Source: a virus (taxonomy: Duplodnaviria; Heunggongvirae; Uroviricota; Caudoviricetes). From it: a stretch of 33,255 nt of DNA. The stretch lies in the IMG/VR virus record IMGVR_UViG_2737471834_000009. The stretch is one strand, 5' to 3'. The position numbers were made by a program, and so were the translations under genes. How positions within the stretch are numbered: the first letter of the stretch is position 1; the number at the start of each line of letters is the position of its first letter. Of the stretch, positions 1 through 33,255 are shown one piece after another. Under the pieces are notes generated by a model. The model was not told the DNA's origin. It did not search any database and saw nothing but the letters and a program-made list of their open reading frames with translations.

Positions 1-1020
1 CTACTTACTGACCACAAGCGGCAAATCCAGTGTTGGTGTGATTTTGGTTTTACGATCGTAAATCAACACCTGATTTTCTGTTTTATGTCCACTGAAAATT
101 TGTTTGTCGCGGCTGCTGCCTTCGTAATCTGAAATCCCTTTGGCTTTTATGTCATGGAAGTTGCACCCAAACGGAGTGCCGGCTTTTTGCTCGGCTGCAC
201 GTTTAGCCTGATTCCACCAGTTGTTCAGCGTCTTAGCTATGACCTTCCCGCCTTTGGTTGTGTTGATCACATACTCGCATGTACTGGAAGATACATTTCT
301 GGCTAACTGGATCGCCGTGCGTAATCGCGGAGACCATTCTTTGATTTGCTTAGTGCCGGTCTTGTTTTGCTCAATGTAGATCCCCTTATCCATAATATCC
401 TGCCATTTCAGTTCGAGCACATCACCAAGCCTTGCCGCACAAAGATAGGATATCTCCATTGCAATGCGTAACTGTGGAGTTGCTTCCGCATATATCGCAG
501 CATACTGTTCATCGGTGATGTAAACAGTACGGGCCTTAAGCGTGAATTTTCTGACTCCTTTGCATGGATTATTTTTCACATATCCACGTTCATATCCCCA
601 TCCGTATACACGGCTCAGGCTTGCCAGTTCATGGTTTGCCTGGGTCTTGCTCTCAAGTCCTCGCTTATCCATGAAAATTCTTACCTGTTCTATTTTTACA
701 TTATCAGCAAGCACTTTTCCGAATACTGCCAGTAATGCCCTTTGATGTTGCCGATAATCTTTTTGAGTTCGTGGTGCCAATTCTGTAAATGCAGGGGAGT
801 CCATAAACATGTGCCATAATTTAGCGACAGTCATTATGTTGTGAAGTTTTGCTTTTTCCAGTTCATAATTTTGCCAGACTTTAGCCACGCTGGTTTCCCG
901 CACTTTTCCGAGCCCTATAGTTCTTGTGCTTCCTTCGGGTTTCCATACATAACTGTAACCATTCGATCTAACACGTGGCGGCAGTGCGTTATCTTTTTTG
1001 TTTTTTCTTGGTCTTCCCAT
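1..1020 (-). CDS. int: phage integrase, tyrosine recombinase family
   Basis: 339-aa ORF with basic N-terminal arm-binding-like region and C-terminal catalytic-like region ending ...HKTENQVLIYDRK; first gene of the prophage, followed by an overlapping small upstream gene. Confidence 0.85.
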   Translation of the reverse strand: MGRPRKNKKDNALPPRVRSNGYSYVWKPEGSTRTIGLGKVRETSVAKVWQNYELEKAKLHNIMTVAKLWHMFMDSPAFTELAPRTQKDYRQHQRALLAVFGKVLADNVKIEQVRIFMDKRGLESKTQANHELASLSRVYGWGYERGYVKNNPCKGVRKFTLKARTVYITDEQYAAIYAEATPQLRIAMEISYLCAARLGDVLELKWQDIMDKGIYIEQNKTGTKQIKEWSPRLRTAIQLARNVSSSTCEYVINTTKGGKVIAKTLNNWWNQAKRAAEQKAGTPFGCNFHDIKAKGISDYEGSSRDKQIFSGHKTENQVLIYDRKTKITPTLDLPLVVSK

Positions 1021-1240
1021 TGTTCAGCGCCTCAAAATCGGGTTCAGCAGAAACCAGTTCAGATACTTTCGACATCGCTTTCAGCCCGTGCGGAACATCC
1101 TGGCGAAGAACTATTGGTTCGTTTTTAGGTCCGACTACAAACGGGATGCCGTGCAGCCTTAGCTGGTGTTGCTGTCTTGTGTATCGCGTGTATCTTGTGA
1201 TCTCTTCAATCTCTGCTGGCGATAGAGTTAATTCGTACAT
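989..1240 (-). CDS. putative excisionase / small DNA-binding protein (assigned by position)
   Basis: Small ORF overlapping the integrase start by 32 nt; internal ATG start gives MYELTLSPAEIEEI...; no clear match to lambda Xis. Confidence 0.45.
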   Translation of the reverse strand: MYELTLSPAEIEEITRYTRYTRQQHQLRLHGIPFVVGPKNEPIVLRQDVPHGLKAMSKVSELVSAEPDFEALNNGKTKKKQKR

Positions 1241-1306
1241 GTGGTCACGTGCCTTACAGCATGACCGCCGCCAATATAATTCGGAGACGGCGATCATGGT
1301 TGAACA

Positions 1307-3748
1307 TTAAAAATCAACCGGATTCGGGATCAGTTTTTGCCAGATAGCTGAAACGTATTTTGCCTGGTAACGAGCGTCATCAAGTGCATTATGGCGCTCA
1401 CCTTCGAATGGAATAGCCGTTCTGGCATCGAAGTCTATGGCTTTCCCCAGCTCAACGATTGTGCGTACATCGCGATCGTTGTAGTAACGCCACGGGCAGG
1501 GGATCCCCTGCCGTTCGTATGAACGGCGCAAAATCGTGTTGTCGAAGTTGGCTCCATTTCCCCAGACCTGAACAAAAAATTCACCGGAGTTTTCGTCGAT
1601 AAATTCCCGCAATTGTAACAGTGCATCATCTAACGGGATTTCATCGGTCATAATGGCAGATTGCGCTTCGCGTGATTGCTTAAGCCACCATTTAATGGTG
1701 TCCCGATCAATGACTCCGCCAGCAGTTTCCAGATCGATAGTCTTACTAAATTCCGGTCCCATATCTCCGGTTTGCGGATCGAAAAATATTGCACCTATTG
1801 AGATGATCGGGGCATCAGGATTTTTTCCCATGGTTTCAAGGTCGATCATTAGATGGTCACACGTCCTGCTGGTGGATGTGATTTCGTGATGACCGTTCAC
1901 CTTAATTGAGTGATCTGCCGTCTCGCCAGTTTTATTATCGCTGGCGTGATGCTGATTGCCGCCAGGGTTCTCCTTGTGTGGATGTTCAGCGCCTTCCATT
2001 TCCTCCGGATCATTTTCCTGAACTTCAACCTGATTCTCTTCATCGAATGTTTCCTGGTATGTTGCGTCGCCCATCACCGCGCCACAATCAGGGCAGTTGC
2101 CGCCACCGCTCTGACCGCAGGCGGTGCAGACTTTTTCCGGTTCCTGTTGCGCTACTGGTTCGGATTGTTTCGTTTCTGGCTCGTTTTGTAACGCATTTGG
2201 GCTGTTTTGTTCCGCTTTTTGGTCGTTCCGTTCCGATTCATGCTGGTTCTGGTTCACAGAATCGCGAGTCTGGATCCCCTTGACCCATTTCGGATCATTA
2301 GGGTCGCTAATCCCCTCAACAAATTCACCACGCGATACAGCAAGTAACTTATCGGCGTCAGGCTGGCTGATATTGGCTGCCTGCATAATTTTGTTTACTT
2401 CGTCAGCGGTGACTTTTACTTGGTTAGCGGAACTCACCTGCGACTGAGCATCCAGCGACTGCGCGTTCTGGCCATGTTCAGTTGTATCCGGTTCCATTGT
2501 TTCAGTTGTTGCCTGTTCACCTGCCATTGCGTCAGATGGTTGTGGTTTTTCTTCTTCTGTTTCACGCTCAGTAACCACCTCGCGGTTAATTTCTTCCAGG
2601 ATATCTTTTTCCGGCGTATGCCGGGCAGCTGTGAGAGTTTCCTTGCTGGGGTTCTCGTGATCAGTTTCCGTCAAATAGGCGTTGATATACCCCTGAAGGC
2701 GTCCCGGGTAGTGATAAAATTCAGGGTGTGCGCTTCGGATAAGTGCAAAAATAGCGGCGCGGGAATAGTCCAGAATACCCGGGGTTGCACGAAGTGCTGC
2801 GGACCATTCTTTGAACGGACTTTCTTTGTTCAGGACTACTTCTTTTGCGCGACGATAAACGCTGCCCGGAATTTCATAAATATTAAAATCCATCGGAAGT
2901 GTGGCTGCTGCAATCTCCACATCCAGTGTGTCGAGGGTGTGTACTAAATTCGGATTGCGATCGGTTTTGTTCCCACCGCCAGCATTAGCACCGGAAGCCG
3001 TGCGGGTGATGCGTGAAACACGATTTCCTTTCATCCACTCTTTTGTCAGCAGGCCGCGATCGGTGTAGTCAGCGTCCAGGTATGCTTCGAAAAAAGCAGT
3101 CATTAATCCCAGACTGGAATTAACGGGATTAGGGAAAACTTTGTCAGTGTCGCGAACCAGTTTGTGGAGGTCGCGAAGTTCCAGTGGGTCGAGCAGGCTG
3201 GTTTTGTGCGAAATAGCCAGGGCAGTAACTGCCGGTAGCTCTTCAGCCCGAGCGATATGTAATGCCTGAAGTTCATCTCTTGAAACGTGTGTTACTGGTT
3301 TTTCGCTGCCGTGTTGAGCAAGCCAACGGATAGCCACCTCCTGACCGGAAACTGGCAGGAGCATGCTCTCCTCAATCTCCGTCATGTCTTCGCCGTTAAC
3401 ATTGGTATTTTCGGTGCTGGCTGGTTTGTTCTGCACAGAGGGAGATGGCGCGGTGAATACCATTGTGATGCCATCTTCACCGCCTTTTTCATAGCGGTTA
3501 CAGAATTCGGTATCAAACACGCCTTCTGGTGGAAGGTCATTCACAACAGGCAAATGGACGCGAACAGGTTTTTTAAAGTCCTCTTCGTCGTAACCAGCAT
3601 CATCCATTGCGACATTACCGCGGGAAACTGCAACAGATAATTTTTTTGCTGTAGTCCAGTAAAAACCGCCTTTAATACCGAGACGTTTTCTGACTTTGTC
3701 ATTTTTGGCTTCGTAATGGAGTGCAATGTCTTGTTTGTCAGTGCTCAT
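1307..3748 (-). CDS. large exonuclease-like protein with C-terminal DnaQ-like (DEDDh) 3'-5' exonuclease domain
   Basis: C-terminus has motifs DLETMG, WGNGANFD and HNALDDARY typical of DEDD exonucleases; central CxxC...CxxC (CTACGQSGGGNCPDCG); long acidic Q/E-rich linker; RBS GAGG before ATG at 3748. Confidence 0.7.
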   Translation of the reverse strand: MSTDKQDIALHYEAKNDKVRKRLGIKGGFYWTTAKKLSVAVSRGNVAMDDAGYDEEDFKKPVRVHLPVVNDLPPEGVFDTEFCNRYEKGGEDGITMVFTAPSPSVQNKPASTENTNVNGEDMTEIEESMLLPVSGQEVAIRWLAQHGSEKPVTHVSRDELQALHIARAEELPAVTALAISHKTSLLDPLELRDLHKLVRDTDKVFPNPVNSSLGLMTAFFEAYLDADYTDRGLLTKEWMKGNRVSRITRTASGANAGGGNKTDRNPNLVHTLDTLDVEIAAATLPMDFNIYEIPGSVYRRAKEVVLNKESPFKEWSAALRATPGILDYSRAAIFALIRSAHPEFYHYPGRLQGYINAYLTETDHENPSKETLTAARHTPEKDILEEINREVVTERETEEEKPQPSDAMAGEQATTETMEPDTTEHGQNAQSLDAQSQVSSANQVKVTADEVNKIMQAANISQPDADKLLAVSRGEFVEGISDPNDPKWVKGIQTRDSVNQNQHESERNDQKAEQNSPNALQNEPETKQSEPVAQQEPEKVCTACGQSGGGNCPDCGAVMGDATYQETFDEENQVEVQENDPEEMEGAEHPHKENPGGNQHHASDNKTGETADHSIKVNGHHEITSTSRTCDHLMIDLETMGKNPDAPIISIGAIFFDPQTGDMGPEFSKTIDLETAGGVIDRDTIKWWLKQSREAQSAIMTDEIPLDDALLQLREFIDENSGEFFVQVWGNGANFDNTILRRSYERQGIPCPWRYYNDRDVRTIVELGKAIDFDARTAIPFEGERHNALDDARYQAKYVSAIWQKLIPNPVDF

Positions 3749-3877
3749 TGTTTTTAACCTCAACTAAGATTAAAATTCCTCCGGAATGATGAATAAATGT
3801 CCCAGGTTCATCATTCTGGCCTGCACTGAGTGCAGGCCTTTTTACCATTCAGATTTCATCTTTTAGTTCTGTCCCAA

Positions 3878-4123
3878 TCAGTGAGGCCAGATACATGTCT
3901 TTTTTTCTGCAGGCAGATTCTTAATGATATGCACCAGACACATTTTTTTAACACCATCGTTAAGTGTTTTAACATTTCCTGAGAAACCGTAGATATCAAC
4001 CACAGTGAATGGGGTTTCTTTATTTTCTGTCTTAATTACGTAGCCAATACGCTTTTCTTCAAGATTAACCTCGTGAACAATATTATCAGCAGTAACAGTA
4101 GTGACTTCATAACTGGTAATCAT
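3878..4123 (-). CDS. hypothetical small protein, distal gene of the dicB operon
   Basis: 81-aa ORF from internal ATG preceded by AAGGAGA; position downstream of ydfD. Confidence 0.45.
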   Translation of the reverse strand: MITSYEVTTVTADNIVHEVNLEEKRIGYVIKTENKETPFTVVDIYGFSGNVKTLNDGVKKMCLVHIIKNLPAEKKTCIWPH

Positions 4124-4207
4124 ATTTTTCTCCTTAATTAAGGTTGAGTGAATCCCTGCCATTGCTGGCATATAAGAATGAAACCGGATATTTATTACGG
4201 AACTGTT

Positions 4208-4399
4208 TTAAAGACCTGCCGGGATTTCGATATTATCCTGGTGAATAACTTTATCGACCGGGTAACAGTTACCGGGAATTTTCTGTTCGGTTGCTGCAGT
4301 CATACACTCCTGCATTGTCCTGTGAACACTGACTGCAATATCAACTGGCTCTCCGGAAACAAGAAAAACTGTCAGAACAAGCGCAAATGCTGAATTCAT
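4208..4399 (-). CDS. ydfD: YdfD-like small membrane protein
   Basis: 63-aa product MNSAFALVLTVFLVSGEP... with hydrophobic N-terminus; start overlaps dicB stop (ATGA); same position and size as Qin prophage ydfD. Confidence 0.65.
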   Translation of the reverse strand: MNSAFALVLTVFLVSGEPVDIAVSVHRTMQECMTAATEQKIPGNCYPVDKVIHQDNIEIPAGL

Positions 4400-4584
4400 T
4401 GTGCACATCCTTTTGGCATCAGACGTAAACGAGCCAGCATTGAAACAATGCATATTTTATTTAATAGCTCCCGTTCTTGTTTTCTCTTGTTAATGGCATC
4501 TTCAGTAAATACAGGGTTACTGATAGTGACACCAATTTCAAAACAACCTTCAGACGTATTAACGTTTGGTAATAACGTTTTCAT
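4396..4584 (-). CDS. dicB: cell division inhibitor DicB
   Basis: 62-aa product MKTLLPNVNTSEGCFEIGVTISNPVFTEDAINKRKQERELLNKICIVSMLARLRLMPKGCAQ matches my memory of E. coli DicB; lies immediately downstream of the DicF sRNA. Confidence 0.85.
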   Translation of the reverse strand: MKTLLPNVNTSEGCFEIGVTISNPVFTEDAINKRKQERELLNKICIVSMLARLRLMPKGCAQ

Positions 4585-4753
4585 TATCGCGTCCTCAACA
4601 ATGAATTTTGTGATGCAGTGCCTGGTGCCTCCAGGTGACGTTAACCAGTTAACAATTAACGCCGGATACAGAGAATCCACCCATAACACTGTTTTTGGTT
4701 TTAACTGTTCCGCGTGCGCTTAGCCGCATTCACCGCATCACAAAATTCACTTT

Positions 4754-4811
4754 AAAAAGGGCGGCAGAGCAGTCACGGAGTAAAACTGATACCGCCAAAC
4801 GTCACCAGAAA
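4754..4811 (-). ncRNA. dicF: DicF small RNA (ftsZ-targeting sRNA) with intrinsic terminator
   Basis: Minus-strand sequence TTTCTGGTGACGTTTGGCGGTATCAGTTTTACTCCGTGACTGCTCTGCCGCCC followed by a T-run; GGCGG...CCGCC terminator hairpin; located between ydfC and dicB as in the Qin prophage. Confidence 0.8.
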
Positions 4812-5152
4812 ATTGATAACAGAGGGCGTTGCAGCGGGGTTGTCACTTAAGCGTATGGTCAACCTGACAACCCGGTGTCCTCAACGGGGGAAGGAATAAC
4901 CCCGCCATACTTACCGCCGCGCCATTTCGCGGATTGCCACAACCGGAAGCGCACGGTCGACGAAAATTTAACGACAGGCTATCTATGAACCAGCTACCTC
5001 GCCGTGCGCTTTCGCGTTATGGTCTGACTTTTCAGGGAAATATCCTTTCAGTAAACTGTCAGTGCCGGATGCTCACCCGTGTCCGGCGCACGCACTCCAC
5101 CTCACCCGTGGAGAACTCCTTAATTACCAACCTTAGCTTCGTTGGTTAGCTA

Positions 5153-5371
5153 TTAACGCGGGTATGTAATCATTCTGGCAATGGTTAATGCCGCTGCTTT
5201 TTCCAGCCTGGTGATATCCTGCTCCAGAGAGGACAGATTTTCAGCCTGCTTAGCCCTGGCTTCATTAGCCCATTTCAGATCCTGCGCTGCATTAATTTTC
5301 TGGTGCATCCACTCATAAAGTTCATCATCGGTATAGTCTGGCGCGATGATGACGGGTTCTCGTTTCTGCAT
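5153..5371 (-). CDS. ydfC: YdfC-like hypothetical protein
   Basis: 72-aa ORF in the expected position and size between ydfB and DicF. Confidence 0.6.
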   Translation of the reverse strand: MQKREPVIIAPDYTDDELYEWMHQKINAAQDLKWANEARAKQAENLSSLEQDITRLEKAAALTIARMITYPR

Positions 5372-5400
5372 ACTGATTCCTCGCGGTGCTGTTTCGCTTA

Positions 5401-5529
5401 TCAGCCGTTAGATTTTGCCGAACTGGAAAGCGCCTGTTTAAATTCGCTGAAGCTGTGAGCTCCTTCGCCTTCGGCAAGGCCTTCGAAGTATTCTTCGTAA
5501 GCCTTTTCCATGATTGTGTCAAAATCCAT
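5401..5529 (-). CDS. ydfB: YdfB-like small protein
   Basis: 42-aa ORF MDFDTIMEKAYEEYFEGLAEGEGAHSFSEFKQALSSSAKSNG translated by hand from the minus strand; below the size cut-off of the ORF track. Confidence 0.65.
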   Translation of the reverse strand: MDFDTIMEKAYEEYFEGLAEGEGAHSFSEFKQALSSSAKSNG

Positions 5530-5530
5530 A

Positions 5531-5686
5531 TCACTCACCTGAGTTTCTTTCCAGCCAGCGACGGGCACCATTTTCGGTTTTAAACGTTTTGCTTTTGGTA
5601 TACGTCATTGCGGTGAAGGTGCCGTCCTGGTTTGGAAACACGCCGTACACCAGAGATTCGTTGTTGCCAAGATCGATAGTATCCAT
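5531..5686 (-). CDS. ydfA: YdfA-like small protein (first gene of the dicB operon)
   Basis: 51-aa product from internal Met MDTIDLGNNESLVYGVFPNQDG...; a start at 5767 is also possible. Confidence 0.6.
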   Translation of the reverse strand: MDTIDLGNNESLVYGVFPNQDGTFTAMTYTKSKTFKTENGARRWLERNSGE

Positions 5687-5865
5687 GCTGACCTCATTTC
5701 CCCTTAACGCCGGGGTAGCGGAACAAAAACCTGCTGCATAGTTATTAAAGTTGAACCCTGCCGTCATGTTCTTACGCCTCGGGCTGGCTACTTAACCCCT
5801 GACCACTGCCGGGTAACTCGAAGTATTGCCTGGCGTTCTGTGGGGCGGGGTGGGTTTATGGATAC

Positions 5866-5895
5866 AATTTACAAATTAAAATTTAACTGGTCAAC
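5866..5895 (-). promoter_or_regulatory. putative pL-like promoter of the dicB operon, overlapped by operator half-sites
   Basis: Minus-strand -35 TTGACC (5894-5889), 17-bp spacer, -10 TAAATT (5871-5866); half-site TTTACAAAT overlaps the -10. Confidence 0.4.
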
Positions 5896-5927
5896 ATGTT
5901 TATTATTAAATTTGTAATTGCGAGCTG

Positions 5928-5962
5928 TTGCATCAGTCCCAAAATGGGACTACTATACAGTT
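5928..5962 (+). promoter_or_regulatory. putative promoter with palindromic operator for the HigB/HigA-like pair
   Basis: -35 TTGCAT (5928-5933), -10 TACTAT (5951-5956), with palindrome GTCCCA-AAA-TGGGAC (5936-5950) in the spacer; predicted start site at or next to the ATG at 5963. Confidence 0.4.
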
Positions 5963-6265
5963 ATGAAGATTATCTCAGTTAAAACACTCAGGGATTTTTG
6001 GGCGGAGAATCCTGATGCAGAACAACCGCTAAGGGCATGGGTGGATGAGGCGGCAAAAGCTGACTGGAAAAGCCCAGCAGACATTAAGGCACAATACCGA
6101 ACGGCCAGTATATTGAAAAACCGGCGCGTGGTATTCAACATAAAAGGTAATCATTACCGTTTAATTGTTGCAATTGCGTATCAGCGAGGATGGGTATTTG
6201 TTAAATTCATCGGAAACCACAAGGAATACGATGCTATTGATGCTGATACCATCGAACTGGAGTAA
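5963..6265 (+). CDS. HigB-like toxin (RelE/ParE superfamily mRNA interferase)
   Basis: 100-aa product MKIISVKTLRDFWAENPDAEQ...VFNIKGNHYRLIVAIAYQ...FIGNHKEYD resembles HigB family proteins from memory; toxin gene precedes the antitoxin as in higBA. Confidence 0.75.
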   Translation: MKIISVKTLRDFWAENPDAEQPLRAWVDEAAKADWKSPADIKAQYRTASILKNRRVVFNIKGNHYRLIVAIAYQRGWVFVKFIGNHKEYDAIDADTIELE

Positions 6266-6267
6266 GC

Positions 6268-6627
6268 ATGAACATCAAACCTATTCGTACAGAGCAAGAT
6301 TATGAAGCCGCGTTGCGTGCTGTTGAACCCATGTTCGACAATGAGCCCGAAATTGACACGCCTGAGGGGGATTTTTTTGAGGTGATGTGTTTGCTAATAG
6401 AGGAATATGAAAAAAAACATTATCCCATTGAGCCACCATCCCCAATTGAAGCTATAAGATTTCGCATGGAACAGCAGGGGCTGACTGTGAAAGATTTGGA
6501 ACCCGCAATTGGGAAAAAAAATCGGGTTTATGAGGTGTTGAATGGTACCAGAAGCCTTACGTTACCAATGATTCGCCGTCTTCATAATCAATTTGGTATC
6601 CCCCTGGAAAGCCTGGTTGGATTATAA
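6268..6627 (+). CDS. HigA-like antitoxin, HTH XRE family
   Basis: 119-aa product with C-terminal helix-turn-helix (LTVKDLEPAIGKKNRVYEVLNGTRSLTLPMIRRLHNQFGIP); starts 3 nt after the toxin stop. Confidence 0.75.
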   Translation: MNIKPIRTEQDYEAALRAVEPMFDNEPEIDTPEGDFFEVMCLLIEEYEKKHYPIEPPSPIEAIRFRMEQQGLTVKDLEPAIGKKNRVYEVLNGTRSLTLPMIRRLHNQFGIPLESLVGL

Positions 6628-6673
6628 AATCTGCTAGTCATTTGCCTGATGCTCGTTCCAGAAAAGGAATGCA

Positions 6674-7072
6674 TCAGGCAGTTTTGTTTTTCTGCCGCAG
6701 TAACTCTTCAAGTTTCCGTTTATAGAAATCGCGTTTTTGCTCCATATCACGAATGATCTGCTCTGCGTCGCTTTGAGGTAACTCATCTAAAAGCGATATG
6801 ATTTTTCGTTGTTGTTCTGTAAGTTGCGGTTGGTTGTCATTACTGGATACAGCCATTTTATCGCCGAGAGTTTCTTCTTCCATAAAGAACCAATGGACGG
6901 GATGTTGTGAGAGCTCTGCTAATTTTTCCAGTTTATCCATTCTTGGCATCACGCCTTTCAACCAACCTTGCACGGATTGGGGTTTTACACCAAGACGTCT
7001 TCCCAGCTCTGACTGGTTTATATTCAATTCCTGCAACACCTGCTGAAGGCGTTTTACAAAGATCATCACCAC
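6674..7072 (-). CDS. DicA-like prophage repressor (HTH XRE family, CI-like position)
   Basis: N-terminal HTH (LNINQSELGRRLGVKPQSVQGWLKG); acidic/basic C-terminal tail resembling DicA; divergent from a cro-like gene across an operator-containing intergenic region. Confidence 0.75.
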   Translation of the reverse strand: MVMIFVKRLQQVLQELNINQSELGRRLGVKPQSVQGWLKGVMPRMDKLEKLAELSQHPVHWFFMEEETLGDKMAVSSNDNQPQLTEQQRKIISLLDELPQSDAEQIIRDMEQKRDFYKRKLEELLRQKNKTA

Positions 7073-7120
7073 CCCTCGTAAACTAGTTCCGCGATCCTAC
7101 AGAAAAAATTGATAAGTGGC

Positions 7121-7162
7121 ATTACAAATAGAAGTTGAAATTTAAATTTAAATTTGTAATTA
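7121..7162. promoter_or_regulatory. putative OR-like operator/promoter region between repressor and cro-like gene
   Basis: Inverted half-sites TTACAAAT (7122-7129) and ATTTGTAA (7153-7160); the same half-sites recur at 5868-5918; candidate -35 TTGAAA at 7134-7139. Confidence 0.45.
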
Positions 7163-7192
7163 TCGGTGTCATCGTAAAGTTCGGAGGGAAAC

Positions 7193-7453
7193 ATGCAAAA
7201 AAGTACTCAAGTGAAAATCCTGTCAATAATGAGCCAATCAGAATTAGGGCGTCGTCTTGGTAAAACACCGCAAACCATAAGTGGGTGGTTTAAAAAACGA
7301 GTGCCAGCGGAGGAGGTTATACCAGCATGTGAGGCGCTTGACTGGGGAGTAACTCCGCATGAATTGCGCCCTGATAAATACCCTAATCCAACCGATGGTT
7401 TACCTGTTGAGTATCAGGCTAACGCACAAGCAGCGGCGGGAGTTGATTCATGA
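7193..7453 (+). CDS. Cro/YdaS-like transcriptional regulator
   Basis: 86-aa HTH protein (SQSELGRRLGKTPQTISGWF) divergent from the repressor; RBS GGAGGG upstream. Confidence 0.7.
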   Translation: MQKSTQVKILSIMSQSELGRRLGKTPQTISGWFKKRVPAEEVIPACEALDWGVTPHELRPDKYPNPTDGLPVEYQANAQAAAGVDS

Positions 7454-7875
7454 AAATCAAGCATGAACACATCCGCATGGCGATGAATGCCTGGGCGCAT
7501 CCAGACGGCGAGAAAGTACCGGCTGCGAAAATTACCAAAGCGTATTTCGAACTGGGTATGACGTTCCCGGAACTGTACGACGACAGCCATCCGGAAGCCC
7601 TGGGCCGTAACACCCAGAAAATTTTCCGCTGGGTGGAGAAAGACACCCCTGATGCGGTTAAAAAAATTCAGGCGTTGTTACCAGCTATCGAAAAAGCAAT
7701 GCCACCTCTGCTGGTGGCCCGAATGCGCAGTCATAGCTCAGCCTATTTTCGGGAACTAGTGGAGACGCGGGAACGACTGGTGAGAGACGCTGATGATTTT
7801 GTCGCAGTGGCGATCGCTGGTTTCAACCAGATGAATCGTGGTGGCCCTGCAGGAAATATTGTGGCTGTGCATTGA
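7450..7875 (+). CDS. YdaT-like protein (CII-position regulator/toxin-like family)
   Basis: 141-aa product beginning MKIKHEHI and ending VH, as in Rac prophage YdaT; start overlaps the upstream stop. Confidence 0.7.
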   Translation: MKIKHEHIRMAMNAWAHPDGEKVPAAKITKAYFELGMTFPELYDDSHPEALGRNTQKIFRWVEKDTPDAVKKIQALLPAIEKAMPPLLVARMRSHSSAYFRELVETRERLVRDADDFVAVAIAGFNQMNRGGPAGNIVAVH

Positions 7876-7946
7876 CTCGCAATATTCATACCGGATCACT
7901 TCCGGCAATTTGTGAGTAAAAAGATTCGGTATCAAAAGAGGTGAGT

Positions 7947-9023
7947 ATGGCTAACGCCTGGCTCAGATTATGGCATGACATGCCAAATGACCCTAAGTGG
8001 CGAACAATTGCCAGGGTGTCAGGGCAGCCAATCGCAACGGTGATGGCGGTTTATGTCCACCTTCTGGTGAGCGCGTCACAAAATGTCACGACATGTCACG
8101 GTGTGTCACGACGAGGTCACGTTGATGTCACGGCAGAAGATTTGGCAAGTGCACTCGACGTGACAGAAGAGGTTATTGATTCAATTTTGCAGGCGATGCA
8201 GGGGCGGGTGCTTGATGGTGATTTAATCACTGGATGGGAAAAACGCCAGGTGTCGAAAGAAGACAATGGCAACATTTCACAAACTGCAAAAACCCCGGCA
8301 GAGCGCAAGAGAGCGCAGCGTGAGAGGGAAAAACAGCGGGAACAAAATGGTGATTGTTGCGGAGAAATATCACGCTATGTCACGGCATGTCACGACGAGT
8401 CACGCATATGTCACGATGAGTCACGACATGTCACGACAGATAAAGATAAAGATCTAAAAGAATTAAACCCCACACATAACGCGCGCGTGCGCGAGAGTGC
8501 TCCGACCAGTAATTCGACAGGCGCACCGTCGCAGACAACGGACCCCGAATACCTGGACGGCCTTAGCGAACCCATCGGGAAATTTCCGATGACTGATGGC
8601 TGGCATCCGTCGCTGGATTTTCGACGACGGGCAGCAGTGTGGGGAGTGTCCCTGCCTGAGCCGGAATTTACACCTGCTGAACTTGCCGCATTCAGGGATT
8701 ACTGGATGGCGGAGGGAAAAGTGTTCACGCAGGTTCAGTGGGAACAGAAATTTGCCCGTCACGTAAATCACGTCAGGGCGCAGGCTAAACCAGTCAGCAA
8801 GGGGGTGAACCATGCAGCAGCACCAGGTGGTACTGCATCACGGGCAGTCCGGGAAATTCGGGCAGCACGTGAACAGTGGGAGCGCGAAAACGGATTTATC
8901 CGCGACGGAAACGGCGTGGAAGCTGTGGGAACTCATGGGGGAGGTTTATTCGAACCGATGGACTCAGAAGAACGGGGCCGCACCGTCGAAACTCTGGATT
9001 GCACAGATTGGCGCGATGACTGA
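7947..9023 (+). CDS. replication initiator, lambda O-like (replisome organizer)
   Basis: N-terminal replisome-organizer-like region; two iteron arrays (TGTCACG repeats) inside the coding sequence followed by an AT-rich stretch; followed by a P-like gene. Confidence 0.8.
   Translation: MANAWLRLWHDMPNDPKWRTIARVSGQPIATVMAVYVHLLVSASQNVTTCHGVSRRGHVDVTAEDLASALDVTEEVIDSILQAMQGRVLDGDLITGWEKRQVSKEDNGNISQTAKTPAERKRAQREREKQREQNGDCCGEISRYVTACHDESRICHDESRHVTTDKDKDLKELNPTHNARVRESAPTSNSTGAPSQTTDPEYLDGLSEPIGKFPMTDGWHPSLDFRRRAAVWGVSLPEPEFTPAELAAFRDYWMAEGKVFTQVQWEQKFARHVNHVRAQAKPVSKGVNHAAAPGGTASRAVREIRAAREQWERENGFIRDGNGVEAVGTHGGGLFEPMDSEERGRTVETLDCTDWRDD
8073..8133. repeat. iteron array 1: five TGTCACG-type repeats at 10-11 bp spacing
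   Basis: Repeats at 8084, 8094, 8104, 8116 and 8126; one inverted copy CGTGACA at 8159-8165. Confidence 0.75.
8369..8470. repeat. iteron array 2 (seven (T)GTCACG repeats) plus adjacent AT-rich region: probable replication origin
   Basis: Repeats at 8369, 8378, 8388, 8399, 8409, 8420 and 8429 with about 10-bp period, followed by AGATAAAGATAAAGATCTAAAAGAATTAAA. Confidence 0.75.
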
Positions 9024-9477
9024 GCAGCAAATCCGGCAGGTCTGCGGACAGTGCATGGACCGTTGCCGGGCGGGTGAAACATGGCCCCCTGACCTGGCTG
9101 AATTTGTGGCGCTGGTTTCGGAAAGCGGAGCCAATCCGTTTGGTCTGACGGTGGATGCCGTGATGGAGGAGTACCGCCGCTGGAGAAATGAATCCTGGCG
9201 ATACGACGGGAGTGATAAATACCCGTGGCCACAGCCTGTGCTGTACCACATTTGCCTTGAGATGCGCACCAGAGGGATTGAACGTCAGATGACCGAAGGG
9301 GAGTTAAAACGACTTGCAGAACGGCAACTGACGAAATGGGCGAAGCATGTTGGTAACGGGATGAGTGTTCCGCCAGTGCGACGACAACTGGAAGGGGCGA
9401 AACACCCGCAAGGGCCAACGCCAATTGAACAACTGAAACAGGAATACGAACGCCGGAAGGCAGCTGGTTTTATTTGA
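8935..9477 (+). CDS. replication protein, lambda P-like (DnaB helicase loader)
   Basis: Collinear similarity to lambda P (WPPDLAEFVALV / YPWPQPVLYHICLEM / MTEGELKRLAERQL versus FLPSPGQFVAWC / YPWKSNAHYWLVTNL / LTDAELRRKAADEL); start uncertain: 8812, 8935 and 9016 are all in frame. Confidence 0.65.
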   Translation: MGEVYSNRWTQKNGAAPSKLWIAQIGAMTEQQIRQVCGQCMDRCRAGETWPPDLAEFVALVSESGANPFGLTVDAVMEEYRRWRNESWRYDGSDKYPWPQPVLYHICLEMRTRGIERQMTEGELKRLAERQLTKWAKHVGNGMSVPPVRRQLEGAKHPQGPTPIEQLKQEYERRKAAGFI

Positions 9478-9510
9478 ATCTGAGAAACGATTTTGTCGGA
9501 GGAAATTTTA

Positions 9511-10236
9511 ATGGAAACCGTATTTGACGCACTGAAAGCACTGAAAAGAGCCTCTTCACAGGTAGTGGCAGCCCGCCTTGGAATCAGCCGTGAAGATGCG
9601 GTCAACGAACTGTGGAAACTGAAGCGTCGTGGGGAAGCTGATAACAAGGGCCCGATGTGGTGGTTGACTCAAACCGACGAAAACGCATCTGTAGCACAGG
9701 CTTCTAAAGTGACAGCGCAAATGCTGATCGAGGCGATTGAACAGCATGGCCCTAAAGCGGCTGATGAACTTGCACTGATATTCAGAATTACTTCCCGCAG
9801 GGTGAACTCATCGCTGGCTATGGCAATCAGCAAAGGGCGTCTGATTCGCGTGAATCAGAACGGTAAATTTCGTTACTGTATGCCGGGCGATAATTTACCG
9901 GCAGAGCCGGAAGCTGCATCCGTAGCGGAAACGGATGGTAAAGCCTTTCCTCAGCCAGCAGGTGTTGCGTTACCAGTCCGGGAAGCGGAAACACAGGAAG
10001 AAATAAAAACGGAAAGTGTGGCGGTCACAGTGCAGTCACAGCCGTCGTTCACCAGAAAACATCCGGATGGTCTGATTTTACCATCGCTGCATGTGGCTAA
10101 CCGCGAGCTGCGCCGGGCAAAAGGTCAGGTTCAGAAGTGGGAGCGTGTCTGCGCCGCGCTGCGGGAGCTGAACAAGCACCGGGATATTGTTCGACATATT
10201 ACGGATTCTTCCCGCCGTGTTGCATCGGAAAAGTGA
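9511..10236 (+). CDS. hypothetical protein with two N-terminal winged-helix-like segments (possibly DUF1627-like)
   Basis: 242-aa ORF, RBS GGAGG 8 nt before the ATG; family assignment tentative and from memory. Confidence 0.6.
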   Translation: METVFDALKALKRASSQVVAARLGISREDAVNELWKLKRRGEADNKGPMWWLTQTDENASVAQASKVTAQMLIEAIEQHGPKAADELALIFRITSRRVNSSLAMAISKGRLIRVNQNGKFRYCMPGDNLPAEPEAASVAETDGKAFPQPAGVALPVREAETQEEIKTESVAVTVQSQPSFTRKHPDGLILPSLHVANRELRRAKGQVQKWERVCAALRELNKHRDIVRHITDSSRRVASEK

Positions 10237-10251
10237 TTGCCGGAGGCGCTT

Positions 10252-10674
10252 ATGGCAAAAGTATTTACACAAGAAGAGCGGGAAAAAATTAAAGGGCAGG
10301 TGGTTGAACTCGTGCGCCAGAGCGGTCGTGAGACGTTACGGCAACTGGAAGCCAAGACAGGTGCGACAAGATATCTGATGAGCGTTCTCGCCAGAGAGCT
10401 GGTTGCCAGTGGCGATGTATATAACTCCGGCTACGGGTTATTCCCGTCAGAACAGGCTCGTAAGGACTGGCAAAATGCCCGCAAAAAACTATCCAGGGCA
10501 AAGGTGAAGAAACCATCTGTGGTTGATCCTGACCTTATCTGGTCATTACCTGACGGAGAAATACGTCGCTACGACAGGAGTATGAACATAATCTGTCACG
10601 AGTGCCGGAAGAGTGAGGTTATGCAGCGTGTACTGGCTTTCTATCAGGGTAATTTTCAGGAGGCGGTACTGTGA
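10252..10674 (+). CDS. hypothetical protein
   Basis: 140-aa ORF starting MAKVFTQEEREKIKGQ with RBS GGAGG; contains CHECRKSE cysteine/histidine motif. Confidence 0.55.
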   Translation: MAKVFTQEEREKIKGQVVELVRQSGRETLRQLEAKTGATRYLMSVLARELVASGDVYNSGYGLFPSEQARKDWQNARKKLSRAKVKKPSVVDPDLIWSLPDGEIRRYDRSMNIICHECRKSEVMQRVLAFYQGNFQEAVL

Positions 10675-10708
10675 GTGAAATTAGCTATCAGGCTTCAATT
10701 ACCGCTGG

Positions 10709-10727
10709 CATTCGCATCAAAGGAGAG
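10709..10727 (+). repeat. junction element copy 1 (CATTCGCATCAAAGGAGAG), carries the RBS
   Basis: Identical 19-mer recurs at 11639-11657 and 12133-12151, each 5-9 nt upstream of a start codon. Confidence 0.8.
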
Positions 10728-10731
10728 GTGC

Positions 10732-11088
10732 ATGGAAATAAAACCAGAAGATGAGTTAAGCAATATCGTTTTATTTCCGGTAAAAGAGGATGACCCTCGT
10801 AATCAGGTTAATTTTCTTTATGAGCCATCGGAAAGACCATATTGCCATCACGCTTCTGTCCGGGTTGACGAAAAAGAGCGTCAGGTCCGCTGTAAAATCT
10901 GCGGTGCAGTTGTGGAGCCATTTGACTGGATGCTCTCTGTGGCGAAAAGAGAAACCAGACTGGCAGATGATGTAAGGCTATTGCGCCAGGAGGAACAGGA
11001 AAGACGGAAAAATATAGAAAAGTTAATTCAGATTGAGCGTAACGCGAAAGCGCGGATACGCAGGGTGACAAAATCCAGAACTGAATAA
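10732..11088 (+). CDS. hypothetical protein (CHH...CxxC motif, basic C-terminus)
   Basis: 118-aa ORF MEIKPEDELSNIVLFPV... preceded by the junction element AAAGGAGAGG. Confidence 0.55.
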   Translation: MEIKPEDELSNIVLFPVKEDDPRNQVNFLYEPSERPYCHHASVRVDEKERQVRCKICGAVVEPFDWMLSVAKRETRLADDVRLLRQEEQERRKNIEKLIQIERNAKARIRRVTKSRTE

Positions 11089-11183
11089 TTAAATTTAGCA
11101 CTGTTAAAAATTCGATCCTTAACCGGAGGGATTTCTGCACCCTCAGAACATCAGGAGGCCGCCCGAAAGGGCGGTAACAAATA

Positions 11184-11660
11184 ATGCAAGAAATCAAAGA
11201 AAATATCAGGCAACAGCTTTACGGGTTTTATATTGCTTATGATTTGTGGCTGAAGAACGGGGCAAAACCCGGCGGAGTGTTTTCTCAAAATTATGGTTTA
11301 TGCGCCAATCTTTTCGATTATCTCACATTAATTGGTACCCCCTGTGAGGCAGCGCTGGAGCAATTACACGCTGATTTCAGAAGTGCCGGGCTGAATGAGG
11401 CGTTGCCGTTTAACGAGGGTAAAGAGCATTACCATGAAGAAAGAGGGCACAACATGTGCCATATGAATCCGGCACGAGTGGCGTGGGTCAGGGCGCAGAC
11501 AGGGCAGCCAGCGCCGGAAGGACTGGTTAAAGCGGTGCGCTTCTATGAACAGGTTAAGCGTGAAAATCCGCCAGTCGAAACCGGAGCATGGAAAGACGCT
11601 GTTGACTGGGTTCTCGAAGAGGCTTGTCAGGCTGTAAACATTCGCATCAAAGGAGAGTGA
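11184..11660 (+). CDS. hypothetical protein ending IRIKGE
   Basis: 158-aa ORF; the last six codons are encoded by junction element copy 2; SD is separated from the ATG by a GAAA-tetraloop hairpin. Confidence 0.6.
   Translation: MQEIKENIRQQLYGFYIAYDLWLKNGAKPGGVFSQNYGLCANLFDYLTLIGTPCEAALEQLHADFRSAGLNEALPFNEGKEHYHEERGHNMCHMNPARVAWVRAQTGQPAPEGLVKAVRFYEQVKRENPPVETGAWKDAVDWVLEEACQAVNIRIKGE
11639..11657 (+). repeat. junction element copy 2 (CATTCGCATCAAAGGAGAG)
   Basis: Encodes the C-terminal IRIKGE of the upstream gene and the RBS of the downstream gene. Confidence 0.8.
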
Positions 11661-11662
11661 GA

Positions 11663-12154
11663 ATGCAAATTTCACCGGTTACTCTTCGTGTTGCGAAGGC
11701 GTTTATATCCAGACATCACCGACACAATAAACCACCTGTTGGGCATAAATTCAGCATTGGTCTGATAAATGATGCCGGAGAATTGATAGGTGTGGCGACA
11801 GCTGGTCGACCTGTTGCACGACATTTGGACGATGGATTAACGCTTGAAGTAAATCGCACATGTACCACAGGAGAACGCAACGCTAACAGCGCGCTTTATG
11901 GTGCTGTCTGGCGAGCAGCAAAAGCTATGGGTTATCAACGTTGTATTACGTACACCCAGGCAGATGAATCAGGAGCATCTCTTCGCGCAGCTGGTTTTGT
12001 TCGTGTGAAAGAGCTTCCTCCAAGAAAAAGCTGGGCGGAATCAAGCGTCGCCTTGCGGAGTAAACGCGATCCGGTCGGAAACGGTGGTGTTCCTCGTGTG
12101 CTCTGGGAAATCAGGAGAATGAGTACCACTGGCATTCGCATCAAAGGAGAGTGA
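11663..12154 (+). CDS. hypothetical protein ending IRIKGE (possible small alpha/beta enzyme-like fold, unassigned)
   Basis: 163-aa ORF MQISPVTLRVAKAFISRHHRHNKPP...; translationally coupled to both neighbours; terminal codons encoded by junction element copy 3. Confidence 0.6.
   Translation: MQISPVTLRVAKAFISRHHRHNKPPVGHKFSIGLINDAGELIGVATAGRPVARHLDDGLTLEVNRTCTTGERNANSALYGAVWRAAKAMGYQRCITYTQADESGASLRAAGFVRVKELPPRKSWAESSVALRSKRDPVGNGGVPRVLWEIRRMSTTGIRIKGE
12133..12151 (+). repeat. junction element copy 3 (CATTCGCATCAAAGGAGAG)
   Basis: Same 19-mer; followed by TGA then ATATG start of the next gene. Confidence 0.8.
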
Positions 12155-12155
12155 T

Positions 12156-12419
12156 ATGGCAACTTTGACAAAAAAGGAACAGGCATGGTTGAGCGAATTA
12201 CAGAACGTTCTTGATCGCTGCCCGTCACCGAAAAAAATTGGTTTTTACACCATTGGCGATAAAAACATTTACCTGTATGACCTACGCCGCATGGATGAAA
12301 TCATGGAGGCTCTTGATAATCGTTCGTCAATGGATTGGTGTGTTGCTGTCCATGATATGAATGCCGGATTTGAAGAAAAGATTTTGTTCCCCTCGTCAGT
12401 TGAAAGCACAGCGGGTTAA
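12156..12419 (+). CDS. hypothetical protein
   Basis: 87-aa ORF immediately after junction element copy 3. Confidence 0.55.
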   Translation: MATLTKKEQAWLSELQNVLDRCPSPKKIGFYTIGDKNIYLYDLRRMDEIMEALDNRSSMDWCVAVHDMNAGFEEKILFPSSVESTAG

Positions 12420-12429
12420 GGAGTAACAC

Positions 12430-13242
12430 ATGACCACTATTACCAAAGAGCGACTGCAATGGCTGGCTAACATTTCTGGCCGTGATGACATTGACGATAT
12501 AGACGGCGGTGAGATTCGTGAACAGGCACGAATTGCTCTGGCAGCGCTGGAAGTCGAGCCGATAGGTTTCCGTTGCAGGCGCAATGATAACCTTGGTGAT
12601 TGGAGTTACGTATATCATCGAGAGCCAGATGATTTTGAGCGCAAACATTTAGTGATAGAGGGCATTTACGCCGCCCCTCCAGCGCCAGTAGTACCGGAAG
12701 AAAAACCAATGCCTAATCCTCTTAGCATGTACGCGGTTGATGCTGTTGCCGCTATTGCAGAGGTGAGAGGCTGGAACGCCTGCCGCGCCGCCATGCTTCA
12801 GTCCGGAAACTTTCGGGAAAACAAGAATTCGTCAACCAATAATTTTCGGGAAATCGCGGAAACGTCAACCAACTCTCCGGTAATTCCTGATGAGGTGTTG
12901 TCCGCAATCCGGGAGGTTGCCAGGATTCGCGCCGATTTCGATGATTTTGACGGTGACAGGCGAGGTATCGGTGATTGTCTGGATGAGGCCGAGCAAGAGC
13001 TTATCGTTACCATTAACAAATATGCCAGTCAGTTGGCAGTAGAGCCGGTAGTACCTGATGACGTTCTGGAACAGACAGTAGCGTCGCCCGCGCCAGGTAA
13101 CCAGGTTAGCGAATTAACAATGTGGGTTAAGCGTCTGGCTCACTCCTTAAAGTACGCCAATAGCTTAAGCAGCTTGCCTGATAAGGCGATGGAGTATCTG
13201 AATCAGAATGGGCTGATAAGTGTGGAGGATGTTTTACGATGA
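12430..13242 (+). CDS. hypothetical acidic protein (possibly Ea22-like; unassigned)
   Basis: 270-aa ORF, acidic with D/E-rich segments, RBS AAGGAG before the ATG. Confidence 0.6.
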   Translation: MTTITKERLQWLANISGRDDIDDIDGGEIREQARIALAALEVEPIGFRCRRNDNLGDWSYVYHREPDDFERKHLVIEGIYAAPPAPVVPEEKPMPNPLSMYAVDAVAAIAEVRGWNACRAAMLQSGNFRENKNSSTNNFREIAETSTNSPVIPDEVLSAIREVARIRADFDDFDGDRRGIGDCLDEAEQELIVTINKYASQLAVEPVVPDDVLEQTVASPAPGNQVSELTMWVKRLAHSLKYANSLSSLPDKAMEYLNQNGLISVEDVLR

Positions 13243-13322
13243 TCTGGCCTGAGGCATTCACAACGGCAGGAATCGCGATGGCGGTGGCGCTGGTGGTGTA
13301 TTCGATTTGCCGTTGGGGTTAA
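13239..13322 (+). CDS. possible 27-aa hydrophobic peptide, translationally coupled to the upstream gene
   Basis: ATGA overlap with the upstream stop; product MIWPEAFTTAGIAMAVALVVYSICRWG; strong terminator immediately downstream. Confidence 0.3.
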   Translation: MIWPEAFTTAGIAMAVALVVYSICRWG

Positions 13323-13330
13323 CAAACAAA

Positions 13331-13358
13331 AACCCCGGATTGATGGTCCGGGGTTTTT
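13331..13358 (+). terminator. intrinsic terminator (CCCCGGA-loop-TCCGGGG followed by T5)
   Basis: Perfect 7-bp stem with a T-run; A-run upstream, so it may act in both directions. Confidence 0.7.
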
Positions 13359-13639
13359 GAAGGAAACAAAACAGAAACAACAATTGCCGTTACCTGTTGT
13401 TACCATGGCAAGTAAACGTATCTCAGGCGAGCGCATTGCGCCGTTCTGACGCAGATAAATTAGCCTGGATAGAAGGTGCTGGCAATAAAAAATAGCGTTT
13501 TCTTATCGGTGTCGGTAAGATTGCTGCGGGTGCTTGAGGCTGTCTGCCTCAGGCATGCCACTGTAAGGCAGACAGAGAAAAGCCCCAGTTAACATTATGC
13601 GTCCGGCAAGACGCTTAACATTAATCTGAGGCTCAATCT

Positions 13640-13852
13640 ATGAACGGCAAATCTAGGTTAGCCTCTTACGCGCCGAAAGGCAAGGAGAAGCAGGCTATGA
13701 AGCAGCAAAAGGCGATGTTAGTCGCCCTGATCGTCATCTGTATTACCGTCATTGTGACGGCACTGGTAACGAGGAAAGACCTCTGCGAGGTACGAATCCG
13801 AACCGGCCAGACGGAGGTCACTGTCTTCACAGCTTACGAACCTGAGGAGTAA
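13640..13852 (+). CDS. Mok-like reading frame (in-frame N-terminal extension of Hok)
   Basis: 70-aa ORF containing the hok frame, as in chromosomal mok/hok loci. Confidence 0.55.
   Translation: MNGKSRLASYAPKGKEKQAMKQQKAMLVALIVICITVIVTALVTRKDLCEVRIRTGQTEVTVFTAYEPEE
13697..13852 (+). CDS. hok: Hok/Gef family type I toxin
   Basis: 51-aa product MKQQKAMLVALIVICITVIVTALVTRKDLCEVRIRTGQTEVTVFTAYEPEE is near-identical to remembered HokD/RelF; mRNA leader has the tac-like hairpin GCTTGAGGCTGTCTGCCTCAGG. Confidence 0.85.
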   Translation: MKQQKAMLVALIVICITVIVTALVTRKDLCEVRIRTGQTEVTVFTAYEPEE

Positions 13853-13995
13853 GAGACCAGGCGGGGGAGAAATCCCTCGCCACCTCTGATGTGTCAGGCA
13901 TCCTCAACGCACCCGCACTTAACCCGCTTCGGCGTTTTTTCCGTTGATTAACTCTAGTTATTAGAGAACCGAACTTTTATTGATGGGGCAGGGAG

Positions 13996-14388
13996 ATGAA
14001 GAAACTTGTTTTAGTCGCAGGTGTAATGATTGCAACAGTAATGTTGGGAGGGTGTGCAGCAAAGGTCGATCCAGCGTTGAAAGCAGAAGCAATGAAGCCA
14101 CTAACATGTAATGATGAAAAGCAATGTGACTTTTATTGGAAACGAGCGCAATTCTGGTTGGCTAATAATTCCTCATGGAAAATTCAAACGGCGACAGACA
14201 CGCTAATTTCCACTTATAATCCCTCTCCAAATAGTCCATTCCTCGCTTATCAAGTGAGTAAAATGCCAAATGAAGATGGATCCTCAAGAATTTTCATCAA
14301 GCCTTTTTGCGATAATATGTTTGGCTGTCAACCAAACCCCTATCAGGCAGTTGTTTCCTTTAAAAACTTCGTTAAAACAGGGCAGTAG
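13996..14388 (+). CDS. putative lipoprotein (moron)
   Basis: Signal peptide with lipobox MLGGC, four further cysteines; followed by an intrinsic terminator. Confidence 0.7.
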   Translation: MKKLVLVAGVMIATVMLGGCAAKVDPALKAEAMKPLTCNDEKQCDFYWKRAQFWLANNSSWKIQTATDTLISTYNPSPNSPFLAYQVSKMPNEDGSSRIFIKPFCDNMFGCQPNPYQAVVSFKNFVKTGQ

Positions 14389-14586
14389 TGTATAGCTTGG
14401 ACGATAAATTATTAGTGAAAACGCCGTAAACCCTCACCCAATGTGGACTAAGCCTATCAAACATGACTGTGATGATTAGTCCGTAGTTGTTGCCTATGAA
14501 ATCTGGATTGAGTCAGGGTTTAATCCAATAATTATTCTATCGTTCCTTTACAAGTCCGGTATATTACTTTCAGTTTGTTTTAGCAT

Positions 14587-14612
14587 ACCCGCTTCGGCGG
14601 GTTTTGTTTTTT
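14587..14612 (+). terminator. intrinsic terminator (ACCCGC-TTCG-GCGGGT plus T-run)
   Basis: Perfect 6-bp stem, TTCG loop, TTTTGTTTTTT. Confidence 0.7.
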
Positions 14613-14684
14613 CCTGGCATTCTGGTTTACAATTCGCACGCCAGCCTGAACAACTGGCACCTGCTGCGCCAGCAGAGACAACCG

Positions 14685-14963
14685 ATGGCGCACGATACCA
14701 AATTACACAATTCTGATGATTCTGCCGTCTTTGCCAGCAGGTGCGGACGGCGTTTTCATGCATTCAAATCGGACTGGTTCCAGCATCCACCATGCACTGA
14801 AGAGCAGGCTGAATGGATAATTCAGTGTTACCGCAGGCGCGGATACGAGGTTAAAAAAGCCCTTAGCCTCGACTACCGTCACTGGATAATCTCAGTCAGA
14901 TTGCCTTACTCCGAACGCCCACCGCGTCCGTCCCGCACATTCCAGCAACGCATCTGGAGGTAA
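14685..14963 (+). CDS. hypothetical protein
   Basis: 92-aa ORF from the first ATG downstream of the terminator; stop is 1 nt before the next gene. Confidence 0.45.
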   Translation: MAHDTKLHNSDDSAVFASRCGRRFHAFKSDWFQHPPCTEEQAEWIIQCYRRRGYEVKKALSLDYRHWIISVRLPYSERPPRPSRTFQQRIWR

Positions 14964-14964
14964 C

Positions 14965-16023
14965 GTGCGGGTATTACTTCGACCTGTTCTGGTACCGGAA
15001 CTCGGGCTGGTGATCGTTAAGCCGGGCCGTGAATCCATGCCGGTATTCCACAATACCCGGTTACTGGTGGAGCCGGAACCGAAAAGCATGCGTAATCTGC
15101 CGTCCGGGGTCGTTCCTGCCGCTCGCCAGCCGCTGGTGGAAGACAAAACATTGCTGCCGTTTTTCAGTAACGCACGGGTGATTCGTGCTGCTGGTGGTGC
15201 TGGTGCATTGTCTGACTGGCTGTTGCGCCATATTAAATCCTGCCAGTGGCCACACGGCGATTATCATCACAGCGAAACCGTCATTCACCGTTATGGTACC
15301 GGCGCAATGGTGTTGTGCTGGCACTGCGACAACCAGCTGCGTGACCAGACATCAGAATCACTCGAGCAACTTGCTCATCAAAACTTGTCAGCATGGATGA
15401 TTGACGTCATCCGTCACGCAATCAGCGGTACGCAGGAGAGGGAGTTATCGCTGGCTGAATTATCCTGGTGGGCGGTCTGCAATCAGGTGGCTGATGCGCT
15501 TCCGGAGTCTGTATTGTGTCGTTCACTGGGATTACCGGTGGAAAAAATCCGCTCCGTATACCGTGAGAGTGACATCGTACCGGGAGAACAGACTGCCACC
15601 AGCATACTGAAGCAGCGCACAAAAAATATTGCGCTGCCACTTCACGTCCACCAGCAACAGCCCCCACTCCAGGAAAAGACGTTAGTAAGCATCGCCGTTG
15701 ATCCGGAGTCTCCGGCTCAGTATCTCCAGCGCCAGAAACCACAACGGGAAGAGATGCCTGTATACACGCGCTGGGTAAAAACGCAGAAATGCATGACGTG
15801 CGGTAATCAGGCAGATGATCCGCATCACATCATTGGTCATGGACTGGGAGGGATGGGAACAAAGGCTGATGATTTGTTTGTTATTCCGCTGTGCCGTAAA
15901 TGTCATAACGAACTGCACGCCGGGGTAAAAGATTTTGAAGAAAAACACGGCAGCCAGCTGTTGTTGCTGATTCGTTTTTTAATGCACGCGAGAAATTCGG
16001 GTGTCCTGAAGTGGAAAGCATGA
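14965..16023 (+). CDS. DUF968/YdfU-like protein with C-terminal HNH-like zinc-finger motif
   Basis: 352-aa ORF, GTG start with RBS GGAGG; C-terminus CMTCGNQADDPHHIIGHG...CRKCHNELH; same size and position as Qin prophage ydfU next to Q. Confidence 0.7.
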   Translation: MRVLLRPVLVPELGLVIVKPGRESMPVFHNTRLLVEPEPKSMRNLPSGVVPAARQPLVEDKTLLPFFSNARVIRAAGGAGALSDWLLRHIKSCQWPHGDYHHSETVIHRYGTGAMVLCWHCDNQLRDQTSESLEQLAHQNLSAWMIDVIRHAISGTQERELSLAELSWWAVCNQVADALPESVLCRSLGLPVEKIRSVYRESDIVPGEQTATSILKQRTKNIALPLHVHQQQPPLQEKTLVSIAVDPESPAQYLQRQKPQREEMPVYTRWVKTQKCMTCGNQADDPHHIIGHGLGGMGTKADDLFVIPLCRKCHNELHAGVKDFEEKHGSQLLLLIRFLMHARNSGVLKWKA

Positions 16024-16389
16024 ATGACTGAACGCATAGAATTTGTTTTGCCTTACCCGCCGACGGTGAATACCTACTGGCGACGTCATGGCAATACGTA
16101 TTTCATCTCGGAGGCCGGAAAGCGTTATCGCCGTGATGTGGCGCTAATTGTTCGCCAGCAGCGGCTGAAATTAAACCTGTCCGGAAGGCTGGCGATAAAG
16201 ATTATTGCAGAGCCACCGGATAAGCGCCGTCGTGACCTGGACAATATCCTGAAAGCACCACTGGATGCGCTGACGCATGCCGGACTTATCATAGACGACG
16301 AGCAGTTTGATGAAATCAATATTGTGCGCGGTCAGCTCGTTCCTGGTGGGCGGCTGGGGATAAAAATCACAGAACTGGAGTGCGCATGA
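16024..16389 (+). CDS. rusA: Holliday junction resolvase RusA
   Basis: 121-aa product with RusA hallmarks (LPYPPTVNTYWRRHG...DKRRRDLDNILKAPLDALTHAGLIIDDEQ); ATGA overlap with upstream stop. Confidence 0.9.
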   Translation: MTERIEFVLPYPPTVNTYWRRHGNTYFISEAGKRYRRDVALIVRQQRLKLNLSGRLAIKIIAEPPDKRRRDLDNILKAPLDALTHAGLIIDDEQFDEINIVRGQLVPGGRLGIKITELECA

Positions 16390-17075
16390 ATAACCAGTAT
16401 TTACAGTTTGTGCGTGAGCAGCTCATTATCGCCACCGCTGATTTGAGTGGGGCAACAAAAGGTCAGCTTGAAGCCTGGCAGGAGAATGCCATGTTCGATA
16501 CAGGGCGTTACAGGCGTAAAAAAATCCGGTACCGAGATGAAGTGACCGGAAAAATGATTACGCGGGATAATCCACCAATCCCGGGAAAACAATCACTGGT
16601 GAAAGGCTCATCAATTGCCCTGGTCAGCCCGGTTGAGTTTTCGACATCATCGTGGCGGCGGGCTGTTTTGTCTCTTGAAGAACATCATAAAGCCTGGTTG
16701 TTGTGGAGTTACAGCGGGAGTATTTGTTGGGAATATCAGATCGCGATAACACAGTGGGCGTGGAATGAATTTAATACTCAATCAGGTACCAGAAAAATTG
16801 CAGGGAAAACGCAGGAACGCCTGAAAAAATTAATCTGGCTGGCGGCGCAGGCAGTAAAAGCAGAACTTTTTGGTGGGGAAGGTTATGAATACCAGGAGCT
16901 GGCATTACTGGCGGGAGTGACAACTAAAAACTGGTCCAAAACATTTACTCGTCACTGGGTTGCAATGAAACACATTTTTCAACGACTGGATAGTGAGGCT
17001 TTATTGTTTGTAATGAGAACACGTTCAAAACAAAAGGCGGCATTTTCAAAGCAAAGTGTTGCAAAAGTAGATTGA
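16386..17075 (+). CDS. late gene antiterminator Q-like protein
   Basis: About 230 aa, immediately upstream of a promoter and short terminated transcript and then the lysis genes; start overlaps rusA stop. Confidence 0.7.
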   Translation: MNNQYLQFVREQLIIATADLSGATKGQLEAWQENAMFDTGRYRRKKIRYRDEVTGKMITRDNPPIPGKQSLVKGSSIALVSPVEFSTSSWRRAVLSLEEHHKAWLLWSYSGSICWEYQIAITQWAWNEFNTQSGTRKIAGKTQERLKKLIWLAAQAVKAELFGGEGYEYQELALLAGVTTKNWSKTFTRHWVAMKHIFQRLDSEALLFVMRTRSKQKAAFSKQSVAKVD

Positions 17076-17087
17076 AAGGCATATATT
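17059..17087 (+). promoter_or_regulatory. putative late promoter pR'-like
   Basis: -35 TTGCAA (17059-17064), 17-bp spacer, -10 TATATT (17082-17087), overlapping the 3' end of Q. Confidence 0.5.
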
Positions 17088-17141
17088 TCATGCAAATCTG
17101 ATATTTTGCCGATTTTGTACGTGATGGCAAAAGCAAACAAA

Positions 17142-17165
17142 ACCCGCCCACAAGCGGGTTTTTTT
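17142..17165 (+). terminator. intrinsic terminator tR'-like
   Basis: CCCGC-CCACAA-GCGGG followed by T7, about 55 nt downstream of the predicted pR' start site. Confidence 0.7.
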
Positions 17166-17247
17166 GTGCCACTTATCTCGGATAGAAATGGTGAATGCGC
17201 TGGTGGAGGAGCTAAGGGTGATTTTTAACCAGGTGATTTTTGAATGC

Positions 17248-17276
17248 TTGCAACATTGATTTCGTAACGTTATTAT
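17248..17276 (+). promoter_or_regulatory. putative sigma70 promoter for the tRNA cluster
   Basis: -35 TTGCAA, 17-bp spacer, -10 TATTAT, ending 10 nt before the first tRNA. Confidence 0.5.
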
Positions 17277-17285
17277 CCTGCGCCC

Positions 17286-17361
17286 GGCCCTTTAGCTCAG
17301 TGGTGAGAGCGAGCGACTCATAATCGCCAGGTCGCTGGTTCAAATCCAGCAAGGGCCACCA
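17286..17361 (+). tRNA. tRNA, anticodon CAU (ileX/ileZ-like tRNA-Ile2; tRNA-Met not excluded)
   Basis: Manual cloverleaf: acceptor GGCCCTT/AAGGGCC, anticodon loop CTCATAA, T-loop TTCAAAT, CCA encoded; close to remembered ileX. Confidence 0.8.
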
Positions 17362-17362
17362 A

Positions 17363-17439
17363 CCGCCACTAGCTCATCAGGAAAGAGCGTCAACCCTTTA
17401 AGTTGAGTGTGCGAGGTTCGAGTCCCCGGTGGCGGTCCA
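17363..17439 (+). tRNA. atypical tRNA, anticodon loop CCTTTAA (anticodon UUU, Lys-like, with C at position 33)
   Basis: Manual cloverleaf: acceptor CCGCCAC/GTGGCGG (C1-G72), D-loop with GG, T-loop TTCGAGT, CCA encoded; isotype uncertain. Confidence 0.55.
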
Positions 17440-17441
17440 GT

Positions 17442-17517
<76 letters not shown>

Positions 17518-17520
17518 TAT

Positions 17521-17595
<75 letters not shown>

Positions 17596-17601
17596 GTTAG
17601 A

Positions 17602-17647
17602 GTCTTTCAGTCTGCGATGATGGGAAATCCCGGAGTGACTGAAAGAC
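17602..17647. repeat. perfect 11-bp inverted repeat (GTCTTTCAGTC / GACTGAAAGAC) with 24-nt loop
   Basis: Directly after the last tRNA. Confidence 0.7.
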
Positions 17648-17654
17648 GTTTAAG

Positions 17655-17727
17655 TTATGAATGATCGCCTTTTTTTGCAAAATTGCTGTGCAGAAATACT
17701 AACCTTCGGGCAGGCGATCATTCATAA
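17655..17727. repeat. perfect 15-bp inverted repeat (TTATGAATGATCGCC / GGCGATCATTCATAA) with 43-nt spacer
   Basis: Read directly from sequence; no ORF of appreciable size inside. Confidence 0.7.
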
Positions 17728-17801
17728 GCACTCTGCTTTTATTCCGATTAACTGTGGGTGGTTTGTTGGATAGAGTGCTTTCCTTTCTGTATATATCGTT
17801 T

Positions 17802-17826
17802 CGCCCGCTTTTGCGGGTTTTTCTTT
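17802..17826 (+). terminator. intrinsic terminator-like hairpin upstream of the lysis cassette
   Basis: CGCCCGC-TTTT-GCGGG followed by a T-run. Confidence 0.55.
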
Positions 17827-17887
17827 TCAAATCCCTTTCATTTCTCAGTGTAAAACTACGCCATCCGTTATTTGCGGAGGTGAGGCT

Positions 17888-18103
17888 ATGAAATCCATGG
17901 ACAAAATTTCAACGGGCATTGCCTATGGCACCTCCGCAGGCAGTGCTGGCTACTGGTTTTTACAGTGGCTTGATCAGGTCAGTCCGTCACAGTGGGCTGC
18001 GATTGGTGTGCTGGGGAGTCTGGTTCTGGGCTTCCTGACTTATCTGACAAATCTGTACTTCAAAATCAGAGAAGACAAGCGTAAGGCTGCACGGGGAGAG
18101 TAA
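17888..18103 (+). CDS. class II holin (phage 21 S-type pinholin) with dual-start motif
   Basis: 71-aa product [28 protein letters not shown]...; two TM segments; Met1/Met4 dual start. Confidence 0.9.
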
Positions 18104-18107
18104 TTCA

Positions 18108-18458
18108 ATGACTCAAAACTATGAACTGATTGTGAAAGGGATCCGCAATTTTGAGAATAAAGTTACGGTAACTTTAGCGTTACGGGACAAAAAACGCTTT
18201 GACGGTGAAATTTTTGACCTGGACATCTCGCTGGACCGTGTTGAAGGTGCCGCGCTGGAGTTTTATGAGGCAGCAGCCAGAAGGAGCATCAGACAGGTCT
18301 TCCTGGATGTTGCTGCCGGGTTATGTGAAGGGGATGAGCAGTCGCCGGAAAAGCGCCCCGTAATTTTAGATGCGCAGAATGTGTGGATAACCTACAAAGG
18401 AAAGCTACCAGGAAGAATTACTGGTTCTCTGAAGACTCCTCCGGAATCACAACCTTAA
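18108..18458 (+). CDS. hypothetical protein between holin and endolysin (YdfR-like position)
   Basis: 116-aa soluble ORF; the same position in the Qin prophage is occupied by ydfR. Confidence 0.55.
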   Translation: MTQNYELIVKGIRNFENKVTVTLALRDKKRFDGEIFDLDISLDRVEGAALEFYEAAARRSIRQVFLDVAAGLCEGDEQSPEKRPVILDAQNVWITYKGKLPGRITGSLKTPPESQP

Positions 18459-18521
18459 GTCACTGACCGGAACAGATAAACCTGTCCGTGGGCAGAAACC
18501 GATAAATCCTGATAAATATCC

Positions 18522-19055
18522 ATGAACGCAAAAATCAGATACGGCCTGTCGGCTGCCGTTCTGACACTGATTGCCGTCGGTGCGCCCGCGCCTGATATTC
18601 TCGACCAGTTTCTGGATGAAAAAGAGGGTAACCACACAACGGCATACCGCGATGGGTCCGGCATCTGGACCATCTGTCGGGGTGCCACGATGGTGGATGG
18701 AAAACCCGTTTTTCCCGGTATGAAACTGTCGAAGGAAAAATGCGACCAGGTCAACGCCATTGAGCGTGATAAGGCGCTGGCATGGGTGGAGCGCAATATT
18801 AAAGTACCACTGACCGAACCACAAAAAGCGGGTATCGCGTCATTTTGTCCCTATAACATTGGCCCCGGTAAGTGTTTTCCGTCGACGTTTTATAAGCGGC
18901 TGAATGCCGGTGATCGTAAGGGCGCATGCGAGGCGATTCGCTGGTGGATAAAAGATGGTGGGCGCGATTGCCGCATACGTTCAAATAACTGCTATGGACA
19001 GGTTATTCGTCGTGACCAGGAAAGCGCATTAGCCTGTTGGGGGATAGATCAGTGA
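18522..19055 (+). CDS. SAR endolysin (lysozyme, phage 21 R / P1 Lyz type)
   Basis: N-terminal signal-anchor-release segment ([17 protein letters not shown]) and lysozyme catalytic region (E-x8-D-x5-T: [16 protein letters not shown]). Confidence 0.9.
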
Positions 19056-19519
19056 GCAGAGTCGCCGCGATTATTTATGCTCTGGTTATCTGCATCATCG
19101 TCTGCCTGTCGTGGGCGGTCAATCATTACCGTGATAACGCCATCGCCTACAAAGAACAGCGTGATAAAAAAGTCAGTGAGCTGAAGCTGGCGATCGCCAC
19201 CATCGCTGACATGCAGCAGCGTCAGCGTGATGTTGCTGCGCTCGATGCAAAGTACTCGAGAGAATTAGCCAATGCGCAAGCTGAAAATGAAACTCTGCGC
19301 GCTGATGTTGCCGCTGGCCGTAAGCGCCTGCGGGTCAATGCCAGTTGCTCCGCAGCCGTGCGTGAAGCCACCGGACCCACCAGCGTGGATAATGCAACCA
19401 TCCCCCGACTGGCAGACACCGCTGAACGGGATTATTTCACCCTCAGAGACCGATTGATGACGATGCAGATGCAACTGGAAGGGGCGCAGGAATATATCCG
19501 CACTCAGTGCATTAAGTAG
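19052..19519 (+). CDS. Rz: i-spanin Rz
   Basis: GTG start overlapping the endolysin stop; N-terminal TM followed by coiled-coil; product [31 protein letters not shown]... Confidence 0.85.
19272..19457 (+). CDS. Rz1: o-spanin Rz1 (lipoprotein), embedded in the +1 frame of Rz
   Basis: Lipobox LAVSAC, proline-rich mature region ([21 protein letters not shown]); entirely within Rz. Confidence 0.8.
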
Positions 19520-19561
19520 CCTTTTTATCGTGGTAAACATTTCGCAGGGTATGAGGTATTT

Positions 19562-19912
19562 ATGCCATCACGAATCCCACGCGCCTGCCGTAAGCGTGGA
19601 TGTGCAGGTACAACCACAGACAGTTCTGGTTACTGCGATAAACATCGTGGCGAAGGATGGGTACAGCATCAACGCGGACTGAGCCGCCACCAGCGTGGCT
19701 ATGGCTCGAAATGGGATGCCATACGTGCGCGCATACTGAAGCGTGATAATCATCTGTGTCAGAACTGCCTGCGCAATGGGAGAGCCGTTGAAGCCAGAAC
19801 TGTGGACCACATCATTCCGAAAGCTCATGGTGGCACGGATGCAGACAGTAACCTGCAGAGTCTGTGCTGGCCCTGTCATAAAGCAAAAACAGCGCGCGAA
19901 CGCATCAATTGA
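19562..19912 (+). CDS. HNH endonuclease (terminase-associated)
   Basis: CxxC...H-N-H...CxxCH motifs (CQNCLRNG...DHIIPKAHGGTDADSNLQSLCWPCHKAK); directly upstream of the terminase genes. Confidence 0.85.
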   Translation: MPSRIPRACRKRGCAGTTTDSSGYCDKHRGEGWVQHQRGLSRHQRGYGSKWDAIRARILKRDNHLCQNCLRNGRAVEARTVDHIIPKAHGGTDADSNLQSLCWPCHKAKTARERIN

Positions 19913-20059
19913 TAACAGTTCCCATCTGTAGGGGAGGGGCGGGTCAAATCTCTGCAACCCTGGCTGCTCAGTACCGCCGCCTGACCTTTCCTCACATCGC
20001 CGCAGGTTCGAAAACTTTTTTTGGAAATGTGAACAAACGATTGATAGGTAAAACCGATT

Positions 20060-20542
20060 ATGTCTGGACCCCCGAAAACCCCGCCACGCCTGCATTTGAT
20101 ACGAGGCAACCCCTCAAAGCGCCCCGTTAAAGACTCAAAAAAAACCGCTAAAAAGGATGAAAAAGGTCTCCCTAAAATTCCGCAACATTTAGGGGCGCAG
20201 GGGAAGTACTGGTTCAGGCGAATGGCAGAAGAACTGAATGCGGAAGGGATCATTTCTCAGCTTGATGCGCGTGCACTCGAGTTACTGGTGGAAGCCTACA
20301 CCGAATACCGGCATCACTGCGAAACCCTCGATGTTGAGGGATATACCTACCGCACGGAAACGCAGAACGGTGATGTGCTGATTAAGGCACACCCCGCGGC
20401 GGCAATGAAAGCGGATGCCTGGAAGAGGATCAGGGCGATGCTTGCAGAGTTTGGCATGTCACCGGCAAGCCGGGCTAAAGTAAATATCGCCGGACCTGAT
20501 GATGTCGATCCGCTGGCGGAGCTTTTAAAAGCGAGAGACTGA
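20060..20542 (+). CDS. terminase small subunit (P27/HK97 gp1-like family)
   Basis: 160-aa basic N-terminus; immediately precedes and overlaps the terminase large subunit (TGATG). Confidence 0.75.
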   Translation: MSGPPKTPPRLHLIRGNPSKRPVKDSKKTAKKDEKGLPKIPQHLGAQGKYWFRRMAEELNAEGIISQLDARALELLVEAYTEYRHHCETLDVEGYTYRTETQNGDVLIKAHPAAAMKADAWKRIRAMLAEFGMSPASRAKVNIAGPDDVDPLAELLKARD

Positions 20543-22299
20543 TGGCAAAAGTGGCTGACGGGATCCGCTACGCCGAACGTGTTGTTGCAGGAGAAATTGT
20601 TGCTGGCGAATTTGTCCGTCTGGCCTGCCAGCGTTTTCTTGATGATCTGAAGTACGGCGAGAAGCGGGGGATTTATTTCAGTGAACCCCGTGCGCAGCAC
20701 ATCCTGAATTTCTACAAATTTGTACCCCATGTGAAAGGGGCGCTGGCAGGCCAGCCCATTGAGTTGATGGACTGGCATGTATTTATCCTCATTAATATTT
20801 TTGGTTTTGTCATTCCGCTGGTCAATGAAGAGACCGGGGAAGTTGTCATGCGCAGCGATGGCAGCGGACGTCCGGTGATGGTGCGCCGGTTCCGGACGGC
20901 GTACAACGAAGTCGCCCGTAAAAACGCAAAATCAACTCTGTCATCGGGTATCGGCCTGTATATGACGGGGGCAGATGGTGAAGGCGGAGCTGAGGTGTAT
21001 TCAGCCGCAACCACGCGTGACCAGGCCAGAATCGTGTTTGAAGACGCCAAAAATATGGTCAGAAAAGCCCGGTCGACACTCGGGCGGTTGTTTGATTTCA
21101 ACAAGCTGGCGATTTACCAGGAGCAGAGCGCATCAAAATTTGAACCGCTTTCTTCGGATGCAAACAACCTGGATGGTCTGAACATCCACTGCGCCATTAT
21201 TGATGAGCTGCATGCACATAAAACCCGTGACGTGTGGGACGTTCTGGAAACGGCAACCGGTGCTCGTCTGCAGTCCCTTTTATTTGGTATCACCACGGCA
21301 GGGTTTAACAAGGAAGGGATTTGTTACGAGCAGCGTGATTACGCCATCAAGGTATTGCGTGGCTATAACAGCGACGTGGAGGGCGCGGTAAAAGACGACT
21401 CCTACTTTGCGATTATTTACACCCTCGATGAGGGAGATGATCCGTTTGATGAAACGGTCTGGCAGAAAGCGAATCCCGGCCTGGGCATCTGTAAACGCTG
21501 GGATGATCTGCGTCGCTTGGCGAAAAAAGCGAAAGAACAGGTCTCTGCACGGGTGAATTTTTTTACCAAACACATGAATGTGTGGGTAACAGCAGAGTCT
21601 GCCTGGATGGACATGATTAAGTGGGAGAAGTGCGAATACATTGCCCCACGACATGAGCTGAAAACGTATCCCATGTGGGTCGGCGTTGACCTTGCTCATA
21701 AGATTGATATCTGTGCGGCGGCAAAACTCTGGCGAACGGATAACGGGCATGTTCATGCCGATTTTAAATTCTGGCTCCCGGAAGGACGGCTGGAACGATG
21801 CTCGCGGCAGCAGGCAGAACTTTACCGGAAGTGGGCGGAGATGGATAAGCTGATTCTGACGGATGGTGATGTTATCGATCATGCTCAGATAAAAAGTGAC
21901 TTACTGGAATGGATTGGTGGTGAAAATCTCAGGGAACTGGGATTTGACCCGTGGAGCGCGATGCAGTTCAGCCTGGCACTGGCTGAAGAAGGGATACCGC
22001 TGGTGGAGGTTCCGCAGACGGTTCGCAATCTGTCAGAGGCCATGAAGGAAACGGAATCACTGGTCTATGCCGGGCGTTTCCATCACAGCAATCATCCGGT
22101 CATGAACTGGATGATGTCTAACGTTACGGTAAAACCGGACAAAAACGACAACATCTTCCCGAATAAATCCACGCCTGAAGCCAAAATCGACGGCCCTGTT
22201 GCACTTTTTACGGCCATGAGCCGCTTTCTGGTAAATGGCGGGGACGTGAATGACTTTCTGTCCACGCTTGATCCTGATGAGGACCTGTTAATTCTGTGA
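20542..22299 (+). CDS. terminase large subunit
   Basis: 585-aa ORF at the head of the head-gene module; ATPase and nuclease acidic motifs visible. Confidence 0.9.
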   Translation: MAKVADGIRYAERVVAGEIVAGEFVRLACQRFLDDLKYGEKRGIYFSEPRAQHILNFYKFVPHVKGALAGQPIELMDWHVFILINIFGFVIPLVNEETGEVVMRSDGSGRPVMVRRFRTAYNEVARKNAKSTLSSGIGLYMTGADGEGGAEVYSAATTRDQARIVFEDAKNMVRKARSTLGRLFDFNKLAIYQEQSASKFEPLSSDANNLDGLNIHCAIIDELHAHKTRDVWDVLETATGARLQSLLFGITTAGFNKEGICYEQRDYAIKVLRGYNSDVEGAVKDDSYFAIIYTLDEGDDPFDETVWQKANPGLGICKRWDDLRRLAKKAKEQVSARVNFFTKHMNVWVTAESAWMDMIKWEKCEYIAPRHELKTYPMWVGVDLAHKIDICAAAKLWRTDNGHVHADFKFWLPEGRLERCSRQQAELYRKWAEMDKLILTDGDVIDHAQIKSDLLEWIGGENLRELGFDPWSAMQFSLALAEEGIPLVEVPQTVRNLSEAMKETESLVYAGRFHHSNHPVMNWMMSNVTVKPDKNDNIFPNKSTPEAKIDGPVALFTAMSRFLVNGGDVNDFLSTLDPDEDLLIL

Positions 22300-22316
22300 A
22301 ACAGCTTATTACTGAT

Positions 22317-22457
22317 ATGACCGGGCTGATCGGTTTCGGTCTGCTCACTGCTGGTGTTTATCTGTATGCAGGTCTGCCAGCGTCTCTGATGCTGTCTGGC
22401 TGTTTGTTGCTGCTTTATGCACTGGTGGTGTCCATGAGGAGAAAACATGCTTCTTGA
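22317..22457 (+). CDS. possible 46-aa hydrophobic peptide between terminase and portal
   Basis: Hand-translated MTGLIGFGLLTAGVYLYAGLPASLMLSGCLLLLYALVVSMRRKHAS; overlaps the portal start; no RBS evaluated. Confidence 0.25.
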   Translation: MTGLIGFGLLTAGVYLYAGLPASLMLSGCLLLLYALVVSMRRKHAS

Positions 22458-23673
22458 TGCTCTGTTTCGCAGTGAGCCTCTGGAAAATCCCTCGGTTCCG
22501 GTAACCGGAGAGGCCGCTGAGACGGATAATATTTTTGCCCGGGATGTGTATGTCAGTCCGGAAACATCCATGAAGCTGGCTGCTGTCTATGCCTGTATTT
22601 ATGTTATTTCATCCAGTGTGGCTCAGATGCCCCTGCATGTGATGCGAAAAACGAATGAGCATGTTCAGCCGGCACGCGATCATCCGTTGTTCTGGCTCGT
22701 TCATGATGAACCTAATGCCTGGCAGACCAGCTATAAGTGGCGGGAACTGAAGCAGCGTCATGTGCTGGGGTGGGGCAATGGTTATACGTGGGTAAAACGT
22801 AATCGTCGTGGTGAGGTTACCAGCCTTGAATGCTGTATGCCATGGGAAACCACGTTACTTAACACCGGTGGGCGTCATACTTACGGGGTGTATAACGAAG
22901 AGGGGGCATTTGCGGTAAGTCCGGACGACATGATCCATATCAGGGCGCTGGGAAACAATCAGAAAATGGGACTGAGTCCGATCATGCAGCATGCTGAAAC
23001 CATTGGTATGGGAATGAGTGGTCAGCAGTATACCAGTGCTTTTTTTAACGGTAATGCCCGTCCTGCCGGGATTGTTTCTGTGAAAAATGAACTGAACGAA
23101 CAGAGTTGGAGCAGGCTCAAGAATATGTGGCAGCGGGCGGTGACAGCGCTTCGCAGTCAGGAAAATAAAACCATGCTGCTGCCTGCGCAACTGGATTACC
23201 GTGCCCTGACAGTTTCTCCGGTGGATGCTCAGATCATTGATATGACCAAGCTGAACCGGTCGATGATTGCCGGAATTTTTAATGTCCCGGCGCACATGAT
23301 TAATGACCTGGAAAAAGCCACATTTTCGAATATTACACAGCAGGCGATTCAGTTTGTTCGCTACACGATGATGCCCTGGGTTGCGAACTGGGAGCAGGAG
23401 CTTAACCGTCGCCTGTTTACCCGCACAGAACGGGCTGCCGGGTATTACGTTCGTTTCAACCTTACAGGATTGCTCCGCGGGACTCCGCAGGAGCGTGCGC
23501 AGTTTTATCACTTTGCCATTACAGATGGCTGGATGAGCCGGAATGAAGCGAGGGCATTTGAGGACATGAACCCGGTTGATGGTCTGGATGAAATGCTGGT
23601 CAGCGTAAATGCAGCAAATCCGTTGAATGATTTTAAAGATACGAAAGGCAAAGAGGAAAAGAACGATGAATGA
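22447..23673 (+). CDS. portal protein (HK97 family)
   Basis: 408-aa ORF following the terminase, followed by prohead protease and major capsid. Confidence 0.9.
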   Translation: MLLDALFRSEPLENPSVPVTGEAAETDNIFARDVYVSPETSMKLAAVYACIYVISSSVAQMPLHVMRKTNEHVQPARDHPLFWLVHDEPNAWQTSYKWRELKQRHVLGWGNGYTWVKRNRRGEVTSLECCMPWETTLLNTGGRHTYGVYNEEGAFAVSPDDMIHIRALGNNQKMGLSPIMQHAETIGMGMSGQQYTSAFFNGNARPAGIVSVKNELNEQSWSRLKNMWQRAVTALRSQENKTMLLPAQLDYRALTVSPVDAQIIDMTKLNRSMIAGIFNVPAHMINDLEKATFSNITQQAIQFVRYTMMPWVANWEQELNRRLFTRTERAAGYYVRFNLTGLLRGTPQERAQFYHFAITDGWMSRNEARAFEDMNPVDGLDEMLVSVNAANPLNDFKDTKGKEEKNDE

Positions 23674-24265
23674 CCGTGAAACGCGCTGTTACAGCGGGGA
23701 AGTGCGGGCAGAACAATATGATAATGCCCCGACTCATATTTTGGGGTATGGCTCGGTATTTAACAGTCGTTCAGAACCTCTGTGGGGATTTCGTGAAATC
23801 ATCAAGCCGGGGGCTTTTGACGACGTGCTGAATGATGATGTACGTGGATTGTTTAATCATGATCCTAATTTCATTCTCGGACGAAGTTCTGCCGGCACGT
23901 TGTCATTATCAGTGGATGAACGTGGTTTGCGTTACGACATTGTTGCACCGGATACGCCGACGATTTGTGACCTGGTGCTGTCACCAATGTTGCGTGGTGA
24001 CATTAATCAGTCCTCGTTCGCGTTTCGCGTCGCTCGTGATGGAGAGAGCTGGTATGAAGACGACGAGGGGATTGTTATCCGGGAAATCACGCGCATTTCT
24101 CGTCTGTATGACGTCAGCCCGGTGACATATCCGGCCTATCAGGACGCAGACTCTGGTGTCCGCTCAATGAAAGCCTGGCAGGAAGCGCGGGCGAGTGGTG
24201 CGCTGAAGAAAGCTGTTAACGAACGAATGGCGCGTGAGCGTCTTTTGACCCTTCTTAATGCATAA
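23666..24265 (+). CDS. prohead protease (HK97 family)
   Basis: About 200 aa, start overlapping the portal stop; position between portal and capsid. Confidence 0.85.
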   Translation: MNDRETRCYSGEVRAEQYDNAPTHILGYGSVFNSRSEPLWGFREIIKPGAFDDVLNDDVRGLFNHDPNFILGRSSAGTLSLSVDERGLRYDIVAPDTPTICDLVLSPMLRGDINQSSFAFRVARDGESWYEDDEGIVIREITRISRLYDVSPVTYPAYQDADSGVRSMKAWQEARASGALKKAVNERMARERLLTLLNA

Positions 24266-24279
24266 GGATACTACTGACG

Positions 24280-25497
24280 ATGAAACTTCATGAGATGAAG
24301 CAAAAACGAAACACCATTGCAAAGGATATGCGTGCACTGCATGAAAAAATTGGTGATAACGCATGGACTGATGAGCAACGGGTAGAGTGGAACAGGGCGA
24401 AAGCTGAGCTGGATGCGCTGGATGAGCAAATCGCCCGTGAAGAAGAGTTGCGCCGTCAGGATCAGGAATATGTGGATGAGTCCGGGCCGGAAGAGCGCCA
24501 GAATAATGAGGCGGAGAACGGGAAAAAGGCGGTGGAAGAGAAGCGCGCTGCGGCATTTAACCGTTTTCTGCGTGCCGGATTTGCAGAACTGAATGCTGAA
24601 GAGCGTAATCTGATGCGTGAACTGCGGGCTCAGAGTGTAACAACGGATTCTCAGGGCGGATATACGGTGCCCACGCAGATGCGTAACAAAATCATTGACA
24701 CCATGAAGGCTTATGGCGGGATTGCCAGTGTGGCGCAACTTCTGACCACATCAACCGGGCAGGATATCACCTGGTCAACGTCTGATGGCACGACTGAAGA
24801 GGGCGAACTGCTGGCGGAAAATACAGCCGCAACGGAACAGGATGTGACGTTCGGGACCGCTATTCTGGGGGCTAAAAAGCTGTCATCAAAAATAATTCGT
24901 GTGTCCAATGAGCTGCTCCAGGACAGTGGGGTGGATATTGAATCTTATCTGGCAAACCGTATTGCCCAGCGTATTGGTCGTGGAGAGGCAAAATATCTGG
25001 TTCAGGGGACCGGAACGGGATCACCGTTACAGCCAAAAGGGCTTGCAGCGTCGGTGACGGGAACCATCCAGACTGCAGCCTCTGCCGCTTTCACCTGGAA
25101 AGAAATGAATGCCCTGAAACATGCCATTGATCCGGCATATCGTGGTGGGCCGAAATACCGCTGGGCATTCAATGATGCCACATTGCAGACTATTGAAGAG
25201 ATGGAGGATGGACAGAAACGCCCGTTATGGCTGCCGGATATTGCAGGCGGTACGCCGGCTACTGTGCTGGGGATCCCTTATGTTATTGATCAGGCTATTG
25301 ACGGGATTGGTACCGGGAAAAAATTCATTTTCCTTGGGGATTTCAACCGATTTATCATTCGCCGCGTTACTTATATGGAACTGAAACGTCTGGTTGAGCG
25401 TTATGCTGAGTTTGATCAGGTGGCATTTCTGGCTTTCCATCGTTTTGACTGTGTGCTGGAAGATGTGGCAGCCATCAAGGCGCTCACTGGCAAATAA
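24280..25497 (+). CDS. major capsid protein (HK97 fold) with N-terminal coiled-coil delta domain
   Basis: 405 aa; charged heptad-rich N-terminal 100 aa followed by the capsid body; terminator immediately downstream. Confidence 0.9.
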   Translation: MKLHEMKQKRNTIAKDMRALHEKIGDNAWTDEQRVEWNRAKAELDALDEQIAREEELRRQDQEYVDESGPEERQNNEAENGKKAVEEKRAAAFNRFLRAGFAELNAEERNLMRELRAQSVTTDSQGGYTVPTQMRNKIIDTMKAYGGIASVAQLLTTSTGQDITWSTSDGTTEEGELLAENTAATEQDVTFGTAILGAKKLSSKIIRVSNELLQDSGVDIESYLANRIAQRIGRGEAKYLVQGTGTGSPLQPKGLAASVTGTIQTAASAAFTWKEMNALKHAIDPAYRGGPKYRWAFNDATLQTIEEMEDGQKRPLWLPDIAGGTPATVLGIPYVIDQAIDGIGTGKKFIFLGDFNRFIIRRVTYMELKRLVERYAEFDQVAFLAFHRFDCVLEDVAAIKALTGK

Positions 25498-25518
25498 CCA
25501 CACGTTGTTCAGTTACAG

Positions 25519-25542
25519 ACCGCGCCGACGCGGTTTTTTTTA
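25519..25542 (+). terminator. intrinsic terminator after the major capsid gene
   Basis: ACCGCG-CCGA-CGCGGT followed by T8. Confidence 0.7.
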
Positions 25543-25574
25543 TGCCCGCACAGTGTTGCGGGCAGGAGTTTCTG

Positions 25575-25892
25575 ATGGCAGCAATAGTGGAAAAACTCAG
25601 GGCACAGTGCCGTATTGATACAGATGATGCAACTGATGATGAGTTACTGATGCTGTATTTCCGGGCGGCCTGCCGCAAGGCAGAAAATTTTATCAACCGT
25701 AAGCTTTATGAGGAGACGGTGCCGGAAGGTGATCCTGAAGGGGTGCTTATAGCTGATGATGTTTTGCTGGCGCTCATGTTGCTGGTCGGACACTGGTACG
25801 AAAACCGGGAAAATTCCTCAGATGTCAGCAAGGCACCAGTCCCGTTTGGTTTTTCTTCTCTGCTGGAGCCTTATCGTTTTATTCCTTTGTAG
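25575..25892 (+). CDS. head-tail connector protein (gp6-like)
   Basis: About 105 aa, first gene after the capsid terminator, RBS AGGAG. Confidence 0.65.
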   Translation: MAAIVEKLRAQCRIDTDDATDDELLMLYFRAACRKAENFINRKLYEETVPEGDPEGVLIADDVLLALMLLVGHWYENRENSSDVSKAPVPFGFSSLLEPYRFIPL

Positions 25893-25900
25893 GAGGAGGC

Positions 25901-26239
25901 ATGCAGGCGGGCAGATTACGTGATCGCGTAATTATTCTGAATGTCACCACCGCCCGCTCTCCGTCAGGGCATCCGGTGGAGACGGTGACGGAGGGAGCTA
26001 CCGTATGGGCAGAAGTCAGGGGGATCAGCGGCAGGGAACGTATGTCTGCTGGTGCAGAAACAGCGCAGGCTACGGTGAGAGTCTGGATGCGTTTCCGGCG
26101 TGATGTGACGGCCGCTTCGCGTCTGAAAGTGCTGACGGGGGCTTATAAGGGAACCATTTTGCATGTTGACGGGCCGCCGATCCCCGATACCAGGTGCAGG
26201 CGGCTTGAATTACTGTGCAGTGTTGGAGGTAAAGGATGA
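25901..26239 (+). CDS. head closure / head-tail joining protein
   Basis: 112-aa ORF with RBS GGAGGAGG; conserved position. Confidence 0.65.
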   Translation: MQAGRLRDRVIILNVTTARSPSGHPVETVTEGATVWAEVRGISGRERMSAGAETAQATVRVWMRFRRDVTAASRLKVLTGAYKGTILHVDGPPIPDTRCRRLELLCSVGGKG

Positions 26240-26685
26240 CGGATTTCACCCTGGATTTTTCTGGTCTGGATGATATTGCCAGAGATCTGGAACTTCTCAG
26301 CAGAGCGGAAAGCAATAAAGTACTGCGTGATGCCACCCGTGCAGGTGCTGAAGTTATCCGGGATGCGGTTGTCGAATGTGCGCCGGAGCGAACCGGGAAA
26401 CTGAAGAAAAATGTGGTTGTTCTGACGAAGCGTTCAAAGCGTCGCGGGGAAATTATTTCTGGTATCCACATTCGTGGTCGGAACATGCGAACCGGTAACA
26501 GTGATAACAGCATGAAAGCCAGCGATCCGCGAAATGCGTTTTACTGGCGCTTTGTGGAACTGGGCACGGTAAATATGCCTGCTCATCCGTTTATTCGTCC
26601 GGCCTTTGATACGACAGAGGAACTGGCCGCACAGGTTGCCATACAGCGAATGAATCAGGCTATTGATGAGGTATTAAGTCAATGA
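26236..26685 (+). CDS. tail component (HK97 gp10-like)
   Basis: 149-aa ORF, start overlapping the upstream stop. Confidence 0.65.
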   Translation: MTDFTLDFSGLDDIARDLELLSRAESNKVLRDATRAGAEVIRDAVVECAPERTGKLKKNVVVLTKRSKRRGEIISGIHIRGRNMRTGNSDNSMKASDPRNAFYWRFVELGTVNMPAHPFIRPAFDTTEELAAQVAIQRMNQAIDEVLSQ

Positions 26686-27026
26686 GGGAGGCCACCCTGT
26701 ATTCCCTGCTGTCGGAACTGGCCGGAGGACAGGTTTATCCTTATGTGGTCCCGCTGACGGAGGGAAAGCCTGCGGTATCTCCGCCGTGGCTGGTGTTTTC
26801 TGTGGTATCTGATGTTTCTGCGGATGTGCTGGGTGGTCAGGCGGAATCAAGAATGACGGTACAGATAGACGTCTGGGCAGATGGACCCGATCTGGCGCGT
26901 GAAATCCGGGAACAGGCGATGTCTGCCGTTCGTCCGCTGGCCCCGTTTGCTGTCTCCCAAACCCAGGGATACGATTCTGATTCTGGCCTTAACCGGGCCA
27001 CGCTGGAATTTCAGGTGATGTATTAA
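26682..27026 (+). CDS. tail completion protein (gp11-like)
   Basis: 114-aa ORF immediately before the major tail gene. Confidence 0.6.
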   Translation: MREATLYSLLSELAGGQVYPYVVPLTEGKPAVSPPWLVFSVVSDVSADVLGGQAESRMTVQIDVWADGPDLAREIREQAMSAVRPLAPFAVSQTQGYDSDSGLNRATLEFQVMY

Positions 27027-27028
27027 TG

Positions 27029-27054
27029 ACCCGCTGCTGGCGGGTTTTTTCTTT
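27029..27054 (+). terminator. intrinsic terminator-like hairpin between tail completion and major tail genes
   Basis: CCCGC-TGCTG-GCGGG followed by TTTTTTCTTTT. Confidence 0.6.
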
Positions 27055-27067
27055 TCAGGAGATGTAT

Positions 27068-27784
27068 ATGCCATCTAATTATGAACGATCCCAGTTGACG
27101 CAGGTGATGATTTCATCCGCTCCCGTAAGGCCTGAAACCGTGGAGAAAGCGGAATACCTGCGTCTGGACTGTACCATCAAGGAAGTCCAGTTTACTGCGG
27201 GTCAGAAACAGGATGTTGACGTGACAACGCTTTGCTCCACAGAACAGGAGAATATCAACGGCCTTGGATCTCCATCCGAGATTTCAATGTCGGGTAACTT
27301 CTTTATGAATCCTGCACAGAACGCCCTGCGTGATGCGTATGATAATGACAGTGTGTATGCATTTAAGGTGCAGTTTCCGTCCGGACGTGGGTTTAAGTTT
27401 ATGGCAGAAGTACGTCAGCATACCTGGTCTTCCGGCACTAATGGCGTGGTGGCTGCGACTTTTTCCCTGCGTCTGAAAGGGAAGCCTTCGCTGTATGTGG
27501 TACCACTGGATTTTGTGCGTAACCTTCCGGAAGCGCATGTGGTGACGACAGGATCATTACTGACGCTGTCTGTTGCGGTCAGTGGAGGTACTCCGCCTTA
27601 CAGCTATACCTGGTATAAAGACGGTAAGGCTGTGGCTGACCAGACTACAGACACGTTCAATAAAGCCGGTGCGCAGACGGAGGATACTGGCGAGTACACT
27701 TGTACGGTGATGGATTCGGCGAATCAGCCTCTGAGTGTCACATCACTGGCGTGTCAGGTGATGGTGAATGCGGTAACCGGATAA
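27068..27784 (+). CDS. major tail protein with C-terminal Ig-like domain
   Basis: RBS AGGAG before the ATG; C-terminal segment with Ig-like signature (TLSVAVSGGTPPYSYTWYKDGK...GEYTCTV). Confidence 0.8.
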   Translation: MPSNYERSQLTQVMISSAPVRPETVEKAEYLRLDCTIKEVQFTAGQKQDVDVTTLCSTEQENINGLGSPSEISMSGNFFMNPAQNALRDAYDNDSVYAFKVQFPSGRGFKFMAEVRQHTWSSGTNGVVAATFSLRLKGKPSLYVVPLDFVRNLPEAHVVTTGSLLTLSVAVSGGTPPYSYTWYKDGKAVADQTTDTFNKAGAQTEDTGEYTCTVMDSANQPLSVTSLACQVMVNAVTG

Positions 27785-27793
27785 GGAAATGTC

Positions 27794-28165
27794 ATGGAAA
27801 AAGATTTAAAAACGCTGGCGCTGTCAACGATGGCGGGGTTTCGTCATAAGACAGTGGTGGTACCGGAATGGGACGGTGCTACGGTAGTGCTGAGGGAGCC
27901 GTCAGCTGAAGCCTGGCTACGCTGGCAGGAGATAGTCAGACAGGAAAAGGGGGAAACGCCGTTGTCCGTTTCGGTACGGGCCCGCCGGGATCTGGAAGCC
28001 GATGTTGAGTTGTTCATTGATGTTTTGTGCGATACCGGGATGAAAAAGGTATTTTCTGCGGGTGATCGGGAACAGGTACTGGCAGTGTATGGTCCTGTGC
28101 ATACGCGACTATTGCGGCAGGCGCTGGAGCTGGTTACTGATGCCGGTGAGGTTAAAAAAAAATAG
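27794..28165 (+). CDS. tail assembly chaperone (lambda G-like)
   Basis: 123-aa ORF ending in the A-run slippery site; followed by an ORF in the -1 frame. Confidence 0.8.
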   Translation: MEKDLKTLALSTMAGFRHKTVVVPEWDGATVVLREPSAEAWLRWQEIVRQEKGETPLSVSVRARRDLEADVELFIDVLCDTGMKKVFSAGDREQVLAVYGPVHTRLLRQALELVTDAGEVKKK

Positions 28166-28467
28166 CCATGCCGGGGATACGTTTTCTGATGATGCTGGCG
28201 CTCCGGATGGGGCGCACATTGTCAGAATTACGCCGGGAAATGTCCGCATCAGAAATCATGATGTGGGCAGAATTTGACAGGTTCAGTCCGCTGGGTGACG
28301 AGCGGGCTGATATCCGGGCTGCCCAGATAGTTTCTGCGGTTTACGGTGCGCAGGGTGTCAAAGTATCACTGAATGATGCGCTTCTTCAGTGGGAGAAGGA
28401 GCAGACAGAAGGCACCTCAGATCCATTTGCCGGACTGGAAAATGCGCTTTTAACCGTATCTCAGTGA
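28150..28467 (+). CDS. tail assembly chaperone frameshift extension (lambda T-like; expressed as G-T fusion)
   Basis: -1 frame ORF continuing from the slippery site; canonical position between the chaperone and tape measure genes. Confidence 0.7.
28154..28162 (+). other. programmed -1 ribosomal frameshift site (A9 slippery run)
   Basis: GTT AAA AAA AAA TAG at the end of the G-like gene; downstream ORF (28168-28467) is in the -1 frame. Confidence 0.7.
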
Positions 28468-28475
28468 GTCGACAT

Positions 28476-28497
28476 AACCGCTTCGGCGGTTTTTTTT
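28476..28497 (+). terminator. intrinsic terminator-like hairpin before the tape measure gene
   Basis: AACCGC-TTCG-GCGGTT followed by T7. Confidence 0.55.
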
Positions 28498-28507
28498 CGT
28501 CCGGAGA

Positions 28508-31500
28508 ATGAGAATGGCGACATTACGTGAACTGATTATTAAAATTTCGGCAAATTCCCGGTCATTCCAGTCAGAGATCGCCCGGGCTTCACGTATGGGG
28601 CAGGATTACTACCGCACCATGCAGAACGGAGGCCGACAGTCTGCTGCTGCATCCCGTGAAATGCGGCGGGCGCTGGCAGAAGTGACGGATCAGATAAATA
28701 CGGCTAAATCTTCGGCACTGAGTATGGCGGGAGCATTTGCCGGGGTTTTTGCCACCGGGCATCTGATTTCCCTTGCCGATGAGTGGAATTCAGTCAATGC
28801 CCGTCTGAAACAGGCGACACAATCCAGTGATGATTTTCAGGCATCACAGCGTGAATTAATGGCAATCAGCCAGAGAACGGGGACGGCGTTTTCTGATAAC
28901 GCCAGCCTTTTTGCCCGCTCTGCAGCTTCCATGCGGGAGTATGGCTACAGTTCTGAGGAGGTCCTGAAAGTCACTGAGGCGATTTCCACGGGGCTGAAAT
29001 TATCCGGTGCCAGTACAGCAGAAGCCAGTTCGGTGATCACGCAGTTCAGTCAGGCTCTGGCGCAGGGAGTGCTGCGCGGTGAAGAGTTTAACGCTGTGAA
29101 TGAGAACGGCGATCGTGTTATTCGTGCTCTGGCTGCGGGAATGGGAGTTGCCCGTAAGGATCTAAAGGCCATGGCGGATAACGGAAAGTTGACCGCCGAT
29201 AAGGTTGTTCCTGCACTGATTAGTCAGCTTGGGGCATTACGTGATGAATATGCGGCAATGCCTGATACGGTTTCATCCTCTGCAACCAAAGTTGAAAACG
29301 CCTTTATGGCCTGGGTTGGTGGTGCGAACGAGGCAAGCGGAGTGACGAAGACGCTCTCCGGTGTGCTGAATGGTATTGCAGGCAATATTGACACCGTGGC
29401 AACCGCTGCCGGTGCTCTGGTTGCCGTCGGGGTAGCCCGATATTTTGGCAATATGGCGTCGTCTGCTGGATCTGCAACTGCCGGATTAATTACTGCAGCC
29501 AGAAACGAAGTGGCTCTTGCTGAAGCGCAACTTCGGGGGACACAGATAGCAACCGCCAGGGCGCGTGCGGCGGTTTATCGTGCGCAACAGGCGGTTGTTG
29601 CTGCTCGCGGTACCGAAAGGCAGGCCGCAGCAGAAGCGAAGCTGACAGCTGCCCAGGCGTCACTTACCCGTAATATTGCGGCCAGAACAGCGGCACAGAC
29701 AACGCTGAATACTGTCACGTCAGTGGGGAGTCGTCTGTTAAGTGGTGCGCTGGGGTTGGTTGGTGGTGTGCCGGGACTCGTCATGCTGGGGGCGACGGCC
29801 TGGTACACGATGTATCAGAATCAGGAGCAGGCCAGAGAATCTGCACGCCAGTATGCCGCAACAATCGACGAAATTCGCCAGAAAACGTCGGCAATGTCGC
29901 TTCCTGAAGCGTCAGATAATGAGGAAAAGACGCGGCAGGCACTTGATGAGCAAAACAGGTTAATTGACGAGCAGAAAAGTAAGATTAAATCCTTACAGGA
30001 AAAAATTGCTGGCTATCAGTATGTGCTGGCAAACCCGGGCTGGACAACCGATAACGGTTTTATGATTAACCACATGACGTCGGTAAAAACTGTCACAGAA
30101 GGGCTTGCAGAAGCAACAAATCAACTGGCAGTTGAACAGTCCCGTCTCACACAAATGCAGGGCAAAGCGCAATCCATTCAGGATGTGCTTGCCGGGCTGG
30201 AGGAGCGACGGGTGGCGTTGATCCGTCAACAGGCCGCGGAACAAAACAAAGCGTATCAGTCCCTGTTGATCATGAATGGGCAGCATACCGAGTTTAATCG
30301 CCTTCTCGGGCTCGGTAATGAATTACTTCAGCAGCGACAGGGGCTGGTGAATGTACCGTTACGTCTGCCACAGGCAACCCTGGATGATAAACAGCAGGAC
30401 GCACTGAAAAAAAGCCAGCAGGCGCTGGAGTTGTCCCGTCTCAAAGGCGAGGCCAGAGAACGCGTGCGTCTCGGATATGCTGCTGATGATCTTGGCTTTG
30501 TCGGCGACAAATATCAGACTGCACGCCAGGAATTCATCAGTACAGGGATGGAGACCTGGCGCAATAATGAGGCGAATAAGCCGAAGAGAAAAGGGCCAAA
30601 ATCGGAAGCTGAAAAAGCAGAAGATGTTTACAACAGGCTGATTAAACAGCAGAAAGAACAGCTTGCACTGGCAGGACAGAATACCGAACTGGCGAAAATG
30701 AAATACCAGGTCAGCCAGGGTGAGCTGACCACCCTTTCGTCTGCACAGAAGCAACTTTTGCTACAGAATGCGGCGCTGATTGACCAGAAAAATATCCGGC
30801 AACAGCTTGCCGCATATGAAGCTAATCTGGCCGATGAGAACGCCAGCCGTCGGTCATCGTATCGGGAAGAACTCACGGGTTACGGTCAGGGTACGCGGAT
30901 GCGGGAGCGCATGCAGGAGGCGTTACGTATTCGTGAAGCGTTTTTGCAAAAAAATCAGGATTTACAAAGACAGTATCAGTCCGGGGATATTACGGAGGAA
31001 CTGTTCCGTCAGGAGAAGGCGCTGAACGCGCAGTACCTGAGCGAGCGTCTGAAGGACAACGCTGAATTTTATGCAGCGCTGGATCAACAGCGCAGTGACT
31101 GGATGGCGGGAATGCGTGAAGGTCTGGCGAACTGGGCTGACAACGCGTCGGATTATGCCGGTCAGATGGCGTCTGCTGCAGGGACTGCAATGGACGGTCT
31201 GGTGAATAATATAACCGAAGCCCTGTCAGGTAACCTTGTGGCATGGCGTGACTGGGCGGCGGCTGTCCTGAAGGAGATCTCCGGAATTCTGATGAGTGTC
31301 GCCATTGTGAACGGTCTGAAATCACTGGCCGGGTCAATGTCTGGTATGGGCGGACTGGCCGGTGGTATTGGTAACTGGTTGTCCGGCGCACTGAAGAATG
31401 CCAGAGGTGGCGTTTACGCATCCGCAGGTCTGAGCGCTTACAGTAACAGCATTGTCGATACACCAACGTATTTCGCTTTTGCGAAAGGGATCGGCCTGAT

Positions 31501-31756
31501 GGGCGAGGCCGGGCCGGAGGCCATCATGCCGCTGGCACGGACGGCTGACGGCTCTCTGGGAGTACGTGTTGCAGGTAATGCCGGCAGTACGGGAGGATTT
31601 GTCTATTCTCCGGTGTACAATATCGCCATACAGAACGATGGCAGCAGTGGGCAGATTGGTCCGGAGGCAGCGAGTGGTCTGGTTGGTCTGATTGACCAGC
31701 GTGTGCGTGCAGTAATGCTGTCCATGCGACGTGACGGGGGGATGCTGAGTGACTGA
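28508..31756 (+). CDS. tail tape measure protein
   Basis: 1082-aa, alanine/glutamine-rich and largely helical; position after the G/T chaperone genes. Confidence 0.9.
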   Translation: MRMATLRELIIKISANSRSFQSEIARASRMGQDYYRTMQNGGRQSAAASREMRRALAEVTDQINTAKSSALSMAGAFAGVFATGHLISLADEWNSVNARLKQATQSSDDFQASQRELMAISQRTGTAFSDNASLFARSAASMREYGYSSEEVLKVTEAISTGLKLSGASTAEASSVITQFSQALAQGVLRGEEFNAVNENGDRVIRALAAGMGVARKDLKAMADNGKLTADKVVPALISQLGALRDEYAAMPDTVSSSATKVENAFMAWVGGANEASGVTKTLSGVLNGIAGNIDTVATAAGALVAVGVARYFGNMASSAGSATAGLITAARNEVALAEAQLRGTQIATARARAAVYRAQQAVVAARGTERQAAAEAKLTAAQASLTRNIAARTAAQTTLNTVTSVGSRLLSGALGLVGGVPGLVMLGATAWYTMYQNQEQARESARQYAATIDEIRQKTSAMSLPEASDNEEKTRQALDEQNRLIDEQKSKIKSLQEKIAGYQYVLANPGWTTDNGFMINHMTSVKTVTEGLAEATNQLAVEQSRLTQMQGKAQSIQDVLAGLEERRVALIRQQAAEQNKAYQSLLIMNGQHTEFNRLLGLGNELLQQRQGLVNVPLRLPQATLDDKQQDALKKSQQALELSRLKGEARERVRLGYAADDLGFVGDKYQTARQEFISTGMETWRNNEANKPKRKGPKSEAEKAEDVYNRLIKQQKEQLALAGQNTELAKMKYQVSQGELTTLSSAQKQLLLQNAALIDQKNIRQQLAAYEANLADENASRRSSYREELTGYGQGTRMRERMQEALRIREAFLQKNQDLQRQYQSGDITEELFRQEKALNAQYLSERLKDNAEFYAALDQQRSDWMAGMREGLANWADNASDYAGQMASAAGTAMDGLVNNITEALSGNLVAWRDWAAAVLKEISGILMSVAIVNGLKSLAGSMSGMGGLAGGIGNWLSGALKNARGGVYASAGLSAYSNSIVDTPTYFAFAKGIGLMGEAGPEAIMPLARTADGSLGVRVAGNAGSTGGFVYSPVYNIAIQNDGSSGQIGPEAASGLVGLIDQRVRAVMLSMRRDGGMLSD

Positions 31757-32090
31757 AATAAAAACGCTTCACCTGGCGCCACGTGAGGGAATGCAGGTAA
31801 CAGAAAAGCCTTCCGTTCTTACAGTGAAATTTGGTGATGGTTATGAGCAGCGTCGACCGGCAGGACTGAATGCGCAACTGAAAACGTTTCAGGCGGTGTT
31901 TCGCGTCACTGATGATGACACACGTCGGTGGTTGTCTGATTTTCTGTCGTGGCACGGAGGATACCGGGCGTTTTTGTGGCGACCGCCAAAGCATAACCGG
32001 ACCCTGCGGGTCGTGTGCCGTGAATGGAGTATTACGGATCATGCTGTATACAGCGATTTTAACTGCTCTCTGGAGCAGGTGGTGAACTGA
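31749..32090 (+). CDS. minor tail protein M (lambda gpM-like)
   Basis: Collinear with lambda M (FGDGYEQRRPAGLNAQLKT...FLWRPP...EQVVN). Confidence 0.9.
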   Translation: MTEIKTLHLAPREGMQVTEKPSVLTVKFGDGYEQRRPAGLNAQLKTFQAVFRVTDDDTRRWLSDFLSWHGGYRAFLWRPPKHNRTLRVVCREWSITDHAVYSDFNCSLEQVVN

Positions 32091-32788
32091 TGCAGAATAT
32101 CCAACAGGAAACACTGAATGAATGCACCCGTGCGGAGCAGTCGGCCAGCGTGGTGCTCTGGGAAATCGACCTGACAGAGGTCGGTGGTGAACGTTATTTT
32201 TTCTGTAATGAGCAGAACGAAAAAGGTGAACCGGTCACCTGGCAGGGGCGGCAGTATCAGGCGTATCCTGTCAAAGGGGCGGGGTTTGAGCTGAACGGGA
32301 AAGGTGCCAGTGCCAGACCGTCTCTGACGGTTTCTAACCTGTACGGCATGGTCACCGGGATGGCGGAAGATCTGCAGAGTCTGGTCGGCGGAACGGTGGT
32401 CCGGCGTAAGGTTTACGCCCGTTTTCTGGATGCGGTGAACTTCGTCAACGGAAACAGTGACGCCGATCCGGAGCAGGAGGTGATCAGCCGCTGGCGCATT
32501 GAGCAGTGTAGCGAACTGAGCGCGGTGAGTGCCTCTTTTGTACTGTCCACGCCGACGGAAACGGATGGCGCCGTTTTTCCGGGGCGCATCATGCTGGCCA
32601 ACACCTGCACCTGGACTTATCGCGGTGATGAGTGTGGTTATAGCGGACCGGCAGTCGCGGATGAATATGACCAGCCGACGTCCGATATCACGAAGGATAA
32701 ATGCAGCAAATGCCTGAGCGGCTGTAAGTTTCGCAATAACATCGGTAACTTTGGCGGCTACCTTTCCATTAACAAACTTTCGCAGTAA
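32090..32788 (+). CDS. minor tail protein L (lambda gpL-like)
   Basis: Near-identical to remembered lambda L (MQNIQQETLNECTRAEQSASVVLWEIDLTEVGGERYFFCNEQNEKGEPVTWQGRQYQ...). Confidence 0.95.
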   Translation: MQNIQQETLNECTRAEQSASVVLWEIDLTEVGGERYFFCNEQNEKGEPVTWQGRQYQAYPVKGAGFELNGKGASARPSLTVSNLYGMVTGMAEDLQSLVGGTVVRRKVYARFLDAVNFVNGNSDADPEQEVISRWRIEQCSELSAVSASFVLSTPTETDGAVFPGRIMLANTCTWTYRGDECGYSGPAVADEYDQPTSDITKDKCSKCLSGCKFRNNIGNFGGYLSINKLSQ

Positions 32789-32793
32789 ATCCC

Positions 32794-33255
32794 ATGACAC
32801 AGACAGAATCAGCGATTCTGGCGCACGCCCGGCGATGTGCGCCAGCGGAGTCGTGCGGCTTCGTGGTGAGAGCACCGGAGGGGGACAGGTATCTTCCCTG
32901 TGTGAATATCTCCGGCGAGCCGGGGGATTATTTCCGGATATCGCCGGAGGACTGGCTGCAGGCAGAGATGCAGGGTGAGATTGTGGCGCTGGTCCACAGC
33001 CACCCCGGTGGTCTGCCCTGGCTGAGTGAGGCCGACCGGCGGCTGCAGGTGCAGAGTGATTTGCCGTGGTGGCTGGTCTGCCGGGGAGTGATTCATAAGT
33101 TCCGCTGTGTGCCGCATCTCACCGGGCGGCGCTTTGAGCACGGGGTGACGGACTGTTACACGCTGTTCCGCGATGCCTATCATCTTGCAGGTATCGATTT
33201 GCCGGATTTTTACCGACATGATGACTGGTGGAAATCAGGTCAGAATCTCTATCTG
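32794..33255 (+). CDS. minor tail protein K (lambda gpK-like, JAMM/MPN plus NlpC/P60), 3'-truncated by window end
   Basis: Hand-translated open frame MTQTESAILAHARRCAPAESCGF...VHSHPGG...; no stop before the end of the window. Confidence 0.85.
   Translation, partial: MTQTESAILAHARRCAPAESCGFVVRAPEGDRYLPCVNISGEPGDYFRISPEDWLQAEMQGEIVALVHSHPGGLPWLSEADRRLQVQSDLPWWLVCRGVIHKFRCVPHLTGRRFEHGVTDCYTLFRDAYHLAGIDLPDFYRHDDWWKSGQNLYL

Follow-up and report, generated by a model that had tools for sequence, protein, structure and literature searches.

A repeated gene-junction sequence as a probable boundary element for cassette exchange in a phage accessory-gene array

A 19-nt sequence, CATTCGCATCAAAGGAGAG, that is repeated three times in the 33,255-nt stretch of Caudoviricetes DNA analysed here (the window) forms the core of a composite gene junction that is probably a boundary, or linker, sequence for homologous cassette exchange and at the same time a ribosome-binding site (RBS) and coupling junction, a view drawn from sequence comparison in which recombination is recognized by its products. 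An earlier, sequence-only reading of the window had offered two possible roles for the element, that of a linker that shuffles cassettes and that of a conserved translational-coupling cassette; these do not appear to be alternatives, and both appear to hold.

Three copies of the element in the window

Exact matches to the 19-mer lie on the plus strand at 10709-10727, 11639-11657 and 12133-12151, each just before a start codon, as the sequence-only reading had described; these are the only three in the window, where a search allowing up to three mismatches returned no further copies, and 100 dinucleotide-preserving shuffles gave 0 matches. The exact runs shared between the window copies measure 19, 22 and 23 nt: copies 2 and 3 have a 22-nt exact run in common, and copies 1 and 3 share a 28-nt stretch, TACC(G/A)CTGG followed by the 19-mer, that includes the 23-nt run. 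With its surroundings, copy 1 (10700-10734, plus strand) consists of TACCGCTGG, the 19-mer, GTGC and the downstream ATG at 10732, with AAGGAG at 10720-10725; copy 2 (11639-11665, plus strand) of the 19-mer, TGA, GA and the ATG at 11663, with AAGGAG at 11650-11655; and copy 3 (12124-12158, plus strand) of TACCACTGG, the 19-mer, TGA, T and the ATG at 12156, with AAGGAG at 12144-12149. The AAGGAG within the element stands 6, 7 and 6 nt before the respective ATG (spacers GTGC, TGAGA and TGAT after the 19-mer), a Shine-Dalgarno (SD) spacing of the coupling type at all three copies, and stop and start codons meet in TGAGAATG at copy 2 and in TGATATG at copy 3. In this geometry the junction agrees at every copy with the RBS and coupling role that had been proposed, coupling itself being presumed from the arrangement. 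Copy 2 encodes the end ...NIRIKGE* of the ORF at 11184-11660 and copy 3 the end ...TTGIRIKGE* of the ORF at 11663-12154, which confirms the IRIKGE C-terminus and stop previously assigned to these two copies. The consensus composite junction is gccgCTGG-CATTCGCATCAAAGGAGAG-TGAnATG, and it holds the last 6-8 codons, (A/T)GIRIKGE, and the stop of an Ea22-type gene, the AAGGAG and the start of the next gene.

The three copies mark off the cassettes in an array of accessory genes that lies between the replication/LygF genes and hokD and whose genes described here are all on the plus strand. Its conserved left anchor is the DUF977/LygF (Ren-like exclusion) gene at 10237-10674 (Pfam PF06163, E=3.8e-31; phrog_142), the stop of which is overlapped by the GTG of a 27-codon remnant ORF, VSEISYQASITAGIRIKGEVHGNKTRR, at 10671-10754 that extends 23 nt into the next gene. 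Cassette gene 1 (10732-11088) encodes a 118-aa zinc-ribbon-like protein (phrog_1621), and cassette gene 2 (11184-11660) a 158-aa mosaic protein whose N- and C-terminal halves match different PHROGs and whose last ~45 aa (PEGLVKAVRFYEQ...ACQAVNIRIKGE) form a module that also terminates Ea22-like proteins elsewhere and occurs in locus L205 as well. Cassette gene 3 (11663-12154) encodes an XF1762-family protein with a Mom-like acyltransferase fold (NCBIfam NF045478, E=6e-61) and the tail MSTTGIRIKGE, and cassette gene 4 (12156-12419) an 87-aa protein (phrog_1714). None of the three ORFs upstream of an element copy in the window, namely the remnant ORF, the 158-aa mosaic and the XF1762-family protein, matches the Ead_Ea22 family (Pfam PF13935); the tail has been transferred onto the XF1762-family enzyme and onto another mosaic protein.

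At the RNA level, no inverted repeat or hairpin is present at any of the three copies, folding around them is no more stable than that of shuffles (z-scores +0.18 to +1.37), and an Rfam covariance-model search gave no match overlapping the element at E<=1. An explanation of the element at this level was dropped on these three grounds. The sole Rfam match to reach its gathering score is a sok RNA at 13528-13702, the other matches being sub-threshold and outside the element.

Copy 1, a remnant gene end

Copy 1 had been described as intergenic. It does lie between annotated genes, and RefSeq has no annotation at the same place in the near-identical locus L122, but it sits in the IRIKGE frame of the 27-codon ORF and is neither plain intergenic DNA nor a frame-free spacer; copy 1 thus retains what is left of the 3' end of an Ea22-type gene. 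The junction here reads GAGgtgcATG versus GAGTGAnATG elsewhere, the stop codon having been replaced, and the remnant ORF recurs across many viral contigs, in some of which it forms an in-frame fusion with LygF or with an Ea22 N-terminus. On the favoured reading, an Ea22-type gene has been lost here and copy 1 is its scar.

Occurrence in other phages

In phage lambda, ea22 ends in the exact 19-mer (NC_001416, 29850-29868, minus strand), which there encodes ...SDAGIRIKGE*, and HK620 carries one exact copy at the junction of hkaG (Ead/Ea22-like) and hkaF, as the 3' end of hkaG. The 19-mer is present in at least 120 viral contigs, a sample picked by exact match in which apparent uniformity is inflated and which degenerate and synonymous-spelling scans correct in part, and in about 400 annotated phage records comprising lambdoid, Stx and P22-like phages and ~100-kb phage-plasmids. 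P22 has no copy at up to four mismatches, so that Ea-region genes do not all carry the element. In a degenerate scan that took one genome per species, genuine matches came only from Escherichia spp., Shimwellia and two probably misbinned MAG contigs, and relatives showed no non-canonical spelling; the remaining matches consisted mainly of lambda DNA contamination of unrelated assemblies and of chance matches in roughly the expected number (about 10).

Sister elements with different spellings (GIKLQIEGE, GIQVIEGEGQ and GIKVEVK) occur in Salmonella-, Enterobacter- and Klebsiella-associated phages, each repeated on adjacent unrelated genes and with flanks as varied as those of the IRIKGE element.

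Unrelated flanks and recombinant junctions

Across the viral contigs, at least 12 unrelated C-terminal protein modules precede the element and about 15 unrelated gene families follow it, in many combinations; the upstream modules were told apart by inspecting individual sequences, single-linkage clustering merging nearly all of them via the shared tail. The 19-mer is neither absent from other phage genomes nor always flanked by the same genes. Its most frequent downstream partner is the phrog_1621 gene (40 of 124 occurrences), and the phrog_1714 gene, cassette gene 4 of the window, is preceded elsewhere by at least 7 different upstream modules. When 104 distinct occurrences were compared as 5,356 pairs, 80% shared the element only (at most ~12 nt of shared sequence to its left and ~10 nt to its right), 16% shared one flank and 3% both, and the offset to the ATG was constant in 97-99% of occurrences. 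Where the flanks are unrelated, copies share an exact run of 25 nt at the median, with 82% reaching 23 nt and 12% reaching 31 nt; the published minimal pairing segment is 23-27 bp in the case of Red-beta and 31-34 bp in that of RecA (PMC3945230). The runs within the window, at 19-23 nt, are at or under the Red-beta minimum, so exchange between the window copies would be rare.

Close relatives with the same outer flanks (LygF ... hokD) differ in their cassettes, and their homology breakpoints fall at the element. Loci L123, L124 and L126 become homologous to the window at 10703-10705, each behind a different Ea22-type module. In E. coli CFS3313, copy 1 has received an insert that corresponds, at 98.6% identity, to window positions 11639-12151, from the first base of copy 2 to the last of copy 3; this insert is the XF1762 cassette, and hybrid junctions 1L/2R and 3L/1R result. 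Plasmid pEc42_3 carries a hybrid junction 2L/3R. No precise product of the predicted 1x3 deletion junction is found among the matches listed, where the best full-coverage matches are non-contiguous (3 pieces, ~1.1 kb). The proposal that the element is a recombination linker that shuffles cassettes gains support from the combinatorial flanks, the breakpoints at the element and the hybrid junctions in other genomes, with the mechanism deduced from these products.

Orthologous copies gain substitutions about as fast as the sequence around them. In L123 and L124, whose flanks are 96% identical, copies 2 and 3 show 1 mismatch each, and L126 has a degenerate version of the element encoding NIGTKGD, so strong constraint does not hold for every copy. 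Copy 3 of L126 is a half-element only, and with half-elements at some junctions illegitimate events therefore contribute too.

Conservation of DNA or of peptide, and other explanations

A quite unlikely explanation, in our judgement, is that the peptide is what selection conserves, (A)GIRIKGE and its sister tails being a functional C-terminal motif (a beta-strand that docks effector domains on one host or phage partner, or a stability tag) and the identity of the DNA reflecting recent ancestry. Such a motif would suit a tail that is joined to many unrelated domains, and across genera the tails begin alike with A-G-I and alternate hydrophobic and polar residues although their DNA differs, the version of the tail following the host genus as co-evolution with a host partner predicts. 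Nevertheless, window copy 1 is 100% identical despite being a non-genic remnant, and the commonest type of junction has no stop, the peptide running on as EHGNKTRG, so that the motif is not consistently C-terminal. Of the 124 sites in 1.16 Mb that encode IRIKGE, 122 share one spelling. Among the 1-nt variants are R->G and R->C, and these, together with the NIGTKGD version, are peptide substitutions that the tail tolerates; the 1-mismatch variants divide into 5 non-synonymous and 3 synonymous, a sample too small to be decisive by itself. The I-R-I codons have synonymous spellings in just 2+3+14 contigs, versus at least 120 with the canonical one, a diversity far below that of the protein-conserved RIAELE motif of the same ORFs, which has at least 12 DNA spellings. 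In the XF1762 protein the profile alignment covers residues 3-136 of 163 and leaves the tail outside the family core, most homologs have no tail (those in other genera end ...RVLWEIR(R)), and AlphaFold2 models residues 152-163 as a coil with pLDDT 46-63, predicted to be disordered; on these three grounds the tail is predicted to be dispensable for the XF1762 fold. The NMR paper on lambda Ea22 says nothing on residues 176-182. A peptide motif likewise leaves unexplained the fixed stop-start register with unrelated downstream genes. Taken together, the spellings suggest that the DNA, not the peptide, is what is conserved.

In a second account, which we regard as unlikely, the element is an expression cassette only and no recombination substrate: selection keeps a strong RBS and stop-start coupling, while illegitimate recombination at any position shuffles the genes and those junctions are selected that happen to restore the RBS. 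The near-ideal SD and spacing at all copies, local RNA that is unstructured as an open RBS would be, and half-elements with just AAAGGAGAGTGATATG (L126) all agree with it, and it explains AAGGAG(N6-7)ATG, but not the identity of the 14 nt upstream (CTGGCATTCGCATC), synonymous sites included. In CFS3313 and pEc42_3 both sides of each hybrid junction match exactly at the element, an outcome that repeated independent illegitimate events would rarely give, and the genus-specific spellings are identical on adjacent genes, which argues that the DNA itself was copied. A dedicated site-specific recombinase acting as on integron attC sites might be imagined, given a layout like that of a gene-cassette array, in which the site recurs wherever one cassette meets the next. 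We consider this extremely improbable: inverted repeats and hairpins are missing from the element, no recombinase gene is found with the window array or in the annotated arrays of L122-L126 and L204, homology ends scatter ~20 nt to either side, with some inside the element and no single cleavage point, and the element lies within coding sequence in a fixed frame.

Discussion

As a boundary sequence for homologous exchange, the element would be the only homology common to otherwise unrelated accessory genes, and co-resident or co-infecting enterobacterial temperate phages, prophages and phage-plasmids could recombine at it. The likely agents are the phages' own single-strand-annealing recombinases of the Red-beta, RecT or Erf type, which need ~23-27 bp. 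Such exchange would swap, insert, delete and permute whole genes in register with reading frames and expression signals intact, since the element, as its sequence suggests, supplies every downstream cassette with the same optimally spaced RBS, and a stop and start 1-3 nt apart would let ribosomes that end the upstream gene re-initiate (translational coupling). Repeated exchange would homogenize the element inside one phage gene pool, and separate pools would diverge in spelling.

A bolder extension, which we hold to be possible yet doubtful, is that the IRIKGE element and its sisters (GIKLQIEGE, GIQVIEGEGQ, GIKVEVK) have evolved in enterobacterial temperate phages into a system for exchanging cassettes by homology, acting as an "address label" that suits the recombinase in having the length of the Red-beta/RecT/Erf minimum. 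Accessory, anti-defence and host-takeover genes would then be traded in register among early-left operons, nin-side arrays, P22-like phages and phage-plasmids, the spelling, kept by concerted evolution, would define the trading partners, and the tail might perhaps serve as a common protein tag as well.

The modular theory of phage evolution predicted conserved linkers at module borders, and the element is a concrete, abundant and experimentally tractable example, in lambda itself. At ~25 nt it is a defined element with hundreds of natural recombinant junctions, for which synonymous variants, half-elements and genus-specific spellings serve as natural controls, and it offers a direct way to gauge the share of short-homology recombination in accessory-gene flux among E. 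coli prophages, Stx phages and phage-plasmids included. For annotation, the shared tail makes unrelated proteins look homologous and accounts for chimeric PHROG and Pfam assignments.

Among known systems, integron gene cassettes are likewise promoterless accessory-gene arrays in which each gene is bounded by a copy of a repeated site; attC sites, however, are imperfect palindromes recombined by IntI, whereas the present element has neither dyad symmetry nor a dedicated recombinase, lies in frame within coding sequence and does not fix the crossover points. The Ead/Ea22-like family of the lambda exo-xis region has a published mosaic organisation (PMC10834534; PDB 8dsx). The element is literally the 3' end of lambda ea22, and many of the upstream modules are Ea22-type C-terminal domains after a coiled coil, but PMC10834534 makes no mention of a shared terminal tail or junction. 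Phage mosaicism has been attributed to Rad52-like recombinases of phages and their relaxed or short-homology recombination (Martinsohn et al. 2008, PMC2327257; De Paepe et al. 2014, PMC3945230), with an enzymology that would act on ~25 nt of identity and an exchange between phage and resident (defective) prophage that matches the element's distribution; those studies concern diverged homologous regions ("HR traces") that flank mosaics, in contrast to the discrete repeated gene-junction element seen here. Short boundary or linker sequences for homologous module exchange between lambdoid phages were proposed long ago (Susskind and Botstein 1978; Clark et al. 2001, the HK620 genome, J Mol Biol 311:657; both as cited in PMC3029335 and PMC2327257). 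The linker concept is thus old, and the element is a very clear example of it that we did not find in the searchable literature, where a text search of 8 million papers for the string "IRIKGE" gave no match, the boundary sequences of Clark et al. 2001 lying outside the comparison. As those linkers are described in the citing papers, the likeness is close: a short sequence of a subset of related phages stands at the border of unrelated modules, mosaic breakpoints fall on it, and the mechanism put forward is homologous recombination. The present element differs in that it is partly coding, with a shared protein tail, carries the RBS and start of the downstream gene and has a length near the minimal pairing length of Red-beta, and in that it reaches beyond lambdoid early-left operons to nin-side arrays, P22-like phages and phage-plasmids, with sister spellings specific to each genus.

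Anatomy and setting of the repeated junction element

The 19-mer CATTCGCATCAAAGGAGAG was found at exactly three sites in the window (10709, 11639 and 12133, plus strand; copies 1, 2 and 3 of the element), with no further site there at three or fewer mismatches and no occurrence among 100 shuffled controls. As the sequence-only reading had noted, each copy precedes a start codon (ATGs at 10732, 11663 and 12156), and the ribosome-binding site that it proposed would correspond to an AAGGAG within the element, 6-7 nt 5' of each of these ATGs. Exact identity runs between the copies measured 19, 22 and 23 nt, the stretch common to copies 1 and 3 being longer (TACCrCTGG plus the 19-mer). Copies 2 and 3 do encode the C-terminal end and stop of the upstream protein, namely ORF 11184-11660 (ending ...NIRIKGE) and ORF 11663-12154 (ending ...TTGIRIKGE). 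Copy 1, previously called intergenic, does lie between annotated genes, yet it is in the IRIKGE frame of a 27-codon ORF, VSEISYQASITAGIRIKGEVHGNKTRR (10671-10754), whose GTG overlaps the stop of the DUF977/LygF gene, which makes it a remnant gene end and not a neutral spacer. In viral loci the copy-1 remnant, ...VSEISYQASI(T/A)AGIRIKGE, elsewhere follows an Ea22 N-terminus in frame (MTTITKERIELFIKFSGGGTVSEISYQ..., 47 aa) and, in another viral contig, the C-terminus of LygF (...VLAFYQGVGSGGGAVSEISYQ...), giving ORFs of, for example, 47 and 167 aa; these fusions look like deletion derivatives that retain just both gene ends.

The window is a lambdoid prophage in which DnaT-like and lambda-P-like replication genes are followed by DUF1627, DUF977/LygF (Ren-like), an array of small genes that contains all three copies, and hok/sok; the ORF layout beyond hok/sok suggests an arrangement like that of lambdoid lysis, packaging, head and tail genes. 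The cassettes, the accessory genes delimited by the element copies, encode a zinc-ribbon-like protein of 118 aa (phrog_1621), a 158-aa protein whose two halves match different PHROGs, an XF1762-family protein (Mom-like fold) and an 87-aa protein (phrog_1714). The right end of the array is a hok/sok type I toxin-antitoxin locus (13528-13852), made up of a sok RNA (13528-13702; Rfam RF01794, 111.7 bits) and a 70-aa Hok-like ORF (13640-13852) that relatives have annotated as hokD and that is the conserved right anchor of the array. A 270-aa protein (12430-13242) joins an Ea22-family-like start (MTTITKERL...) to a different C-terminal module (...NGLISVEDVLR, then stop) that also ends an otherwise different protein in another compared locus (L125, 2723-3238) and whose last ~50 aa match several PHROGs (phrog_660, 924, 8171); this module may represent a further type of shared gene end. 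An imperfect 33-nt tandem repeat also lies at 12808-12872, in the gene for the 270-aa protein. Directly after the XF1762 cassette, a Klebsiella prophage (L176/L177, 8796-10381) carries the Kiwa defence pair KwaA/KwaB; after the cassette of a Salmonella prophage (L179, 8748-13154) comes a 664-aa DNA methylase, with an AcrVA2-like gene further on; these neighbours fit a view of the arrays as hotspots of defence and counter-defence cargo.

Flanking genes combine freely around the element

Searching other phages for the 19-mer and tabulating its flanks, a check that had been suggested and was carried out, recovered it in at least 120 IMG/VR viral contigs. For 124 occurrences we took the two flanking ORFs, one with the element as its 3' end and the other beginning downstream of it. 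Those upstream represented at least 12 unrelated C-terminal modules, the majority being Ea22-type domains attached after a coiled coil and the remainder the XF1762 enzyme and the module seen in the 158-aa protein of the window; on the downstream side the genes fell into ~15 unrelated families, and upstream and downstream types combined freely. Pairwise comparison of 104 distinct occurrences (5,356 pairs) found the element alone in common in 80%, extending at most ~12 nt to the left and ~10 nt to the right, with one flank common in 16% and both in 3%. The consensus was gccgCTGG[19-mer]TGAnATG, with the ATG offset fixed in 97-99% of occurrences. Many Ea22-type modules (47, 54, 59, 81 or 86 aa; L001-L120) start right after the conserved coiled-coil motif (K)RIAELE, so that RIAELE bounds them to the left and AGIRIKGE to the right, in the manner of a domain cassette.

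Breakpoints and natural recombinants

Some part of window 9500-14400 was matched in 4,949 of 5,426 complete E. coli genomes (about 91%) while a single one reached at least 80% coverage, so that the array is highly mosaic; relatives that share its outer flanks (LygF ... hokD) bear different cassettes. Three compared loci (L123, L124 and L126) become homologous to the window again at 10703-10705, where copy 1 has its left edge, and upstream of this point each has a different Ea22-type module. At the position of copy 2, L126 has a degenerate version (CATTGGTACCAAAGGAGAT, NIGTKGD and stop) followed by a different gene, and at that of copy 3 it retains AAAGGAGAGTGATATG alone, behind a different upstream gene.

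We constructed the three junctions that would arise if the copies within the window recombined with one another, and searched for each. In E. coli CFS3313 a single uninterrupted match of 341 nt spanned the 1x2 junction, and the 2x3 junction was present on ~59-kb plasmid-sized records; for 1x3 there were only interrupted matches among the matches listed. CFS3313 carries window 11639-12151, a span that begins precisely with the first base of copy 2 and ends with the last of copy 3, at 98.6% identity and inserted at copy 1, giving the order LygF-element-XF1762-element-zinc-ribbon gene with hybrid junctions 1-left/2-right and 3-left/1-right; plasmid pEc42_3 has the hybrid 2-left/3-right. Such junctions are what homologous exchange within the element would be expected to produce. 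The proposal of a linker for shuffling cassettes accords with these data, the element being the sole homology between cassettes and the breakpoints of natural recombinants lying inside it, from which we infer the exchange itself.

Spread of the element

Both lambda ea22 (...HMMSDAGIRIKGE, then stop; NC_001416 29850-29868, minus strand) and hkaG of HK620, a phage with one copy, have the exact 19-mer as their 3' end; the scanned P22 genome had none. The 19-mer occurs in ~400 of 50,697 annotated phage records, among them lambda relatives, Stx1/Stx2 phages, P22-like Salmonella phages (EaD/EaA junctions) and ~100-kb P1/SJ46-like phage-plasmids (SJ46, PH444, CMS-2020a, vB_EcoM-813R1). The array region had matches at 807 places on plasmids, and on pEc42_3 (L205, NZ_CP059122.1) element and cassettes adjoin mobilization and HicAB genes, so the exchange network appears to reach beyond integrated lambdoid prophages to plasmids and phage-plasmids.

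In lambda the element is followed by TGAGATCGG in place of TGAGATGG, so that the downstream start codon is lost (NC_001416 29656-29849; L121 ~857-1050), and a cassette may have been lost here, leaving as its scar the ~190 nt between ea22 and ea8.5, which hold no annotated gene. The scan of one genome per species also yielded, among L127-L173, about 33 contigs, short and of low coverage, that match the lambda ea22 region at 99.6-100% identity and belong to assemblies of unrelated organisms (Streptococcus equinus, Prevotella pallens, several Streptomyces, Bradyrhizobium, Shewanella, Pseudomonas and others); they look like contamination of public genome assemblies by lambda DNA used as a control or spike-in. 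Two MAG contigs, assigned to Segatella copri (L132) and Collinsella (L163), bear an enterobacterial-prophage version that is not lambda's, and their binning is probably wrong.

DNA or peptide, and the mode of exchange

We considered whether the repeat is a purely peptide-level motif, but several results indicate that DNA, rather than peptide, is what is propagated. One spelling accounted for 122 of the 124 sites that encode IRIKGE in 1.16 Mb of related loci, single-mismatch variants including R to G at four sites, R to C at one and synonymous changes. In directed scans, synonymous spellings of the three I-R-I codons turned up in 2, 3 and 14 contigs, compared with at least 120 for the canonical one, these variants likewise lying between varied genes; and when one genome from each species was scanned with a degenerate pattern, genuine relatives showed no spelling but the canonical. 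The same ORFs spell RIAELE, conserved at the protein level, in at least 12 ways, so diverged gene bodies carry identical tails. The XF1762 family profile reaches only to residue 136 of the 163-residue protein, the C-terminus of most homologs from other genera is ...RVLWEIR(R), with the tail absent, and AlphaFold2 places the last strand at 145-151, with 152-163 modelled as low-confidence coil. The commonest junction type lacks the stop codon, the peptide extending as ...GEEHGNKTRG, so the motif is not consistently C-terminal.

The element's Shine-Dalgarno sequence is near-ideal at optimal spacing, stop and start are 1-3 nt apart, and the RNA around the element is no more structured than shuffled controls, from which it would serve as RBS and translational-coupling signal for whichever gene comes next; of the coupling cassette originally proposed, these sequence features are present and coupling is their plausible consequence. 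As to the exchanges, with the element the sole homology between cassettes and breakpoints inside it, they would be homologous and catalysed by phage single-strand-annealing recombinases. Exact runs between copies with unrelated flanks had a median of 25 nt, with at least 23 nt in 82% of pairs and at least 31 nt in only 12%; the reported minimal efficient pairing segments are 23-27 bp for Red-beta and 31-34 bp for RecA (De Paepe et al., PMC3945230). A pure RBS cassette whose shuffling is illegitimate is a less probable alternative. An integron-like site is disfavoured because the element has no dyad symmetry, the annotated arrays of the compared relatives contain no recombinase gene and the crossover point is not fixed.

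Genus-specific sister elements

Some XF1762 homologs of other genera have different tails, each repeated on a neighbouring unrelated gene of the same prophage: TGGCATCCAGGTTATCGAAGGAGAAG (GIQVIEGE..) in Salmonella L179, an identical 31 nt, TGGCATCAAATTGCAGATCGAGGGGGAGTGA (GIKLQIEGE, then stop), in Enterobacter L182, and GCTGGCATCAAGGTGGAGGTGAAATAG (AGIKVEVK, then stop) in Klebsiella L177. In scans of viral contigs the GIKLQIEGE spelling was present in 7, where 7 different modules preceded it and ~7 genes followed; the corresponding numbers of contigs, upstream modules and downstream genes were 8, 8 and ~7 for GIQVIEGEGQ and 6, 2 and 1 for GIKVEVK. Since the same protein modules bear different tails across genera (for example ...KWFWEQSEAERAAGIRIKGE and ...ERAAAGIKVEVK), spelling tracks the gene pool and not the protein, the pattern to be expected of concerted evolution via recombination.

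Relation to known linkers

The feature is real and its initial interpretation is supported. Ea22 protein mosaicism has been published, with C-terminal regions described as sharing no similarity (PMC10834534); that description does not mention the common terminal junction found here. Possible additions to the literature are the identification of this element, which lambda itself carries, and of its double anatomy as coding sequence and RBS; figures for how its flanks combine; exact recombinants found in nature; a length that matches Red-beta pairing; its spread into nin-side arrays and onto plasmids; and the genus-specific sister elements. To a phage-evolution specialist the element will be unsurprising, yet it is an unusually clean, testable case in the best-studied phage system. 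The linkers of Susskind and Botstein and the 'short conserved boundary sequences' of Clark et al. are cited (PMC3029335, PMC2327257) as an accepted but seldom documented route to mosaicism; because HK620 carries one copy, the element may be among the boundary sequences of Clark et al. 2001. It is of the same, already known kind, and a clear example of these long-hypothesised linkers.

Follow-up and report, generated by a model that had tools for sequence, protein, structure and literature searches.

A candidate split ribosome-binding site on a portable intergenic cassette of lambdoid prophages

Introduction

How might a ribosome find the start of a gene whose only nearby Shine-Dalgarno (SD) sequence lies some 25 nt before the ATG, with a hairpin occupying the interval? 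This question is raised by an intergenic region in a 33,255-nt stretch of viral DNA (IMG/VR record IMGVR_UViG_2737471834_000009; the whole stretch that was analysed is referred to here as the window), in which the gene that begins at position 11184 is preceded by just such an arrangement. Only a handful of genes (bacteriophage T4 genes 25 and 38, thrS, and rpmE) are known to have split ribosome-binding sites, which have the standing of textbook curiosities. The mechanism is of a known kind, and what would be unusual at this locus is one split site serving many unrelated genes. Here we describe the anatomy, energetics, and distribution of the element, and argue that it probably initiates translation in the split (noncontiguous) manner of T4 genes 25 and 38, on a portable linker widespread in E. 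coli prophages.

Results

Prophage setting of the locus

The window is a Qin/Rac-like lambdoid prophage. In its closest annotated relative the genes run in the order integrase, exonuclease, dicB, ydfABC, repressor, cro, ydaT, replication genes, DUF1627, and DUF977, followed by the gene upstream of the element, the 158-aa gene downstream of it, XF1762, hokD, rusA, Q, tRNAs, lysis genes, and terminase; a Q gene is present and no N gene is annotated in this closely related prophage. All of the genes surrounding the element lie on the plus strand in the early rightward operon, so that the hairpin is present in the mRNA as written. Comparison with Rfam places the DicF sRNA at 4759–4810 on the minus strand and, on the plus strand, the sok antitoxin RNA of a hok/sok module (13528–13702) and a cluster of four tRNA genes (17286–17592). 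We note that a comparable four-tRNA cluster lies just downstream of the Q antiterminator gene in a related annotated prophage.

The gene upstream of the element (10732–11088, plus strand) encodes a zinc-ribbon-like protein (phrog_1621), as indicated by the list of open reading frames, by Pfam and PHROG matches, and by a 357-nt coding sequence called by PGAP in the relative. The longest open reading frame here begins with a GTG at 10675 (137 aa); however, the ATG at 10732 is preceded by an ordinary SD sequence, AAAGGAGAGG, and agrees with the 357-nt PGAP call, indicating that the real product is probably 118 aa long. Its TAA stop codon (11086–11088) falls within the first bases of the cassette described below. 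Neighbouring genes of the window likewise have ordinary SD sequences, 6–9 nt before their ATG codons.

The downstream gene (11184–11660, plus strand) specifies a predicted protein of 158 aa, for which there are PHROG matches. The protein is a mosaic, its last ~50 residues being a C-terminal module common to ead/Ea22-like proteins, and three relatives (P0002, P0009, and P0048) are 210 aa long with a different C-terminal extension, one that resembles the C-terminus of the window reading frame at 12430–13242. A second junction sequence, CATTCGCATCAAAGGAGAG, which is free of any hairpin, occurs exactly at 10709–10727, 11639–11657, and 12133–12151. At two of these three sites it encodes the C-terminus ...IRIKGE* of the preceding gene, and at all three it supplies an ordinary SD sequence, AAGGAG, 6–8 nt before the next ATG (10732, 11663, and 12156). 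With this sequence on one side and the cassette on the other, the 158-aa gene is bounded by two different conserved linkers.

A predicted hairpin between the SD sequence and the start codon

The sequence AGGAGG (11153–11158, plus strand) and the ATG (11184–11186) are separated by 25 nt (11159–11183), an interval too long for an SD sequence in linear mRNA. These 25 nt consist of CCGCCC GAAA GGGCGG (11159–11174) followed by TAACAAATA. The former can fold into a hairpin (hairpin 2) in which C11159–C11164 pair with G11169–G11174, giving six G-C/C-G pairs closed by a GAAA loop; a seventh pair, G11158·U11175, is possible, extends the hairpin to 11158–11175 ((G)CCGCCC GAAA GGGCGG(T)), and consumes the last base of the SD sequence, which otherwise lies directly 5′ of the hairpin. 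The preliminary description, made from the sequence of this DNA, had proposed a 7-bp stem that brings the SD sequence to about 8 nt from the ATG, and our reading agrees with it: the distance from the stem to the ATG is 9 nt, or 8 nt if G11158·U11175 forms. The single-stranded remainder, AACAAATA (11176–11183, plus strand; 9 nt if T11175 is unpaired), is A/U-rich and devoid of any SD-like motif.

That description further held that AGGAGG is the sole SD sequence near this ATG, and it named a start at another codon as grounds for refutation; the sequence bears it out on both points. Apart from AGGAGG, a single SD-like tetramer occurs within 30 nt of the ATG: AAGG (11167–11170), located inside the loop and 3′ arm of hairpin 2, 13 nt from the ATG. 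The ATG at 11184 is the first start codon past an in-frame TAA (11175–11177), so the reading frame cannot start further upstream. PGAP calls the same 477-nt coding sequence with the same start in a prophage relative that is 94% identical, and all close homologues of the gene share the N-terminus MQEIKENI.

We considered whether the intergenic region might itself be translated. The frame of the upstream gene stays open for 31 codons past its stop (11089–11184) and ends in a TAA that overlaps the ATG (TAATG), and in other families of downstream gene the same or another frame also terminates at or on the start codon (TAAATG, ATGA, or TAATG). We rejected an upstream reading frame or translational coupling as a candidate: the open frame contains no ATG, GTG, or TTG, and 31 open codons are not unusual. 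Given the lack of a canonical start codon, the open frame is probably just a product of the A/T-rich composition of the spacer.

Folding calculations, the check that the preliminary description had called for, bore out hairpin 2. Folded alone, a 41-nt stretch adopts exactly this hairpin at -15.5 kcal/mol (z = -3.88), with none of 200 shuffled sequences as stable. Across 13 gene contexts its pairing probability is 0.93–1.00 in 11 and 0.39 and 0.76 in the remaining two, and the spacer has an unpaired probability of 0.92–0.95 in two relatives that carry the window gene. To put these values in terms of ribosome access we computed opening costs in a 181-nt context. Forcing the SD sequence (11153–11157) and the start region (11176–11199) to be single-stranded while the hairpin is free to form costs 4.35 kcal/mol, whereas forcing the whole of 11153–11199 to be single-stranded, with the hairpin melted, costs 20.1 kcal/mol; for a footprint without the distal SD sequence (11164–11199) the cost, again with the hairpin melted, is 17.4 kcal/mol. 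A melting cost of ~20 kcal/mol means that a ribosome requiring linear mRNA would meet a prohibitive barrier. If the ribosome does not accommodate the hairpin, there can be hardly any translation of the gene.

How unusual this arrangement is can be judged from a scan of 1.67 Mb of related phage loci for an SD sequence, a perfect hairpin, a gap of 4–12 nt, and an ATG opening a reading frame of 50 codons or more. The present cassette alone gave hairpins of -9 kcal/mol or stronger; the other matches were of -8 kcal/mol or weaker, each limited to one or two loci. Within these 1.67 Mb of related DNA, then, the SD-hairpin-ATG arrangement is essentially unique to the cassette.

Upstream hairpin and competing pairings

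The preliminary description had also noted a second hairpin just upstream (hairpin 1; 11126–11144, plus strand), formed by GAGGG (11126–11130), a 9-nt loop, and CCCTC (11140–11144). This hairpin exists but is weak and of doubtful significance: at -7.2 kcal/mol (z = -1.34) it is not above chance, 21 of 200 shuffled sequences being as stable, and it is disrupted in the GGATGG variants of relatives.

In minimum-free-energy folds of longer stretches (112–181 nt), CCUC of hairpin 1 (11141–11144) pairs instead with GAGG of the SD sequence, and in several other gene contexts an upstream UCCU pairs with AGGA of the SD sequence. In the same folds the loop of hairpin 1, GAUUUCUGCA (11130–11139), is complementary, with one bulge, to UGCAAGAAAUC (11185–11195) around the start codon and codons 2–4. 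The unpaired probability of the SD sequence is only ~0.3 in one copy that precedes a gene of the window type (L065). These competing helices are 4 bp long or gene-specific and are cheap to open; weak as they are predicted to be, they leave room for a regulatory reading, to which we return in the Discussion.

The hairpin is part of a cassette found at mosaic joints

The element is not a peculiarity of one gene but part of a widespread, portable intergenic cassette of ~65–100 nt that is located at mosaic joints of lambdoid prophages. Alignments and pattern scans together yielded ~145 copies of the cassette core, ATCCTTAACCGGAGGGATTTCTGCACCCTCAGAACATCAGGAGGCCGCCCGAAAGGGCGGTA (11115–11176, plus strand), 50 of them distinct, with flanks that differ on both sides. 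Mean column identity among the 50 distinct copies is 96%. In all 50 the GGAG of the SD sequence (columns 41–44) is invariant, the variants seen being AGGAGA, AGGAGT, CGGAGG, and GGGAGA, and the 40 nt upstream of the SD sequence are as conserved as the SD sequence and hairpin 2 themselves. In one class of copies conservation begins further upstream, at CTGAATAATTAA (11081–11092, plus strand), the 5′ edge of a long form of the cassette. This block provides stop codons in all three frames (TGA at 11082, TAA at 11086, and TAA at 11090). Several upstream genes that are unrelated to one another have their last codon within it, and it is conserved behind them; most of these genes share one frame (...E-TAA).

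The behaviour of the cassette is that of a boundary sequence: it has at least four upstream C-terminal contexts and six downstream gene families, and BLAST alignments break at its edges. When phage records are compared with the window, homology breaks at ~11132–11176, and the intergenic piece recurs alone. The core is present in 2355 of 5426 complete E. coli genomes (43%), at 2994 places and in up to five copies per genome, and is absent from the Rac, Qin, and DLP12 prophages of E. coli K-12. Among GTDB species representatives there were nine matches only, all in E. coli, Shigella, or probable contaminants, and a BLAST search of 50,697 phage records for divergent copies returned 19 records, all of them close, with the result that no deep alignment could be obtained. 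The cassette has no Rfam match at the gathering score, and at E values up to 10 there are two chance-level matches, both outside the element; the sequence of its hairpin is not printed in any of the papers searched.

We used the 50 distinct copies to ask whether hairpin 2 is maintained by covariation. Paired cells make up 96.0% of the total, a value that 278 of 500 shuffles also attain; covariation is not significant because the copies, at 96% identity, are too similar. There is one compensatory change among the copies, from G-C to A-U (CCACCC..GGGTGG), and 20 of 350 stem-2 cells are unpaired. Changes from C to U that preserve G·U pairs are frequent in the 5′ arm, an excess that we considered as proof of RNA structure on the plus strand and set aside as unconvincing: counted by distinct events, ~7 changes preserve pairs and 9 disrupt them. 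In some natural copies the stem is weaker (CCGCCA..GAGCGG, for example, has -6.6 kcal/mol), and the occurrence of GAAA, GGCA, UAAA, and AAAA loops indicates that the identity of the tetraloop is not constrained. Conservation of the cassette could reflect recent spread rather than selection.

Six unrelated gene families start a short distance past the stem

Genes of six families with unrelated N-termini follow the cassette, and their start codons are confined to 6–11 nt past the stem, counted from the last G of GGGCGG to the ATG. The spacer is 6 nt in the MKHYLEKNYPRK/MVTLFRKKYPRK family (72 aa, phrog_1832), 7 nt in the MRKFKIIIE family (60 aa), 8 nt in the MLTLKHF family (43 aa), 8–9 nt in the Ea22-like MT/AELTKEQ family, 9 nt in the MQEIKEN family to which the window gene belongs (158 aa), and 11 nt in the ME/GITKERLL family (173 aa, with a Q-like domain by PHROG). 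In five of the six families the spacer is A/T-rich and without an SD-like motif. Only the MEITKER/MGITKER family has a GGAG of its own in the spacer, suggesting that the distal SD sequence is not indispensable everywhere.

Two sets of loci have additional features. At L036, L069, L124, L145, and L146 the cassette is followed by the 173-aa MEITKERLL/MGITKERLL gene, whose C-terminal part matches Q-like antitermination PHROGs (phrog_79 and phrog_943). At L141 and L151 it is followed by a 7-codon remnant of a MAEL... gene (ATGGCTGAACTAATCGGAGAATAA) and then by a new gene whose own SD sequence lies inside the remnant, which looks like the scar of a module replacement.

Homologues without the cassette carry their own SD sequences

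Natural controls were sought by searching for relatives of the window protein irrespective of the sequence upstream. The full cassette precedes a homologue of the window gene at 12 loci. Homologues outside the cassette have ordinary contiguous SD sequences (AGGAGAGATTCACAATG, GGGGGAGTGAGATG, and AAGAGGTATTAAGAAATG); their starts read AGGAGAGATTCACA-ATG, with a 10-residue N-terminal extension, GGGGGAGTGAG-ATG, and AAGAGGTATTAAGAA-ATG. That cassette-free homologues carry their own SD sequences suggests that these genes need one. A further locus, L199, has unrelated sequence up to TCAGGAGG and retains the SD sequence, hairpin 2, TAATAAATA, and the ATG. Because L199 keeps only the SD sequence, hairpin 2, and the spacer, the unit that travels with the start codon is the SD sequence plus hairpin 2, not hairpin 1.

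Discussion

The arrangement at 11153–11186 has the geometry of a split translation initiation region: an SD sequence too distant in linear sequence (25 nt between G11158 and A11184), a hairpin that is predicted to fill the interval and to leave 8–9 nt, within the 5–11 nt appropriate to such a site, and a correctly assigned start codon with no rival SD sequence at a normal distance. The suggestion in the preliminary description that this is a split ribosome-binding site is strengthened by this T4-like geometry, by the energetics, by the six gene families, and by the cassette-free controls, but draws no support from covariation. That the ribosome uses AGGAGG across the hairpin we infer by analogy with T4 genes 25 and 38. 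On the reading that we consider probable, the GAAA hairpin, of 16–18 nt, would fold and remain folded in the early-operon mRNA made from the plus strand. A 30S subunit would then pair with the AGGAGG abutting the stem on its 5′ side and, with the hairpin looped out, the AUG, 8–9 single-stranded nt from the 3′ foot, would lie at a normal distance from the SD sequence, the hairpin acting as a rigid bridge that makes an SD sequence usable that is too far away in linear terms. The SD sequence, the hairpin, and the short A/U spacer are housed in the 65–100-nt intergenic cassette, whose long form opens with stop codons in three frames, and the cassette, which E. coli lambdoid prophages share at mosaic joints, would give an initiation signal to whichever accessory gene recombines behind it.

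A different account holds that the cassette is a mere recombination linker, or an mRNA-stabilising or processing hairpin, kept by recent spread and homologous exchange; the genes would be translated weakly from an unstructured, A/U-rich leader independently of the distal SD sequence, with the position of AGGAGG incidental or a relic. Homology does break exactly at both edges of the cassette, the taxonomy is narrow and the copies are ~96% identical, covariation is not significant, both the spacer and the first part of the coding region are rich in A and unpaired, a second, hairpin-free linker occurs three times in the same window, and the concept of short, conserved boundaries is an established one (PMC3029335). 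A pure linker, however, needs no consensus AGGAGG with an invariant GGAG abutting a stem, and it leaves unexplained the confinement of start codons to 6–11 nt past the stem in six families, the retention of just the SD sequence, hairpin, and spacer at L199, and the SD sequences that cassette-free homologues have of their own. We regard this account as unlikely, and note that a linker and a split translation initiation region are not mutually exclusive. The two can be combined in a more ambitious form, in which the cassette is a selected plug-and-play adaptor of E. coli prophages, a linker that ends any upstream frame and offers a hairpin-bridged SD sequence to any accessory gene. Translation might in addition be gated, either by the conserved upstream half of the cassette (hairpin 1 and the anti-SD-like UCCUU and CCCUC) or by a factor that binds the hairpin, such that sets of accessory genes share one post-transcriptional control. 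As a whole this extended form seems to us unlikely.

Control of the gene might instead be the primary role of the cassette. It would then be a translational switch or operator that gates the accessory gene, with UCCUU (11116–11120) and CCCUC (11140–11144) alternately sequestering the SD sequence and the loop of hairpin 1 closing on the start region, or with a phage or host protein binding the hairpin beside the SD sequence. The predicted pairings of CCUC or, in several other contexts, UCCU with the SD sequence and of GAUUUCUGCA with UGCAAGAAAUC around the AUG, as well as the conservation of the 40 nt upstream of the SD sequence, are what such a switch would lead one to expect. Yet the competing helices are short or gene-specific, and opening them takes only 4.35 kcal/mol in total; hairpin 1 does not exceed chance and is disrupted in common variants, L199 is without the whole upstream part, and no candidate binding protein was identified, all of which make a switch quite improbable. 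Highly improbable, in our estimation, is a signal at the level of transcription or DNA, whether an intrinsic terminator, an antitermination site of the nut (boxA-boxB) or put-like kind, or a DNA palindrome to which a protein binds. The G+C-rich stem with its GAAA loop does resemble λ boxB in outline, the stem is a perfect 6+6 palindrome, and UCCUUAAC resembles the boxA consensus of λ and rrn. An intrinsic terminator calls for a G+C-rich hairpin followed directly by a U-tract, and there is none on either strand, the stem being followed by UAACAAAUAAUG on the plus strand and by CCUCCUGAUG on the minus strand; a scan for terminators and promoters called nothing at the element. A nut site calls for boxB a few nt past boxA, close to a promoter, in a phage that encodes N. 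Here the boxA-like UCCUUAAC lies 36 nt upstream of the hairpin, the locus follows the replication genes, over 3 kb past the cro-side promoter region, and the related prophage type has a Q gene and no annotated N gene. The element has the hallmarks of neither. It also has no Rfam match even at E values up to 10, and none of these signals would explain the tight coupling of the hairpin to start codons.

If the cassette works in the manner of the T4 sites, it would be the most widespread natural split ribosome-binding site, so far unnoticed despite its presence, up to five times per genome, in 43% of the complete E. coli genomes, and it would mean that a split site can be modular, serving six unrelated genes. 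Programs that predict start sites or ribosome-binding sites and require a contiguous SD sequence would then misjudge the genes that the cassette drives. With its stop codons, SD sequence, and insulating hairpin, the cassette is also a compact candidate part for synthetic biology, and it gives the long-debated boundary sequences of lambdoid mosaicism a concrete example that is defined at the sequence level.

Comparison with known systems

Of the elements that the cassette resembles, boxB of the λ nut sites shares a short G+C-rich stem, a GNRA-type loop, and a place in an early phage transcript. Unlike hairpin 2, boxB has a pentaloop, lies 8–10 nt from boxA, is near a promoter, and needs N, and none of these features fits the cassette. 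The E. coli thrS and rpmE genes have been added to the class of sites named 'noncontiguous or split' (PMC7297116). They are like the present case in that the ribosome tolerates a stable stem-loop in the initiation region and in that the stem-loop arranges functional elements; they differ in that their stem-loop serves as the operator through which the product regulates its own gene and is located upstream of the unit spanning the SD sequence and the AUG.

Short conserved boundary sequences have been proposed to account for phage mosaicism (PMC3029335), and the cassette is akin to those of lambdoid phages in being a short conserved intergenic piece with non-homologous modules on both sides; at 60–100 bp it is long enough for homologous exchange. 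The boundary-sequence idea is, however, silent on RNA structure and translation, whereas the cassette also carries the stop codons of the preceding gene and the SD sequence and hairpin of the next.

The nearest parallels are in bacteriophage T4, where RNA structure between the SD sequence and the AUG shortens the distance from 22 to 5 nt in gene 38 and from 27 to 11 nt in gene 25, mutations that destabilise the stem lower translation initiation, and the split arrangement has been confirmed by lacZ fusions and DMS probing (PMC3014915). Gene 38 (Gold 1988, cited in PMC7297116 and PMC3014915) is like the present gene in having a hairpin between the SD sequence and the AUG, one that acts positively in T4 and would do so here, and unlike it in being a single gene of a virulent phage with no sequence similarity to the cassette. 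The likeness to gene 25 (Nivinskas et al. 1999; Malys & Nivinskas 2009; reviewed in PMC3014915) extends to dimensions: an SD sequence 27 nt away is brought to 11 nt by a hairpin of ~16 nt at an intercistronic phage junction, and here 25 nt would become 9 nt through a hairpin of 16 nt. The two sequences are nonetheless unrelated. The T4 element is tied to one junction, between genes 26 and 25, and mutagenesis, lacZ fusions, and DMS probing have established it, whereas the present element, known by prediction, is found in temperate lambdoid prophages and is common to six gene families.

Follow-up and report, generated by a model that had tools for sequence, protein, structure and literature searches.

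A conserved 27-codon mini-ORF, predicted to encode a membrane peptide, at the end of a phage accessory gene unit

Architecture of the locus

The window analysed here is a 33,255-nt stretch of DNA from a virus of the Caudoviricetes (IMG/VR record IMGVR_UViG_2737471834_000009). The region of interest lies between an accessory gene and a hok/sok toxin-antitoxin locus, and contains the following features:

12430..13242, plus strand: upstream accessory ORF of 270 aa, its TGA stop (13240-13242) overlapping the start of the mini-ORF
13224..13228, plus strand: Shine-Dalgarno-like GGAGG inside the upstream gene, 10 nt 5' of the mini-ORF ATG
13239..13322, plus strand: mini-ORF of 27 codons plus TAA, product MIWPEAFTTAGIAMAVALVVYSICRWG, from the ORF list and comparative data
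13327..13359, no strand assigned: inverted repeat of 13 bp with an A-run and a T-run, a predicted intrinsic terminator that is probably bidirectional
13360..13527, no strand assigned: spacer from hairpin to hok/sok, a neighbour outside the peptide gene
13528..13852, plus strand: hok/sok/mok type I toxin-antitoxin locus, a neighbouring independent module

Three phage protein families make up the upstream 270-aa ORF as a mosaic: phrog_5117/3323 matches its N-terminus, phrog_14306 its middle and phrog_660/924/8171 the C-terminal ~50 aa. PGAP gives only pseudogene fragments at this position in near-identical genomes. Its TGA shares the tetranucleotide ATGA (13239-13242) with the ATG of the mini-ORF (13239-13241), an overlap already pointed out in the preliminary description. 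The peptide, read directly from the 84-nt ORF, had also been credited with one transmembrane segment, and its composition bears this out. A hydrophobic core spans residues 7-23 (Kyte-Doolittle mean 1.96; GRAVY of the peptide 1.2), bordered by E5 before and R25 after, and in each of the eight diverged variants considered the most hydrophobic 17-residue stretch reaches 1.8-2.8. A single transmembrane helix is predicted over residues ~7-24 of the 27. The window holds 321 ATG-started ORFs of 20-50 aa, 15 of them hydrophobic and 5 overlapping the stop of a long ORF; the mini-ORF alone combines both properties, where ~0.2 would roughly be expected. Taken within the window this is not beyond chance, and its significance therefore rests on comparative data.

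Four nucleotides past the TAA, two arms (13327-13339 and 13347-13359; 13 nt, 100% complementary) form a hairpin of -24 kcal/mol (z = -4.8); none of 200 shuffled sequences folds as stably. The perfect 7-bp stem with A-run and T-run described earlier is present as the core (CCCCGGA/TCCGGGG, 7-nt loop TTGATGG, flanks AAAAA and TTTTT), extending to 13 bp. The tails read TTTTTG on the plus strand and TTTTTGTTTGTT on the minus strand, the minus-strand U-tract being the better of the two. By its sequence, the hairpin would act as a strong intrinsic terminator, probably in both directions. We found the same hairpin 3' of the mini-ORF in 17 non-redundant contexts and at least nine different G/C-rich hairpins after the peptide gene in other mosaics; at loci L041 and L096 the hairpin lies between convergent genes. 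It is itself an indel, absent at L066 and flipped, with an inverted loop, at L020. Most contexts have either a terminator-like hairpin or an independent module 3' of the peptide gene, which is therefore typically the last of its transcription unit. The distance from stop to hairpin ranges from 5 to 31 nt among contexts, and a mechanism based on fixed ribosome-hairpin spacing was rejected on that ground.

Beyond the hairpin, the spacer contains a conserved block (13409-13452) and a minus-strand promoter-like site; its Rfam search gave nothing except sub-threshold matches driven by the terminator. A minus-strand small RNA of ~130 nt, running from about 13451 to 13318 and ending at the hairpin, may be made here. 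The adjoining toxin-antitoxin locus comprises an Rfam sok match (RF01794, 13528-13702, 111.7 bits), a mok ORF (13640-13852) and hok (13697-13852), the last annotated as hokD in near-identical genomes. A promoter-like TTGCGG-N16-TAGAAT, read by eye, lies 3' of the mini-ORF stop. We considered the hok promoter as a cause of the conservation described below and rejected it because the promoter-like site falls past the stop and the mini-ORF is equally conserved in contexts with no hok downstream. The hairpin had been taken to close the early-right gene block. It does sit between the accessory unit and hok, but DUF968, rusA and Q follow on the same strand, so that it would be a terminator internal to the block and not its end. 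A near-identical prophage has no N-like antiterminator annotated.

Conservation, spread and annotation of the mini-ORF

The preliminary description held that a reading frame not conserved in homologous regions would speak against the peptide; we found the opposite, with the 27-codon frame, the ATGA and the stop position all kept. Among 208 copies there are 76 DNA alleles, every one 27 codons long; 20 distinct DNA alleles encode one identical peptide. In the mini-ORF frame pN/pS is 0.23, whereas the two remaining sense frames give 1.58 and 1.55. Unique variants comprise 39 synonymous and 52 non-synonymous changes where 26% synonymous would be expected (p = 3e-4), and no synonymous excess appears among unique variants in the other sense frames. 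We also drew a 3'-anchored sample of 120 contigs retrieved by the 3' end of the mini-ORF. The 27-codon ORF is intact in 110 of them, and the remainder consists of four in-frame deletions, one GTG start, two shifted stops and three broken copies. Across 108 distinct contexts, median pairwise identity is 94% inside the ORF, a value inflated by retrieval of the loci through similarity to the ORF itself, versus 25-34% in the flanks. Many E. coli BLAST alignments cover exactly query positions 18-101, from ATG to stop.

Selective constraint on the peptide, as judged from pN/pS, is moderate, not extreme, and a minority of copies differ at W3, P4 or F7. Null alleles exist, either through a 1-nt deletion (L003, L013, L154, L173) or through a change of codon 3 from TGG to TAG (POCJ13, phiSTEC1589-Stx1c, L119), so the gene is dispensable.

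The junction with the upstream gene is equally regular. The ATGA overlap is present in all 99 copies first examined and in all 110 intact copies of the 3'-anchored sample; one variant copy has a TAA with a GTG start directly abutting it. In nearly all of the 99, GGAGG or AGGAGG stands 7-11 nt before the ATG. Two sequence types occur, the second with AGGAGG 7 nt from the ATG. The overlapping TGA fixes the first base of codon 2 as A, and this codon is accordingly ANN in every case (T, S, I, N). The upstream ORFs of the examined copies measure 46-308 aa and fall into at least five unrelated C-terminal regions, all ATGA-coupled, so that the mini-ORF behaves as a cassette that can change partners and not as one member of a constant pair.

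Of 5,426 complete E. coli genomes, 1,727 carry the mini-ORF, some in as many as 7 copies, which makes ~3,300 copies in this species. It is also present in the prototype Shiga-toxin phages 933W and VT1/VT2-Sakai and in BP-4795 and ArgO145. A further ~181 copies' hosts are plasmids of E. coli, Salmonella, Klebsiella and E. fergusonii, most of them ~80-130 kb in size and non-mobilizable, and P1-like plasmids are among the carriers. More than 12 unrelated modules are found 3' of the mini-ORF, among them hok/sok, ParDE, HigBA-like, KilA-N and xis/int modules, and in most contexts a toxin-antitoxin module adjoins it. The two K-12 prophages checked were Qin, with no named homologue, and CPS-53, where yfdS is followed by the unrelated yfdT. 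It had been suggested that small membrane peptides at operon ends commonly escape annotation, and here the mini-ORF is annotated in none of 11 RefSeq records inspected. The peptide strings were absent from the searchable literature and from the supplements of the Sakai Ribo-seq paper (PMC5597208), and a literature search did not return the spacer or hairpin DNA strings.

Searches of the peptide variants against Pfam, NCBIfam, PHROGs and PADLOC yielded sub-threshold noise only. The best NCBIfam match, KdpF (TIGR02115), scored 14.9 bits against a cutoff of 26.85 over 11 aligned residues. A PDB sequence search gave E > 3, the peptide region has no Rfam match, and no structure or defence-system match to the peptide was found. 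The peptide is contained in 57 database proteins, all of 25-57 aa and some N-terminally extended (30-57 aa), and a 40-aa in-frame extension used as query retrieved only short proteins from the protein database. Some partial peptide-containing entries carry an NCBI DUF551 label. We rejected this identity: the peptide has no Pfam DUF551 match, and the 121-aa DUF551 proteins of the same database cluster lack the peptide. The label derives from the upstream gene, which overlaps the mini-ORF.

Alternative explanations of the conserved frame

From its conservation and substitution pattern, we consider it likely that the 84-nt ORF is a real gene that encodes a single-pass inner-membrane micro-protein of 27 residues, is coupled to its upstream neighbour and ends the accessory unit before a bidirectional terminator. 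The same 84 nt might instead be conserved as DNA or RNA, as a homology linker for module exchange or a structure at the mRNA 3' end, and be open in this frame by coincidence. Identity falls sharply to non-homologous flanks on both sides, as at a recombination junction, and the region is predicted to fold, with a CAACGGCA/TGCCGTTG stem at 13261-13315. This explanation is nonetheless improbable, since variants cluster at the synonymous sites of a single sense frame, four of the five kinds of indel in mini-ORF copies are multiples of three and so stay in frame, and the stop is variously TAA, TGA or TAG while its position is fixed. The conserved block runs from the Shine-Dalgarno/ATG to the stop, and the internal stem, read directly, has no compensatory change in the common allele. 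A linker role and a coding role can coexist. As to strand, antisense frame 1 has its wobble position in common with the mini-ORF frame and displays a similar synonymous excess (36 synonymous, 52 non-synonymous), so that the substitution test alone leaves the strand unfixed; antisense frame 0 is moreover open in 39 of 43 alleles. A real gene on the minus strand is still scarcely credible given the ORFs available there. The 77-aa ORF at 13203-13436 lies in antisense frame 0, where 18 synonymous and 73 non-synonymous changes indicate no constraint; the 41-aa ORF at 13258-13383 lies in antisense frame 2, which has stops in 35 of 43 alleles. In frame 1 a single ORF is listed for the window (13127-13261), and it overlaps no more than the initial 23 nt of the mini-ORF; an antisense gene would have to start in the non-homologous downstream flank and cross the hairpin.

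The mini-ORF frame stays open for 13-18 codons 5' of the ATG, and this, with the few N-terminally extended database entries of 30-57 aa, could suggest a decayed remnant: a former C-terminal membrane anchor of the upstream protein, either severed by a frameshift or still joined by programmed -1 frameshifting. We regard such an origin as very unlikely. Long in-frame fusions to DUF551, Ea22 or another domain number 0 among the 57 peptide-containing database proteins, the same ATGA junction stands behind at least five unrelated upstream C-terminal regions, and purifying selection is ongoing. Programmed frameshift fusion was rejected because the junction sequences of both types, read directly, share no slippery heptamer and databases hold no long fusions. 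A small, hydrophobic, single-helix peptide with hok/sok, ParDE or HigBA-like modules adjoining downstream in most contexts also invites comparison with type I toxins of the Hok, Ibs, Ldr or TisB style, which would kill or arrest the host by membrane damage, and recurrent null alleles could mean counter-selection. Toxicity of this kind is improbable, however, because the mini-ORF has neither its own promoter nor an antisense RNA overlapping it, is predicted to be coupled to an upstream gene within a long operon, and is unrelated in sequence to any toxin family in Pfam, NCBIfam, PADLOC or Rfam. The nearby sok match belongs to the hok locus, not to the peptide gene. The recurrent TGG to TAG change falls in a Dcm site, CCTGG, where its synonymous counterpart, ACC to ACT, occurs as well. 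Dcm sites are reportedly deamination hotspots, as in the lacI amber hotspots of Coulondre and Miller, and this mutation bias explains the recurrence of TAG without selection.

Proposed role and relation to known systems

Under the preferred reading of a coupled membrane-peptide gene, a compact cassette of Shine-Dalgarno sequence, stop-overlapping ATG, 27 codons and stop would travel among lambdoid/Stx prophages and P1-like phage-plasmids. Ribosomes ending an Ea22/EaA/DUF551-type accessory gene at UGA would re-initiate on the overlapping AUG with the help of GGAGG, and peptide production would be limited to early-operon expression, in proportion to the upstream partner. The N-terminus (W-P-E/D-A) is predicted to be periplasmic, residues ~7-24 to cross the membrane and C24-R25-W26-G27 to lie at the cytoplasmic face, the N-out/C-in topology that the positive-inside rule suggests. 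A small-residue face (G11, A13, A15, A17) would suit helix-helix packing, and the most likely role, speculatively, is to bind or perturb an inner-membrane protein, of host or phage, during early development. The hairpin would end the accessory-gene unit and insulate the self-contained hok/sok, and could stop leftward transcripts too. Because the cassette is near-identical between unrelated flanks, it provides a homology patch where modules could be exchanged. We tentatively offer a broader and rather less probable proposal, that this is an undescribed, widespread peptide family with a specific host inner-membrane target early in development and a gene that doubles as a conserved hinge for swapping toxin-antitoxin or other cargo. 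The lysis-lysogeny decision, superinfection exclusion and membrane energetics are speculative examples of what such a target might serve.

Annotation systematically omits small membrane proteins, and those encoded by phages have hardly been studied. The present peptide is very common and occurs in clinically important Stx phages. Its gene resides in the Ea22/DUF551 accessory region, which affects lysogeny and is poorly understood. Should the peptide have a host target, it would represent a new phage-host interface; even without one, annotation pipelines should include the mini-ORF. The mini-ORF accounts, too, for a breakpoint that recurs in these mosaics and is followed by inserted toxin-antitoxin cargo.

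Several known systems resemble parts of this locus. KdpF (29 aa), AcrZ, MgtS, PmrR and CydX belong to the same size class, have one hydrophobic helix and are often unannotated. Small inner-membrane proteins of E. coli use small-residue helix-packing motifs to bind larger membrane partners, and G11/A13/A15/A17 of the peptide resembles such a motif. Unlike KdpF-type proteins, to which it has no significant similarity, the peptide has its gene on phages and plasmids and not beside that of its partner in a host operon. Type I toxins (Hok/Gef, Ibs, Ldr, TisB, DinQ) are likewise short, hydrophobic, one-helix peptides on mobile elements, and a hok locus lies 200-300 nt from the mini-ORF. The mini-ORF differs from them in being embedded in an operon, with no promoter of its own, antisense RNA, mRNA fold-back elements or homology.

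The junction recalls the ATGA pairs of phage early operons, including many lambda nin-region genes, which have the same 4-nt overlap and a Shine-Dalgarno sequence inside the upstream gene. In termination-reinitiation coupling, downstream expression depends on upstream translation. Here, in contrast to those pairs, the downstream partner has only 27 codons and follows at least five unrelated upstream genes. The hairpin is comparable to the tR2/tR3-type terminators of the lambda nin region, which are G/C-rich with a U-run and lie between the replication genes and Q, and to bidirectional terminators between convergent genes, which have a symmetric A-run and T-run; convergent units elsewhere share this very hairpin. 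It has no sequence relation to the lambda terminators and, as L066 and L020 illustrate, it can be gained or lost and flipped. Finally, the mini-ORF resembles the 'moron' boundaries and linkers of lambdoid phages in being a short, high-identity block between unrelated modules, and the toxin-antitoxin and KilA-N cassettes inserted right after it are self-contained, as at lambdoid junctions. Those linkers are non-coding DNA, whereas the conserved block here is, on the preferred reading, a selected coding gene.

The mini-ORF and its conservation

The preliminary description had proposed that an ATGA-overlapped hydrophobic mini-ORF and a strong terminator separate the early-right genes from the hok locus. 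The mini-ORF is present at the following junction, and residues 7–23 of its product are strongly hydrophobic here and in every other variant.

12430–13242, plus strand: upstream 270-aa ORF, a mosaic of three PHROG (phage protein) families, function unknown
13224–13228, plus strand: GGAGG, 10 nt 5' of the mini-ORF ATG
13239–13322, plus strand: mini-ORF of 27 codons, product MIWPEAFTTAGIAMAVALVVYSICRWG
13239–13241, plus strand: mini-ORF ATG, overlapping TGA 13240–13242 of the 270-aa ORF
13242–13247, plus strand: codons 2–3, with a Dcm site (CCTGG) in ACC-TGG alleles

The window has 321 small ATG-started ORFs. Hydrophobic products are encoded by 15 of them and an overlap with a long ORF's stop is found for 5; the mini-ORF alone combines the two features. 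Chance would give roughly 0.2 such ORFs; on the window sequence alone, the mini-ORF is not beyond chance. The upstream ORF is intact in the window. In the near-identical regions of E. coli QA-1986 and A19, PGAP gives only 'incomplete' pseudogene fragments labelled DUF551, a domain that a Pfam search did not find in the 12430–13242 protein despite this label.

Compared across genomes at the sequence level, the Shine–Dalgarno sequence, ATGA junction, 27 codons and stop form a conserved cassette with a coding-type substitution pattern. Upstream genes vary (DUF551 proteins, Ea22-like, EaA, a dATP/dGTP pyrophosphohydrolase-domain protein and hypotheticals, 46–308 aa overall), the conserved stretch starts at the Shine–Dalgarno region, and immediately past the stop the sequences part into over 12 unrelated contexts, among them a directly adjoining hok/sok, ParD/RelE and HigBA-like pairs, KilA-N and xis/int. 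Median pairwise identity among 108 distinct contexts is 94% for the ORF and 25–34% for the flanks, and many BLAST alignments in complete E. coli genomes cover query 18–101 exactly, from ATG to stop. The frame conservation on which the preliminary description had staked its claim was borne out. Pairwise pN/pS among 43 alleles, 20 of which encode the same peptide (MTWPEAFTTVGIAMAVALVVYSICRWG), is 0.23 in frame; the two remaining sense frames give 1.58 and 1.55. Unique variants across 76 alleles comprise 39 synonymous and 52 non-synonymous changes (expected synonymous share 26%; p = 3e-4), with no synonymous excess in the other two sense frames.

One antisense frame has the same wobble position and a similar synonymous excess. 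The single ORF listed for that frame in the window (13127–13261) overlaps only the initial 23 nt of the mini-ORF, and an antisense gene would have to start inside the non-homologous flank. In the window, the minus-strand ORFs that cross the mini-ORF region use the remaining two antisense frames; one of these shows no constraint (18 synonymous and 73 non-synonymous changes) and the other contains stops in 35 of 43 alleles.

Intactness of the sense frame was assessed in 120 viral contigs searched with the 3' end of the ORF as the only anchor, so that a broken 5' part would not keep a contig out of the sample.

Mini-ORF state in 120 anchored viral contigs
ATGA-overlapped ORF of 27 codons, intact: 110
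Deletion that keeps the frame: 4
TAA immediately followed by a GTG start: 1
Stop codon at another position: 2
Disrupted (1-nt deletion in two, nonsense in one): 3

The stop position is fixed while its codon varies (TAA, TGA or TAG), and codon 2 is ANN in all (T, S, I or N), just what the overlapping TGA requires. Codon 3 recurrently reads TAG instead of TGG, namely in POCJ13, phiSTEC1589-Stx1c and contig L119 (listed loci L098, L101 and L119). Dcm sites are amber hotspots: 5-methylcytosine deamination on the bottom strand of CCTGG would convert TGG to TAG, and top-strand deamination would produce the synonymous ACC-to-ACT change, which is seen in other alleles. The codon 3 nonsense is probably such a hotspot, and mutation bias would then explain its recurrence, at least in ACC-TGG alleles; the phiSTEC1589 allele has AGC at codon 2 and hence lacks the Dcm site in its current form. 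Since null alleles exist, the gene is dispensable.

Occurrence, annotation and predicted peptide

By tblastn, the peptide occurs at 54–100% identity in 90 phage records, including 933W, VT1-Sakai, VT2-Sakai, BP-4795, ArgO145 and a Punavirus. At least one copy is carried by 1,727 of 5,426 complete E. coli genomes (BLAST), for a total of 3,304 sites, up to 7 per genome, 164 of them plasmid-borne. About 181 plasmid records, from E. coli, Salmonella, Klebsiella and E. fergusonii, carry the mini-ORF; most are ~80–130 kb and 174 are non-mobilizable, and by size and mobility typing we take them to be P1-like phage-plasmids. It was not found in K-12 Qin or 3' of yfdS in CPS-53. In a one-genome-per-species collection the mini-ORF is limited to Escherichia and Shigella, save two short contigs of 1,780 and 431 bp labelled as a Segatella copri MAG (L013) and Xanthomonas pisi (L014). 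Both hold an E. coli-type mini-ORF plus hok and are most likely contamination of those non-enterobacterial assemblies.

The mini-ORF is unannotated in all 18 annotated records inspected (eleven RefSeq, seven GenBank); every one of them has an annotated upstream gene whose end falls on the ATGA junction or no more than a few bases from the mini-ORF start. Every database protein that includes the peptide is 25–57 aa long, and none is a long fusion to another protein; the entries go by hypothetical, 'bacteriophage protein' or 'DUF551 domain-containing protein, partial'. The last is a wrong name for many NCBI partial entries, carried over from the overlapping upstream gene. A '90% identity' cluster groups the 27-aa peptide with 121-aa DUF551 proteins that are without it.

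Across 208 copies, M1, A6, R25 and W26 are invariant and W3, P4, E/D5, G11, A15, Y21, S22, I23, C24 and G27 nearly so. Because E5 is the sole N-terminal and R25 the sole C-terminal charge, the positive-inside rule would orient the predicted membrane peptide N-out/C-in. Residues G11, A13, A15 and A17 would make a small-residue face of the helix–helix packing kind, which suggests, as a prediction, self-association or binding to another membrane protein.

The hairpin and its surroundings

4759–4810, minus strand: DicF small RNA (Rfam, 76.7 bits), on the left arm with the dicB and repressor genes
13327–13339 and 13347–13359: arms of a 13-bp perfect inverted repeat, 4 nt past the mini-ORF TAA
13485–13480 and 13462–13457, minus strand: promoter-like site, −35 TTGCCA and −10 TAATTT with a 17-nt spacer, T-rich upstream
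13528–13702: sok (Rfam match, 111.7 bits)
13697–13852: hok, in the hok/sok locus 3' of the hairpin
13996–14388, plus strand: 130-aa ORF just 3' of hok (phrog_16082 match, function unknown)
17286–17592, plus strand: four-tRNA cluster 3' of Q (Ile, Lys, Thr and Gly in the near-identical prophage annotation)

A perfect-stem, terminator-like hairpin does precede hok/sok, as the preliminary description stated. Its sequence is CAAAAACCCCGGA, loop ttgatgg, TCCGGGGTTTTTG. It folds at −24 kcal/mol (z = −4.8; none of 200 shuffles as good), and no other terminator-like site within 11000–16000 comes close to it in strength. This predicted stable hairpin has U-runs on both sides, TTTTTG on the plus strand and a better tract, TTTTTGTTTGTT, on the minus strand. 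In all, 17 non-redundant contexts have this hairpin 3' of the mini-ORF. In two of the loci (L041, L096) a convergent HigB/HigA-like pair, whose end lies about 20 nt from the hairpin, replaces the DNA to its right, which would make the hairpin a shared bidirectional terminator there. At the site equivalent to 13323–13365, one locus (L066) lacks only the hairpin through a 37-nt indel between AAACAAAA repeats, and another (L020) has an inverted loop (CTATCAA versus TTGATGG), as if the palindrome had flipped. Other mosaics have different G/C-rich hairpins at the corresponding site, at least 9 in number, 5–31 nt past the stop. Where hok/sok lies directly 3' there is no hairpin, and a hok promoter-like TTGCGG-N16-TAGAAT, read by eye, sits just past the mini-ORF stop. 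Hairpins or self-contained modules thus follow the mini-ORF, so the peptide gene is typically the last of its unit, with cargo inserted behind. The same neighbours come in two layouts: the 933W type (L002/L006), with hok/sok immediately after the stop and no terminator, and the window type, with the hairpin and a ~170-nt spacer (13360–13527).

The 96.5%-identical prophage of E. coli QA-1986, adjoining yccA, carries int, exonuclease, dicB, ydfC/B/A and repressor on one strand; then a cro-like gene, YdaT, replication genes (DnaT-like, P), DUF1627, DUF977 and several accessory genes; and, after the mini-ORF locus, hokD, one more ORF, DUF968, RusA, Q, tRNAs, lysis genes and terminase. This order puts the mini-ORF locus in a position equivalent to the lambda nin region. 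The proposed terminator closing the early-right block therefore holds as a strong hairpin in nin-like position, but not as the block's end: Q lies 3' on the same strand, so the hairpin would terminate internally, within the rightward early region. The near-identical prophage has no annotated N-like antiterminator. The protein encoded at 13996–14388 starts MKKLVLVAGVMIATVMLGGC, which reads as a lipoprotein-type signal with an LGGC lipobox.

The minus strand across 13318–13485 could encode a candidate small RNA of ~130 nt. The promoter-like site is followed by a highly conserved block (GCGTCAGAACGGCGCAATGCGCTCGCCTGAGATACGTT, about 13452–13415), a variable segment, and the hairpin with its good U-tract. 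Three diverged versions retain the −35 and its distance from the −10, which in all of them fits TAnnnT. The candidate folds at −44.6 kcal/mol (z = −3.0) and matches no Rfam family and nothing in the literature.

Proposed role and known systems

In the mechanism we propose, ribosomes ending at the upstream UGA would re-initiate at the overlapping AUG, the product would insert into the inner membrane, and the hairpin would halt rightward transcription before hok/sok, and leftward transcripts too. More speculatively, the peptide could modulate a membrane target during early development, and the cassette may act as a homology patch for module exchange.

The peptide had no significant family or structure match in Pfam, NCBIfam, PHROG, PADLOC or PDB, is no sequence member of any described protein family, and has no defining feature of type I toxins among those tested. 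The hairpin occupies a position similar to that of lambda nin-region terminators. By analogy, the mini-ORF and its upstream gene resemble ATGA-coupled phage gene pairs, and the predicted peptide resembles small bitopic membrane proteins of the KdpF, AcrZ and MgtS class; it is predicted to be a new, widespread and ordinary-looking member of the small-membrane-protein class.

Follow-up and report, generated by a model that had tools for sequence, protein, structure and literature searches.

Terminator-like hairpins at module boundaries of a predicted lambda-like Escherichia coli prophage

The window analyzed here, the whole 33,255-nucleotide viral stretch IMGVR_UViG_2737471834_000009, reads from its gene content as a lambdoid prophage with a Q82-family Q gene, HK97-like tail genes and a Qin-like early-right region. 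Between positions 13331 and 28497 a sequence-only reading had listed seven intrinsic-terminator-like hairpins, which are denoted below by their approximate starts (13921, 14587, 17142, 17803, 25519, 27029 and 28476; Table 1). All seven are indeed present as a + strand hairpin followed by a T-run in the coding direction. They all fall in gaps between + strand genes and are co-directional with these, as expected for intrinsic terminators; such gaps make up about 11% of 13331-28497 as estimated from the ORF map. At each site a tract of four to eight T (T4-T8) stands directly 3' of the stem. Stems of 6-9 bp and loops of 3-6 nt, within the range of an intrinsic terminator (G+C-rich stem of about 5-14 bp, loop of 3-8 nt), are found at 14587, 17142, 17803, 25519, 27029 and 28476. 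The 13921 hairpin (ACCCGCTTCGGCG followed by TTTTTT) departs from this pattern through its truncated, short 3' arm and folds with -2.9 kcal/mol only, compared to -7.6 to -16.6 kcal/mol for the other listed hairpins.

Table 1. Coordinates of hairpins and associated features in the window, with the basis of each assignment.
Feature	Position	Strand	Basis or remark
13-bp bidirectional terminator-like hairpin, AAAAACCCCGGA..TCCGGGGTTTTT	13327..13359	.	fold -23.0 kcal/mol
Crippled left copy of hokD terminator, AACCCGCTTCGGCG then TTTTTT, truncated 3' arm	13921..13940	+	comparison with relatives, fold
Moron-like insert, ~665 bp	13935..14599	+	absent from 19 related loci continuous across the site
Intact hairpin, ACCCGC-TTCG-GCGGGT + T-run	14587..14611	+	-11.2 kcal/mol
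Promoter-like TTGCAA-17-TATATT, candidate pR', overlapping the Q stop codon	17059..17087	+	consensus only, 9/12 positions
-10-like GATATT, candidate sigma-dependent pause element	17100-17105		sequence reading
tR'-slot hairpin, AAAACCCGC-CCACAA-GCGGGTTTT + T-run	17139..17165	.	-16.6 kcal/mol
Second promoter-like site, preceding the tRNA genes	17248-17276		consensus match only
Four tRNA genes (CAT, Lys, Thr, Gly), inserted 3' of candidate pR'	17286..17595	+	
Hairpin, GCCCGC-TTTT-GCGGGT + T-run, ~60 nt 5' of the holin gene	17803..17827	+	-11.5 kcal/mol
First post-capsid hairpin, AGACCGCG-CCGA-CGCGGTTT + T8, after the major capsid gene	25517..25541	+	
Second post-capsid hairpin, TGCCCGCA-CAGTGT-TGCGGGCA, without T-run	25543..25564	+	-15.1 kcal/mol
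Hairpin, GACCCGCT-GCT-GGCGGGTT + T-run	27028..27055	+	between tail-completion gene and major tail gene (start 27068)
Hairpin, AACCGC-TTCG-GCGGTT + T8	28476..28499	+	-7.6 kcal/mol

The hairpins had been described as near-identical and built on the same stem, which holds in part. The exact CCCGC/GCGGG stem is present at 14587, 17142, 17803 and 27029, whereas 28476 (CCGC/GCGG), 25519 (CCGCG/CGCGG, in ACCGCG-CCGA-CGCGGT) and 13921 deviate. A fifth exact match, at 25545-25562, was missing from the earlier list. The occurrence of the motif is non-random: CCCGC-N3-12-GCGGG has five matches where shuffling predicts 0.2, and the count stayed below five in all 100 shuffles.

At the early-right end, the 13327 hairpin, with a stem unlike the CCCGC type, separates the sok/hok module from the last nin-region ORF. 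Downstream, relatives and K-12 Qin carry an intact ACCCGCTTCGGCGGGTTTT at the position equivalent to 13921. In the window, this slot is occupied by the 665-bp insert, bounded by two hairpin copies that have a 13-nt direct repeat (ACCCGCTTCGGCG) in common. Extra with respect to syntenic relatives and deviant in base composition (GC of 39% vs about 50% for the window), the insert is moron-like. It encodes a 130-amino acid lipoprotein (13996-14388, lipobox LGGC) and matches phrog_16082 (unknown function), and a Pfam search of it yielded no match. Hairpins 13921 and 14587 appear to derive from a single hokD mRNA terminator that the lipoprotein insert split or duplicated, with 14587 as the right-hand copy that now closes it; judged from the comparison with relatives, this pair alone among the listed hairpins would represent true copies with common ancestry. 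A consensus promoter scan of 13935-13995 detected no promoter for the insert, and a terminator is present (14587). Given the lack of a consensus promoter and the crippled left terminator, lipoprotein expression may depend on read-through from the hok promoter. In three different cargo cassettes the right-hand hairpin is preceded by CATA, and so is the 28476 hairpin; this tetranucleotide, rare before the identical hairpin elsewhere, was counted against the explanation favored below.

The hokD slot also provides evidence for an alternative in which morons are gained and lost through short-homology recombination joints that are marked, or formed, by the hairpins, whose similarity would partly be due to shared descent and exchange. 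In the post-hokD slot, copies of one hairpin stand on either side of three unrelated cargos, namely the lipoprotein, phrog_5786 together with a Peptidase_M78 protein, and phrog_35814 together with an HTH-Peptidase_M78 protein. A single locus carries three hairpin copies, and the empty sites resemble the product of hairpin-by-hairpin recombination. The homology with hokW of phage 933W stops precisely where the hairpin begins on its 5' side. Alignment break-points are concentrated at 13320 (beside the 13327 hairpin), 13930-13940 and 14580. The cassettes have a GC content of 39-43%, and lambdoid DNA exceeds a host sample about 15-fold in motif density. On the other side, the mosaic break-points of the late operon (~25950, 26800, 27500-27800 and 28200) miss the hairpins, those near 17142 and 17803 are 35-60 nt off, and morons of the tape-measure slot have one hairpin only, at their 3' end. 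Moreover, an identical 19-mer arises independently in unrelated genomes, no recombinase is associated, and the correlation between hairpins and module ends is partly trivial because terminators and module ends coincide anyway. We regard recombination joints as a possible but doubtful explanation.

The late switch is preceded by a Q gene (16380-17075) that matches PF06323 (E 9e-90), the Q82 family of Q antiterminators (PMC9388147); a recognized Q family is thus located immediately upstream, as in other lambdoid late modules. Promoter-like matches are no more numerous in the window than in shuffles, and the candidate pR' is assigned by its consensus match alone. Transcription from this predicted late promoter would yield a ~72-nt leader RNA (17094-17165) that ends at the 17142 hairpin. 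Such a terminator-like element shortly 3' of the candidate promoter is co-inherited with Q: in 79 loci, the sequence from the Q stop codon through the hairpin hardly varies, and what changes there are all fall in the loop. The segment 17092-17164 gives a full-length but weak, sub-threshold match to Rfam isrK and isrJ. Farther downstream, the 17803 hairpin closes the insert with tRNAs and structured RNA just before the lysis genes, and relatives with other cargo have different hairpins in this slot.

In the late operon the slots are maintained while the hairpins themselves change to different degrees. The post-capsid slot is kept in capsid relatives at 78% amino acid identity, with different stems and GNRA loops. 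At the same identity the tandem arrangement of 25519 and 25545 is retained with a changed inner stem. The 27029 hairpin has an unchanged stem and varied loops in relatives whose tail-completion and major tail proteins are 52-80% and 59-66% identical, respectively, and its block forms a local identity peak (84% vs 64-68% in adjacent bins). The 28476 hairpin follows the tail chaperone T frame and precedes the tape-measure gene (start 28508), in what is a moron slot: relatives contain at least three different extra genes between T and the hairpin. The comparison with related phages that the sequence-only reading had proposed places hairpins at conserved slots in 160 related loci. Together with putative-terminator annotations in HK97 and Term-seq data for K-12 Qin, these slots bear out its view that intrinsic-terminator-like hairpins punctuate the early-right and late operons.

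The second post-capsid hairpin stands apart. Lacking a T-run, 25545 is not a terminator by the U-tract criterion, and it adjoins AGGAG, the ribosome-binding site for the head-tail connector gene (start 25575). Its conservation as second member of a tandem pair, abutting a ribosome-binding site without T-run, would suit a model in which the late-operon hairpins are purely post-transcriptional stability or processing elements: barriers against 3' exonucleases and, for 25545, a 5' stem-loop that protects the downstream message, while termination plays no meaningful part in any state. A Q-loaded polymerase should indeed not terminate (PMC9388147), and terminator hairpins are known to raise the stability of upstream mRNA (PMC11696848). 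Yet, the other hairpins all keep a long T-run (T5-T8) directly after the stem, which is needed by a terminator and not by an exonuclease barrier. In addition, hairpins of the same type in K-12 give sharp 3' ends 8 nt past the stem (PMC7815308), and the HK97 moron in the same pre-tape-measure slot is described with its own terminator (PMC3594210). This exclusively post-transcriptional role is, in our estimation, quite improbable.

The resemblance between the hairpins had been taken as a hint that a common element has spread. Apart from the 13921/14587 pair, the comparison speaks against this. The 30-nt flanks show no excess similarity (mean identity of 0.245 upstream and 0.257 downstream vs 0.252 for random window pairs), and an Rfam search at gathering and permissive thresholds returned no family match for the hairpins. 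The exact 19-mer ACCCGCTTCGGCGGGTTTT is found with unrelated flanks in at least 120 stretches of unrelated bacterial genomes, among them Pseudomonas, Burkholderiales, Saccharibacteria, Firmicutes, Bacteroidota and others. A repeat search delimits the family to 24 nt, i.e., the hairpin with its T-run. An interspersed repeat or mobile element (REP/BIME-like, MITE or integron attC) was considered and rejected, as there is neither conservation beyond the hairpin nor an Rfam family. The unrelated flanks and the 19-mer in unrelated genomes argue that the similarity is mostly convergence, the 13921/14587 pair excepted. The CCCGC/GCGGG stem would then represent convergence on a minimal strong terminator, composed of a 5' arm rich in C and a 3' arm rich in G, with a stable tetraloop and a U-tract. 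The motif density in the window (5 in 33 kb) and in Qin (3 in 20 kb) is about 15 times that in non-prophage K-12 DNA (2 in ~230 kb), which would not obviously be expected from convergence by itself; terminators shared by descent or swapped within the lambdoid gene pool may add to the similarity.

Taking these observations together, we propose that the hairpins are probably ordinary Rho-independent terminators at module boundaries of a lambda-like E. coli prophage. As parts of this probable arrangement, 13921/14587 would be the hokD terminator, 17142 tR' and 17803 the end of the tRNA insert, while 25519 (with 25545), 27029 and 28476 would occupy the post-capsid, pre-major-tail and pre-tape-measure slots, as in HK97. 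The persistence of slots despite sequence change was counted in favor of terminators at module boundaries. In the lysogen, or before Q is available, the hairpins would stop any polymerase that is not Q-loaded at pR', including those starting at the tRNA promoter, at moron promoters and at spurious sites, and the lysis and virion genes would thereby be insulated. A precedent for such insulation is offered by operons with many internal terminators and processive antitermination (PMC8955417). After induction, the Q-loaded polymerase would pass all hairpins, which would then fold in the finished transcript and could block 3' exonucleases, thus modulating the stability of transcript segments.

Q proteins of the Q82 family may lack a closed nozzle (PMC9388147), in which case a Q-loaded polymerase could still terminate to some extent. 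This possibility also favors the stoichiometry-tuning partial terminators suggested by the sequence-only reading, a model in which the late-operon hairpins are leaky even for Q-modified polymerase, so that transcript abundance steps down along the operon and capsid and tail-tube proteins exceed minor proteins. The T-run hairpins directly after the major capsid gene, and after the block of major tail and chaperone genes before the low-copy tape-measure gene, accord with this model; inefficient, expression-balancing terminators are documented for T7 and were seen in Pseudomonas phage LUZ7 (PMC9163698). The 27029 hairpin fits poorly, however, as it has the wrong polarity: partial termination immediately ahead of the major tail gene would reduce the output of the virion's second most abundant protein. 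Q-lambda and Q21, furthermore, preclude the formation of terminator hairpins, and their action extends for tens of thousands of nucleotides (PMC9388147), and the early-region members (hokD, tR', tRNA insert) have other obvious roles. Leaky, dosage-setting terminators thus seem unlikely to us.

Several known systems share elements with terminators placed at module boundaries. Similar to other lambdoid late modules, the window combines Q, a promoter-like site within about 20 nt, a -10-like repeat in the early transcribed region and a strong terminator about 70 nt downstream, although its promoter and pause elements are candidates from sequence only, with no Q-binding element recognizable in the sequence, and the tRNA cluster and second terminator-like hairpin (17803) between tR' and the lysis genes set it apart. 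An experimental parallel comes from Term-seq of K-12, where 3' ends map to two CCCGC/GCGGG hairpins of the Qin prophage (PMC7815308 supplementary file 1). One of these, 1,642,356(-), lies 8 nt past AAAACCCGC-TGATGA-GCGGG in the post-Q slot downstream of ydfT, and the other, 1,641,060(+), is located at AAAAAACCCGCCTGAGCGGGTTT. The post-Q hairpin of Qin, with its 3' end mapped in vivo, thus occupies the same slot and has the same AAAACCCGC/GCGGGTTTT stem as 17142, yet its loop and flanks differ. YdfT has no detectable similarity with the Q82-family (PF06323) Q of the window, though the terminator stem is identical.

The conAn conjugation operon of pLS20 is alike in logic, with many internal terminators and a processive antiterminator: a polymerase has to be loaded at the main promoter to get past the internal terminators, and transcripts of spurious or internal origin end at the next one (PMC8955417). 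It differs in its antiterminator, its Gram-positive plasmid background and the number of internal hairpins (more than 20, compared to three or four in the visible part of the window's late operon). In phage T7, the terminator T-phi is likewise located directly 3' of the major capsid gene inside a longer late unit and has been invoked as a partial terminator for expression balance (PMC9163698). T7, in contrast, transcribes with an RNA polymerase of its own and lacks Q-type antitermination, and the leakiness is a T7 measurement.

The pattern of terminator hairpins is already annotated in HK97, whose record AF069529 labels three sites "putative terminator", one behind gp5, one ahead of gp12 and one behind the gp15 moron; these late-operon annotations go back to Juhala et al. 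(2000), as cited in PMC3594210. HK97 and the window have T-run hairpins in three common slots (post-major-head, pre-major-tail and after the moron slot/pre-tape-measure), and the pre-tail and pre-tape-measure hairpins of HK97 have CCCGC/GCGGG stems. The orthologue of 27029 is AACCCGCC-AGAT-GGCGGGTT before gp12, and the surrounding tail genes are homologous (62% amino acid identity for the major tail protein, 63% for T and 83% for the N-terminus of the tape-measure protein). The head module is unrelated, with a capsid protein identity of 24% over a fragment, and the post-capsid stem of HK97 (GGGCGGG-GAAA-CCCGCCC) contrasts with a tandem pair with another stem in the window. In addition, HK97 has an extra terminator right after gp12 that is absent from the window, and its moron slot holds gp15 where the window has no gene. 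Like morons of the gp15 type, the 13935-14599 insert is extra compared to 19 relatives, low in GC and provided with a terminator-like end; unlike these, it stands between direct repeats of 13 nt from the host-site terminator, of which the left copy is crippled. The morons that relatives carry between T and the tape-measure gene are each followed by a hairpin, as is the case for gp15.

The seven hairpins at 13921, 14587, 17142, 17803, 25519, 27029 and 28476 belong to a familiar, ordinary class of elements, and their positions are known ones too; the tR' terminator that follows Q and the terminators of hok and of morons (accessory inserts) are textbook elements. All seven are genuine, intergenic, placed in the coding direction and followed by T-runs. 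The statement of the sequence-only reading that they are near-identical and share one stem applies to four of the seven, while those at 28476, 25519 and 13921 deviate. The pattern CCCGC-N3-12-GCGGG occurs five times in the window (14588, 17143, 17804, 25545 and 27030), against a mean of 0.2 matches in shuffles, none of which (0/100) reached five. The match at 25545, missing from that first list, has no T-run and adjoins the ribosome-binding site of the downstream gene. When hairpin occurrence was compared in relatives, the slots proved to be conserved across 80 loci encoding close Q relatives (early region) and 80 loci encoding capsid relatives with 78-100% identity (late region).

Features of the window and stems of the seven hairpins
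Feature	Position	Strand	Remarks
DicF small RNA	4759-4810	-	Rfam RF00039, 76.7 bits
10-nt repeat clusters (ATGTCACG type)	8073-8125; 8360-8437		within ORF 7941-9023
~39-nt block (CATTCGCATCAAAGGAGAG...ATG), three copies	10700-10738; 11630-11668; 12124-12162		each before a nin-region ORF
sok	13528-13702	+ strand order	Rfam
hokD	next to sok	+ strand order	Pfam HOK_GEF
Hairpin	13921		ACCCGCTTCGGCG then TTTTTT; 3' arm truncated; -2.9 kcal/mol (others -7.6 to -16.6)
130-aa lipoprotein ORF	13996-14388	+	after hokD
Hairpin	14587		CCCGC/GCGGG, exact motif
92-aa ORF, then ydfU/DUF968, then rusA	between lipoprotein ORF and Q	+	
Q	16380-17075	+	Pfam PF06323
Predicted leader RNA	17092-17164	+	
Hairpin	17142		CCCGC/GCGGG, exact motif
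Four tRNA genes	17286-17595	+	after Q
Hairpin	17803		CCCGC/GCGGG, exact motif
Lysis genes, then terminase, portal, protease	between tRNA genes and capsid gene	+	
Major capsid gene	24280-25497	+	head-tail genes next
Hairpin	25519		ACCGCG-CCGA-CGCGGT, stem of another type
Hairpin	27029		CCCGC/GCGGG, exact motif
Major tail gene	27068-27784	+	chaperone frames G and T next
Hairpin	28476		AACCGC-TTCG-GCGGTT, one C-G pair shorter
Tape-measure gene	28508-31756	+	

Matches to the region come from lambdoid E. coli prophages; at 94-95% identity, phage vB_EcoS-689R5 and strain 32F4 match it best. The DicF match confirms a Qin/DicB-type early-left arm. A repeat search also brought out the 10-nt repeats, which look like replication-origin iterons within a putative O-like gene, and the 39-nt block, a repeated boundary sequence with a ribosome-binding site. 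Transcripts from the early-right promoter would need to cross two strong hairpins, at 13327 (a separate element before sok/hok) and 14587, before reaching Q.

The hairpins at 13921 and 14587 are of common descent. In 19 loci, sequence is continuous from the 3' part of hokD across a single intact hairpin to what follows 14587 in the window (...cacttaACCCGCTTCGGCGGGTTTTgttttttcctggcattctgg...), while the window has in common with 23 other loci a 665-bp stretch with the lipoprotein ORF (39% G+C), placed between a truncated left and an intact right hairpin copy. A consensus scan for a promoter of this insert's own found none. Elsewhere the slot holds K-12 rem or one of two different two-gene modules, called here after the loci L149 and L086 (GC 40-43%), both flanked on each side by hairpin copies. 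They encode a phrog_5786 or phrog_35814 protein, to which no function is assigned, followed by a Peptidase_M78 (ImmA/IrrE-like) protein, which has an HTH domain at its N terminus in the L086 type but not in the L149 type; these cargos may be defence or toxin-antitoxin-like. At hokW of phage 933W, homology stops precisely where the hairpin would begin on its 5' side, and the hairpin is absent. K-12 Term-seq lists a single hokD 3' end, 1,645,081/2 (-), equivalent to window position ~13890, at the first hairpin past the stop codon and ~40 nt 5' of the terminator hairpin, and none for a full-length hokD transcript at that terminator hairpin. The listed end would fit the 3'-processed form of hok mRNA.

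Similarity among the hairpins had been taken to hint at the spread of a common element, which their surroundings do not support. Identity of the 30-nt flanks (0.245 and 0.257) equals that of random window pairs (0.252), and the repeat family detected by the repeat search comprises just 24 nt, i.e., hairpin plus T-run, so that an extended common element is rejected. A known RNA family or repeat element is likewise rejected: at Rfam gathering thresholds only sok, DicF and the tRNAs are recovered, and a permissive scan of 17050-17900 adds weak isrK/isrJ matches. Moreover, the exact 19-mer ACCCGCTTCGGCGGGTTTT is found in at least 120 stretches, with several phyla among the matches listed, with unrelated flanks and the upstream A-tract typical of terminators; these unrelated flanks across phyla support an independent origin. 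In several Pseudomonas and enterobacterial genomes (seven matching loci) ACCCGCTTCGGCGGGTTTT is followed by tttatgcccggagaa, a combination that resembles the window's pre-tape-measure context (GGCGGTTTTTTTTCGTCCGGAGAATG) and may reflect a conserved phage-tail context.

A different reading is that the hairpin ACCCGC-TTCG-GCGGGT serves as a portable short-homology joint for the exchange of lambdoid cassettes, by which the cargos of the hokD slot (lipoprotein, rem and Peptidase_M78 modules) are gained and lost between hairpin copies. Motif density speaks for it and against pure convergence, with 5 per 33 kb in the window and 3 per 20 kb in Qin compared to 2 per ~230 kb in non-prophage K-12; the host sample is small, and false positives are among the 'terminator-like' hits used for comparison. 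In addition, 'CATA' stands before the right-hand hairpins of three cargos as well as before the 28476 hairpin. Alignment break-points among Q loci concentrate at 13320, 13930-13940 and 14580 and also at plain gene boundaries, and the recurrence of the 19-mer between unrelated flanks points to independent origin. We therefore retain a joint role in the slot after hokD as a minority reading that is rather unlikely; if true, it would partly explain why stem density in lambdoid DNA exceeds that of the host chromosome sample ~15-fold.

Among Q loci, the sequence between the stop codon of Q and the 17142 hairpin is almost invariant, and the loop alone varies. A promoter-like TTGCAA-17-TATATT (consensus match) overlaps the stop codon, a -10-like GATATT lies a few bases inside the predicted transcript, and the 17142 hairpin follows ~50 nt beyond. 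This layout is that of a lambdoid pR'/tR' module (late promoter and terminator after Q) with a predicted leader RNA of ~72 nt, which folds into two hairpins. The leader gives full-length, weak, sub-threshold Rfam matches to isrK (E 0.014) and isrJ (E 0.039), Salmonella small RNAs carried by prophages. The stretch past pR' is known as a site of insertion (PMC4104026). Here, the 17803 hairpin closes the tRNA insert ~60 nt 5' of the holin gene; where relatives have different cargo in the interval, the hairpins at this place differ as well. Between tRNA-Gly and this hairpin, the 200 nt at 17596-17800 form three long hairpins (z = -5.96 vs shuffles) and match no Rfam family in the permissive scan; Hfq-binding small RNAs have been described in the same slot (Tree et al., 2014; PMC4104026).

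In the late operon, the tandem pair behind the capsid gene is kept even at 78% capsid identity, with differing stems and loops, as judged by per-sequence folds; arm and loop lengths differ and the MAFFT alignment is out of structural register. The pair opens with a small hairpin that T7-8 follows; its second member is a CCCGC-type hairpin immediately 5' of the ribosome-binding site. The hairpin before the major tail gene combines a constant CCCGC/GCGGG stem with five different loops, forms a local peak of identity and persists while identity drops to 52% for the tail-completion protein and to 59-66% for the major tail protein. The pre-tape-measure hairpin is always the last element of its interval; between the T frame and this hairpin, seven relatives have three or more kinds of unrelated additional genes, which comprise a zinc-ribbon membrane protein, lipoprotein-like ORFs and a small membrane ORF. 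A terminator hairpin follows each of them. A role of the hairpins as mosaic junctions of the late operon is rejected, as break-points in identity profiles of eight relatives (~25950, 26800, 27500-27800 and 28200) lie away from them.

We propose that polymerase without loaded Q would halt at the next hairpin. In a lysogen, such halting would shield lysis and virion genes from transcription begun at the tRNA promoter, at moron promoters or at spurious starts, an insulation logic known from other operons in which processive antitermination goes together with internal terminators (PMC8955417). Q-loaded polymerase would pass through the hairpins; Q-lambda and Q21 form a nozzle preventing terminator hairpin formation (PMC9388147). 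Once the RNA is complete, the hairpins would form in it and may shield upstream segments from 3' exonucleases. Alternatively, the late-operon hairpins may be partial terminators that tune stoichiometry, as originally suggested. Polarity suits 25519 and 28476, but 27029 is a misfit, being immediately 5' of the abundant tail-tube gene. Partial termination may nevertheless apply, since the Q82 family of antiterminators, to which PF06323 corresponds, acts by a mechanism that is not settled (PMC9388147).

Beyond annotation these results carry little weight. They assign each hairpin slot by slot and demonstrate that likeness among terminators is not evidence for a shared element. What they add is confined to the split hokD terminator and to the variable cargo slot that it marks, where accessory or defence genes could be sought.

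Besides anatomy, placement and slot conservation, 3' ends are shown for two K-12 Qin hairpins of this type, and one of the two occupies the equivalent post-Q slot. Three CCCGC/GCGGG hairpins lie in Qin: one past hokD, one past its Q gene ydfT and one between Q and the lysis genes. The Term-seq end 1,642,356(-) lies 8 nt past the ydfT-adjacent hairpin in 3/3 growth conditions, and 1,641,060(+) lies at the third (PMC7815308 supplementary file 1). Since ydfT has no detectable similarity to the window's Q, unrelated Q modules share one terminator stem. The GenBank record of HK97 annotates a 'putative terminator' after gp5, matching the post-capsid site; before gp12 (AACCCGCC-AGAT-GGCGGGTT), the counterpart of the pre-major-tail hairpin; after gp12; after the gp15 moron and before the tape-measure gene (ACCCGC-TATCAA-GCGGGT); and further downstream. 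HK97 gene 15, in this T-to-tape-measure slot, is the gene on which the concept of the moron was defined, and morons are described with their own promoter and terminator (PMC3594210). Terminator-like hairpins inside HK97-type late operons were annotated as early as 2000.

What the first reader, a model, noticed from the sequence alone, without database searches (positions are those of the whole stretch)
13480..13945. hok/mok type I toxin locus, with an apparently weakened 3' hairpin
The Hok toxin ORF is preceded by a leader carrying a tac-like hairpin (GCTTGAGGCTGTCTGCCTCAGG) and a second complementary segment (GGCAGACAGAG), as in hok/sok loci. An antisense Sok RNA is expected opposite roughly 13560-13640 but I could not map its promoter confidently. 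The 3' hairpin at 13921-13940 (CCGC-TTCG-GCG) looks like a 2-nt-deleted copy of the terminator at 14587-14612. No relBE pair is adjacent, unlike the K-12 Qin arrangement.
Basis: partly seen in the sequence, partly recalled or inferred. Interest (0 to 1): 0.5.

Follow-up and report, generated by a model that had tools for sequence, protein, structure and literature searches.

The report
Prophage hok/mok/sok toxin-antitoxin locus
This is an ordinary, complete copy of the well-known hok/sok toxin-antitoxin module carried by lambda-like prophages of E. coli; its weak 3' hairpin is the scar left where a small lipoprotein gene cassette was joined onto the module's terminator.

Summary
Window 13516-13940 holds a complete hokD/hokW-type hok/mok/sok type I toxin-antitoxin module. 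The parts found are: hok promoter -10, tac 5' end, metastable hairpin, anti-SD box, mok (70 aa) with hok (51 aa) in frame, the 3' protective stem-loop and the fbi box. An antisense Sok gene lies at 13648->13578. Its -10 and -35 hexamers are identical to those of sokW, whose promoter was mutated in published experiments.

Support comes from Rfam (111.7 bits), Pfam HOK_GEF (1e-22), a full-length fold that closes 5' end onto fbi, and covariation in 45 homologues.

The module matches 4710 of 5426 complete E. coli genomes, where it is annotated hokD. It is 91% identical to the characterised hokW-sokW locus of phage 933W/Sp5.

The 3' hairpin really is crippled: -3.1 kcal/mol against about -12 for the intact form. 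It is the left junction of a 665-bp cassette carrying a 130-aa lipoprotein gene. The cassette ends in the intact terminator copy (14587-14612). This junction occurs in 254 of 5426 genomes and always carries the same GG loss.

Whether hok transcripts read through into the lipoprotein gene is untested. This is a known system of low interest.

The parts
13327..13359 (.). Bidirectional terminator-like hairpin (13-bp perfect stem, T/A runs on both sides) that insulates the hok module from upstream transcription
   Evidence: I6, 13 nt, 100% complementary.
13516..13521 (+). hok promoter -10 (TAAGAT), with the inferred transcription start at G13528. The -35 is poor, as expected for a weak constitutive promoter.
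   Evidence: In alignment A1 the same position reads TAGAAT, TACAAT, TATAAT or TACTAT in homologues, 6 nt upstream of the invariant GGGTGC. This is an inference; no start site was mapped here.
13528..13539 (+). tac element: the 5' end of hok mRNA (GGGUGCUUGAGG)
   Evidence: It pairs with fbi in the full-length minimum-energy fold. It is nearly invariant in 45 homologues, with 98.3% of cells paired (helix 1).
13528..13560 (+). Metastable 5' hairpin of the nascent transcript (tac paired with the segment immediately downstream)
   Evidence: -22 kcal/mol, z -4.3. The role is taken from the R1 model (PMC9841398).
13528..13702 (+). hok mRNA leader matching Rfam RF01794 (tac stem, Sok-target hairpin, mok and hok translation-initiation regions)
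   Evidence: 111.7 bits, E 7.7e-25, full model length.
13581..13588 (+). ucb / anti-SD box (AGCCCCAG). It pairs with the mok SD in the closed form and with the 5' end in the open form.
   Evidence: Full-length fold and 63-nt leader fold; helix 3.
13578..13648 (-). Sok antisense RNA gene: a 14-nt single-stranded 5' tail covering the mok start codon, a long hairpin, then a U tract
   Evidence: Coordinates transferred from the sokW misc_RNA of 933W through alignment A1. Fold -29.9 kcal/mol, z -5.2.
13655..13683 (-). Sok promoter: -35 TTGCCT (13683->13678), 17-nt spacer, -10 TAACCT (13660->13655)
   Evidence: The hexamers are identical to those of 933W/Sp5. The sokW 'pro-less' mutant changes exactly this -10 (primers YO-421/422; text). 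They are conserved in nearly all loci.
13628..13631 (+). mok Shine-Dalgarno sequence (GAGG)
   Evidence: Read directly from the sequence. Invariant to nearly invariant in A2. Sequestered in the full-length fold.
13640..13852 (+). mok reading frame (70 aa). It is in frame with hok and shares its stop codon, as in mokW of 933W.
13697..13852 (+). hok toxin gene (51 aa, differing at 3 of 51 residues from K-12 HokD)
   Evidence: Pfam PF01848 1.2e-22; phrog_251 'MokW-like host killing' 5e-32. The K-12 HokD sequence is the variant MKQQKAMLIALIVICLTV... listed.
13860..13881 (+). GC-rich stem-loop just after the stop codon. It is the counterpart of the terminal stem of the processed (active) hok mRNA that protects it from 3' exonucleases.
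   Evidence: Helix 15: 96.6% paired, 3 pairs with changes on both sides. The role is taken from R1 mutagenesis (PMC9841398).
13902..13914 (+). fbi (fold-back inhibition) box CCUCAACGCACCC, complementary to the 5' end
13922..13940 (+). Truncated terminator hairpin (ACCCGC-TTCG-GCG followed by T6). GG is missing from the 3' arm, leaving a 3-bp stem.
   Evidence: -3.1 kcal/mol, z -0.09. Not called by the terminator scan. The same sequence is found in every copy that carries the cassette.
13935..14599 (+). 665-bp inserted cassette (130-aa lipoprotein ORF 13996-14388 plus about 200 bp of non-coding DNA), bounded by the 13-bp direct repeat ACCCGCTTCGGCG
   Evidence: Loci without the cassette run from the hok terminator straight into the sequence found at 14600 onwards. 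The cassette is in 255 genomes and the junction in 254.
14587..14612 (+). Intact terminator copy (ACCCGCTTCGGCGGGT + TTTGTTTTTT). It is the first strong terminator downstream of hok on this strand.
   Evidence: no other hairpin plus T-run between 13941 and 14586.

Best explanation
Window 13516-13940 is a complete, probably functional hok/mok/sok type I toxin-antitoxin module of the prophage hokD/hokW lineage. It sits in the nin-like region of a lambdoid prophage, between the replication genes and DUF968-RusA-Q.

Inferred mechanism, taken from the R1 and hokW paradigms:
1. A weak constitutive promoter makes a hok mRNA of about 410 nt or longer.
2. While it is being made, a 5' metastable hairpin keeps it silent.
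3. In the full-length RNA the 5' end (tac) pairs with fbi (13902-13914), and the anti-SD box covers the mok SD. The RNA is then untranslatable and Sok cannot bind it.
4. 3' trimming removes fbi. The 5' end then captures the anti-SD box, mok is translated, and hok is translated by coupling.
5. The short-lived Sok RNA (13648->13578) pairs over the mok start and blocks this. When Sok supply stops, Hok inserts in the inner membrane and kills or lyses the cell.

Shown here, in silico only: every sequence and structure element is present, conserved and covarying.

The weak 3' hairpin is not decay of the module. It is the junction where a 665-bp lipoprotein cassette was recombined onto hok at a terminator sequence that both carried. 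Two G's of the 3' arm were then lost. The intact terminator now lies at 14587-14612. Transcripts that pass the crippled hairpin would run about 670 nt further, through the lipoprotein gene, and would still fold back 5' end onto fbi.
For: - Family and structure: Rfam RF01794 111.7 bits; Pfam HOK_GEF.
- Relatives: 99.8% identical DNA is annotated hokD in the same gene context. The locus is 90.7% identical to 933W hokW/mokW/sokW, which carries an annotated Sok RNA.
- Experiment on a relative: hokW-sokW has been shown to be a working toxin-antitoxin pair, and its sok -10 is identical to the one here (PMC8621323).
- Folds: the full-length minimum-energy fold closes nt 1-12 on fbi and sequesters the mok SD (z -5.3). 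The same closure appears in a modelled 1085-nt read-through RNA.
- Covariation in 45 homologues: 91.5% of cells paired against about 40% for slid controls, and 30 pairs with changes on both sides against 7-13.
- Hairpin energies: -3.1 against -12.7 and -11.8 kcal/mol.
- Ancestral arrangement: the commonest one runs from the intact hok terminator directly into the sequence found at 14600 onwards in the window.
- Junction: it is identical in at least 55 viral-contig copies and present in 254 of 5426 genomes, against 255 genomes with the cassette.
- Origin: an 85%-identical lipoprotein homologue in a context without hok is preceded by the undeleted ACCCGCTTCGGCGGGTTTTTGCGTTG.
- Integrity: hok and mok are intact in 59 of 60 cassette-linked loci.
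Against: - Nothing here measures RNA or toxicity. The promoters, the Sok ends and 3' processing are all transferred from homologues.
- Chromosomal hok loci of K-12 and other strains were reported unable to mediate post-segregational killing (summarised in bioRxiv 10.1101/2025.08.07.668861). An intact sequence therefore does not guarantee activity.
- The order of events (recombination first, GG loss later) rests on one distant relative (L200).
- If the crippled hairpin fails to terminate, the kinetics of 3' processing that activates hok mRNA could differ from the paradigm in ways that cannot be predicted here.
- The structure used for the covariation count was derived from the window sequence itself, which favours it on the 'cells paired' measure.
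Confidence: 0.85

Rival explanations
1. The GG loss is adaptive. It switches off the hok terminator so that the constitutive hok promoter drives a bicistronic hok-lipoprotein mRNA. The lipoprotein moron is thereby expressed in lysogens, and the long 3' extension may also retune activation of hok mRNA.
For: - No sigma-70-like promoter was found between 13941 and 13995.
- The extended -10-like TGATAGGAT seen upstream of distant lipoprotein homologues (L200-L202) is not present here.
- The GG-less junction is fixed in all close copies.
- No other terminator lies before 14587.
- The fold-back of 5' end onto fbi is retained in the read-through model.
Against: - Fixation is equally explained by a single ancestral event inherited with the cassette.
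- The promoter scan is crude.
- Early phage transcription or an unrecognised promoter could express the gene.
- There are no expression data.
Confidence: 0.25
2. The locus is an inactive remnant, like the hok loci of E. coli K-12. The damaged 3' end is part of its decay, and the module no longer kills or is no longer regulated.
For: Chromosomal hokA/B/C loci were reported unable to mediate killing, and K-12 hokD has lost its whole leader. The terminal hairpin is clearly weakened.
Against: - Every other element is intact and identical or nearly identical to the functional hokW-sokW.
- ORFs are intact in 59 of 60 cassette-linked copies.
- The functional hokW locus lacks this terminator hairpin altogether.
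- In R1 mutagenesis, 19 of 22 loss-of-function 3'-UTR substitutions hit the inner stem-loop, which is intact here, and not the terminator.
Confidence: 0.12
3. The similarity between the two hairpins is a coincidence between two unrelated GC-stem/UUCG terminators, not a duplication or insertion.
For: UUCG-loop terminators are common. Two more loosely similar ones occur in the window, at 17803 and 28476.
Against: - The 13-nt exact repeat extends to 17 of 19 identity.
- Loci without the cassette join the two halves seamlessly.
- Cassette and junction co-occur in 255 and 254 genomes respectively.
Confidence: 0.02

Closest known systems
hokW-mokW-sokW of Stx2 phages 933W / Sp5 (AF125520; Takada et al. 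2021, PMC8621323)
   Same: - 90.7% nucleotide identity over 13520-13924.
- The same leader with the extra GCGTCCGGCAAGACGC hairpin.
- mok in frame with hok (70 and 51 aa).
- Identical sok -35 and -10 hexamers, and the same fbi box.
- Carried by a lambdoid prophage.
- Experimentally a type I TA pair; Sok loss on prophage induction leads to Hok production.
   Different: - In 933W the locus lies near the end of the linear map, next to a giant late-region ORF, not in the nin region.
- The Hok C-terminus differs (…VFVDYESEK).
- The Sok 5' tail / mok codons 2-5 differ.
- 933W has no terminator hairpin at all after fbi.
hokD (relF) of the E. coli K-12 Qin cryptic prophage
   Same: The Hok peptide differs at 3 of 51 residues. 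The 3' UTR is the same, with the protective stem-loop and fbi. The neighbourhood is the same lambdoid type (a DUF968-like gene and Q downstream).
   Different: - K-12 homology starts only about 15 nt upstream of the hok ATG. The tac element, mok start, Sok gene and both promoters are replaced by relBE.
- K-12 keeps the intact terminator, followed by rem.
- The window has no relBE or rem.
hok/mok/sok (parB) of plasmid R1, the paradigm of the family
   Same: The same set of regulatory elements: tac, metastable hairpin, ucb, mok SD, Sok target, fbi and the 3' protective stem. The predicted closed/open switch is the same (PMC9841398; folds).
   Different: - It is plasmid-borne and mediates post-segregational killing.
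- The sequence is only distantly related: HokW and R1 Hok are 44% identical according to PMC8621323.
- From my own knowledge, not checked here, mok in R1 is out of frame with hok. That arrangement does occur in some relatives fetched here, such as the Rac-like locus L006.
Rfam RF01794 'sok antitoxin (CssrC)'
   Same: Full-length match at 111.7 bits.
   Different: The match is on the hok-mRNA strand and ends at the hok AUG. As applied here, the model therefore describes the hok leader, not the antisense RNA itself.

Membership tests
[quoted passage not shown] | Small hydrophobic toxin of the Hok/Gef family (about 50 aa) | tested here: met
   PF01848 at 79.7 bits against a cut-off of 22; phrog_251 5e-32; differs at 3 of 51 residues from HokD.
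[quoted passage not shown] | Overlapping upstream mok frame with its own SD and start codon, through which hok is translated | tested here: met
   ATG 13640 with GAGG at 13628-13631, 70 codons, the same layout as annotated mokW. Translational coupling itself is not testable here.
[quoted passage not shown] | cis-encoded antisense Sok RNA gene opposite the mok initiation region, with a promoter and a terminator hairpin | tested here: met
   -35 TTGCCT, 17-nt spacer, -10 TAACCT, identical to sokW. The 71-nt RNA folds at -29.9 kcal/mol, z -5.2, with a free 5' tail. Its expression was not tested.
[quoted passage not shown] | Conserved hok mRNA leader structure (tac stem, Sok-target hairpin) | tested here: met
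   RF01794 at 111.7 bits against a gathering score of 59; covariation in helices 2 and 3.
[quoted passage not shown] | Long-range tac/fbi pairing between the 5' end and the 3' UTR, with the anti-SD box covering the mok SD | tested here: met
   Present in the minimum-energy fold. 98.3% of cells paired in 45 homologues, with one pair changed on both sides and several G-C to G-U changes.
[quoted passage not shown] | Stable stem-loop that becomes the 3' end of the processed, active mRNA | tested here: met
   13860-13881: 9 bp, 96.6% paired, 3 covarying pairs. This is the counterpart of the R1 stem hit by 19 loss-of-function substitutions.
[quoted passage not shown] | Intrinsic terminator hairpin closing the full-length mRNA just after fbi | tested here: not met
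   Only a 3-bp stem remains, at -3.1 kcal/mol and z -0.09, and the scan does not call it. The functional hokW locus also lacks this hairpin, so it is typical of the family but evidently not indispensable.
[quoted passage not shown] | Toxicity of Hok and its neutralisation by Sok | not testable with these tools
   Shown only for the 91%-identical hokW-sokW (PMC8621323).
relBE-hokD operon arrangement (K-12 Qin) | relB and relE immediately upstream of hok, replacing the hok leader | tested here: not met
   No relB or relE homologue in the window. The full leader is present instead.

The most novel reading that the evidence does not exclude
The two-base loss in the hok terminator is a selected switch. 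It fuses the toxin-antitoxin transcript to a lipoprotein moron, so the always-on hok promoter expresses the lipoprotein in lysogens. The extra 670-nt 3' tail also changes how and when hok mRNA is trimmed into its active form. This would be a natural example of a type I TA module rewired as an expression platform for a neighbouring gene.
Probability: 0.2. Interest if true: 0.35.

Novelty: already known. Interest (0 to 1): 0.15.

Why it matters
It matters little beyond correct annotation. RefSeq marks only 'hokD' at this locus; the mok frame, the Sok RNA gene and the RNA switch elements go unannotated, and they can be placed to the base here.

The one point of modest interest is evolutionary. 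The hok module (13520-13934) behaves as a cassette whose edges coincide with its own transcription signals. Its terminator sequence is shared with other phage modules and serves as a recombination joint. At least five kinds of natural 3' end lack the canonical hairpin, and one of them belongs to the experimentally functional hokW. The terminal hairpin is therefore dispensable for the family, which is useful to know when judging whether a hok locus is intact.

Tried and rejected
- The generic sigma-70 scan found neither the hok nor the sok promoter, because both have weak hexamers. They were placed instead by homology to annotated or mutated sites in 933W/Sp5.
- My first ORF coordinates for hok were off by one, and a first script used a wrong ATG offset. 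Both were corrected.
- I looked for the function of the 130-aa lipoprotein. There were no Pfam or NCBIfam hits, only a PHROG of unknown function, and all homologues are 'hypothetical'. The AlphaFold model is good (pLDDT 84), but Foldseek against the PDB gave only weak matches: Flpp3 and the BamC N-domain, E >= 0.013, TM < 0.5. The afdb50 library was unavailable. Its function remains unknown.
- I considered an alternative terminator hairpin using AACGC/GCGUU. It is only -6 kcal/mol with a large loop, and it competes with fbi, so I rejected it as a real terminator.
- I considered whether 13304-13314 and 13375-13391, which are complementary to the sok start region (I8 and I5), mean anything. They are short matches of 8-11 nt with no conservation evidence, so I treated them as chance.
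- I rejected coincidence between unrelated terminators; see the rival explanations.

Full report
**What is in the sequence**

The region 13480-13945 was read directly. The second complementary segment GGCAGACAGAG is at 13567-13577. A 70-codon ORF (13640-13852) contains, in the same frame, a 51-codon ORF starting at ATG 13697. The 51-aa product matches Pfam HOK_GEF at 79.7 bits, against a cut-off of 22, and PHROG 251 'MokW-like host killing'. Rfam's RF01794 covers 13528-13702 on the plus strand over its full length, at 111.7 bits against a gathering score of 59. That match is on the hok-mRNA strand and ends at the hok AUG, so it validates the leader structure rather than the antisense RNA as such.

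**How common it is**

- The 466-bp stretch matches 4710 of 5426 complete E. coli genomes, with up to nine places per genome. It is annotated 'hokD'.
- The best hit is 99.8% identical and has the same neighbourhood as the window: hokD, a 130-aa hypothetical protein, DUF968, RusA, antiterminator Q, four tRNAs and lysis genes.
- It occurs in 101 deposited phage genomes. These include 933W and VT2-Sakai/Sp5, where mokW, hokW and a SokW antisense RNA are annotated at 90.7% identity.
- Takada et al. (PMC8621323) showed that hokW-sokW is a working type I toxin-antitoxin pair and that Sok loss on prophage induction leads to HokW production.
- A 2026 preprint catalogues 44,248 Hok homologues and reports enrichment in prophages.

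This is therefore a known system in a known kind of place.

**Mapping the parts**

*Sok RNA.* Alignment with 933W, K-12 and other loci transfers the annotated SokW RNA to window 13648->13578 on the minus strand. That RNA folds into a 14-nt free 5' tail covering the mok start codon, a long hairpin and a U tract (-29.9 kcal/mol, z -5.2).

*Sok promoter.* It is -35 TTGCCT (13683->13678), a 17-nt spacer, and -10 TAACCT (13660->13655). Both hexamers are identical to those of 933W. The primers used to make the sokW 'promoter-less' mutant replace exactly this -10 (with the text). Reading the mutation from the primers is my inference.

*hok promoter.* Its -10 (TAAGAT, 13516-13521) lies where homologues have TAGAAT, TACAAT or TATAAT, 6 nt before the invariant GGGTGC. 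This places the start at about 13528 (inference).

**The RNA switch**

The R1 model, as summarised in PMC9841398, has three states. The nascent RNA is silenced by a metastable 5' hairpin. The full-length RNA is closed by tac/fbi pairing, with the mok SD covered by an anti-SD box. The 3'-processed RNA is open. All three are encoded here.

- The first 33 nt fold at -22 kcal/mol.
- The first 63 nt form the tac stem that Rfam models (-32.7 kcal/mol).
- The 414-nt full-length RNA has, in its minimum-energy fold, nt 1-12 paired with CCUCAACGCACCC (13902-13914) and AGCCCCAG (13581-13588) paired with the mok SD (z -5.3).

I mapped that structure onto an alignment of 45 non-identical homologues from Escherichia, Kluyvera, Citrobacter, Erwinia and viral contigs. 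The results were:

| Measure | Structure | Slid controls |
|---|---|---|
| Cells that form a standard pair | 91.5% | about 40% |
| Pairs with changes on both sides | 30 | 7-13 |

The tac/fbi helix is 98.3% paired but mostly invariant. The GC stem-loop after the stop codon (13860-13881) covaries at three pairs. In R1, 19 of 22 loss-of-function 3'-UTR substitutions hit the corresponding stem, and that stem is intact here. One caveat applies: the structure was derived from the window sequence, which favours it on the 'cells paired' measure.

**The 3' hairpin**

ACCCGCTTCGGCG+T6 (13922-13940) and ACCCGCTTCGGCGGGTTTT (14587-14605) are a direct repeat 665 bp apart.

| Hairpin | Fold energy (kcal/mol) | Note |
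|---|---|---|
| Truncated copy, 13922-13940 | -3.1 | z -0.09, no better than shuffles |
| Downstream copy, 14587-14612 | -12.7 | |
| Intact copy directly behind hok in strain R1 | -11.8 | |
| Window copy with GG restored in silico | about -10.6 for the stem | |

'Weakened' is therefore correct.

The comparison of 3' ends in about 140 loci explains the weakening. The commonest arrangement is hok-fbi-intact terminator, followed directly by TTTTGTTTTTTCCTGGCATTCTGGTTTACAATTCGCACGC. That is exactly what follows the second copy in the window. The window thus carries a 665-bp insert between the two copies, holding a 130-aa lipoprotein ORF (13996-14388).

- In complete E. coli genomes the cassette is found in 255 genomes and the junction in 254.
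- In viral contigs, every close copy of the lipoprotein gene that is preceded by this hairpin has the GG-less form, with minor T-run variation.
- An 85%-identical lipoprotein homologue in a phage without hok is preceded by the undeleted ACCCGCTTCGGCGGGTTTTTGCGTTG, and the upstream homology continues.

My reading is that hok and the lipoprotein gene were joined by recombination at a terminator sequence both carried, and that GG was lost afterwards or in the donor. It is an inference, and the order of events rests on one relative.

**Does the weak hairpin matter?**

- hok and mok are intact in 59 of 60 cassette-linked loci.
- Several other natural 3' ends lack the hairpin, among them the functional hokW of 933W, where homology ends just after fbi.
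- No other hairpin plus T-run lies before 14587. Read-through RNA would therefore be about 1085 nt, and its predicted fold still closes 5' end onto fbi.
- No promoter-like site precedes the lipoprotein gene. The extended -10-like motif of distant homologues is absent here.

A bicistronic hok-lipoprotein transcript is thus plausible but unproven. I give it about 0.2-0.25.

**Context and the K-12 comparison**

K-12 hokD shares the sequence from 15 nt upstream of the hok ATG through the intact terminator. Upstream of that point it has relBE instead of the leader, mok start and sok. The window has no relB, relE or rem. A strong bidirectional terminator (13327-13359) insulates the module on its upstream side. 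Most homologues diverge upstream of 13520, inside the hok -10, and downstream at or just after the hairpin. The mobile unit is therefore about 13520-13934.

**Verdict**

The system is already known, and the odd hairpin is explained as a recombination scar. Interest is low. The only open question is whether the scar creates a hok-lipoprotein co-transcript.

Noticed in passing
window 13996-14388 (cassette 13935-14599): A 130-aa predicted lipoprotein (signal peptide plus LGGC lipobox, four conserved cysteines) of unknown function. It has no Pfam or NCBIfam match and falls in phrog_16082. All homologues are 'hypothetical' and occur in Enterobacter, Pantoea and Phytobacter and in phage contigs. The AlphaFold model is confident (pLDDT 84), but Foldseek finds only weak matches: Flpp3 and the BamC N-domain, E >= 0.013, TM < 0.5. 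In distant relatives (L199, L200) it is followed by a second lipoprotein gene.
   Followed up: partly
window 13922-13940, 14587-14605, 28476-28494, 17803-17821; L200:780-805: The terminator ACCCGCTTCGGCGGGTTTT recurs behind unrelated phage genes. It marks the point where hok loci diverge from one another: there are 69 distinct 3' continuations in about 140 loci. It behaves as a shared module-boundary sequence at which lambdoid phages recombine.
   Followed up: partly
window 13635-13654: The most variable stretch of the whole hok transcript among 30 close homologues is 13644-13653 (1.0 bit per column against a mean of 0.25). It covers the start and 5' tail of Sok and mok codons 2-5 (MNGKS, MLNTC, MLYTR, MSHKC and others). 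This could be diversification of the Sok recognition tail that limits cross-talk between the several hok copies per genome. That idea was not tested.
   Followed up: partly
window 13835-13837 (A13836): The Tyr47 codon of hok lies in CUUACGAAC, in the loop of a small local hairpin. UACGAACC is identical to the anticodon loop and 3' stem start of tRNA-Arg(ACG) as I recall it. This fits the reported TadA A-to-I editing that recodes Tyr to Cys in hokB, hokC, hokD and hokE mRNAs (mentioned in bioRxiv 10.1101/2025.08.07.668861).
   Followed up: partly
window 13528-13702: Rfam RF01794 is named 'sok antitoxin' but matches the hok-mRNA (sense) strand and ends at the hok AUG. Automated annotation from it would put 'sok' on the wrong strand and make it too long.
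   Followed up: yes
window 13520: The upstream limit of homology for most hok loci falls inside the hok -10 hexamer. The window and about 14 genomes have TAAGAT with one upstream flank, while most others have TAGAAT with a different flank. The promoter's upstream half is therefore exchanged along with the neighbouring DNA.
   Followed up: no
window 14425-14525: The non-coding tail of the cassette holds about 67 bp that are absent from the ST131 copy (L003). The stretch is bounded by an imperfect 16-nt inverted repeat (14427-14442 / 14507-14522). It may be a small insertion or deletion, or a miniature element.
   Followed up: no
window 4759-4810 (-): A perfect full-length DicF sRNA gene (Rfam RF00039, 76.7 bits). 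The prophage therefore carries the cell-division inhibitor sRNA known from Qin-like prophages.
   Followed up: no
window 17286-17595 (+): A cluster of four tRNA genes just downstream of the Q antiterminator gene: CAT anticodon (called Met by ARAGORN, and annotated Ile in the near-identical RefSeq locus), Lys-TTT, Thr-TGT and Gly-TCC.
   Followed up: no
related loci: One cassette-linked locus combines the K-12-type relE-hokD junction (no mok or sok) with the GG-less hairpin and lipoprotein cassette. The 5' and 3' halves of the hok module therefore reassort independently.
   Followed up: no
window 11624-12154: An ORF matching PHROG 1384 'Mom-like DNA modification protein' (8.6e-43) lies in the nin-like region upstream of hok.
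   Followed up: no

Follow-up and report, generated by a model that had tools for sequence, protein, structure and literature searches.

Llp of phage T5 binds FhuA from the periplasmic face in phage exclusion (PMC9586334), and Rtp45 of phage Rtp binds LptDE from the same face, likewise in exclusion (PMC12685063). Both are ~ 6-kDa peptides of lytic phages, and their genes lie beside that of the receptor-binding protein. Cor, found in phi80, N15, HK022 and T1 (phrog_1119), is a small phage lipoprotein encoded by a moron and acts in FhuA-dependent exclusion. To our knowledge, the known exclusion lipoproteins act at the periplasmic face. Lambda Bor/Iss and TraT are prophage- or plasmid-borne outer-membrane lipoproteins that are expressed in the carrier state and are associated with serum resistance. 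The moron concept itself goes back to Juhala and Hendrix, with HK97 gp15 and lambdoid phages as the examples (PMC3594210). A moron of the gp15 type is an additional gene that separates two genes found side by side in related phages; its base composition is deviant, and a terminator follows it. Rem, encoded by the Qin prophage of K-12, is an antirepressor of DicA (PMC10448788) and shares its genomic slot with the gene described below.

The window analysed here (the whole stretch of 33,255 nucleotides, IMG/VR record IMGVR_UViG_2737471834_000009) is a lambda/Qin-like E. coli prophage. A preliminary description had placed at 13941–14963 a terminator-bounded moron encoding a cysteine-rich lipoprotein and a second, small protein.

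Organisation of the locus

Between positions 13600 and 15000, the window was 99.4% identical to E. coli 042, in which both small ORFs are annotated by NCBI as 'hypothetical protein' (WP_000737636 and WP_014639230). The gene order from left to right is hok/sok, the 130-aa ORF, a terminator, the 92-aa ORF (ORF92), a DUF968/HNH-like gene, RusA and Q, the last two recognised by Pfam as RusA and Phage_antiter_Q. The features are as follows.

13528..13702, plus strand: hok mRNA leader and sok antisense region (Rfam RF01794 sok, 111.7 bits with a gathering score of 59, E = 4.7e-26)
13640..13852, plus strand: mok/hok reading frame, the Hok toxin being the last 51 codons, 13697–13852 (Pfam HOK_GEF, 78.4 bits; hokD in the E. 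coli 042 annotation)
13909..13917, plus strand: fbi-like 3′ element of the hok mRNA, intact despite the insertion (9-nt exact complement to the tac-like element 13525–13533)
13922..13940, plus strand: left repeat copy and T6, the hok terminator minus its 3′ half-stem, crippled (3-bp stem, −3.1 kcal/mol, z −0.75)
13935..14586, plus strand: inserted low-GC segment, the moron proper (missing from empty-site genomes; GC 0.39, window 0.50)
13996..14388, plus strand: lipoprotein gene, 130 aa (mature part 111 aa, ~ 12.6 kDa, pI 8.6; phrog_16082, E = 2.6e-84)
13996..14055, plus strand: predicted signal peptide and lipobox (residues 1–20, L-G-G-C, Cys20, Ala at +2; PS51257-type pattern)
14389..14586, plus strand: AT-rich 3′ untranslated stretch, 198 nt (fold z −0.43; partly deleted in some copies)
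14587..14612, plus strand: intact intrinsic terminator, which is the right repeat copy (−12.7 kcal/mol, z −3.7)
14685..14963, plus strand: ORF92, a conserved backbone gene outside the moron (adjoins hokD in empty-site genomes; phrog_1212, function unknown)
14965..16023, plus strand: DUF968/HNH-like nuclease gene (YdfU-like), backbone (Pfam DUF968, E = 2.8e-63; HNHc_6, E = 1.4e-7)

The upstream neighbour is a complete hok/sok type I toxin-antitoxin locus, with the Hok/Gef ORF, the sok/leader RNA and the tac-fbi pairing all present. This pairing is part of a longer duplex and lies just 5′ of the insertion breakpoint.

Boundaries of the insert

Genomes with an empty site (e.g. strain 123636, L002) run hokD-terminator-ORF92-DUF968 with no intervening DNA. 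Alignment and repeat searches gave an insertion of 665 bp, consisting of 13935–14586 and one copy of a 13-bp direct repeat, ACCCGCTTCGGCG, which flanks the insert at 13922–13934 and 14587–14599 (spacing 665 bp). Such a repeat pair has a chance expectation of 0.03 matches. The repeat corresponds to the 5′ arm of the hok terminator stem together with the loop. On the right, the hairpin (14587–14602) is followed by a T-run, and the sequence shows no difference from the hok terminator of empty-site genomes. The perfect terminator reported after the lipoprotein gene was thus found again, but the term 'terminator-bounded' does not hold on the left, where only the truncated copy remains. The moron is one gene with one working terminator and one terminator remnant, and its true extent replaces the range 13941–14963.

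These boundaries suggest that a moron of one gene entered a Qin/lambda-like prophage within the 3′ half of its hokD-type terminator, with the breakpoints in the now-duplicated 13 bp. An IS-type target-site duplication was set aside by reasoning: recombination at terminator microhomology is preferred, because the 13-bp repeat sits inside a common GC-rich UUCG hairpin.

The insert was also set apart by its composition. Its GC content of 39% is among the lowest 1.4% of 650-bp windows, and GC3 was 0.37 in the lipoprotein gene vs ~ 0.55 in ORF92, DUF968 and RusA. An Rfam search of the insert, including the 3′ untranslated stretch, gave no RNA match.

ORF92 had been reported as the second gene of the moron. 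The 92-aa reading frame does exist where it was described, and both ORFs are real genes under purifying selection, since dN/dS was 0.106 for the lipoprotein gene (vs the Enterobacter copy) and 0.166 for ORF92 (vs the K-12 copy). The two are also adjacent and share the annotation 'hypothetical', as a two-gene moron between two terminators would have it. We nevertheless give that arrangement hardly any credence. ORF92 is excluded from the moron because empty-site genomes run from hokD directly into ORF92 and DUF968; moreover, it stayed directly upstream of DUF968 in all variants compared (empty-site, rem-bearing and other). Its GC of 0.52 and GC3 of 0.56 are those of the backbone, it lies beyond the moron's terminator, and the upstream terminator is crippled. 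The moron status of the preliminary description therefore stands for the lipoprotein gene, whereas the two-protein unit does not, as only the lipoprotein is carried. Unrelated to the moron, ORF92 belongs to the backbone of the nin-like region. Its stop codon precedes the DUF968 GTG start by 1 nt, with GGAGG within its 3′ end, so that it is probably translationally coupled to the DUF968/HNH gene. Searches of Pfam, NCBIfam, PADLOC and the PDB sequences returned no match for ORF92.

The slot between the hok terminator and ORF92 is a site of exchangeable cargo. The same slot holds rem in the Qin prophage of K-12 and a different AT-rich insert of ~ 290 bp in strain TK3889. Rem is an alternative cargo in position only: it is an unrelated cytoplasmic regulator, and its gene sits after an intact hok terminator.

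Of the four features that classically mark a moron, the gene shows three: it is present or absent at one junction, its composition deviates from the surroundings, and a terminator follows it. A promoter of its own, the fourth, was not found. The lipoprotein gene thus resembles gp15-type morons in being an extra gene between genes adjacent in relatives, and its homologues, like gp15, occur within tail operons. It differs in that no own promoter was detectable and that the insertion interrupts the terminator of the toxin gene lying upstream. Its product is a lipoprotein, whereas gp15 is an inner-membrane protein. The moron status is strongly supported by the junction polymorphism, the 39% GC, the downstream terminator and the homologues at many non-homologous accessory positions (see below).

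Distribution in E. coli and IMG/VR

Some part of the region was matched in 4765 of 5426 complete E. coli genomes, and the full arrangement was found in 250. The insert itself was present in 255 of the 5426 (~ 5%), chromosomal in every case, and all of the insert-bearing genomes inspected carried it at the hok junction. It was at least 99% identical in 222 of the 255. The carriers include EAEC 042, APEC and clinical isolates, and two phage genome records also contain the insert. The literature held no paper on WP_000737636 or on these two phage records.

In IMG/VR, 56 of 60 matching loci hold the E. coli form of the lipoprotein gene. The left junction was the same as in the window in 51 of these 56 copies, four had near-identical variants of it, and one (L024) had unrelated sequence immediately 5′ of the gene. 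Since the left junction is common to nearly all of the copies, the data point to one insertion event, with later spread together with the flanking hok and DUF968 modules. Farther upstream, the genes differ among E. coli copies (QueH, DUF4406, DUF551 and others). Derived variants carry IS1203 between hok and the lipoprotein gene, or have lost a short part of the 3′ untranslated stretch. A scan of GTDB species representatives by close alignment detected no related locus.

The lipoprotein and its family

The reported 130-aa ORF with an LGGC lipobox and four further cysteines was borne out in every detail. The N-terminus, MKKLVLVAGVMIATVMLGGC, conforms to the PROSITE PS51257-type lipobox rule (basic N-terminus, hydrophobic core, [LVI][ASTVI][GAS]C, Cys at positions 15–35), with K2, K3 and the segment VMIATVMLGGC ending in Cys20. 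The same pattern was found in all 12 close homologues and in 33 of the 37 distant ones. Export and lipidation at Cys20 are therefore supported as a prediction. In enterobacteria, an Asp at +2 keeps a lipoprotein away from the outer membrane under the Lol sorting rule. The +2 residue is Ala here and is Asp in no family member; because of this Ala, outer-membrane localisation is predicted.

The further cysteines are Cys38, Cys44, Cys105 and Cys111. All four were invariant across 37 diverse members, together with Cys20, Trp48 and Thr73. We predict that they form two disulfides, which would fit a periplasmic domain.

A word-indexed homologue search reached only close relatives, 66–85% identical, in Enterobacter, Pantoea, Phytobacter and Yersinia. 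The exhaustive profile search gave 1141 cluster representatives (50% identity) at E ≤ 1e-3, of which 532 were at E ≤ 1e-10. Most family members are lipoproteins of 125–135 residues. A C-terminal PDZ domain was present in 11 of the 37 diverse members, and one PDZ-fused member lies in an ordinary chromosomal neighbourhood. The lipoprotein is thus the moron-encoded phage member of a large uncharacterised family. It had no match among NCBIfam and PADLOC-DB v2 models (the DUF968 protein was likewise without a PADLOC family) and none in a PDB sequence search. In Pfam, a sub-threshold C4 match was the only one with an E of up to 0.1. PHROGs assigned both small ORFs to families of unknown function only.

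The AlphaFold2 model had a mean pLDDT of 84, with values above 90 over most of the mature domain. It combines a four-stranded antiparallel sheet with two helices, one of them C-terminal, and this confidently predicted fold is a generic helix-grip alpha/beta domain. Flpp3 of Francisella (DUF3568) and the N-terminal helix-grip domain of BamC resemble it at the level of fold only, at 11–13% identity and with no Pfam match, and the protein did not fall within the DUF3568/Flpp3 sequence profile. KA1, START and other domains scored equally in the fold comparison.

A domain of this kind could serve the phage cycle, rather than exclusion by the lysogen, by binding or inhibiting a conserved periplasmic or envelope machine. 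Candidate targets would be a peptidoglycan hydrolase, a protease or PDZ-protease partner, BAM or Lpt, and candidate uses would be lysis timing, protection from muralytic enzymes, or preventing the loss of progeny on debris. A conserved envelope partner does fit better than a fast-evolving receptor mask, because the family is large and conserved and has PDZ-fused chromosomal members. The fold similarity, however, is generic, and some homologues follow a repressor gene or parDE, a placement that suggests lysogenic expression. We consider a role confined to the phage cycle unlikely.

Homologues in other temperate phages

Homologues were located at about eight other, non-homologous accessory positions. 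Four are among tail genes: between the tape-measure gene H and M (Enterobacter), between M and L, between I and J (Pantoea), and between K and I, where the homologue is in tandem with a second, unrelated lipoprotein. In Yersinia, the gene follows parDE within the immunity region, not far from sieB. An integrase/VapE element carries a homologue that has a 4-bp overlap with the stop codon of a CI-like repressor gene. Of the remaining two copies, one is placed in an early region that also has ERF/YqaJ, and the other separates tail genes from an integrase. Several of the eight sites are ones at which prophage-expressed genes are typically found.

Directly 3′ of the gene, a terminator-like hairpin was seen at L005, L008 and L010, with no own promoter. 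Tail-operon copies of Enterobacter and Pantoea show this design, and the sole plus-strand promoter-like site of the Yersinia copy was upstream of parDE. The lipoprotein gene behaves as a self-sufficient accessory gene. As the E. coli moron travels with varied phage backbones, a tie to one receptor-binding protein is not indicated.

The J proteins beside the Pantoea-type copies were 45–65% identical over their last 299 residues to N15 gp21, HK225 J and phi80 J. N15 and phi80 use FhuA. The shared tail-tip neighbourhood, beside N15-like J genes, is a likeness to Cor, and so is the nature of the product as a small phage lipoprotein from a moron. The PHROG match to Cor, however, had an E of 0.007 and covered residues 1–44 only, i.e. 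the signal peptide, and hhalign gave a probability of 10.8%. Homology to Cor was rejected on these grounds. The mature part of the present lipoprotein alone has 111 aa, vs 74 aa for the whole of Cor. In the Pantoea prophage L008, a true Cor (phrog_1119, E = 2e-25) is encoded 3′ of J, in addition to the lipoprotein homologue. The two coexist, so the lipoprotein is not simply a stand-in for Cor, and a replacement of Cor in phages with N15-like J was rejected. If the lipoprotein excludes phages, its target probably differs from that of Cor.

The same data bear on a benefit to the host. An outer-membrane lipoprotein might act in lysogenic conversion in the manner of Bor/Iss or TraT, by raising resistance to serum or complement, making the envelope more robust or promoting adhesion. 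The predicted location and the moron status are equally compatible with such a factor. EAEC 042, APEC and clinical isolates are among the carriers, and where homologues lie beside a repressor, toxin-antitoxin modules or an integrase, lysogenic expression is suggested. In Pfam, on the other hand, there was no similarity to Lambda_Bor or TraT (nor to Rz1), and neither the size nor the cysteine pattern resembles Bor/Iss/TraT. Homologues also come from environmental metagenomes and from plant-associated Pantoea, settings in which serum resistance would be irrelevant, and many copies are inside late-expressed tail operons. A host-benefit factor is in our judgement improbable, to about the same degree as the binder of an envelope machine.

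Expression

A scan of 13853–13995 for sigma-70-like promoters found none with at least 9 of 12 consensus matches (the best had 7 of 12); a consensus scan of this kind may miss a weak or activator-dependent promoter. With the upstream hairpin crippled and no own promoter visible, we infer read-through of the hok mRNA. Hok transcripts would no longer end at 13940 but would continue across the lipoprotein gene as far as the duplicated terminator, so that the gene would be co-transcribed with hok. In the lysogen, it would form an extension of the constitutive hok mRNA; after induction, N-antiterminated early-right transcription may add to the output.

The lack of a visible promoter would equally suit a gene that is carried silently, neither expressed nor functional in E. 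coli. IS1203 parts some copies from hok, and frameshifted or partial copies of the gene occur. A silent passenger would nonetheless be hard to reconcile with the dN/dS of 0.106, the conservation of the four cysteines and the lipobox, the near-identity across 222 genomes of many backgrounds and the presence of the gene in deposited phage genome records. We regard it as very improbable.

Proposed function

The reading that we favour, though with somewhat less than even confidence, is that of a prophage-expressed outer-membrane lipoprotein which acts on an envelope component, most likely in exclusion. The candidate role in exclusion or lysogenic conversion given in the preliminary description is thus a reasonable one. 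A Sec/Lsp-type signal peptide and the lipobox would direct lipidation at Cys20, and Lol sorting would take the protein to the outer membrane. The compact 111-residue alpha/beta (helix-grip-like) domain, held by its two predicted disulfides, would face the periplasm, whereas the preliminary description reasoned from outer-surface lipoproteins. By binding an outer-membrane or other envelope component, the domain may keep incoming phages from adsorbing or from delivering their DNA, or keep progeny from re-adsorbing. This mode of action is modelled on Llp-FhuA and Rtp45-LptDE.

The present lipoprotein resembles Llp and Rtp45 in being a phage-encoded, predicted inner-leaflet outer-membrane lipoprotein with disulfide(s). 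It differs from them in its size of 12.6 kDa, in being a folded alpha/beta domain for which two disulfides are predicted, and in the place of its gene in the nin region. We must also note three points against exclusion: sequence comparison links the protein by homology to no exclusion protein, it is ~ 2 times the size of Llp or Rtp45, and its broad, conserved family with PDZ-fused cellular members suits a conserved partner better than a variable receptor. The Llp and Rtp45 chains were not among the 50–60 PDB fold matches listed.

A more far-reaching version of the exclusion reading takes in the whole family. An undescribed, disulfide-stabilised outer-membrane lipoprotein family of more than 1,100 clusters would then be a portable phage module, placed in tail-tip, immunity or nin regions, which blocks a conserved machine or receptor from the periplasm with a fold unlike those of Cor, Llp and Rtp45, and which in the present case is bicistronic with hok. 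This version is doubtful.

Biological implications

At present, this is a fairly ordinary phage accessory gene with a candidate function only. Should the protein not exclude phages, it would be one more hypothetical prophage gene, and the gain would be a corrected moron boundary and the return of ORF92 to the backbone. The insertion at the hok terminator would exemplify an accessory gene that borrows the constitutive promoter of a toxin-antitoxin module, a theme that recurs with parDE in Yersinia and with the repressor gene in another element. If the protein does exclude phages, the small set of exclusion lipoproteins now understood would gain a new and widespread structural family, and the protein would offer a handle on the envelope component that is targeted, which would bear on host range in phage therapy of pathogenic E. 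coli.

The cargo slot between hok and ORF92

The interval between the terminator of the toxin gene hok and ORF92, the 92-aa backbone gene (window 13922-14685), is a site of exchangeable cargo, as seen in comparison with loci L002, L003, L004 and L018.

Content of this site
Strain 123636: nothing (empty)
K-12 Qin: rem (DicA antirepressor)
TK3889: AT-rich insert of ~290 bp, without annotation
Window: the lipoprotein gene

In strain 503440, IS1203 separates hok from the lipoprotein gene. On the hok side of the slot, the hok mRNA retained tac/fbi-type complementarity between its 5′ and 3′ ends (window 13525-13533 and 13909-13917), even though the terminator immediately 3′ of the pairing region was destroyed. 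On the other side, ORF92 (phrog_1212) was always followed immediately at its 3′ end by the DUF968/HNH-like gene, with a gap of 1-2 nt and an internal GGAGG (window 14685-16023). The two genes probably form a translationally coupled pair in the nin-like region.

Other features of the window

13327-13359, minus strand: strong hairpin with a 13-bp stem and a T-run, between a 270-aa ORF (12430-13242) and the hok locus
17286-17595, plus strand: downstream of the gene for antiterminator Q, four tRNA genes in close succession (Met-CAT, Lys-TTT, Thr-TGT, Gly-TCC)
28476-28488, plus strand: copy of the terminator stem with one mismatch, AACCGCTTCGGCG, ~20 nt 5′ of the tape-measure ORF (28508-31756)

The minus-strand hairpin may act as a bidirectional terminator. 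In E. coli 042, the place equivalent to that of the four tRNA genes was occupied by tRNA-Ile and tRNA-Arg.

The lipoprotein and its relatives

One Pantoea prophage (L008) carried both the lipoprotein and a true Cor, the superinfection exclusion lipoprotein (6001-6384 and 10728-10952, respectively). The lipoprotein gene was placed between the tail genes I and J. The 74-aa Cor, which matched phrog_1119 with an E-value of 2e-25, was located downstream of the N15-like J, after which come phrog_557 and phrog_425 genes. In two IMG/VR prophages (L079, 5001-5784; L080, 4905-5679) the lipoprotein gene overlapped the beginning of another lipoprotein gene, unrelated to it and assigned to phrog_890 ‘lipoprotein’ or phrog_914; the overlapping genes make up a cassette of two lipoproteins, located upstream of tail gene I.

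We also observed that the 90%-identity protein cluster of the lipoprotein includes many 70-aa Hok proteins, which looks like an artefact of database clustering and not biology.

Several distant homologues (P0034, P0101, P0103, P0141, P0165 and others) bore a C-terminal PDZ domain, and P0165 (L016) lay in a chromosomal neighbourhood. In another homologue, P0117, the lipoprotein domain was duplicated in tandem. Together, the PDZ-bearing relatives, the chromosomal P0165 and the tandem-domain P0117 suggest a cellular origin and a conserved periplasmic partner.

Follow-up and report, generated by a model that had tools for sequence, protein, structure and literature searches.

The locus

The DNA analysed here is a single stretch of 33,255 nucleotides (the window), which as a whole is a lambdoid prophage with replication genes and HK97-type packaging genes. 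The gene under study lies in a compact group, all on one strand, made up of the following features.

14587..14612, + strand: intrinsic-terminator-like hairpin and T-run (ACCCGCTTCGGCGGGT then TTTGTTTTTT), 5' of the small ORF, ydfU, rusA and Q
14685..14963, + strand: small ORF 5' of ydfU and coupled to it; its start is uncertain and the frame is open from 14604
14965..16023, + strand: ydfU-type gene of the DUF968 family (ORF, Pfam DUF968, phrog_96, RefSeq identity)
16024..16389, + strand: rusA, Holliday-junction resolvase (Pfam RusA PF05866, E=4.3e-16; phrog_34, E=3e-57)
16380..17075, + strand: late-gene antiterminator Q (Pfam Phage_antiter_Q PF06323, E=9.2e-90; phrog_304, E=3e-106)

The ydfU-type ORF starts with GTG, ends with TGA and encodes 352 amino acids, according to both the ORF list and the raw sequence. 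An initial annotation of this DNA had described a 352-aa product with an HNH-like C-terminal motif; frame and motif are both present, the latter (KCMTCGNQADDPHHIIGHGLGGMGTKADDLFVIPLCRKCHNELHAG) spanning residues 275-320. A GGAGG Shine-Dalgarno sequence lies 5' of the GTG (14956-14960), and a single base separates that GTG from the stop codon of the small upstream ORF (14961-14963). At the other end, the ydfU TGA (16021-16023) directly abuts the rusA ATG at 16024, and the rusA stop (16387-16389) overlaps the start of Q (ATGA at 16386). Given these start and stop contacts, ydfU, rusA and Q are packed without intergenic space. RusA and Q, which the initial annotation had named as neighbours, are indeed the next two genes; RusA also matches NCBIfam NF007305 (E=6.8e-25, 87.9 bits), below the curated cut-off of 200 for that model. 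The window ORF is an intact ydfU-type (DUF968) gene in a lambdoid E. coli prophage of the Qin/PPompW kind.

The small upstream ORF matches phrog_1212 (E=6e-36) over residues 54-119 of its 119-aa frame. Its homologue in the closest annotated relative is a 'hypothetical protein' directly 5' of the DUF968 gene, and a similar small ORF stands upstream of ydfU in 25 of 80 related loci. The hairpin at 14587-14612 is the only nearby terminator-like site with a good T-run. We found no promoter-like site between it and ydfU. Between ydfU, rusA and Q, the search for promoter- or terminator-like sites gave a single weak match, which lies within a gene. With no promoter between terminator and ydfU, expression presumably needs read-through or antitermination. 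From the packing, co-transcription of the small ORF, ydfU, rusA and Q by read-through seems a reasonable reading.

A widespread prophage gene of the DUF968 family

The protein matches Pfam DUF968 (PF06147) over residues 160-344 with E=2.8e-63 (213.4 bits, cut-off 27.8), covering positions 1-169 of the 171 in the profile, and PHROG 96 (phrog_96, 'HNH endonuclease') over residues 1-349 with E=1.3e-164. By these scores the family match is far beyond chance, and the DUF968/YdfU-like call of the initial annotation stands. A second Pfam model, HNHc_6 (PF16784), is reached at residues 267-328 (E=1.4e-7, 31.8 bits, cut-off 26.6). This match is limited to profile positions 119-184 of 204, the HNH core only. 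The profile search for DUF968 and HNH that had been proposed earlier as a check therefore returns both. NCBIfam has no model for the protein. Collinearity with YdfU-type proteins holds over the full length, including the N-terminal 160 residues that lie outside Pfam DUF968, and full-length relatives align end to end, with the same three-part architecture, down to about 27% identity.

At the DNA level the gene is 98.9% identical to RefSeq 'DUF968 domain-containing protein' genes of E. coli chromosomes. A ydfU match occurs in 4538 of 5426 complete E. coli genomes (84%), with up to nine copies per genome. Sequenced phages carry the gene too, labelled 'putative YdfU family protein' or 'ydfU' (e.g. 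vB_EcoS-640R1), and the closest annotated relative of the window, a prophage at the ompW locus, has an identical gene order. Taken by itself, the presence of ydfU here is routine annotation of a ubiquitous prophage gene. Yet YdfU is among the most widespread uncharacterised E. coli prophage genes, present in most complete genomes and often in several copies, and we found no experimental work in the literature on YdfU itself or on any close relative.

The C-terminal nuclease domain

The part of the protein for which a function can be argued most directly is its C-terminus, where two features are nested.

15742..15999, + strand: C-terminal HNH (His-Me finger) nuclease domain, residues ~260-345
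15790..15918, + strand: HNH core motif, residues 276-318 (direct sequence reading, conservation in 78 relatives, map to Gp16)

The core holds a Cys4 zinc site (C276, C279, C310 and C313, all four present in the window protein) and a catalytic set of H287, H288, D303, H314 and H318. H287 and H288 lie on strand 1, D303 takes the Asn position, and H314 and H318 sit on the helix. The domain has the beta-beta-alpha-metal fold of the His-Me finger/HNH superfamily, and 69-76 of 78 relatives retain the residues that define the superfamily (strand-1 His, Asn equivalent, metal-ligand His on the helix). No catalytic residue is missing from residues ~260-345, which form a zinc-finger HNH (His-Me finger) domain of the canonical type. 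The earlier reading of this region as an HNH-type nuclease or zinc-finger motif is supported by the HNHc_6 match and by the zinc and catalytic residues. The outcome named at the time as speaking against it, a C-terminus with no metal-binding fold, was looked for, and a fold with all four cysteines was found instead.

Conservation was counted across a set of 78 full-length relatives with an identity ceiling of 70%. The catalytic set is close to invariant in them: H287 is kept in 71, H288 in 71, D303 in 76, H314 in 71 and H318 in 69. The zinc ligands are more variable: C276 is kept in 75, C279 in 48 and C310 in 51 of the 78; at position 313, 24 relatives have H, 21 have C and 21 have E. Roughly a third of the relatives are without at least one of the Cys ligands at 279, 310 and 313, so the zinc finger of this domain is not essential across the family. 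Because the catalytic set is kept better than these three ligands, we argue that selection has probably acted on catalysis, that is, on an active enzyme, and on this ground we infer nuclease activity.

Among biochemically studied proteins, the relative closest to YdfU by sequence is Gp16 of S. aureus phage phiNM1, an HNH nickase expressed early that binds RecA and whose cleavage RecA enhances (PMC12817073, NAR 2026). Its published zinc ligands are C148, C181 and H184, and its nuclease centre is formed by H157, H185 and H189 (PMC12817073). We take phiNM1 CDS ABF73046.1 to be Gp16, an identification made in this analysis, because C148, H157, C181, H184, H185 and H189 all sit at the published positions. 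The CDS encodes 223 aa and matches HNHc_6 over its full length (E=4.9e-117); it reaches DUF968 as well (E=1.2e-6). BLASTP aligns YdfU 273-328 with Gp16 142-200 at 39% identity over 59 aa (E=1e-8). In this alignment C276/C279 correspond to C145/C148, H288 to H157, C310 to C181, C313 to H184, H314 to H185 and H318 to H189.

Among solved structures, P1 Ref (PDB 3PLW) has the highest structural and profile similarity to YdfU (hhalign probability 77.6%, E=1.9e-5). The window C-domain has no match to the Pfam model built on Ref, RecA_dep_nuc (PF16786), at E<=1; nine of 21 YdfU relatives match it weakly, the best at E=0.0036. A full-length YdfU profile gave no match at all against PDB sequences, and only a profile of the isolated C-domain reached YbcO, weakly.

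The DUF968 HNH module is a portable nuclease cassette, found also behind different N-terminal partners (LexA-type and HTH domains, among others). Other joined forms were set aside as uninformative about architecture, namely the N-part of YdfU joined to tail-tip, tail-fibre, J or portal pieces, and Dam or MT-A70 fragments joined to the DUF968 C-part. The chimeras P0147, P0175, P0179, P0128, P0190 and P0200 are probably deletion or mosaic junctions of decaying prophages.

The N-terminal domain and the linker

N-terminal to the nuclease domain lie a second folded region and a linker.

15127..15549, + strand: N-terminal/middle folded domain, residues 55-195 (helices, beta-hairpin, helix, long helix at 131-154)
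15241..15342, + strand: conserved zinc-type site, residues 93-126 (conservation in 78 relatives)
15550..15741, + strand: low-confidence linker, residues 196-259 (pLDDT 37-59)

Pfam makes no assignment for residues 1-159, and PHROG 11007, itself of unknown function, covers residues 2-135. The region nevertheless carries a pattern, C93-x7-[C/H]101-x16-C118-W119-H120-[H/C]121-D122-N123, that is almost invariant in diverse relatives. Among the 78, C93 is kept in 76, C118 in 77, W119 in 75, D122 in 71 and N123 in 58. Position 101 is C in 47 and H in 28 (one or the other in 75), and position 121 is H in 58 and C in 19 (either in 77). As the interchange of C and H is a signature of metal ligands, we read positions 101 and 121 as such.

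A further AF2 model, restricted to residues 55-195 and built from 60 sequences, is of very high confidence (pLDDT 92.9, pTM 0.85). The prediction places C118 where a beta-hairpin (105-110, 113-118) meets a helix (119-125), a beta-beta-alpha arrangement. Position 102, in the register of a catalytic His, is not conserved (H in 27, D in 26 and S in 11 of the 78). A second BLASTP segment pairs YdfU 93-118 with Gp16 148-181 in a like register, weakly (E=0.092). Foldseek searches with the N-domain gave nothing significant (best E=2.6). Internal duplication was considered and set aside as evidence: hhalign of the N-domain against the C-domain gives E=0.046 but a probability of 1.15%, a weak match that is suggestive in its like register only. 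The N-domain is well folded, and the hairpin-helix core bears a zinc-type site of four strictly conserved putative ligands. It probably binds zinc and looks like a catalytically degenerate HNH from which the conserved catalytic His has been lost; it would serve as a DNA- or partner-binding or pseudo-dimer module. We did not see an N-terminal HNH-like zinc domain described in Jablonska et al. 2017 (PMC5714182) or Curtis et al. 2014 (PMC4118853), and a possible second, degenerate one is a concrete structural hypothesis.

The linker carries the short motifs RESD (~200-203), VDPE-P (~245-250) and P-K (257-258), with E201 kept in 52, D203 in 58, D246 in 73, P250 in 66 and K258 in 75 of the 78 relatives. 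Residues ~196-259 are predicted to be a flexible linker in which short motifs are conserved.

Gene neighbourhood and what it says about function

To place the window in context we used 80 loci from distinct species, mostly Enterobacterales, found with a 17-sequence alignment. Counts of RusA, Q and NinG come from BLASTP with single reference proteins and are lower bounds. A RusA-like ORF lies within 4 kb of ydfU in at least 46 of the 80 loci, and in 34 no RusA was detected. Of these 46, RusA is upstream of ydfU in 43 (adjacent in 14, with one gene between in 29) and downstream in three, so the YdfU-RusA-Q order of the window is a minority arrangement among species-representative loci with RusA. 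Since the position of RusA varies and none was detected in 34 loci, the two form a neighbourhood rather than a fixed pair; the link between YdfU and RusA recurs without being obligatory. A Q-like ORF lies 3' of ydfU in at least 27 of the 80 loci and directly so in 24, and YdfU typically fills the final position ahead of Q, the one held by NinG/Rap in lambda. BLASTP with the single lambda reference found no NinG-like ORF in the 80 loci, which suggests that NinG and YdfU are alternatives. They do not appear to be relatives: the window protein has no Pfam match to NinG/Rap (PF05766), and its best BLASTP match to lambda NinG has E=1.5.

In loci L028, L037 and L080 (~3270-4004), where the order is RusA-x-YdfU, x is a protein of ~230-245 aa that resembles, by eye, Rha/antirepressor-type regulators (MSSR-IA-LV-S-H-DV-R-IERL...).

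In 24 of 80 loci ydfU directly precedes Q, which invites another reading, that YdfU is a non-catalytic zinc-finger protein with a DNA-binding or regulatory role, for example in modulating late transcription together with Q, its HNH scaffold serving only to bind nucleic acid. Several observations fit such a role. Fusions of YdfU to a Q-type antiterminator (PF03589) occur in P0348, P0349 and P0361 (607 aa), although frameshifts or annotation errors may have produced these; in P0205 and P0268 a LexA-type or HTH_36/Phg_2220_C DNA-binding domain is joined to the DUF968 HNH module; one family member is labelled 'phage transcriptional regulator' in the literature; and the N-terminal domain resembles an inactivated HNH. 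However, the five catalytic positions are kept better than the zinc ligands, the opposite of what is expected for a pure scaffold, and the homologous module of Gp16 cuts DNA. We regard a purely regulatory YdfU as distinctly unlikely.

The rest of the window holds several further elements. Four tandem tRNAs lie directly 3' of Q at 17286-17595 (+), namely CAT, Lys-TTT, Thr-TGT and Gly-TCC. The CAT tRNA was called Met and could be of the Ile2/lysidine type. The closest E. coli relative has Ile and Arg tRNAs there, and tRNA cargo therefore differs between near-identical prophages. A 176-aa ORF at 11624-12154 (+) matches the NCBIfam XF1762 family (E=8e-61) and, below threshold, Pfam Mom (E=4e-5); this nin-region gene may encode a DNA-modification enzyme of the Mom-like kind. 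About 1.1 kb 5' of ydfU, at 13528-13852 (+), is a hok/sok type I toxin-antitoxin module (Rfam sok, 111.7 bits), whose Hok-like ORF spans 13640-13852. A 130-aa ORF (13996-14388, +), lying after hok and before the terminator at 14587, has a lipoprotein-type signal (MKKLVLVAGVMIATVMLGGC) and no Pfam or NCBIfam match, and is a possible moron. The DicF small RNA is found at 4759-4810 (-) with 76.7 bits (Rfam), which fits a Qin/PPompW-type prophage with a dicB region. The presence of lysis genes is read from where ORFs lie and from the annotated relative. Another HNH gene, unrelated to ydfU (19562-19912, +, 116 aa, PF01844, E=1.9e-16) lies 5' of a P27-type small terminase and TerL, and is presumably the packaging HNH.

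This last gene bears on the idea that YdfU itself is a terminase-associated HNH for cos or pac cleavage, like HK97 gp74. Many HK97-like and P27-like modules need an HNH protein, and the small terminase here is of the P27 family. But the dedicated HNH gene stands directly 5' of that small terminase, so the packaging role is already filled, and ydfU is 3.5 kb away in the early region, across Q, the tRNAs and the lysis genes. A packaging function for YdfU is very improbable. Much the same can be said of a free-standing homing endonuclease, a selfish mobile gene. HNH domains are common in such enzymes and the nin region is mosaic, yet the position of ydfU between the replication/nin genes and Q is conserved across many genera, the three-part architecture persists at the lowest identities aligned, there is no intron or intein context, and Pfam detects no NUMOD or AP2-type modules. 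That ydfU is a homing gene can hardly be maintained.

A candidate nuclease for recombination or replication intermediates

The reading that we favour, and hold to be probably correct, is that YdfU is a nickase or branch-selective endonuclease of the phage early (nin) region that would act on recombination or replication intermediates. The gene sits in the delayed-early, presumably antitermination-dependent 'nin' region, head-to-tail with rusA and Q, and read-through of the upstream terminator would yield YdfU together with both. The protein would then nick, or cleave in a branch-selective manner, D-loops, forks or junctions in a divalent-metal-dependent reaction, filling the genomic slot held in lambda by NinG/Rap.

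RecA may stimulate this activity, by analogy with phiNM1 Gp16 and P1 Ref, the latter of which cuts DNA solely inside RecA filaments or D-loops (PMC3973344). The resemblance of YdfU to the CHARACTERISED enzymes (Gp16 and Ref) is confined to the nuclease core. We treat RecA dependence as a lead and not a finding, and rate stimulation by RecA as possible, if on the doubtful side. If YdfU does use RecA as Ref and Gp16 do, most E. coli strains, including those bearing Stx phages, would carry a RecA-linked nuclease, and possible effects would extend to prophage induction, recombination between resident prophages and the response to DNA-damaging antibiotics.

A more speculative form of the same idea, which we put forward tentatively and with well under even confidence, builds on the N-terminal domain. 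YdfU might be a covalent pseudo-dimer of two HNH-type domains, the N-copy dead with its zinc site kept and the C-copy active. The dead copy would position the enzyme on branched or RecA-bound DNA, of which just a single strand would be cut. Such a RecA- or structure-guided nickase would replace Rap (NinG) in many RusA-bearing lambdoid prophages.

The studies of Gp16 and Ref also raise a different target. YdfU could be a host-directed or exclusion nuclease that nicks or condenses the host chromosome or attacks the DNA of competing phages. Gp16 suppresses host replication, and its overexpression inhibits S. aureus growth and condenses the nucleoid (PMC12817073); P1 Ref raises the ciprofloxacin sensitivity of lysogens (PMC4713147); and ydfU is kept, often in several copies, in the large majority of complete E. 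coli genomes. Against this, YdfU matches none of the PADLOC models of defence systems, its gene sits in an antitermination-dependent early operon behind a terminator and not in the position of a lysogen-expressed moron, and the recurrent linkage to RusA points to the processing of DNA intermediates. A host-directed role is unlikely, though less so than a regulatory one. It overlaps mechanistically with the favoured role in recombination or replication, being the same enzyme with a different target.

Comparison with known systems

Several known nucleases share part of what is described here. YdfU and Gp16 have homologous HNH cores with zinc-ligand and nuclease-centre residues in one-to-one correspondence, each comes from the early region of its phage, and each phage encodes RusA as well. 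They differ in their N-terminal parts. That of Gp16 is NinB/Orf-like, in keeping with the phiNM1 Gp16/Listeria Orf-HNH type of HNHc_6 protein, whereas YdfU shows no similarity to Orf and has instead a ~190-residue domain with its own zinc-type site. Ref is a protein of 186 aa whose N-terminus, basic and disordered, was investigated for its part in Ref function (PMC4330346); this extension is absent from YdfU. YbcO (DUF1364/PF07102, PDB 3G27; prophage DLP12/phage 82) is a single-domain protein of 96 aa that lacks the N-terminal domain and linker of YdfU and resembles it only marginally in sequence. Lambda NinG/Rap, a branch-specific HNH-type endonuclease, is a positional analogue, an HNH-superfamily gene just 5' of Q, with a similar proposed role in processing recombination intermediates.

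The HNH class of YdfU and its RusA/Q neighbourhood are already published. Curtis et al. 2014 noted the zinc-finger HNH motif in DUF968 (PMC4118853). Jablonska et al. 2017 placed DUF968 with DUF1364 in group 7 of the His-Me fingers, named Qin YdfU and YbcO as members, listed RusA, Q and antirepressor genes as neighbours and proposed a role in recombination or repair (PMC5714182). Compared with YdfU of the E. coli K-12 Qin prophage, the window protein belongs to the same family (PF06147), is encoded by a near-identical gene and has the same RusA and Q neighbours. There is no substantive difference from known YdfU, and the window gene is another allele. To this picture our analysis adds the structural ranking in which Ref is closest, the residue map to Gp16 and, provisionally, a second HNH-like zinc domain.

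Follow-up and report, generated by a model that had tools for sequence, protein, structure and literature searches.

The late promoter pR′ of phage 82 contains a −10-like pause element, part of which is an extended −10 motif, with a GCC discriminator at +15 to +17 and an AT-rich stretch, and the pause itself falls at +25/+26, with U at +25 (PMC5001585). The Q-binding element of phage 82 lies within −31 to +30. In Gifsy-1, the sRNA IsrJ is a transcript of ~74 nt that was detected by northern blot and was abundant under all conditions tested in lysogens (PMC7067206; PMC4825925), and it has been reported to affect invasion (PMC7067206). In Sakai, dRNA-seq by Sy et al. identified a primary start driving the tRNAs between tR′ and stx2AB (PMC7547250).

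The DNA analysed here, a stretch of 33,255 nucleotides referred to as the window, is an E. coli prophage of the lambda-like kind. For immunity it carries a RacR/YdaS/YdaT-type region, with YdaT encoded, and no lambda-type CII was found in the window. The Q gene is preceded on its 5′ side by the DicF and hok/sok RNAs, a DUF968/YdfU gene and RusA, and is followed on its 3′ side by a phage-21-type holin, then lysozyme and Rz. A sequenced phage with 98% identity across the region has the same gene order. We propose that the head of the late operon holds two nested transcription units, an 82-type pR′ and a self-contained tRNA cassette, and we give this reading a probability of roughly 80%. The features on which it is built are as follows.

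16386 to 17075, plus strand: Q antiterminator gene of the phage 82 family, 229 aa (open reading frame; Pfam PF06323, E = 9e-90)
17059 to 17064, plus strand: −35 hexamer TTGCAA of the candidate late promoter P1 (pR′), in the last Q codons, 8 nt before the stop
17082 to 17087, plus strand: −10 hexamer TATATT of P1, 3′ of the Q stop codon
17094 to 17165, plus strand: predicted short terminated RNA of ~70-72 nt, counterpart of lambda 6S RNA and diverged relative of IsrJ
17099 to 17110, plus strand: predicted sigma-70-dependent pause element (TG at +6/+7, TATTTT at +9 to +14, GCC at +15-17)
17104 to 17132, plus strand: possible leader hairpin UUUUGCC / GGCAAAA (predicted fold)
17139 to 17165, plus strand: tR′ intrinsic terminator, AAAACCCGC-CCACAA-GCGGGUUUU plus U-run (scan, fold)
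17217 to 17246, plus strand: 15-bp tandem duplication, GGTGATTTTTAACCA / GGTGATTTTTGAATG, just 5′ of the P2 −35
17248 to 17253, plus strand: −35 hexamer TTGCAA of the candidate tRNA promoter P2 (scan; TTG kept)
17271 to 17276, plus strand: −10 hexamer TATTAT of P2, then the GC-rich discriminator CCTGCGCCC (scan; conservation)
17286 to 17595, plus strand: four tRNA genes with anticodons CAU, UUU, UGU and UCC, all encoding CCA (ARAGORN, Rfam)
17597 to 17779, plus strand: highly structured spacer with three long hairpins (fold −83.6 kcal/mol, z = −6.0)
17803 to 17827, plus strand: cassette-closing terminator GCCCGC-TTTT-GCGGGT plus T-run, 60 nt before the holin start (scan)
17888 to 18103, plus strand: holin S, phage 21 type (Pfam PF04971, E = 1e-35)

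The product of the window Q gene, whose stop codon is TGA (17073-17075), shares 77.7% identity with phage 82 Q (X92588) and 74% with phage 434 Q. A PDB sequence search with it returned no relative and no match to solved Q structures. For comparison, a family set was assembled of 32 loci with Q relatives of 58-93% identity, plus phage 434, the genera represented being Kluyvera, Citrobacter, Leclercia, Klebsiella, Raoultella, Atlantibacter, Franconibacter and others. Locus L115 was left out because its Q reading frame is interrupted. The conservation counts given below cover 29 distinct promoter-leader sequences behind Q82-family genes. Among 5426 complete E. coli genomes, 1105 have the pR′-tR′ (P1) unit, and an O157:H7 genome carries a copy of it with 100% identity.

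Both P1 and P2 match the promoter consensus at 9/12 positions. A scan of 7 kb returned 10 promoter-like sites at this score, against 7.6 ± 2.8 in shuffles, so that the hexamer score alone is not above chance and the case for the two promoters rests on context and comparison. It is comparative conservation that raises P1 and P2, as predicted promoters, above chance. The top scan score belonged to another site, TCGGCA-16-TATAAT (17509-17536, 10/12), which was rejected as it lies inside the tRNA-Thr/tRNA-Gly genes, its TATAAT being the D-arm of the tRNA-Gly.

The original prediction had placed a TTGCAA-17-TATATT promoter over the end of Q, and both hexamers were confirmed there. The 17-nt spacing is identical in all 29 family sequences, 25 of which have TTGCAA as the −35 and all of which have TTGC. 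Positions 2 (A) and 6 (T) of the −10 are each kept in 28/29. The TT of the −35 hexamer is retained with a GTT, ATT or CTT codon, that is, at a third codon position and with different amino acids, which argues for selection on the DNA and not on the protein alone, with the caveat that Ala-Lys is invariant in the coding sequence at this point and conservation may be partly protein-driven. The authentic phage 82 record (X92588), which ends at the Q stop codon and holds no leader sequence, has TTGCAA at the same distance from the Q stop as the window.

Two things place +1 at A17094: its distance from the −10, and the positions published for 82 pR′. The latter fall in register with +1 = 17094, and the pause-element register fits only with +1 at this nucleotide, which is where the start had originally been predicted. 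Counting from there, the GCC is followed on its 3′ side by ATTTT, then by T at +25, and the window matches 82 pR′ at every position described, the comparison being to positions given in text and not to the 82 sequence. A pause would be expected at 17118/17119 (+25/+26). Across the family G+7, T+9, A+10 and T+14 are invariant (29/29), +12 and +13 vary freely, and T+25 is present in 27/29. The resulting family pattern, TGnTAYnnT, is that expected for an extended −10 element that would be read by sigma-70 region 2/3. Full-text literature searches with the leader strings gave no relevant match.

A terminator had been predicted within about 55 nt of P1, and this too was borne out. The stem pairs CCCGC (17143-47) with GCGGG (17154-58), is extended by A-U pairs from 17139 and begins ~55 nt after the P1 −10, with T7 at 17159-17165. 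The terminator scan, which counts the T-run after the maximal stem, listed tR′ on the minus strand only; despite this, the hairpin and U7 on the plus strand are plain. With A- and T-runs on its two sides, the hairpin could act as a terminator in either direction; there is no convergent gene nearby. An ORF at 17106-17228 (40 aa, TTG start) was rejected, as it spans the tR′ terminator. Folding of the 73-nt RNA gave −22 kcal/mol (z = −3.1), comprising the leader hairpin and the terminator. By a strict scan, 27/33 family loci have a GC hairpin and T-run 52-88 nt from +1 (119 nt in one), and most of the six loci that fail the scan carry visibly weakened versions. What is conserved in the predicted tR′ across the family is structure and not sequence, the terminator sequences being unrelated.

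Between the pause element and the terminator the leader shows little conservation across the family; in some members this stretch is missing altogether and the terminator begins at ~+28. Hairpins similar to that of the window leader, with other arm sequences, occur in other family leaders. The leader hairpin is weak, with a mean z of −1.6 over 17 variants and −1.2 in the window (per-sequence shuffles), and its register differs between leader types, so that covariation was not counted on one alignment. The scan also gave TTGCCA-16-CAAAAT on the minus strand (17130-17103), but this promoter-like site was discarded: its sequence is that of the 3′ arm of this hairpin in reverse complement, and it is not kept in other leader types. 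Taken together, P1 and its terminator are supported as the probable late-promoter unit of a phage-82-family Q. The lambda-6S-like pR′/tR′ unit that had been proposed downstream of Q is likewise supported, with a Q of the PF06323 family and with promoter, pause element and terminator recurring in 29 sequences.

With the threshold relaxed, the Rfam isrJ model (RF01393) can be aligned over its full length to 17091-17163. The score, 24.5 bits against a gathering score of 37 bits, is such that by Rfam's rule the window RNA is not a member. The first 15 nt of the model, its 5′ end uguAAAUCUGAUAUC, align to UGCAAAUCUGAUAUU in the window, which comprises the start region and the pause element. In 10 family loci, matches at the gathering score start 16 nt after the Q stop; such Q82-family loci come from Citrobacter, Leclercia, Raoultella, Atlantibacter and other genera. 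In Gifsy-1, isrJ is preceded by TTGCAAAACTGGATTAA-N-TATATT, in sequence a relic of a Q82 3′ end and its putative promoter, and the antirepressor module isrK-orf45-anrP separates Q from isrJ. The matches after the Q stop and the Gifsy-1 relic together link IsrJ to the pR′-tR′ leader of this family. They indicate that IsrJ is probably the late-promoter leader RNA of the Q82 family, of which the window would carry a diverged version. We did not find this stated in the accessible literature. The abundance of IsrJ in lysogens gives indirect support to promoters of the Q82 type being active without induction.

The pR′-tR′ RNA may, on the other hand, act in trans in the lysogen as a regulatory sRNA, in the manner of StxS or IsrJ, and this role may be what the unit is mainly selected for in uninduced cells. 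The counterpart in Stx phages, StxS, is an Hfq-binding RNA and a regulator of both host and toxin genes (PMC7547250), and IsrJ, as the equivalent RNA of the Q82-type promoter of Gifsy-1, is both abundant in all conditions and reported to act on invasion (PMC7067206). The occurrence of the unit in 1105/5426 complete E. coli genomes and the recurrence of the leader hairpin with different arms also point in this direction. However, a middle region that is poorly conserved, and absent in some members, fits a spacer better than a seed region, and the z-scores of the leader hairpin and the sub-gathering isrJ score of the window RNA weigh against such a role. We therefore hold this to be a possible but rather unlikely main function. 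It would, moreover, add to the explanation preferred here, an 82-type late unit, and would not replace it.

The second of the two proposed units begins at P2. A second near-consensus promoter had been predicted 10 nt upstream of the tRNA cluster. A promoter candidate is present, but with 9/12 matches "near-consensus" is generous, and the −10 ends 9 nt, not 10 nt, before the first tRNA gene. Its spacer is 17 nt and the start would be expected near 17282-17284 (about 17283). To assess its conservation, 186 occurrences of the first tRNA in viral contigs were collected and reduced to 53 distinct 70-nt upstream sequences. With the tRNA as anchor, TTG (−35 to −33) and T-TATTAT (−13 to −7) carry 1.8-2.0 bits, while 5′ of the −35 the information content falls to 0.3-0.9 bits, figures that overstate independence as the contexts share ancestry. 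Across the 53 contexts the spacing is fixed at 17 nt and T-TATTAT is essentially invariant, with −35 variants such as TTGCAA, TTGCAG, TTGCGG, TTGAAG and TTGATT. Unrelated upstream contexts number about 8-10; in one, a terminator lies directly against the −35. The signature of a sigma-70-type promoter is thus kept directly 5′ of the first tRNA independently of flanking sequence. The 15-bp duplication just upstream varies in copy number, with one or two copies in relatives. A GC-rich discriminator is typical of stable-RNA promoters, and CCTGCGCCC resembles such a discriminator.

The segment 17221-17300 spans the promoter region and the 5′ end of the first tRNA; a search of 5426 complete E. coli genomes gave 2674 occurrences of it, spread over 1266 genomes. 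In Stx2a_F349 the P2 hexamers are identical to those of the window. Sakai Sp5 has TTGCAG / 17 nt / TATTAT, differing from the window in the −35 and the spacer, and there are no other plus-strand promoter candidates in the Sakai interval of the mapped tRNA start. Literature searches on ileZ/argN/argO promoters returned nothing usable.

Downstream of P2, the first tRNA (CAU) corresponds to what RefSeq annotates as tRNA-Ile, ileZ-like. The spacer that follows the array (17597-17779) has no Rfam match. The terminator at 17803-17827 was absent from the original prediction. In Stx-phage modules the tRNAs are followed by a homologue of this terminator, GGCTCGCTTTTGCGGGCC plus T6-8, which lies 31 nt 3′ of argO, and arrays of the window type have homologues as well. 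Most modules have a terminator after the tRNA array, with the limit that a strict scan finds none in roughly a third of arrays. The holin gene S would be the first late gene to need Q-dependent read-through. Without the terminator at 17803-17827 a constitutive P2, some 600 nt 5′ of the holin gene, would drive the lysis genes, and such a promoter needs a stop. With P2 at one end and the terminator at the other, the tRNA cassette can be seen as a self-contained insert 3′ of tR′. The best reading is that the tRNAs would be made both by late read-through and from their own promoter, that is, by dual expression.

It could be argued that P2 is not a working promoter, that TATTAT...GCGCCC is a 5′ leader or processing context of the tRNA and that the tRNAs are made solely via Q read-through. 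This would agree with the match of only 9/12 to consensus and with loci that appear to manage without a promoter: in some Q82-family prophages of other genera (L103), the tRNAs begin 10 nt after tR′, leaving no room for one, and in L092 they stand directly after a terminator-like hairpin with no visible promoter. Yet a constraint on the tRNA leader leaves unexplained why TTG is found exactly 17 nt 5′ of TATTAT across about 8-10 unrelated contexts, and in the homologous module of Sakai dRNA-seq detected a primary start driving the tRNAs (PMC7547250). Moreover, a cassette terminator is needed only if polymerases without Q enter the cassette. We consider the absence of a functional P2 improbable. 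The arrangement in L103 does imply that a separate promoter is not obligatory and is a property of the E. coli cassette, not of phage tRNAs generally.

The second tRNA sits on the scaffold of the Stx-phage tRNA-Arg(UCG) gene argN. It has a rebuilt anticodon arm, including a compensatory change in the stem, so that it reads UUU, and position 33 is C and not the near-universal U. Anticodon nucleases of the PrrC or PARIS type target tRNA-Lys. As P2 makes the cassette independent of Q, its main job could perhaps be in the lysogen. A constant supply of an unusual, anticodon-nuclease-resistant tRNA-Lys(UUU), with an anti-defence or immunity-modifying role, is conceivable there, though we think it a long shot.

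Least credible of all, and rejected for the window, is the reading of TTGCAA at 17059-64 as half of a CII box (TTGC-N6-TTGC) for a minus-strand antisense promoter of the paQ type: the phage 434 record does have a CII site and a paQ −35 annotated at the homologous position, and the minus strand from 17064 to 17051 reads TTGCAACACTTTGC, a perfect TTGC-N6-TTGC, but the window has RacR/YdaS/YdaT immunity and no lambda-type CII was found in it, no convincing minus-strand −10 follows the site, and of the family sequences inspected by eye no more than about half have the second TTGC/TTGT half-site, against conservation in all members of the −10, start and pause element on the plus strand. In phages that have CII, the roles of CII box and −35 are not mutually exclusive.

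In the scheme of two nested units, sigma-70 RNA polymerase would start at about A17094 from pR′, sigma would be recaptured by TGaTATTTT (+6 to +14) and the polymerase would pause at about +25/+26. Without Q, it would terminate at tR′ (17139-17165) and release an RNA of about 72 nt. With Q, Q would bind the DNA beside the paused complex and then ride with the polymerase, which in its modified form would pass tR′, cross the tRNA genes and the second terminator and continue into the lysis and head/tail genes. The tRNA cassette would have its own sigma-70 promoter, with a start at about 17283, followed by the four tRNAs, the structured spacer and the terminator. In the lysogen the cassette would make tRNAs without Q, and unmodified polymerase would stop before the holin gene; to get past both terminators, polymerase would have to come from pR′ and be modified by Q. 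The sequence elements, their conservation across the family and their homology to characterised systems are seen directly; from these we infer where transcription starts, the pause, how Q is loaded, that the promoters are active and how well the terminators work.

There is little new biology in this, as the late-gene switch is textbook material and the promoter of the tRNA cassette has already been start-mapped in Shiga-toxin phages. What is gained is a well-supported annotation of a late-control region, with start sites, a pause element and two terminators, whose two parts are each found in roughly a fifth to a quarter of complete E. coli genomes, including O157:H7. Moreover, in the comparative set the 82-type pause element stands out in many genera as a clean TGnTAYnnT signature, and the set ties the Salmonella sRNA IsrJ to the late-promoter leader of the Q82 family.

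Lastly, the window can be set against the systems it resembles. With the phage 82 unit it shares the Q family (77.7%), the distance of TTGCAA from the Q stop, the pause element, the GCC, the AT-rich stretch, U+25 and a terminator shortly downstream; 22% of Q residues are changed, however, and the Q-binding element may differ. Phage 434, the Q end of which is closer and 82-like, has GTA where the window has GCC, and its terminator lies 20 nt nearer than that of the window. The pR′/6S RNA/tR′ unit of lambda follows the same logic, but lambda Q is unrelated in sequence and belongs to another Pfam family, the lambda pause is at +16/+17 with a −10-like element at +1 to +6, and lambda 6S RNA has 194 nt against about 72 nt in the window. 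IsrJ agrees with the window RNA in position, 5′ start/pause sequence, length class and terminator style; the middle of the RNA is unrelated and, in Gifsy-1, isrJ has been parted from Q. StxS is likewise a short RNA from an always-active late promoter that is ended at tR′, and it adjoins, on the 5′ side, an ileZ-type tRNA cassette with its own mapped start. It differs in Q type (Q933 or Q21-like) and in having a primary transcript of 258 nt that is processed by RNase E to 74 nt, and no sequence similarity was found between it and the window leader. The ileZ-argN-argO cassette of Stx phages has ~90% identity to the window from 17221 on, with the same first tRNA and a homologous terminator after the array. 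Its anticodons are CAU-UCG-UCU as opposed to CAU-UUU-UGU-UCC in the window, where a structured insert of ~190 nt precedes the terminator and a holin follows in place of toxin genes. Both parts of the region are of known kinds, an 82-type Q/pR′/tR′ unit and an ileZ-type tRNA cassette.

IsrJ, a Salmonella 'island' sRNA, looks like the 6S RNA equivalent of the phage-82-type Q family, an assignment unstated in the limited set of IsrJ publications examined. According to the Rfam isrJ model, isrJ lies directly 3′ of the stop codon of phage-82-type Q in many genera, and the loci concerned are as follows (comparison loci in their own coordinates):

2700-2821 in Gifsy-1 (L117), isrJ match
about 2206-2285 in L091, L092, L095, L097, L098, L101, L102, L103 and L111, isrJ matches
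17091-17163 in the window, alignment to the isrJ model (24.5 bits, under the gathering score of 37)

The conserved start of the pR' transcript and the pause element correspond to the isrJ 5′ end. In Gifsy-1, isrJ is preceded by the promoter and by what is left of the 3′ end of Q (TTGCAAAACTGGATTAA); an isrK-orf45-anrP module is inserted upstream of all three.

Copies of the window-type pR' unit were also found at about 2185-2290 in E. coli ECMA0423 (L084) and Shigella flexneri SFBU1023 (L085). In both, one nucleotide is deleted after the -10, the pause element has a T-to-C substitution (TGATAC) and the terminator stem a G-to-T substitution. They have the appearance of late-control regions in decay within cryptic prophages. 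In Sakai Sp5 (L003), a strong terminator-like hairpin (GAACCCGCCGATGCGCGGGTTT) followed by a T-run was located at 869-897, only ~25-50 nt downstream of the pR' start of this Stx2a phage. The published StxS short RNA nevertheless extends past this hairpin to the following terminator, 258 nt from that start (PMC7547250). The Sakai coordinates of the paper (NC_002695.1) and of the.2 version used here differ by about 142 nt.

Within the tRNA cassette, the second gene (17363-17439) has the scaffold of argN, the tRNA-Arg(UCG) gene of Stx phages, with a rebuilt anticodon arm. Relative to argN, the anticodon stem shows a compensatory change from CAGC/GCTG to CAAC/GTTG, and the loop reads CCUUUAA in place of CUUCGAA. 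This gives a UUU anticodon and puts C at position 33, which is almost universally U in tRNAs. At 44 bits, the gene has the lowest Rfam tRNA score among the four of the window. This tRNA is unannotated in one close phage record. Between tRNA-Gly and the cassette terminator lies one further element:

17597-17779, structured spacer

The predicted fold of these ~190 nt (-83.6 kcal/mol, z = -6.0) comprises three long hairpins with perfect or nearly perfect pairing, and an Rfam search of the spacer returned no match. The spacer may represent a processing signal, an sRNA or a small mobile insert. Stx-type cassettes, in contrast, lack the spacer, their homologous terminator following 31 nt after the last tRNA.

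Elsewhere in the window, genes for a HigB-like toxin (PF09907) and an HTH antitoxin-like protein (5918-6627) adjoin the prophage immunity region. The features of that region, and two RNAs found at the Rfam gathering score, are:

6674-7072, minus strand, repressor
7193-7453, YdaS-like gene
7450-7875, YdaT-like gene
4759-4810, minus strand, DicF antisense RNA
13528-13702, plus strand, sok antitoxin RNA (hok/sok type)

Upstream of P2, the promoter of the tRNA cassette, a 15-bp tandem duplication (GGTGATTTTTAACCA / GGTGATTTTTGAATG, 17217-17246) lies immediately 5′ of the -35. Copy number of the repeat is polymorphic, being one or two among close relatives. The repeat occupies the position expected for an UP element or regulator site. 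At pR', the minus strand at 17051-17064 reads TTGCAACACTTTGC, an exact fit to the lambda CII-type box (TTGC-N6-TTGC) that overlaps the -35. The phage 434 record labels its counterpart of this site paQ. At the position of cII the window prophage carries a YdaT-type gene in place of lambda CII.
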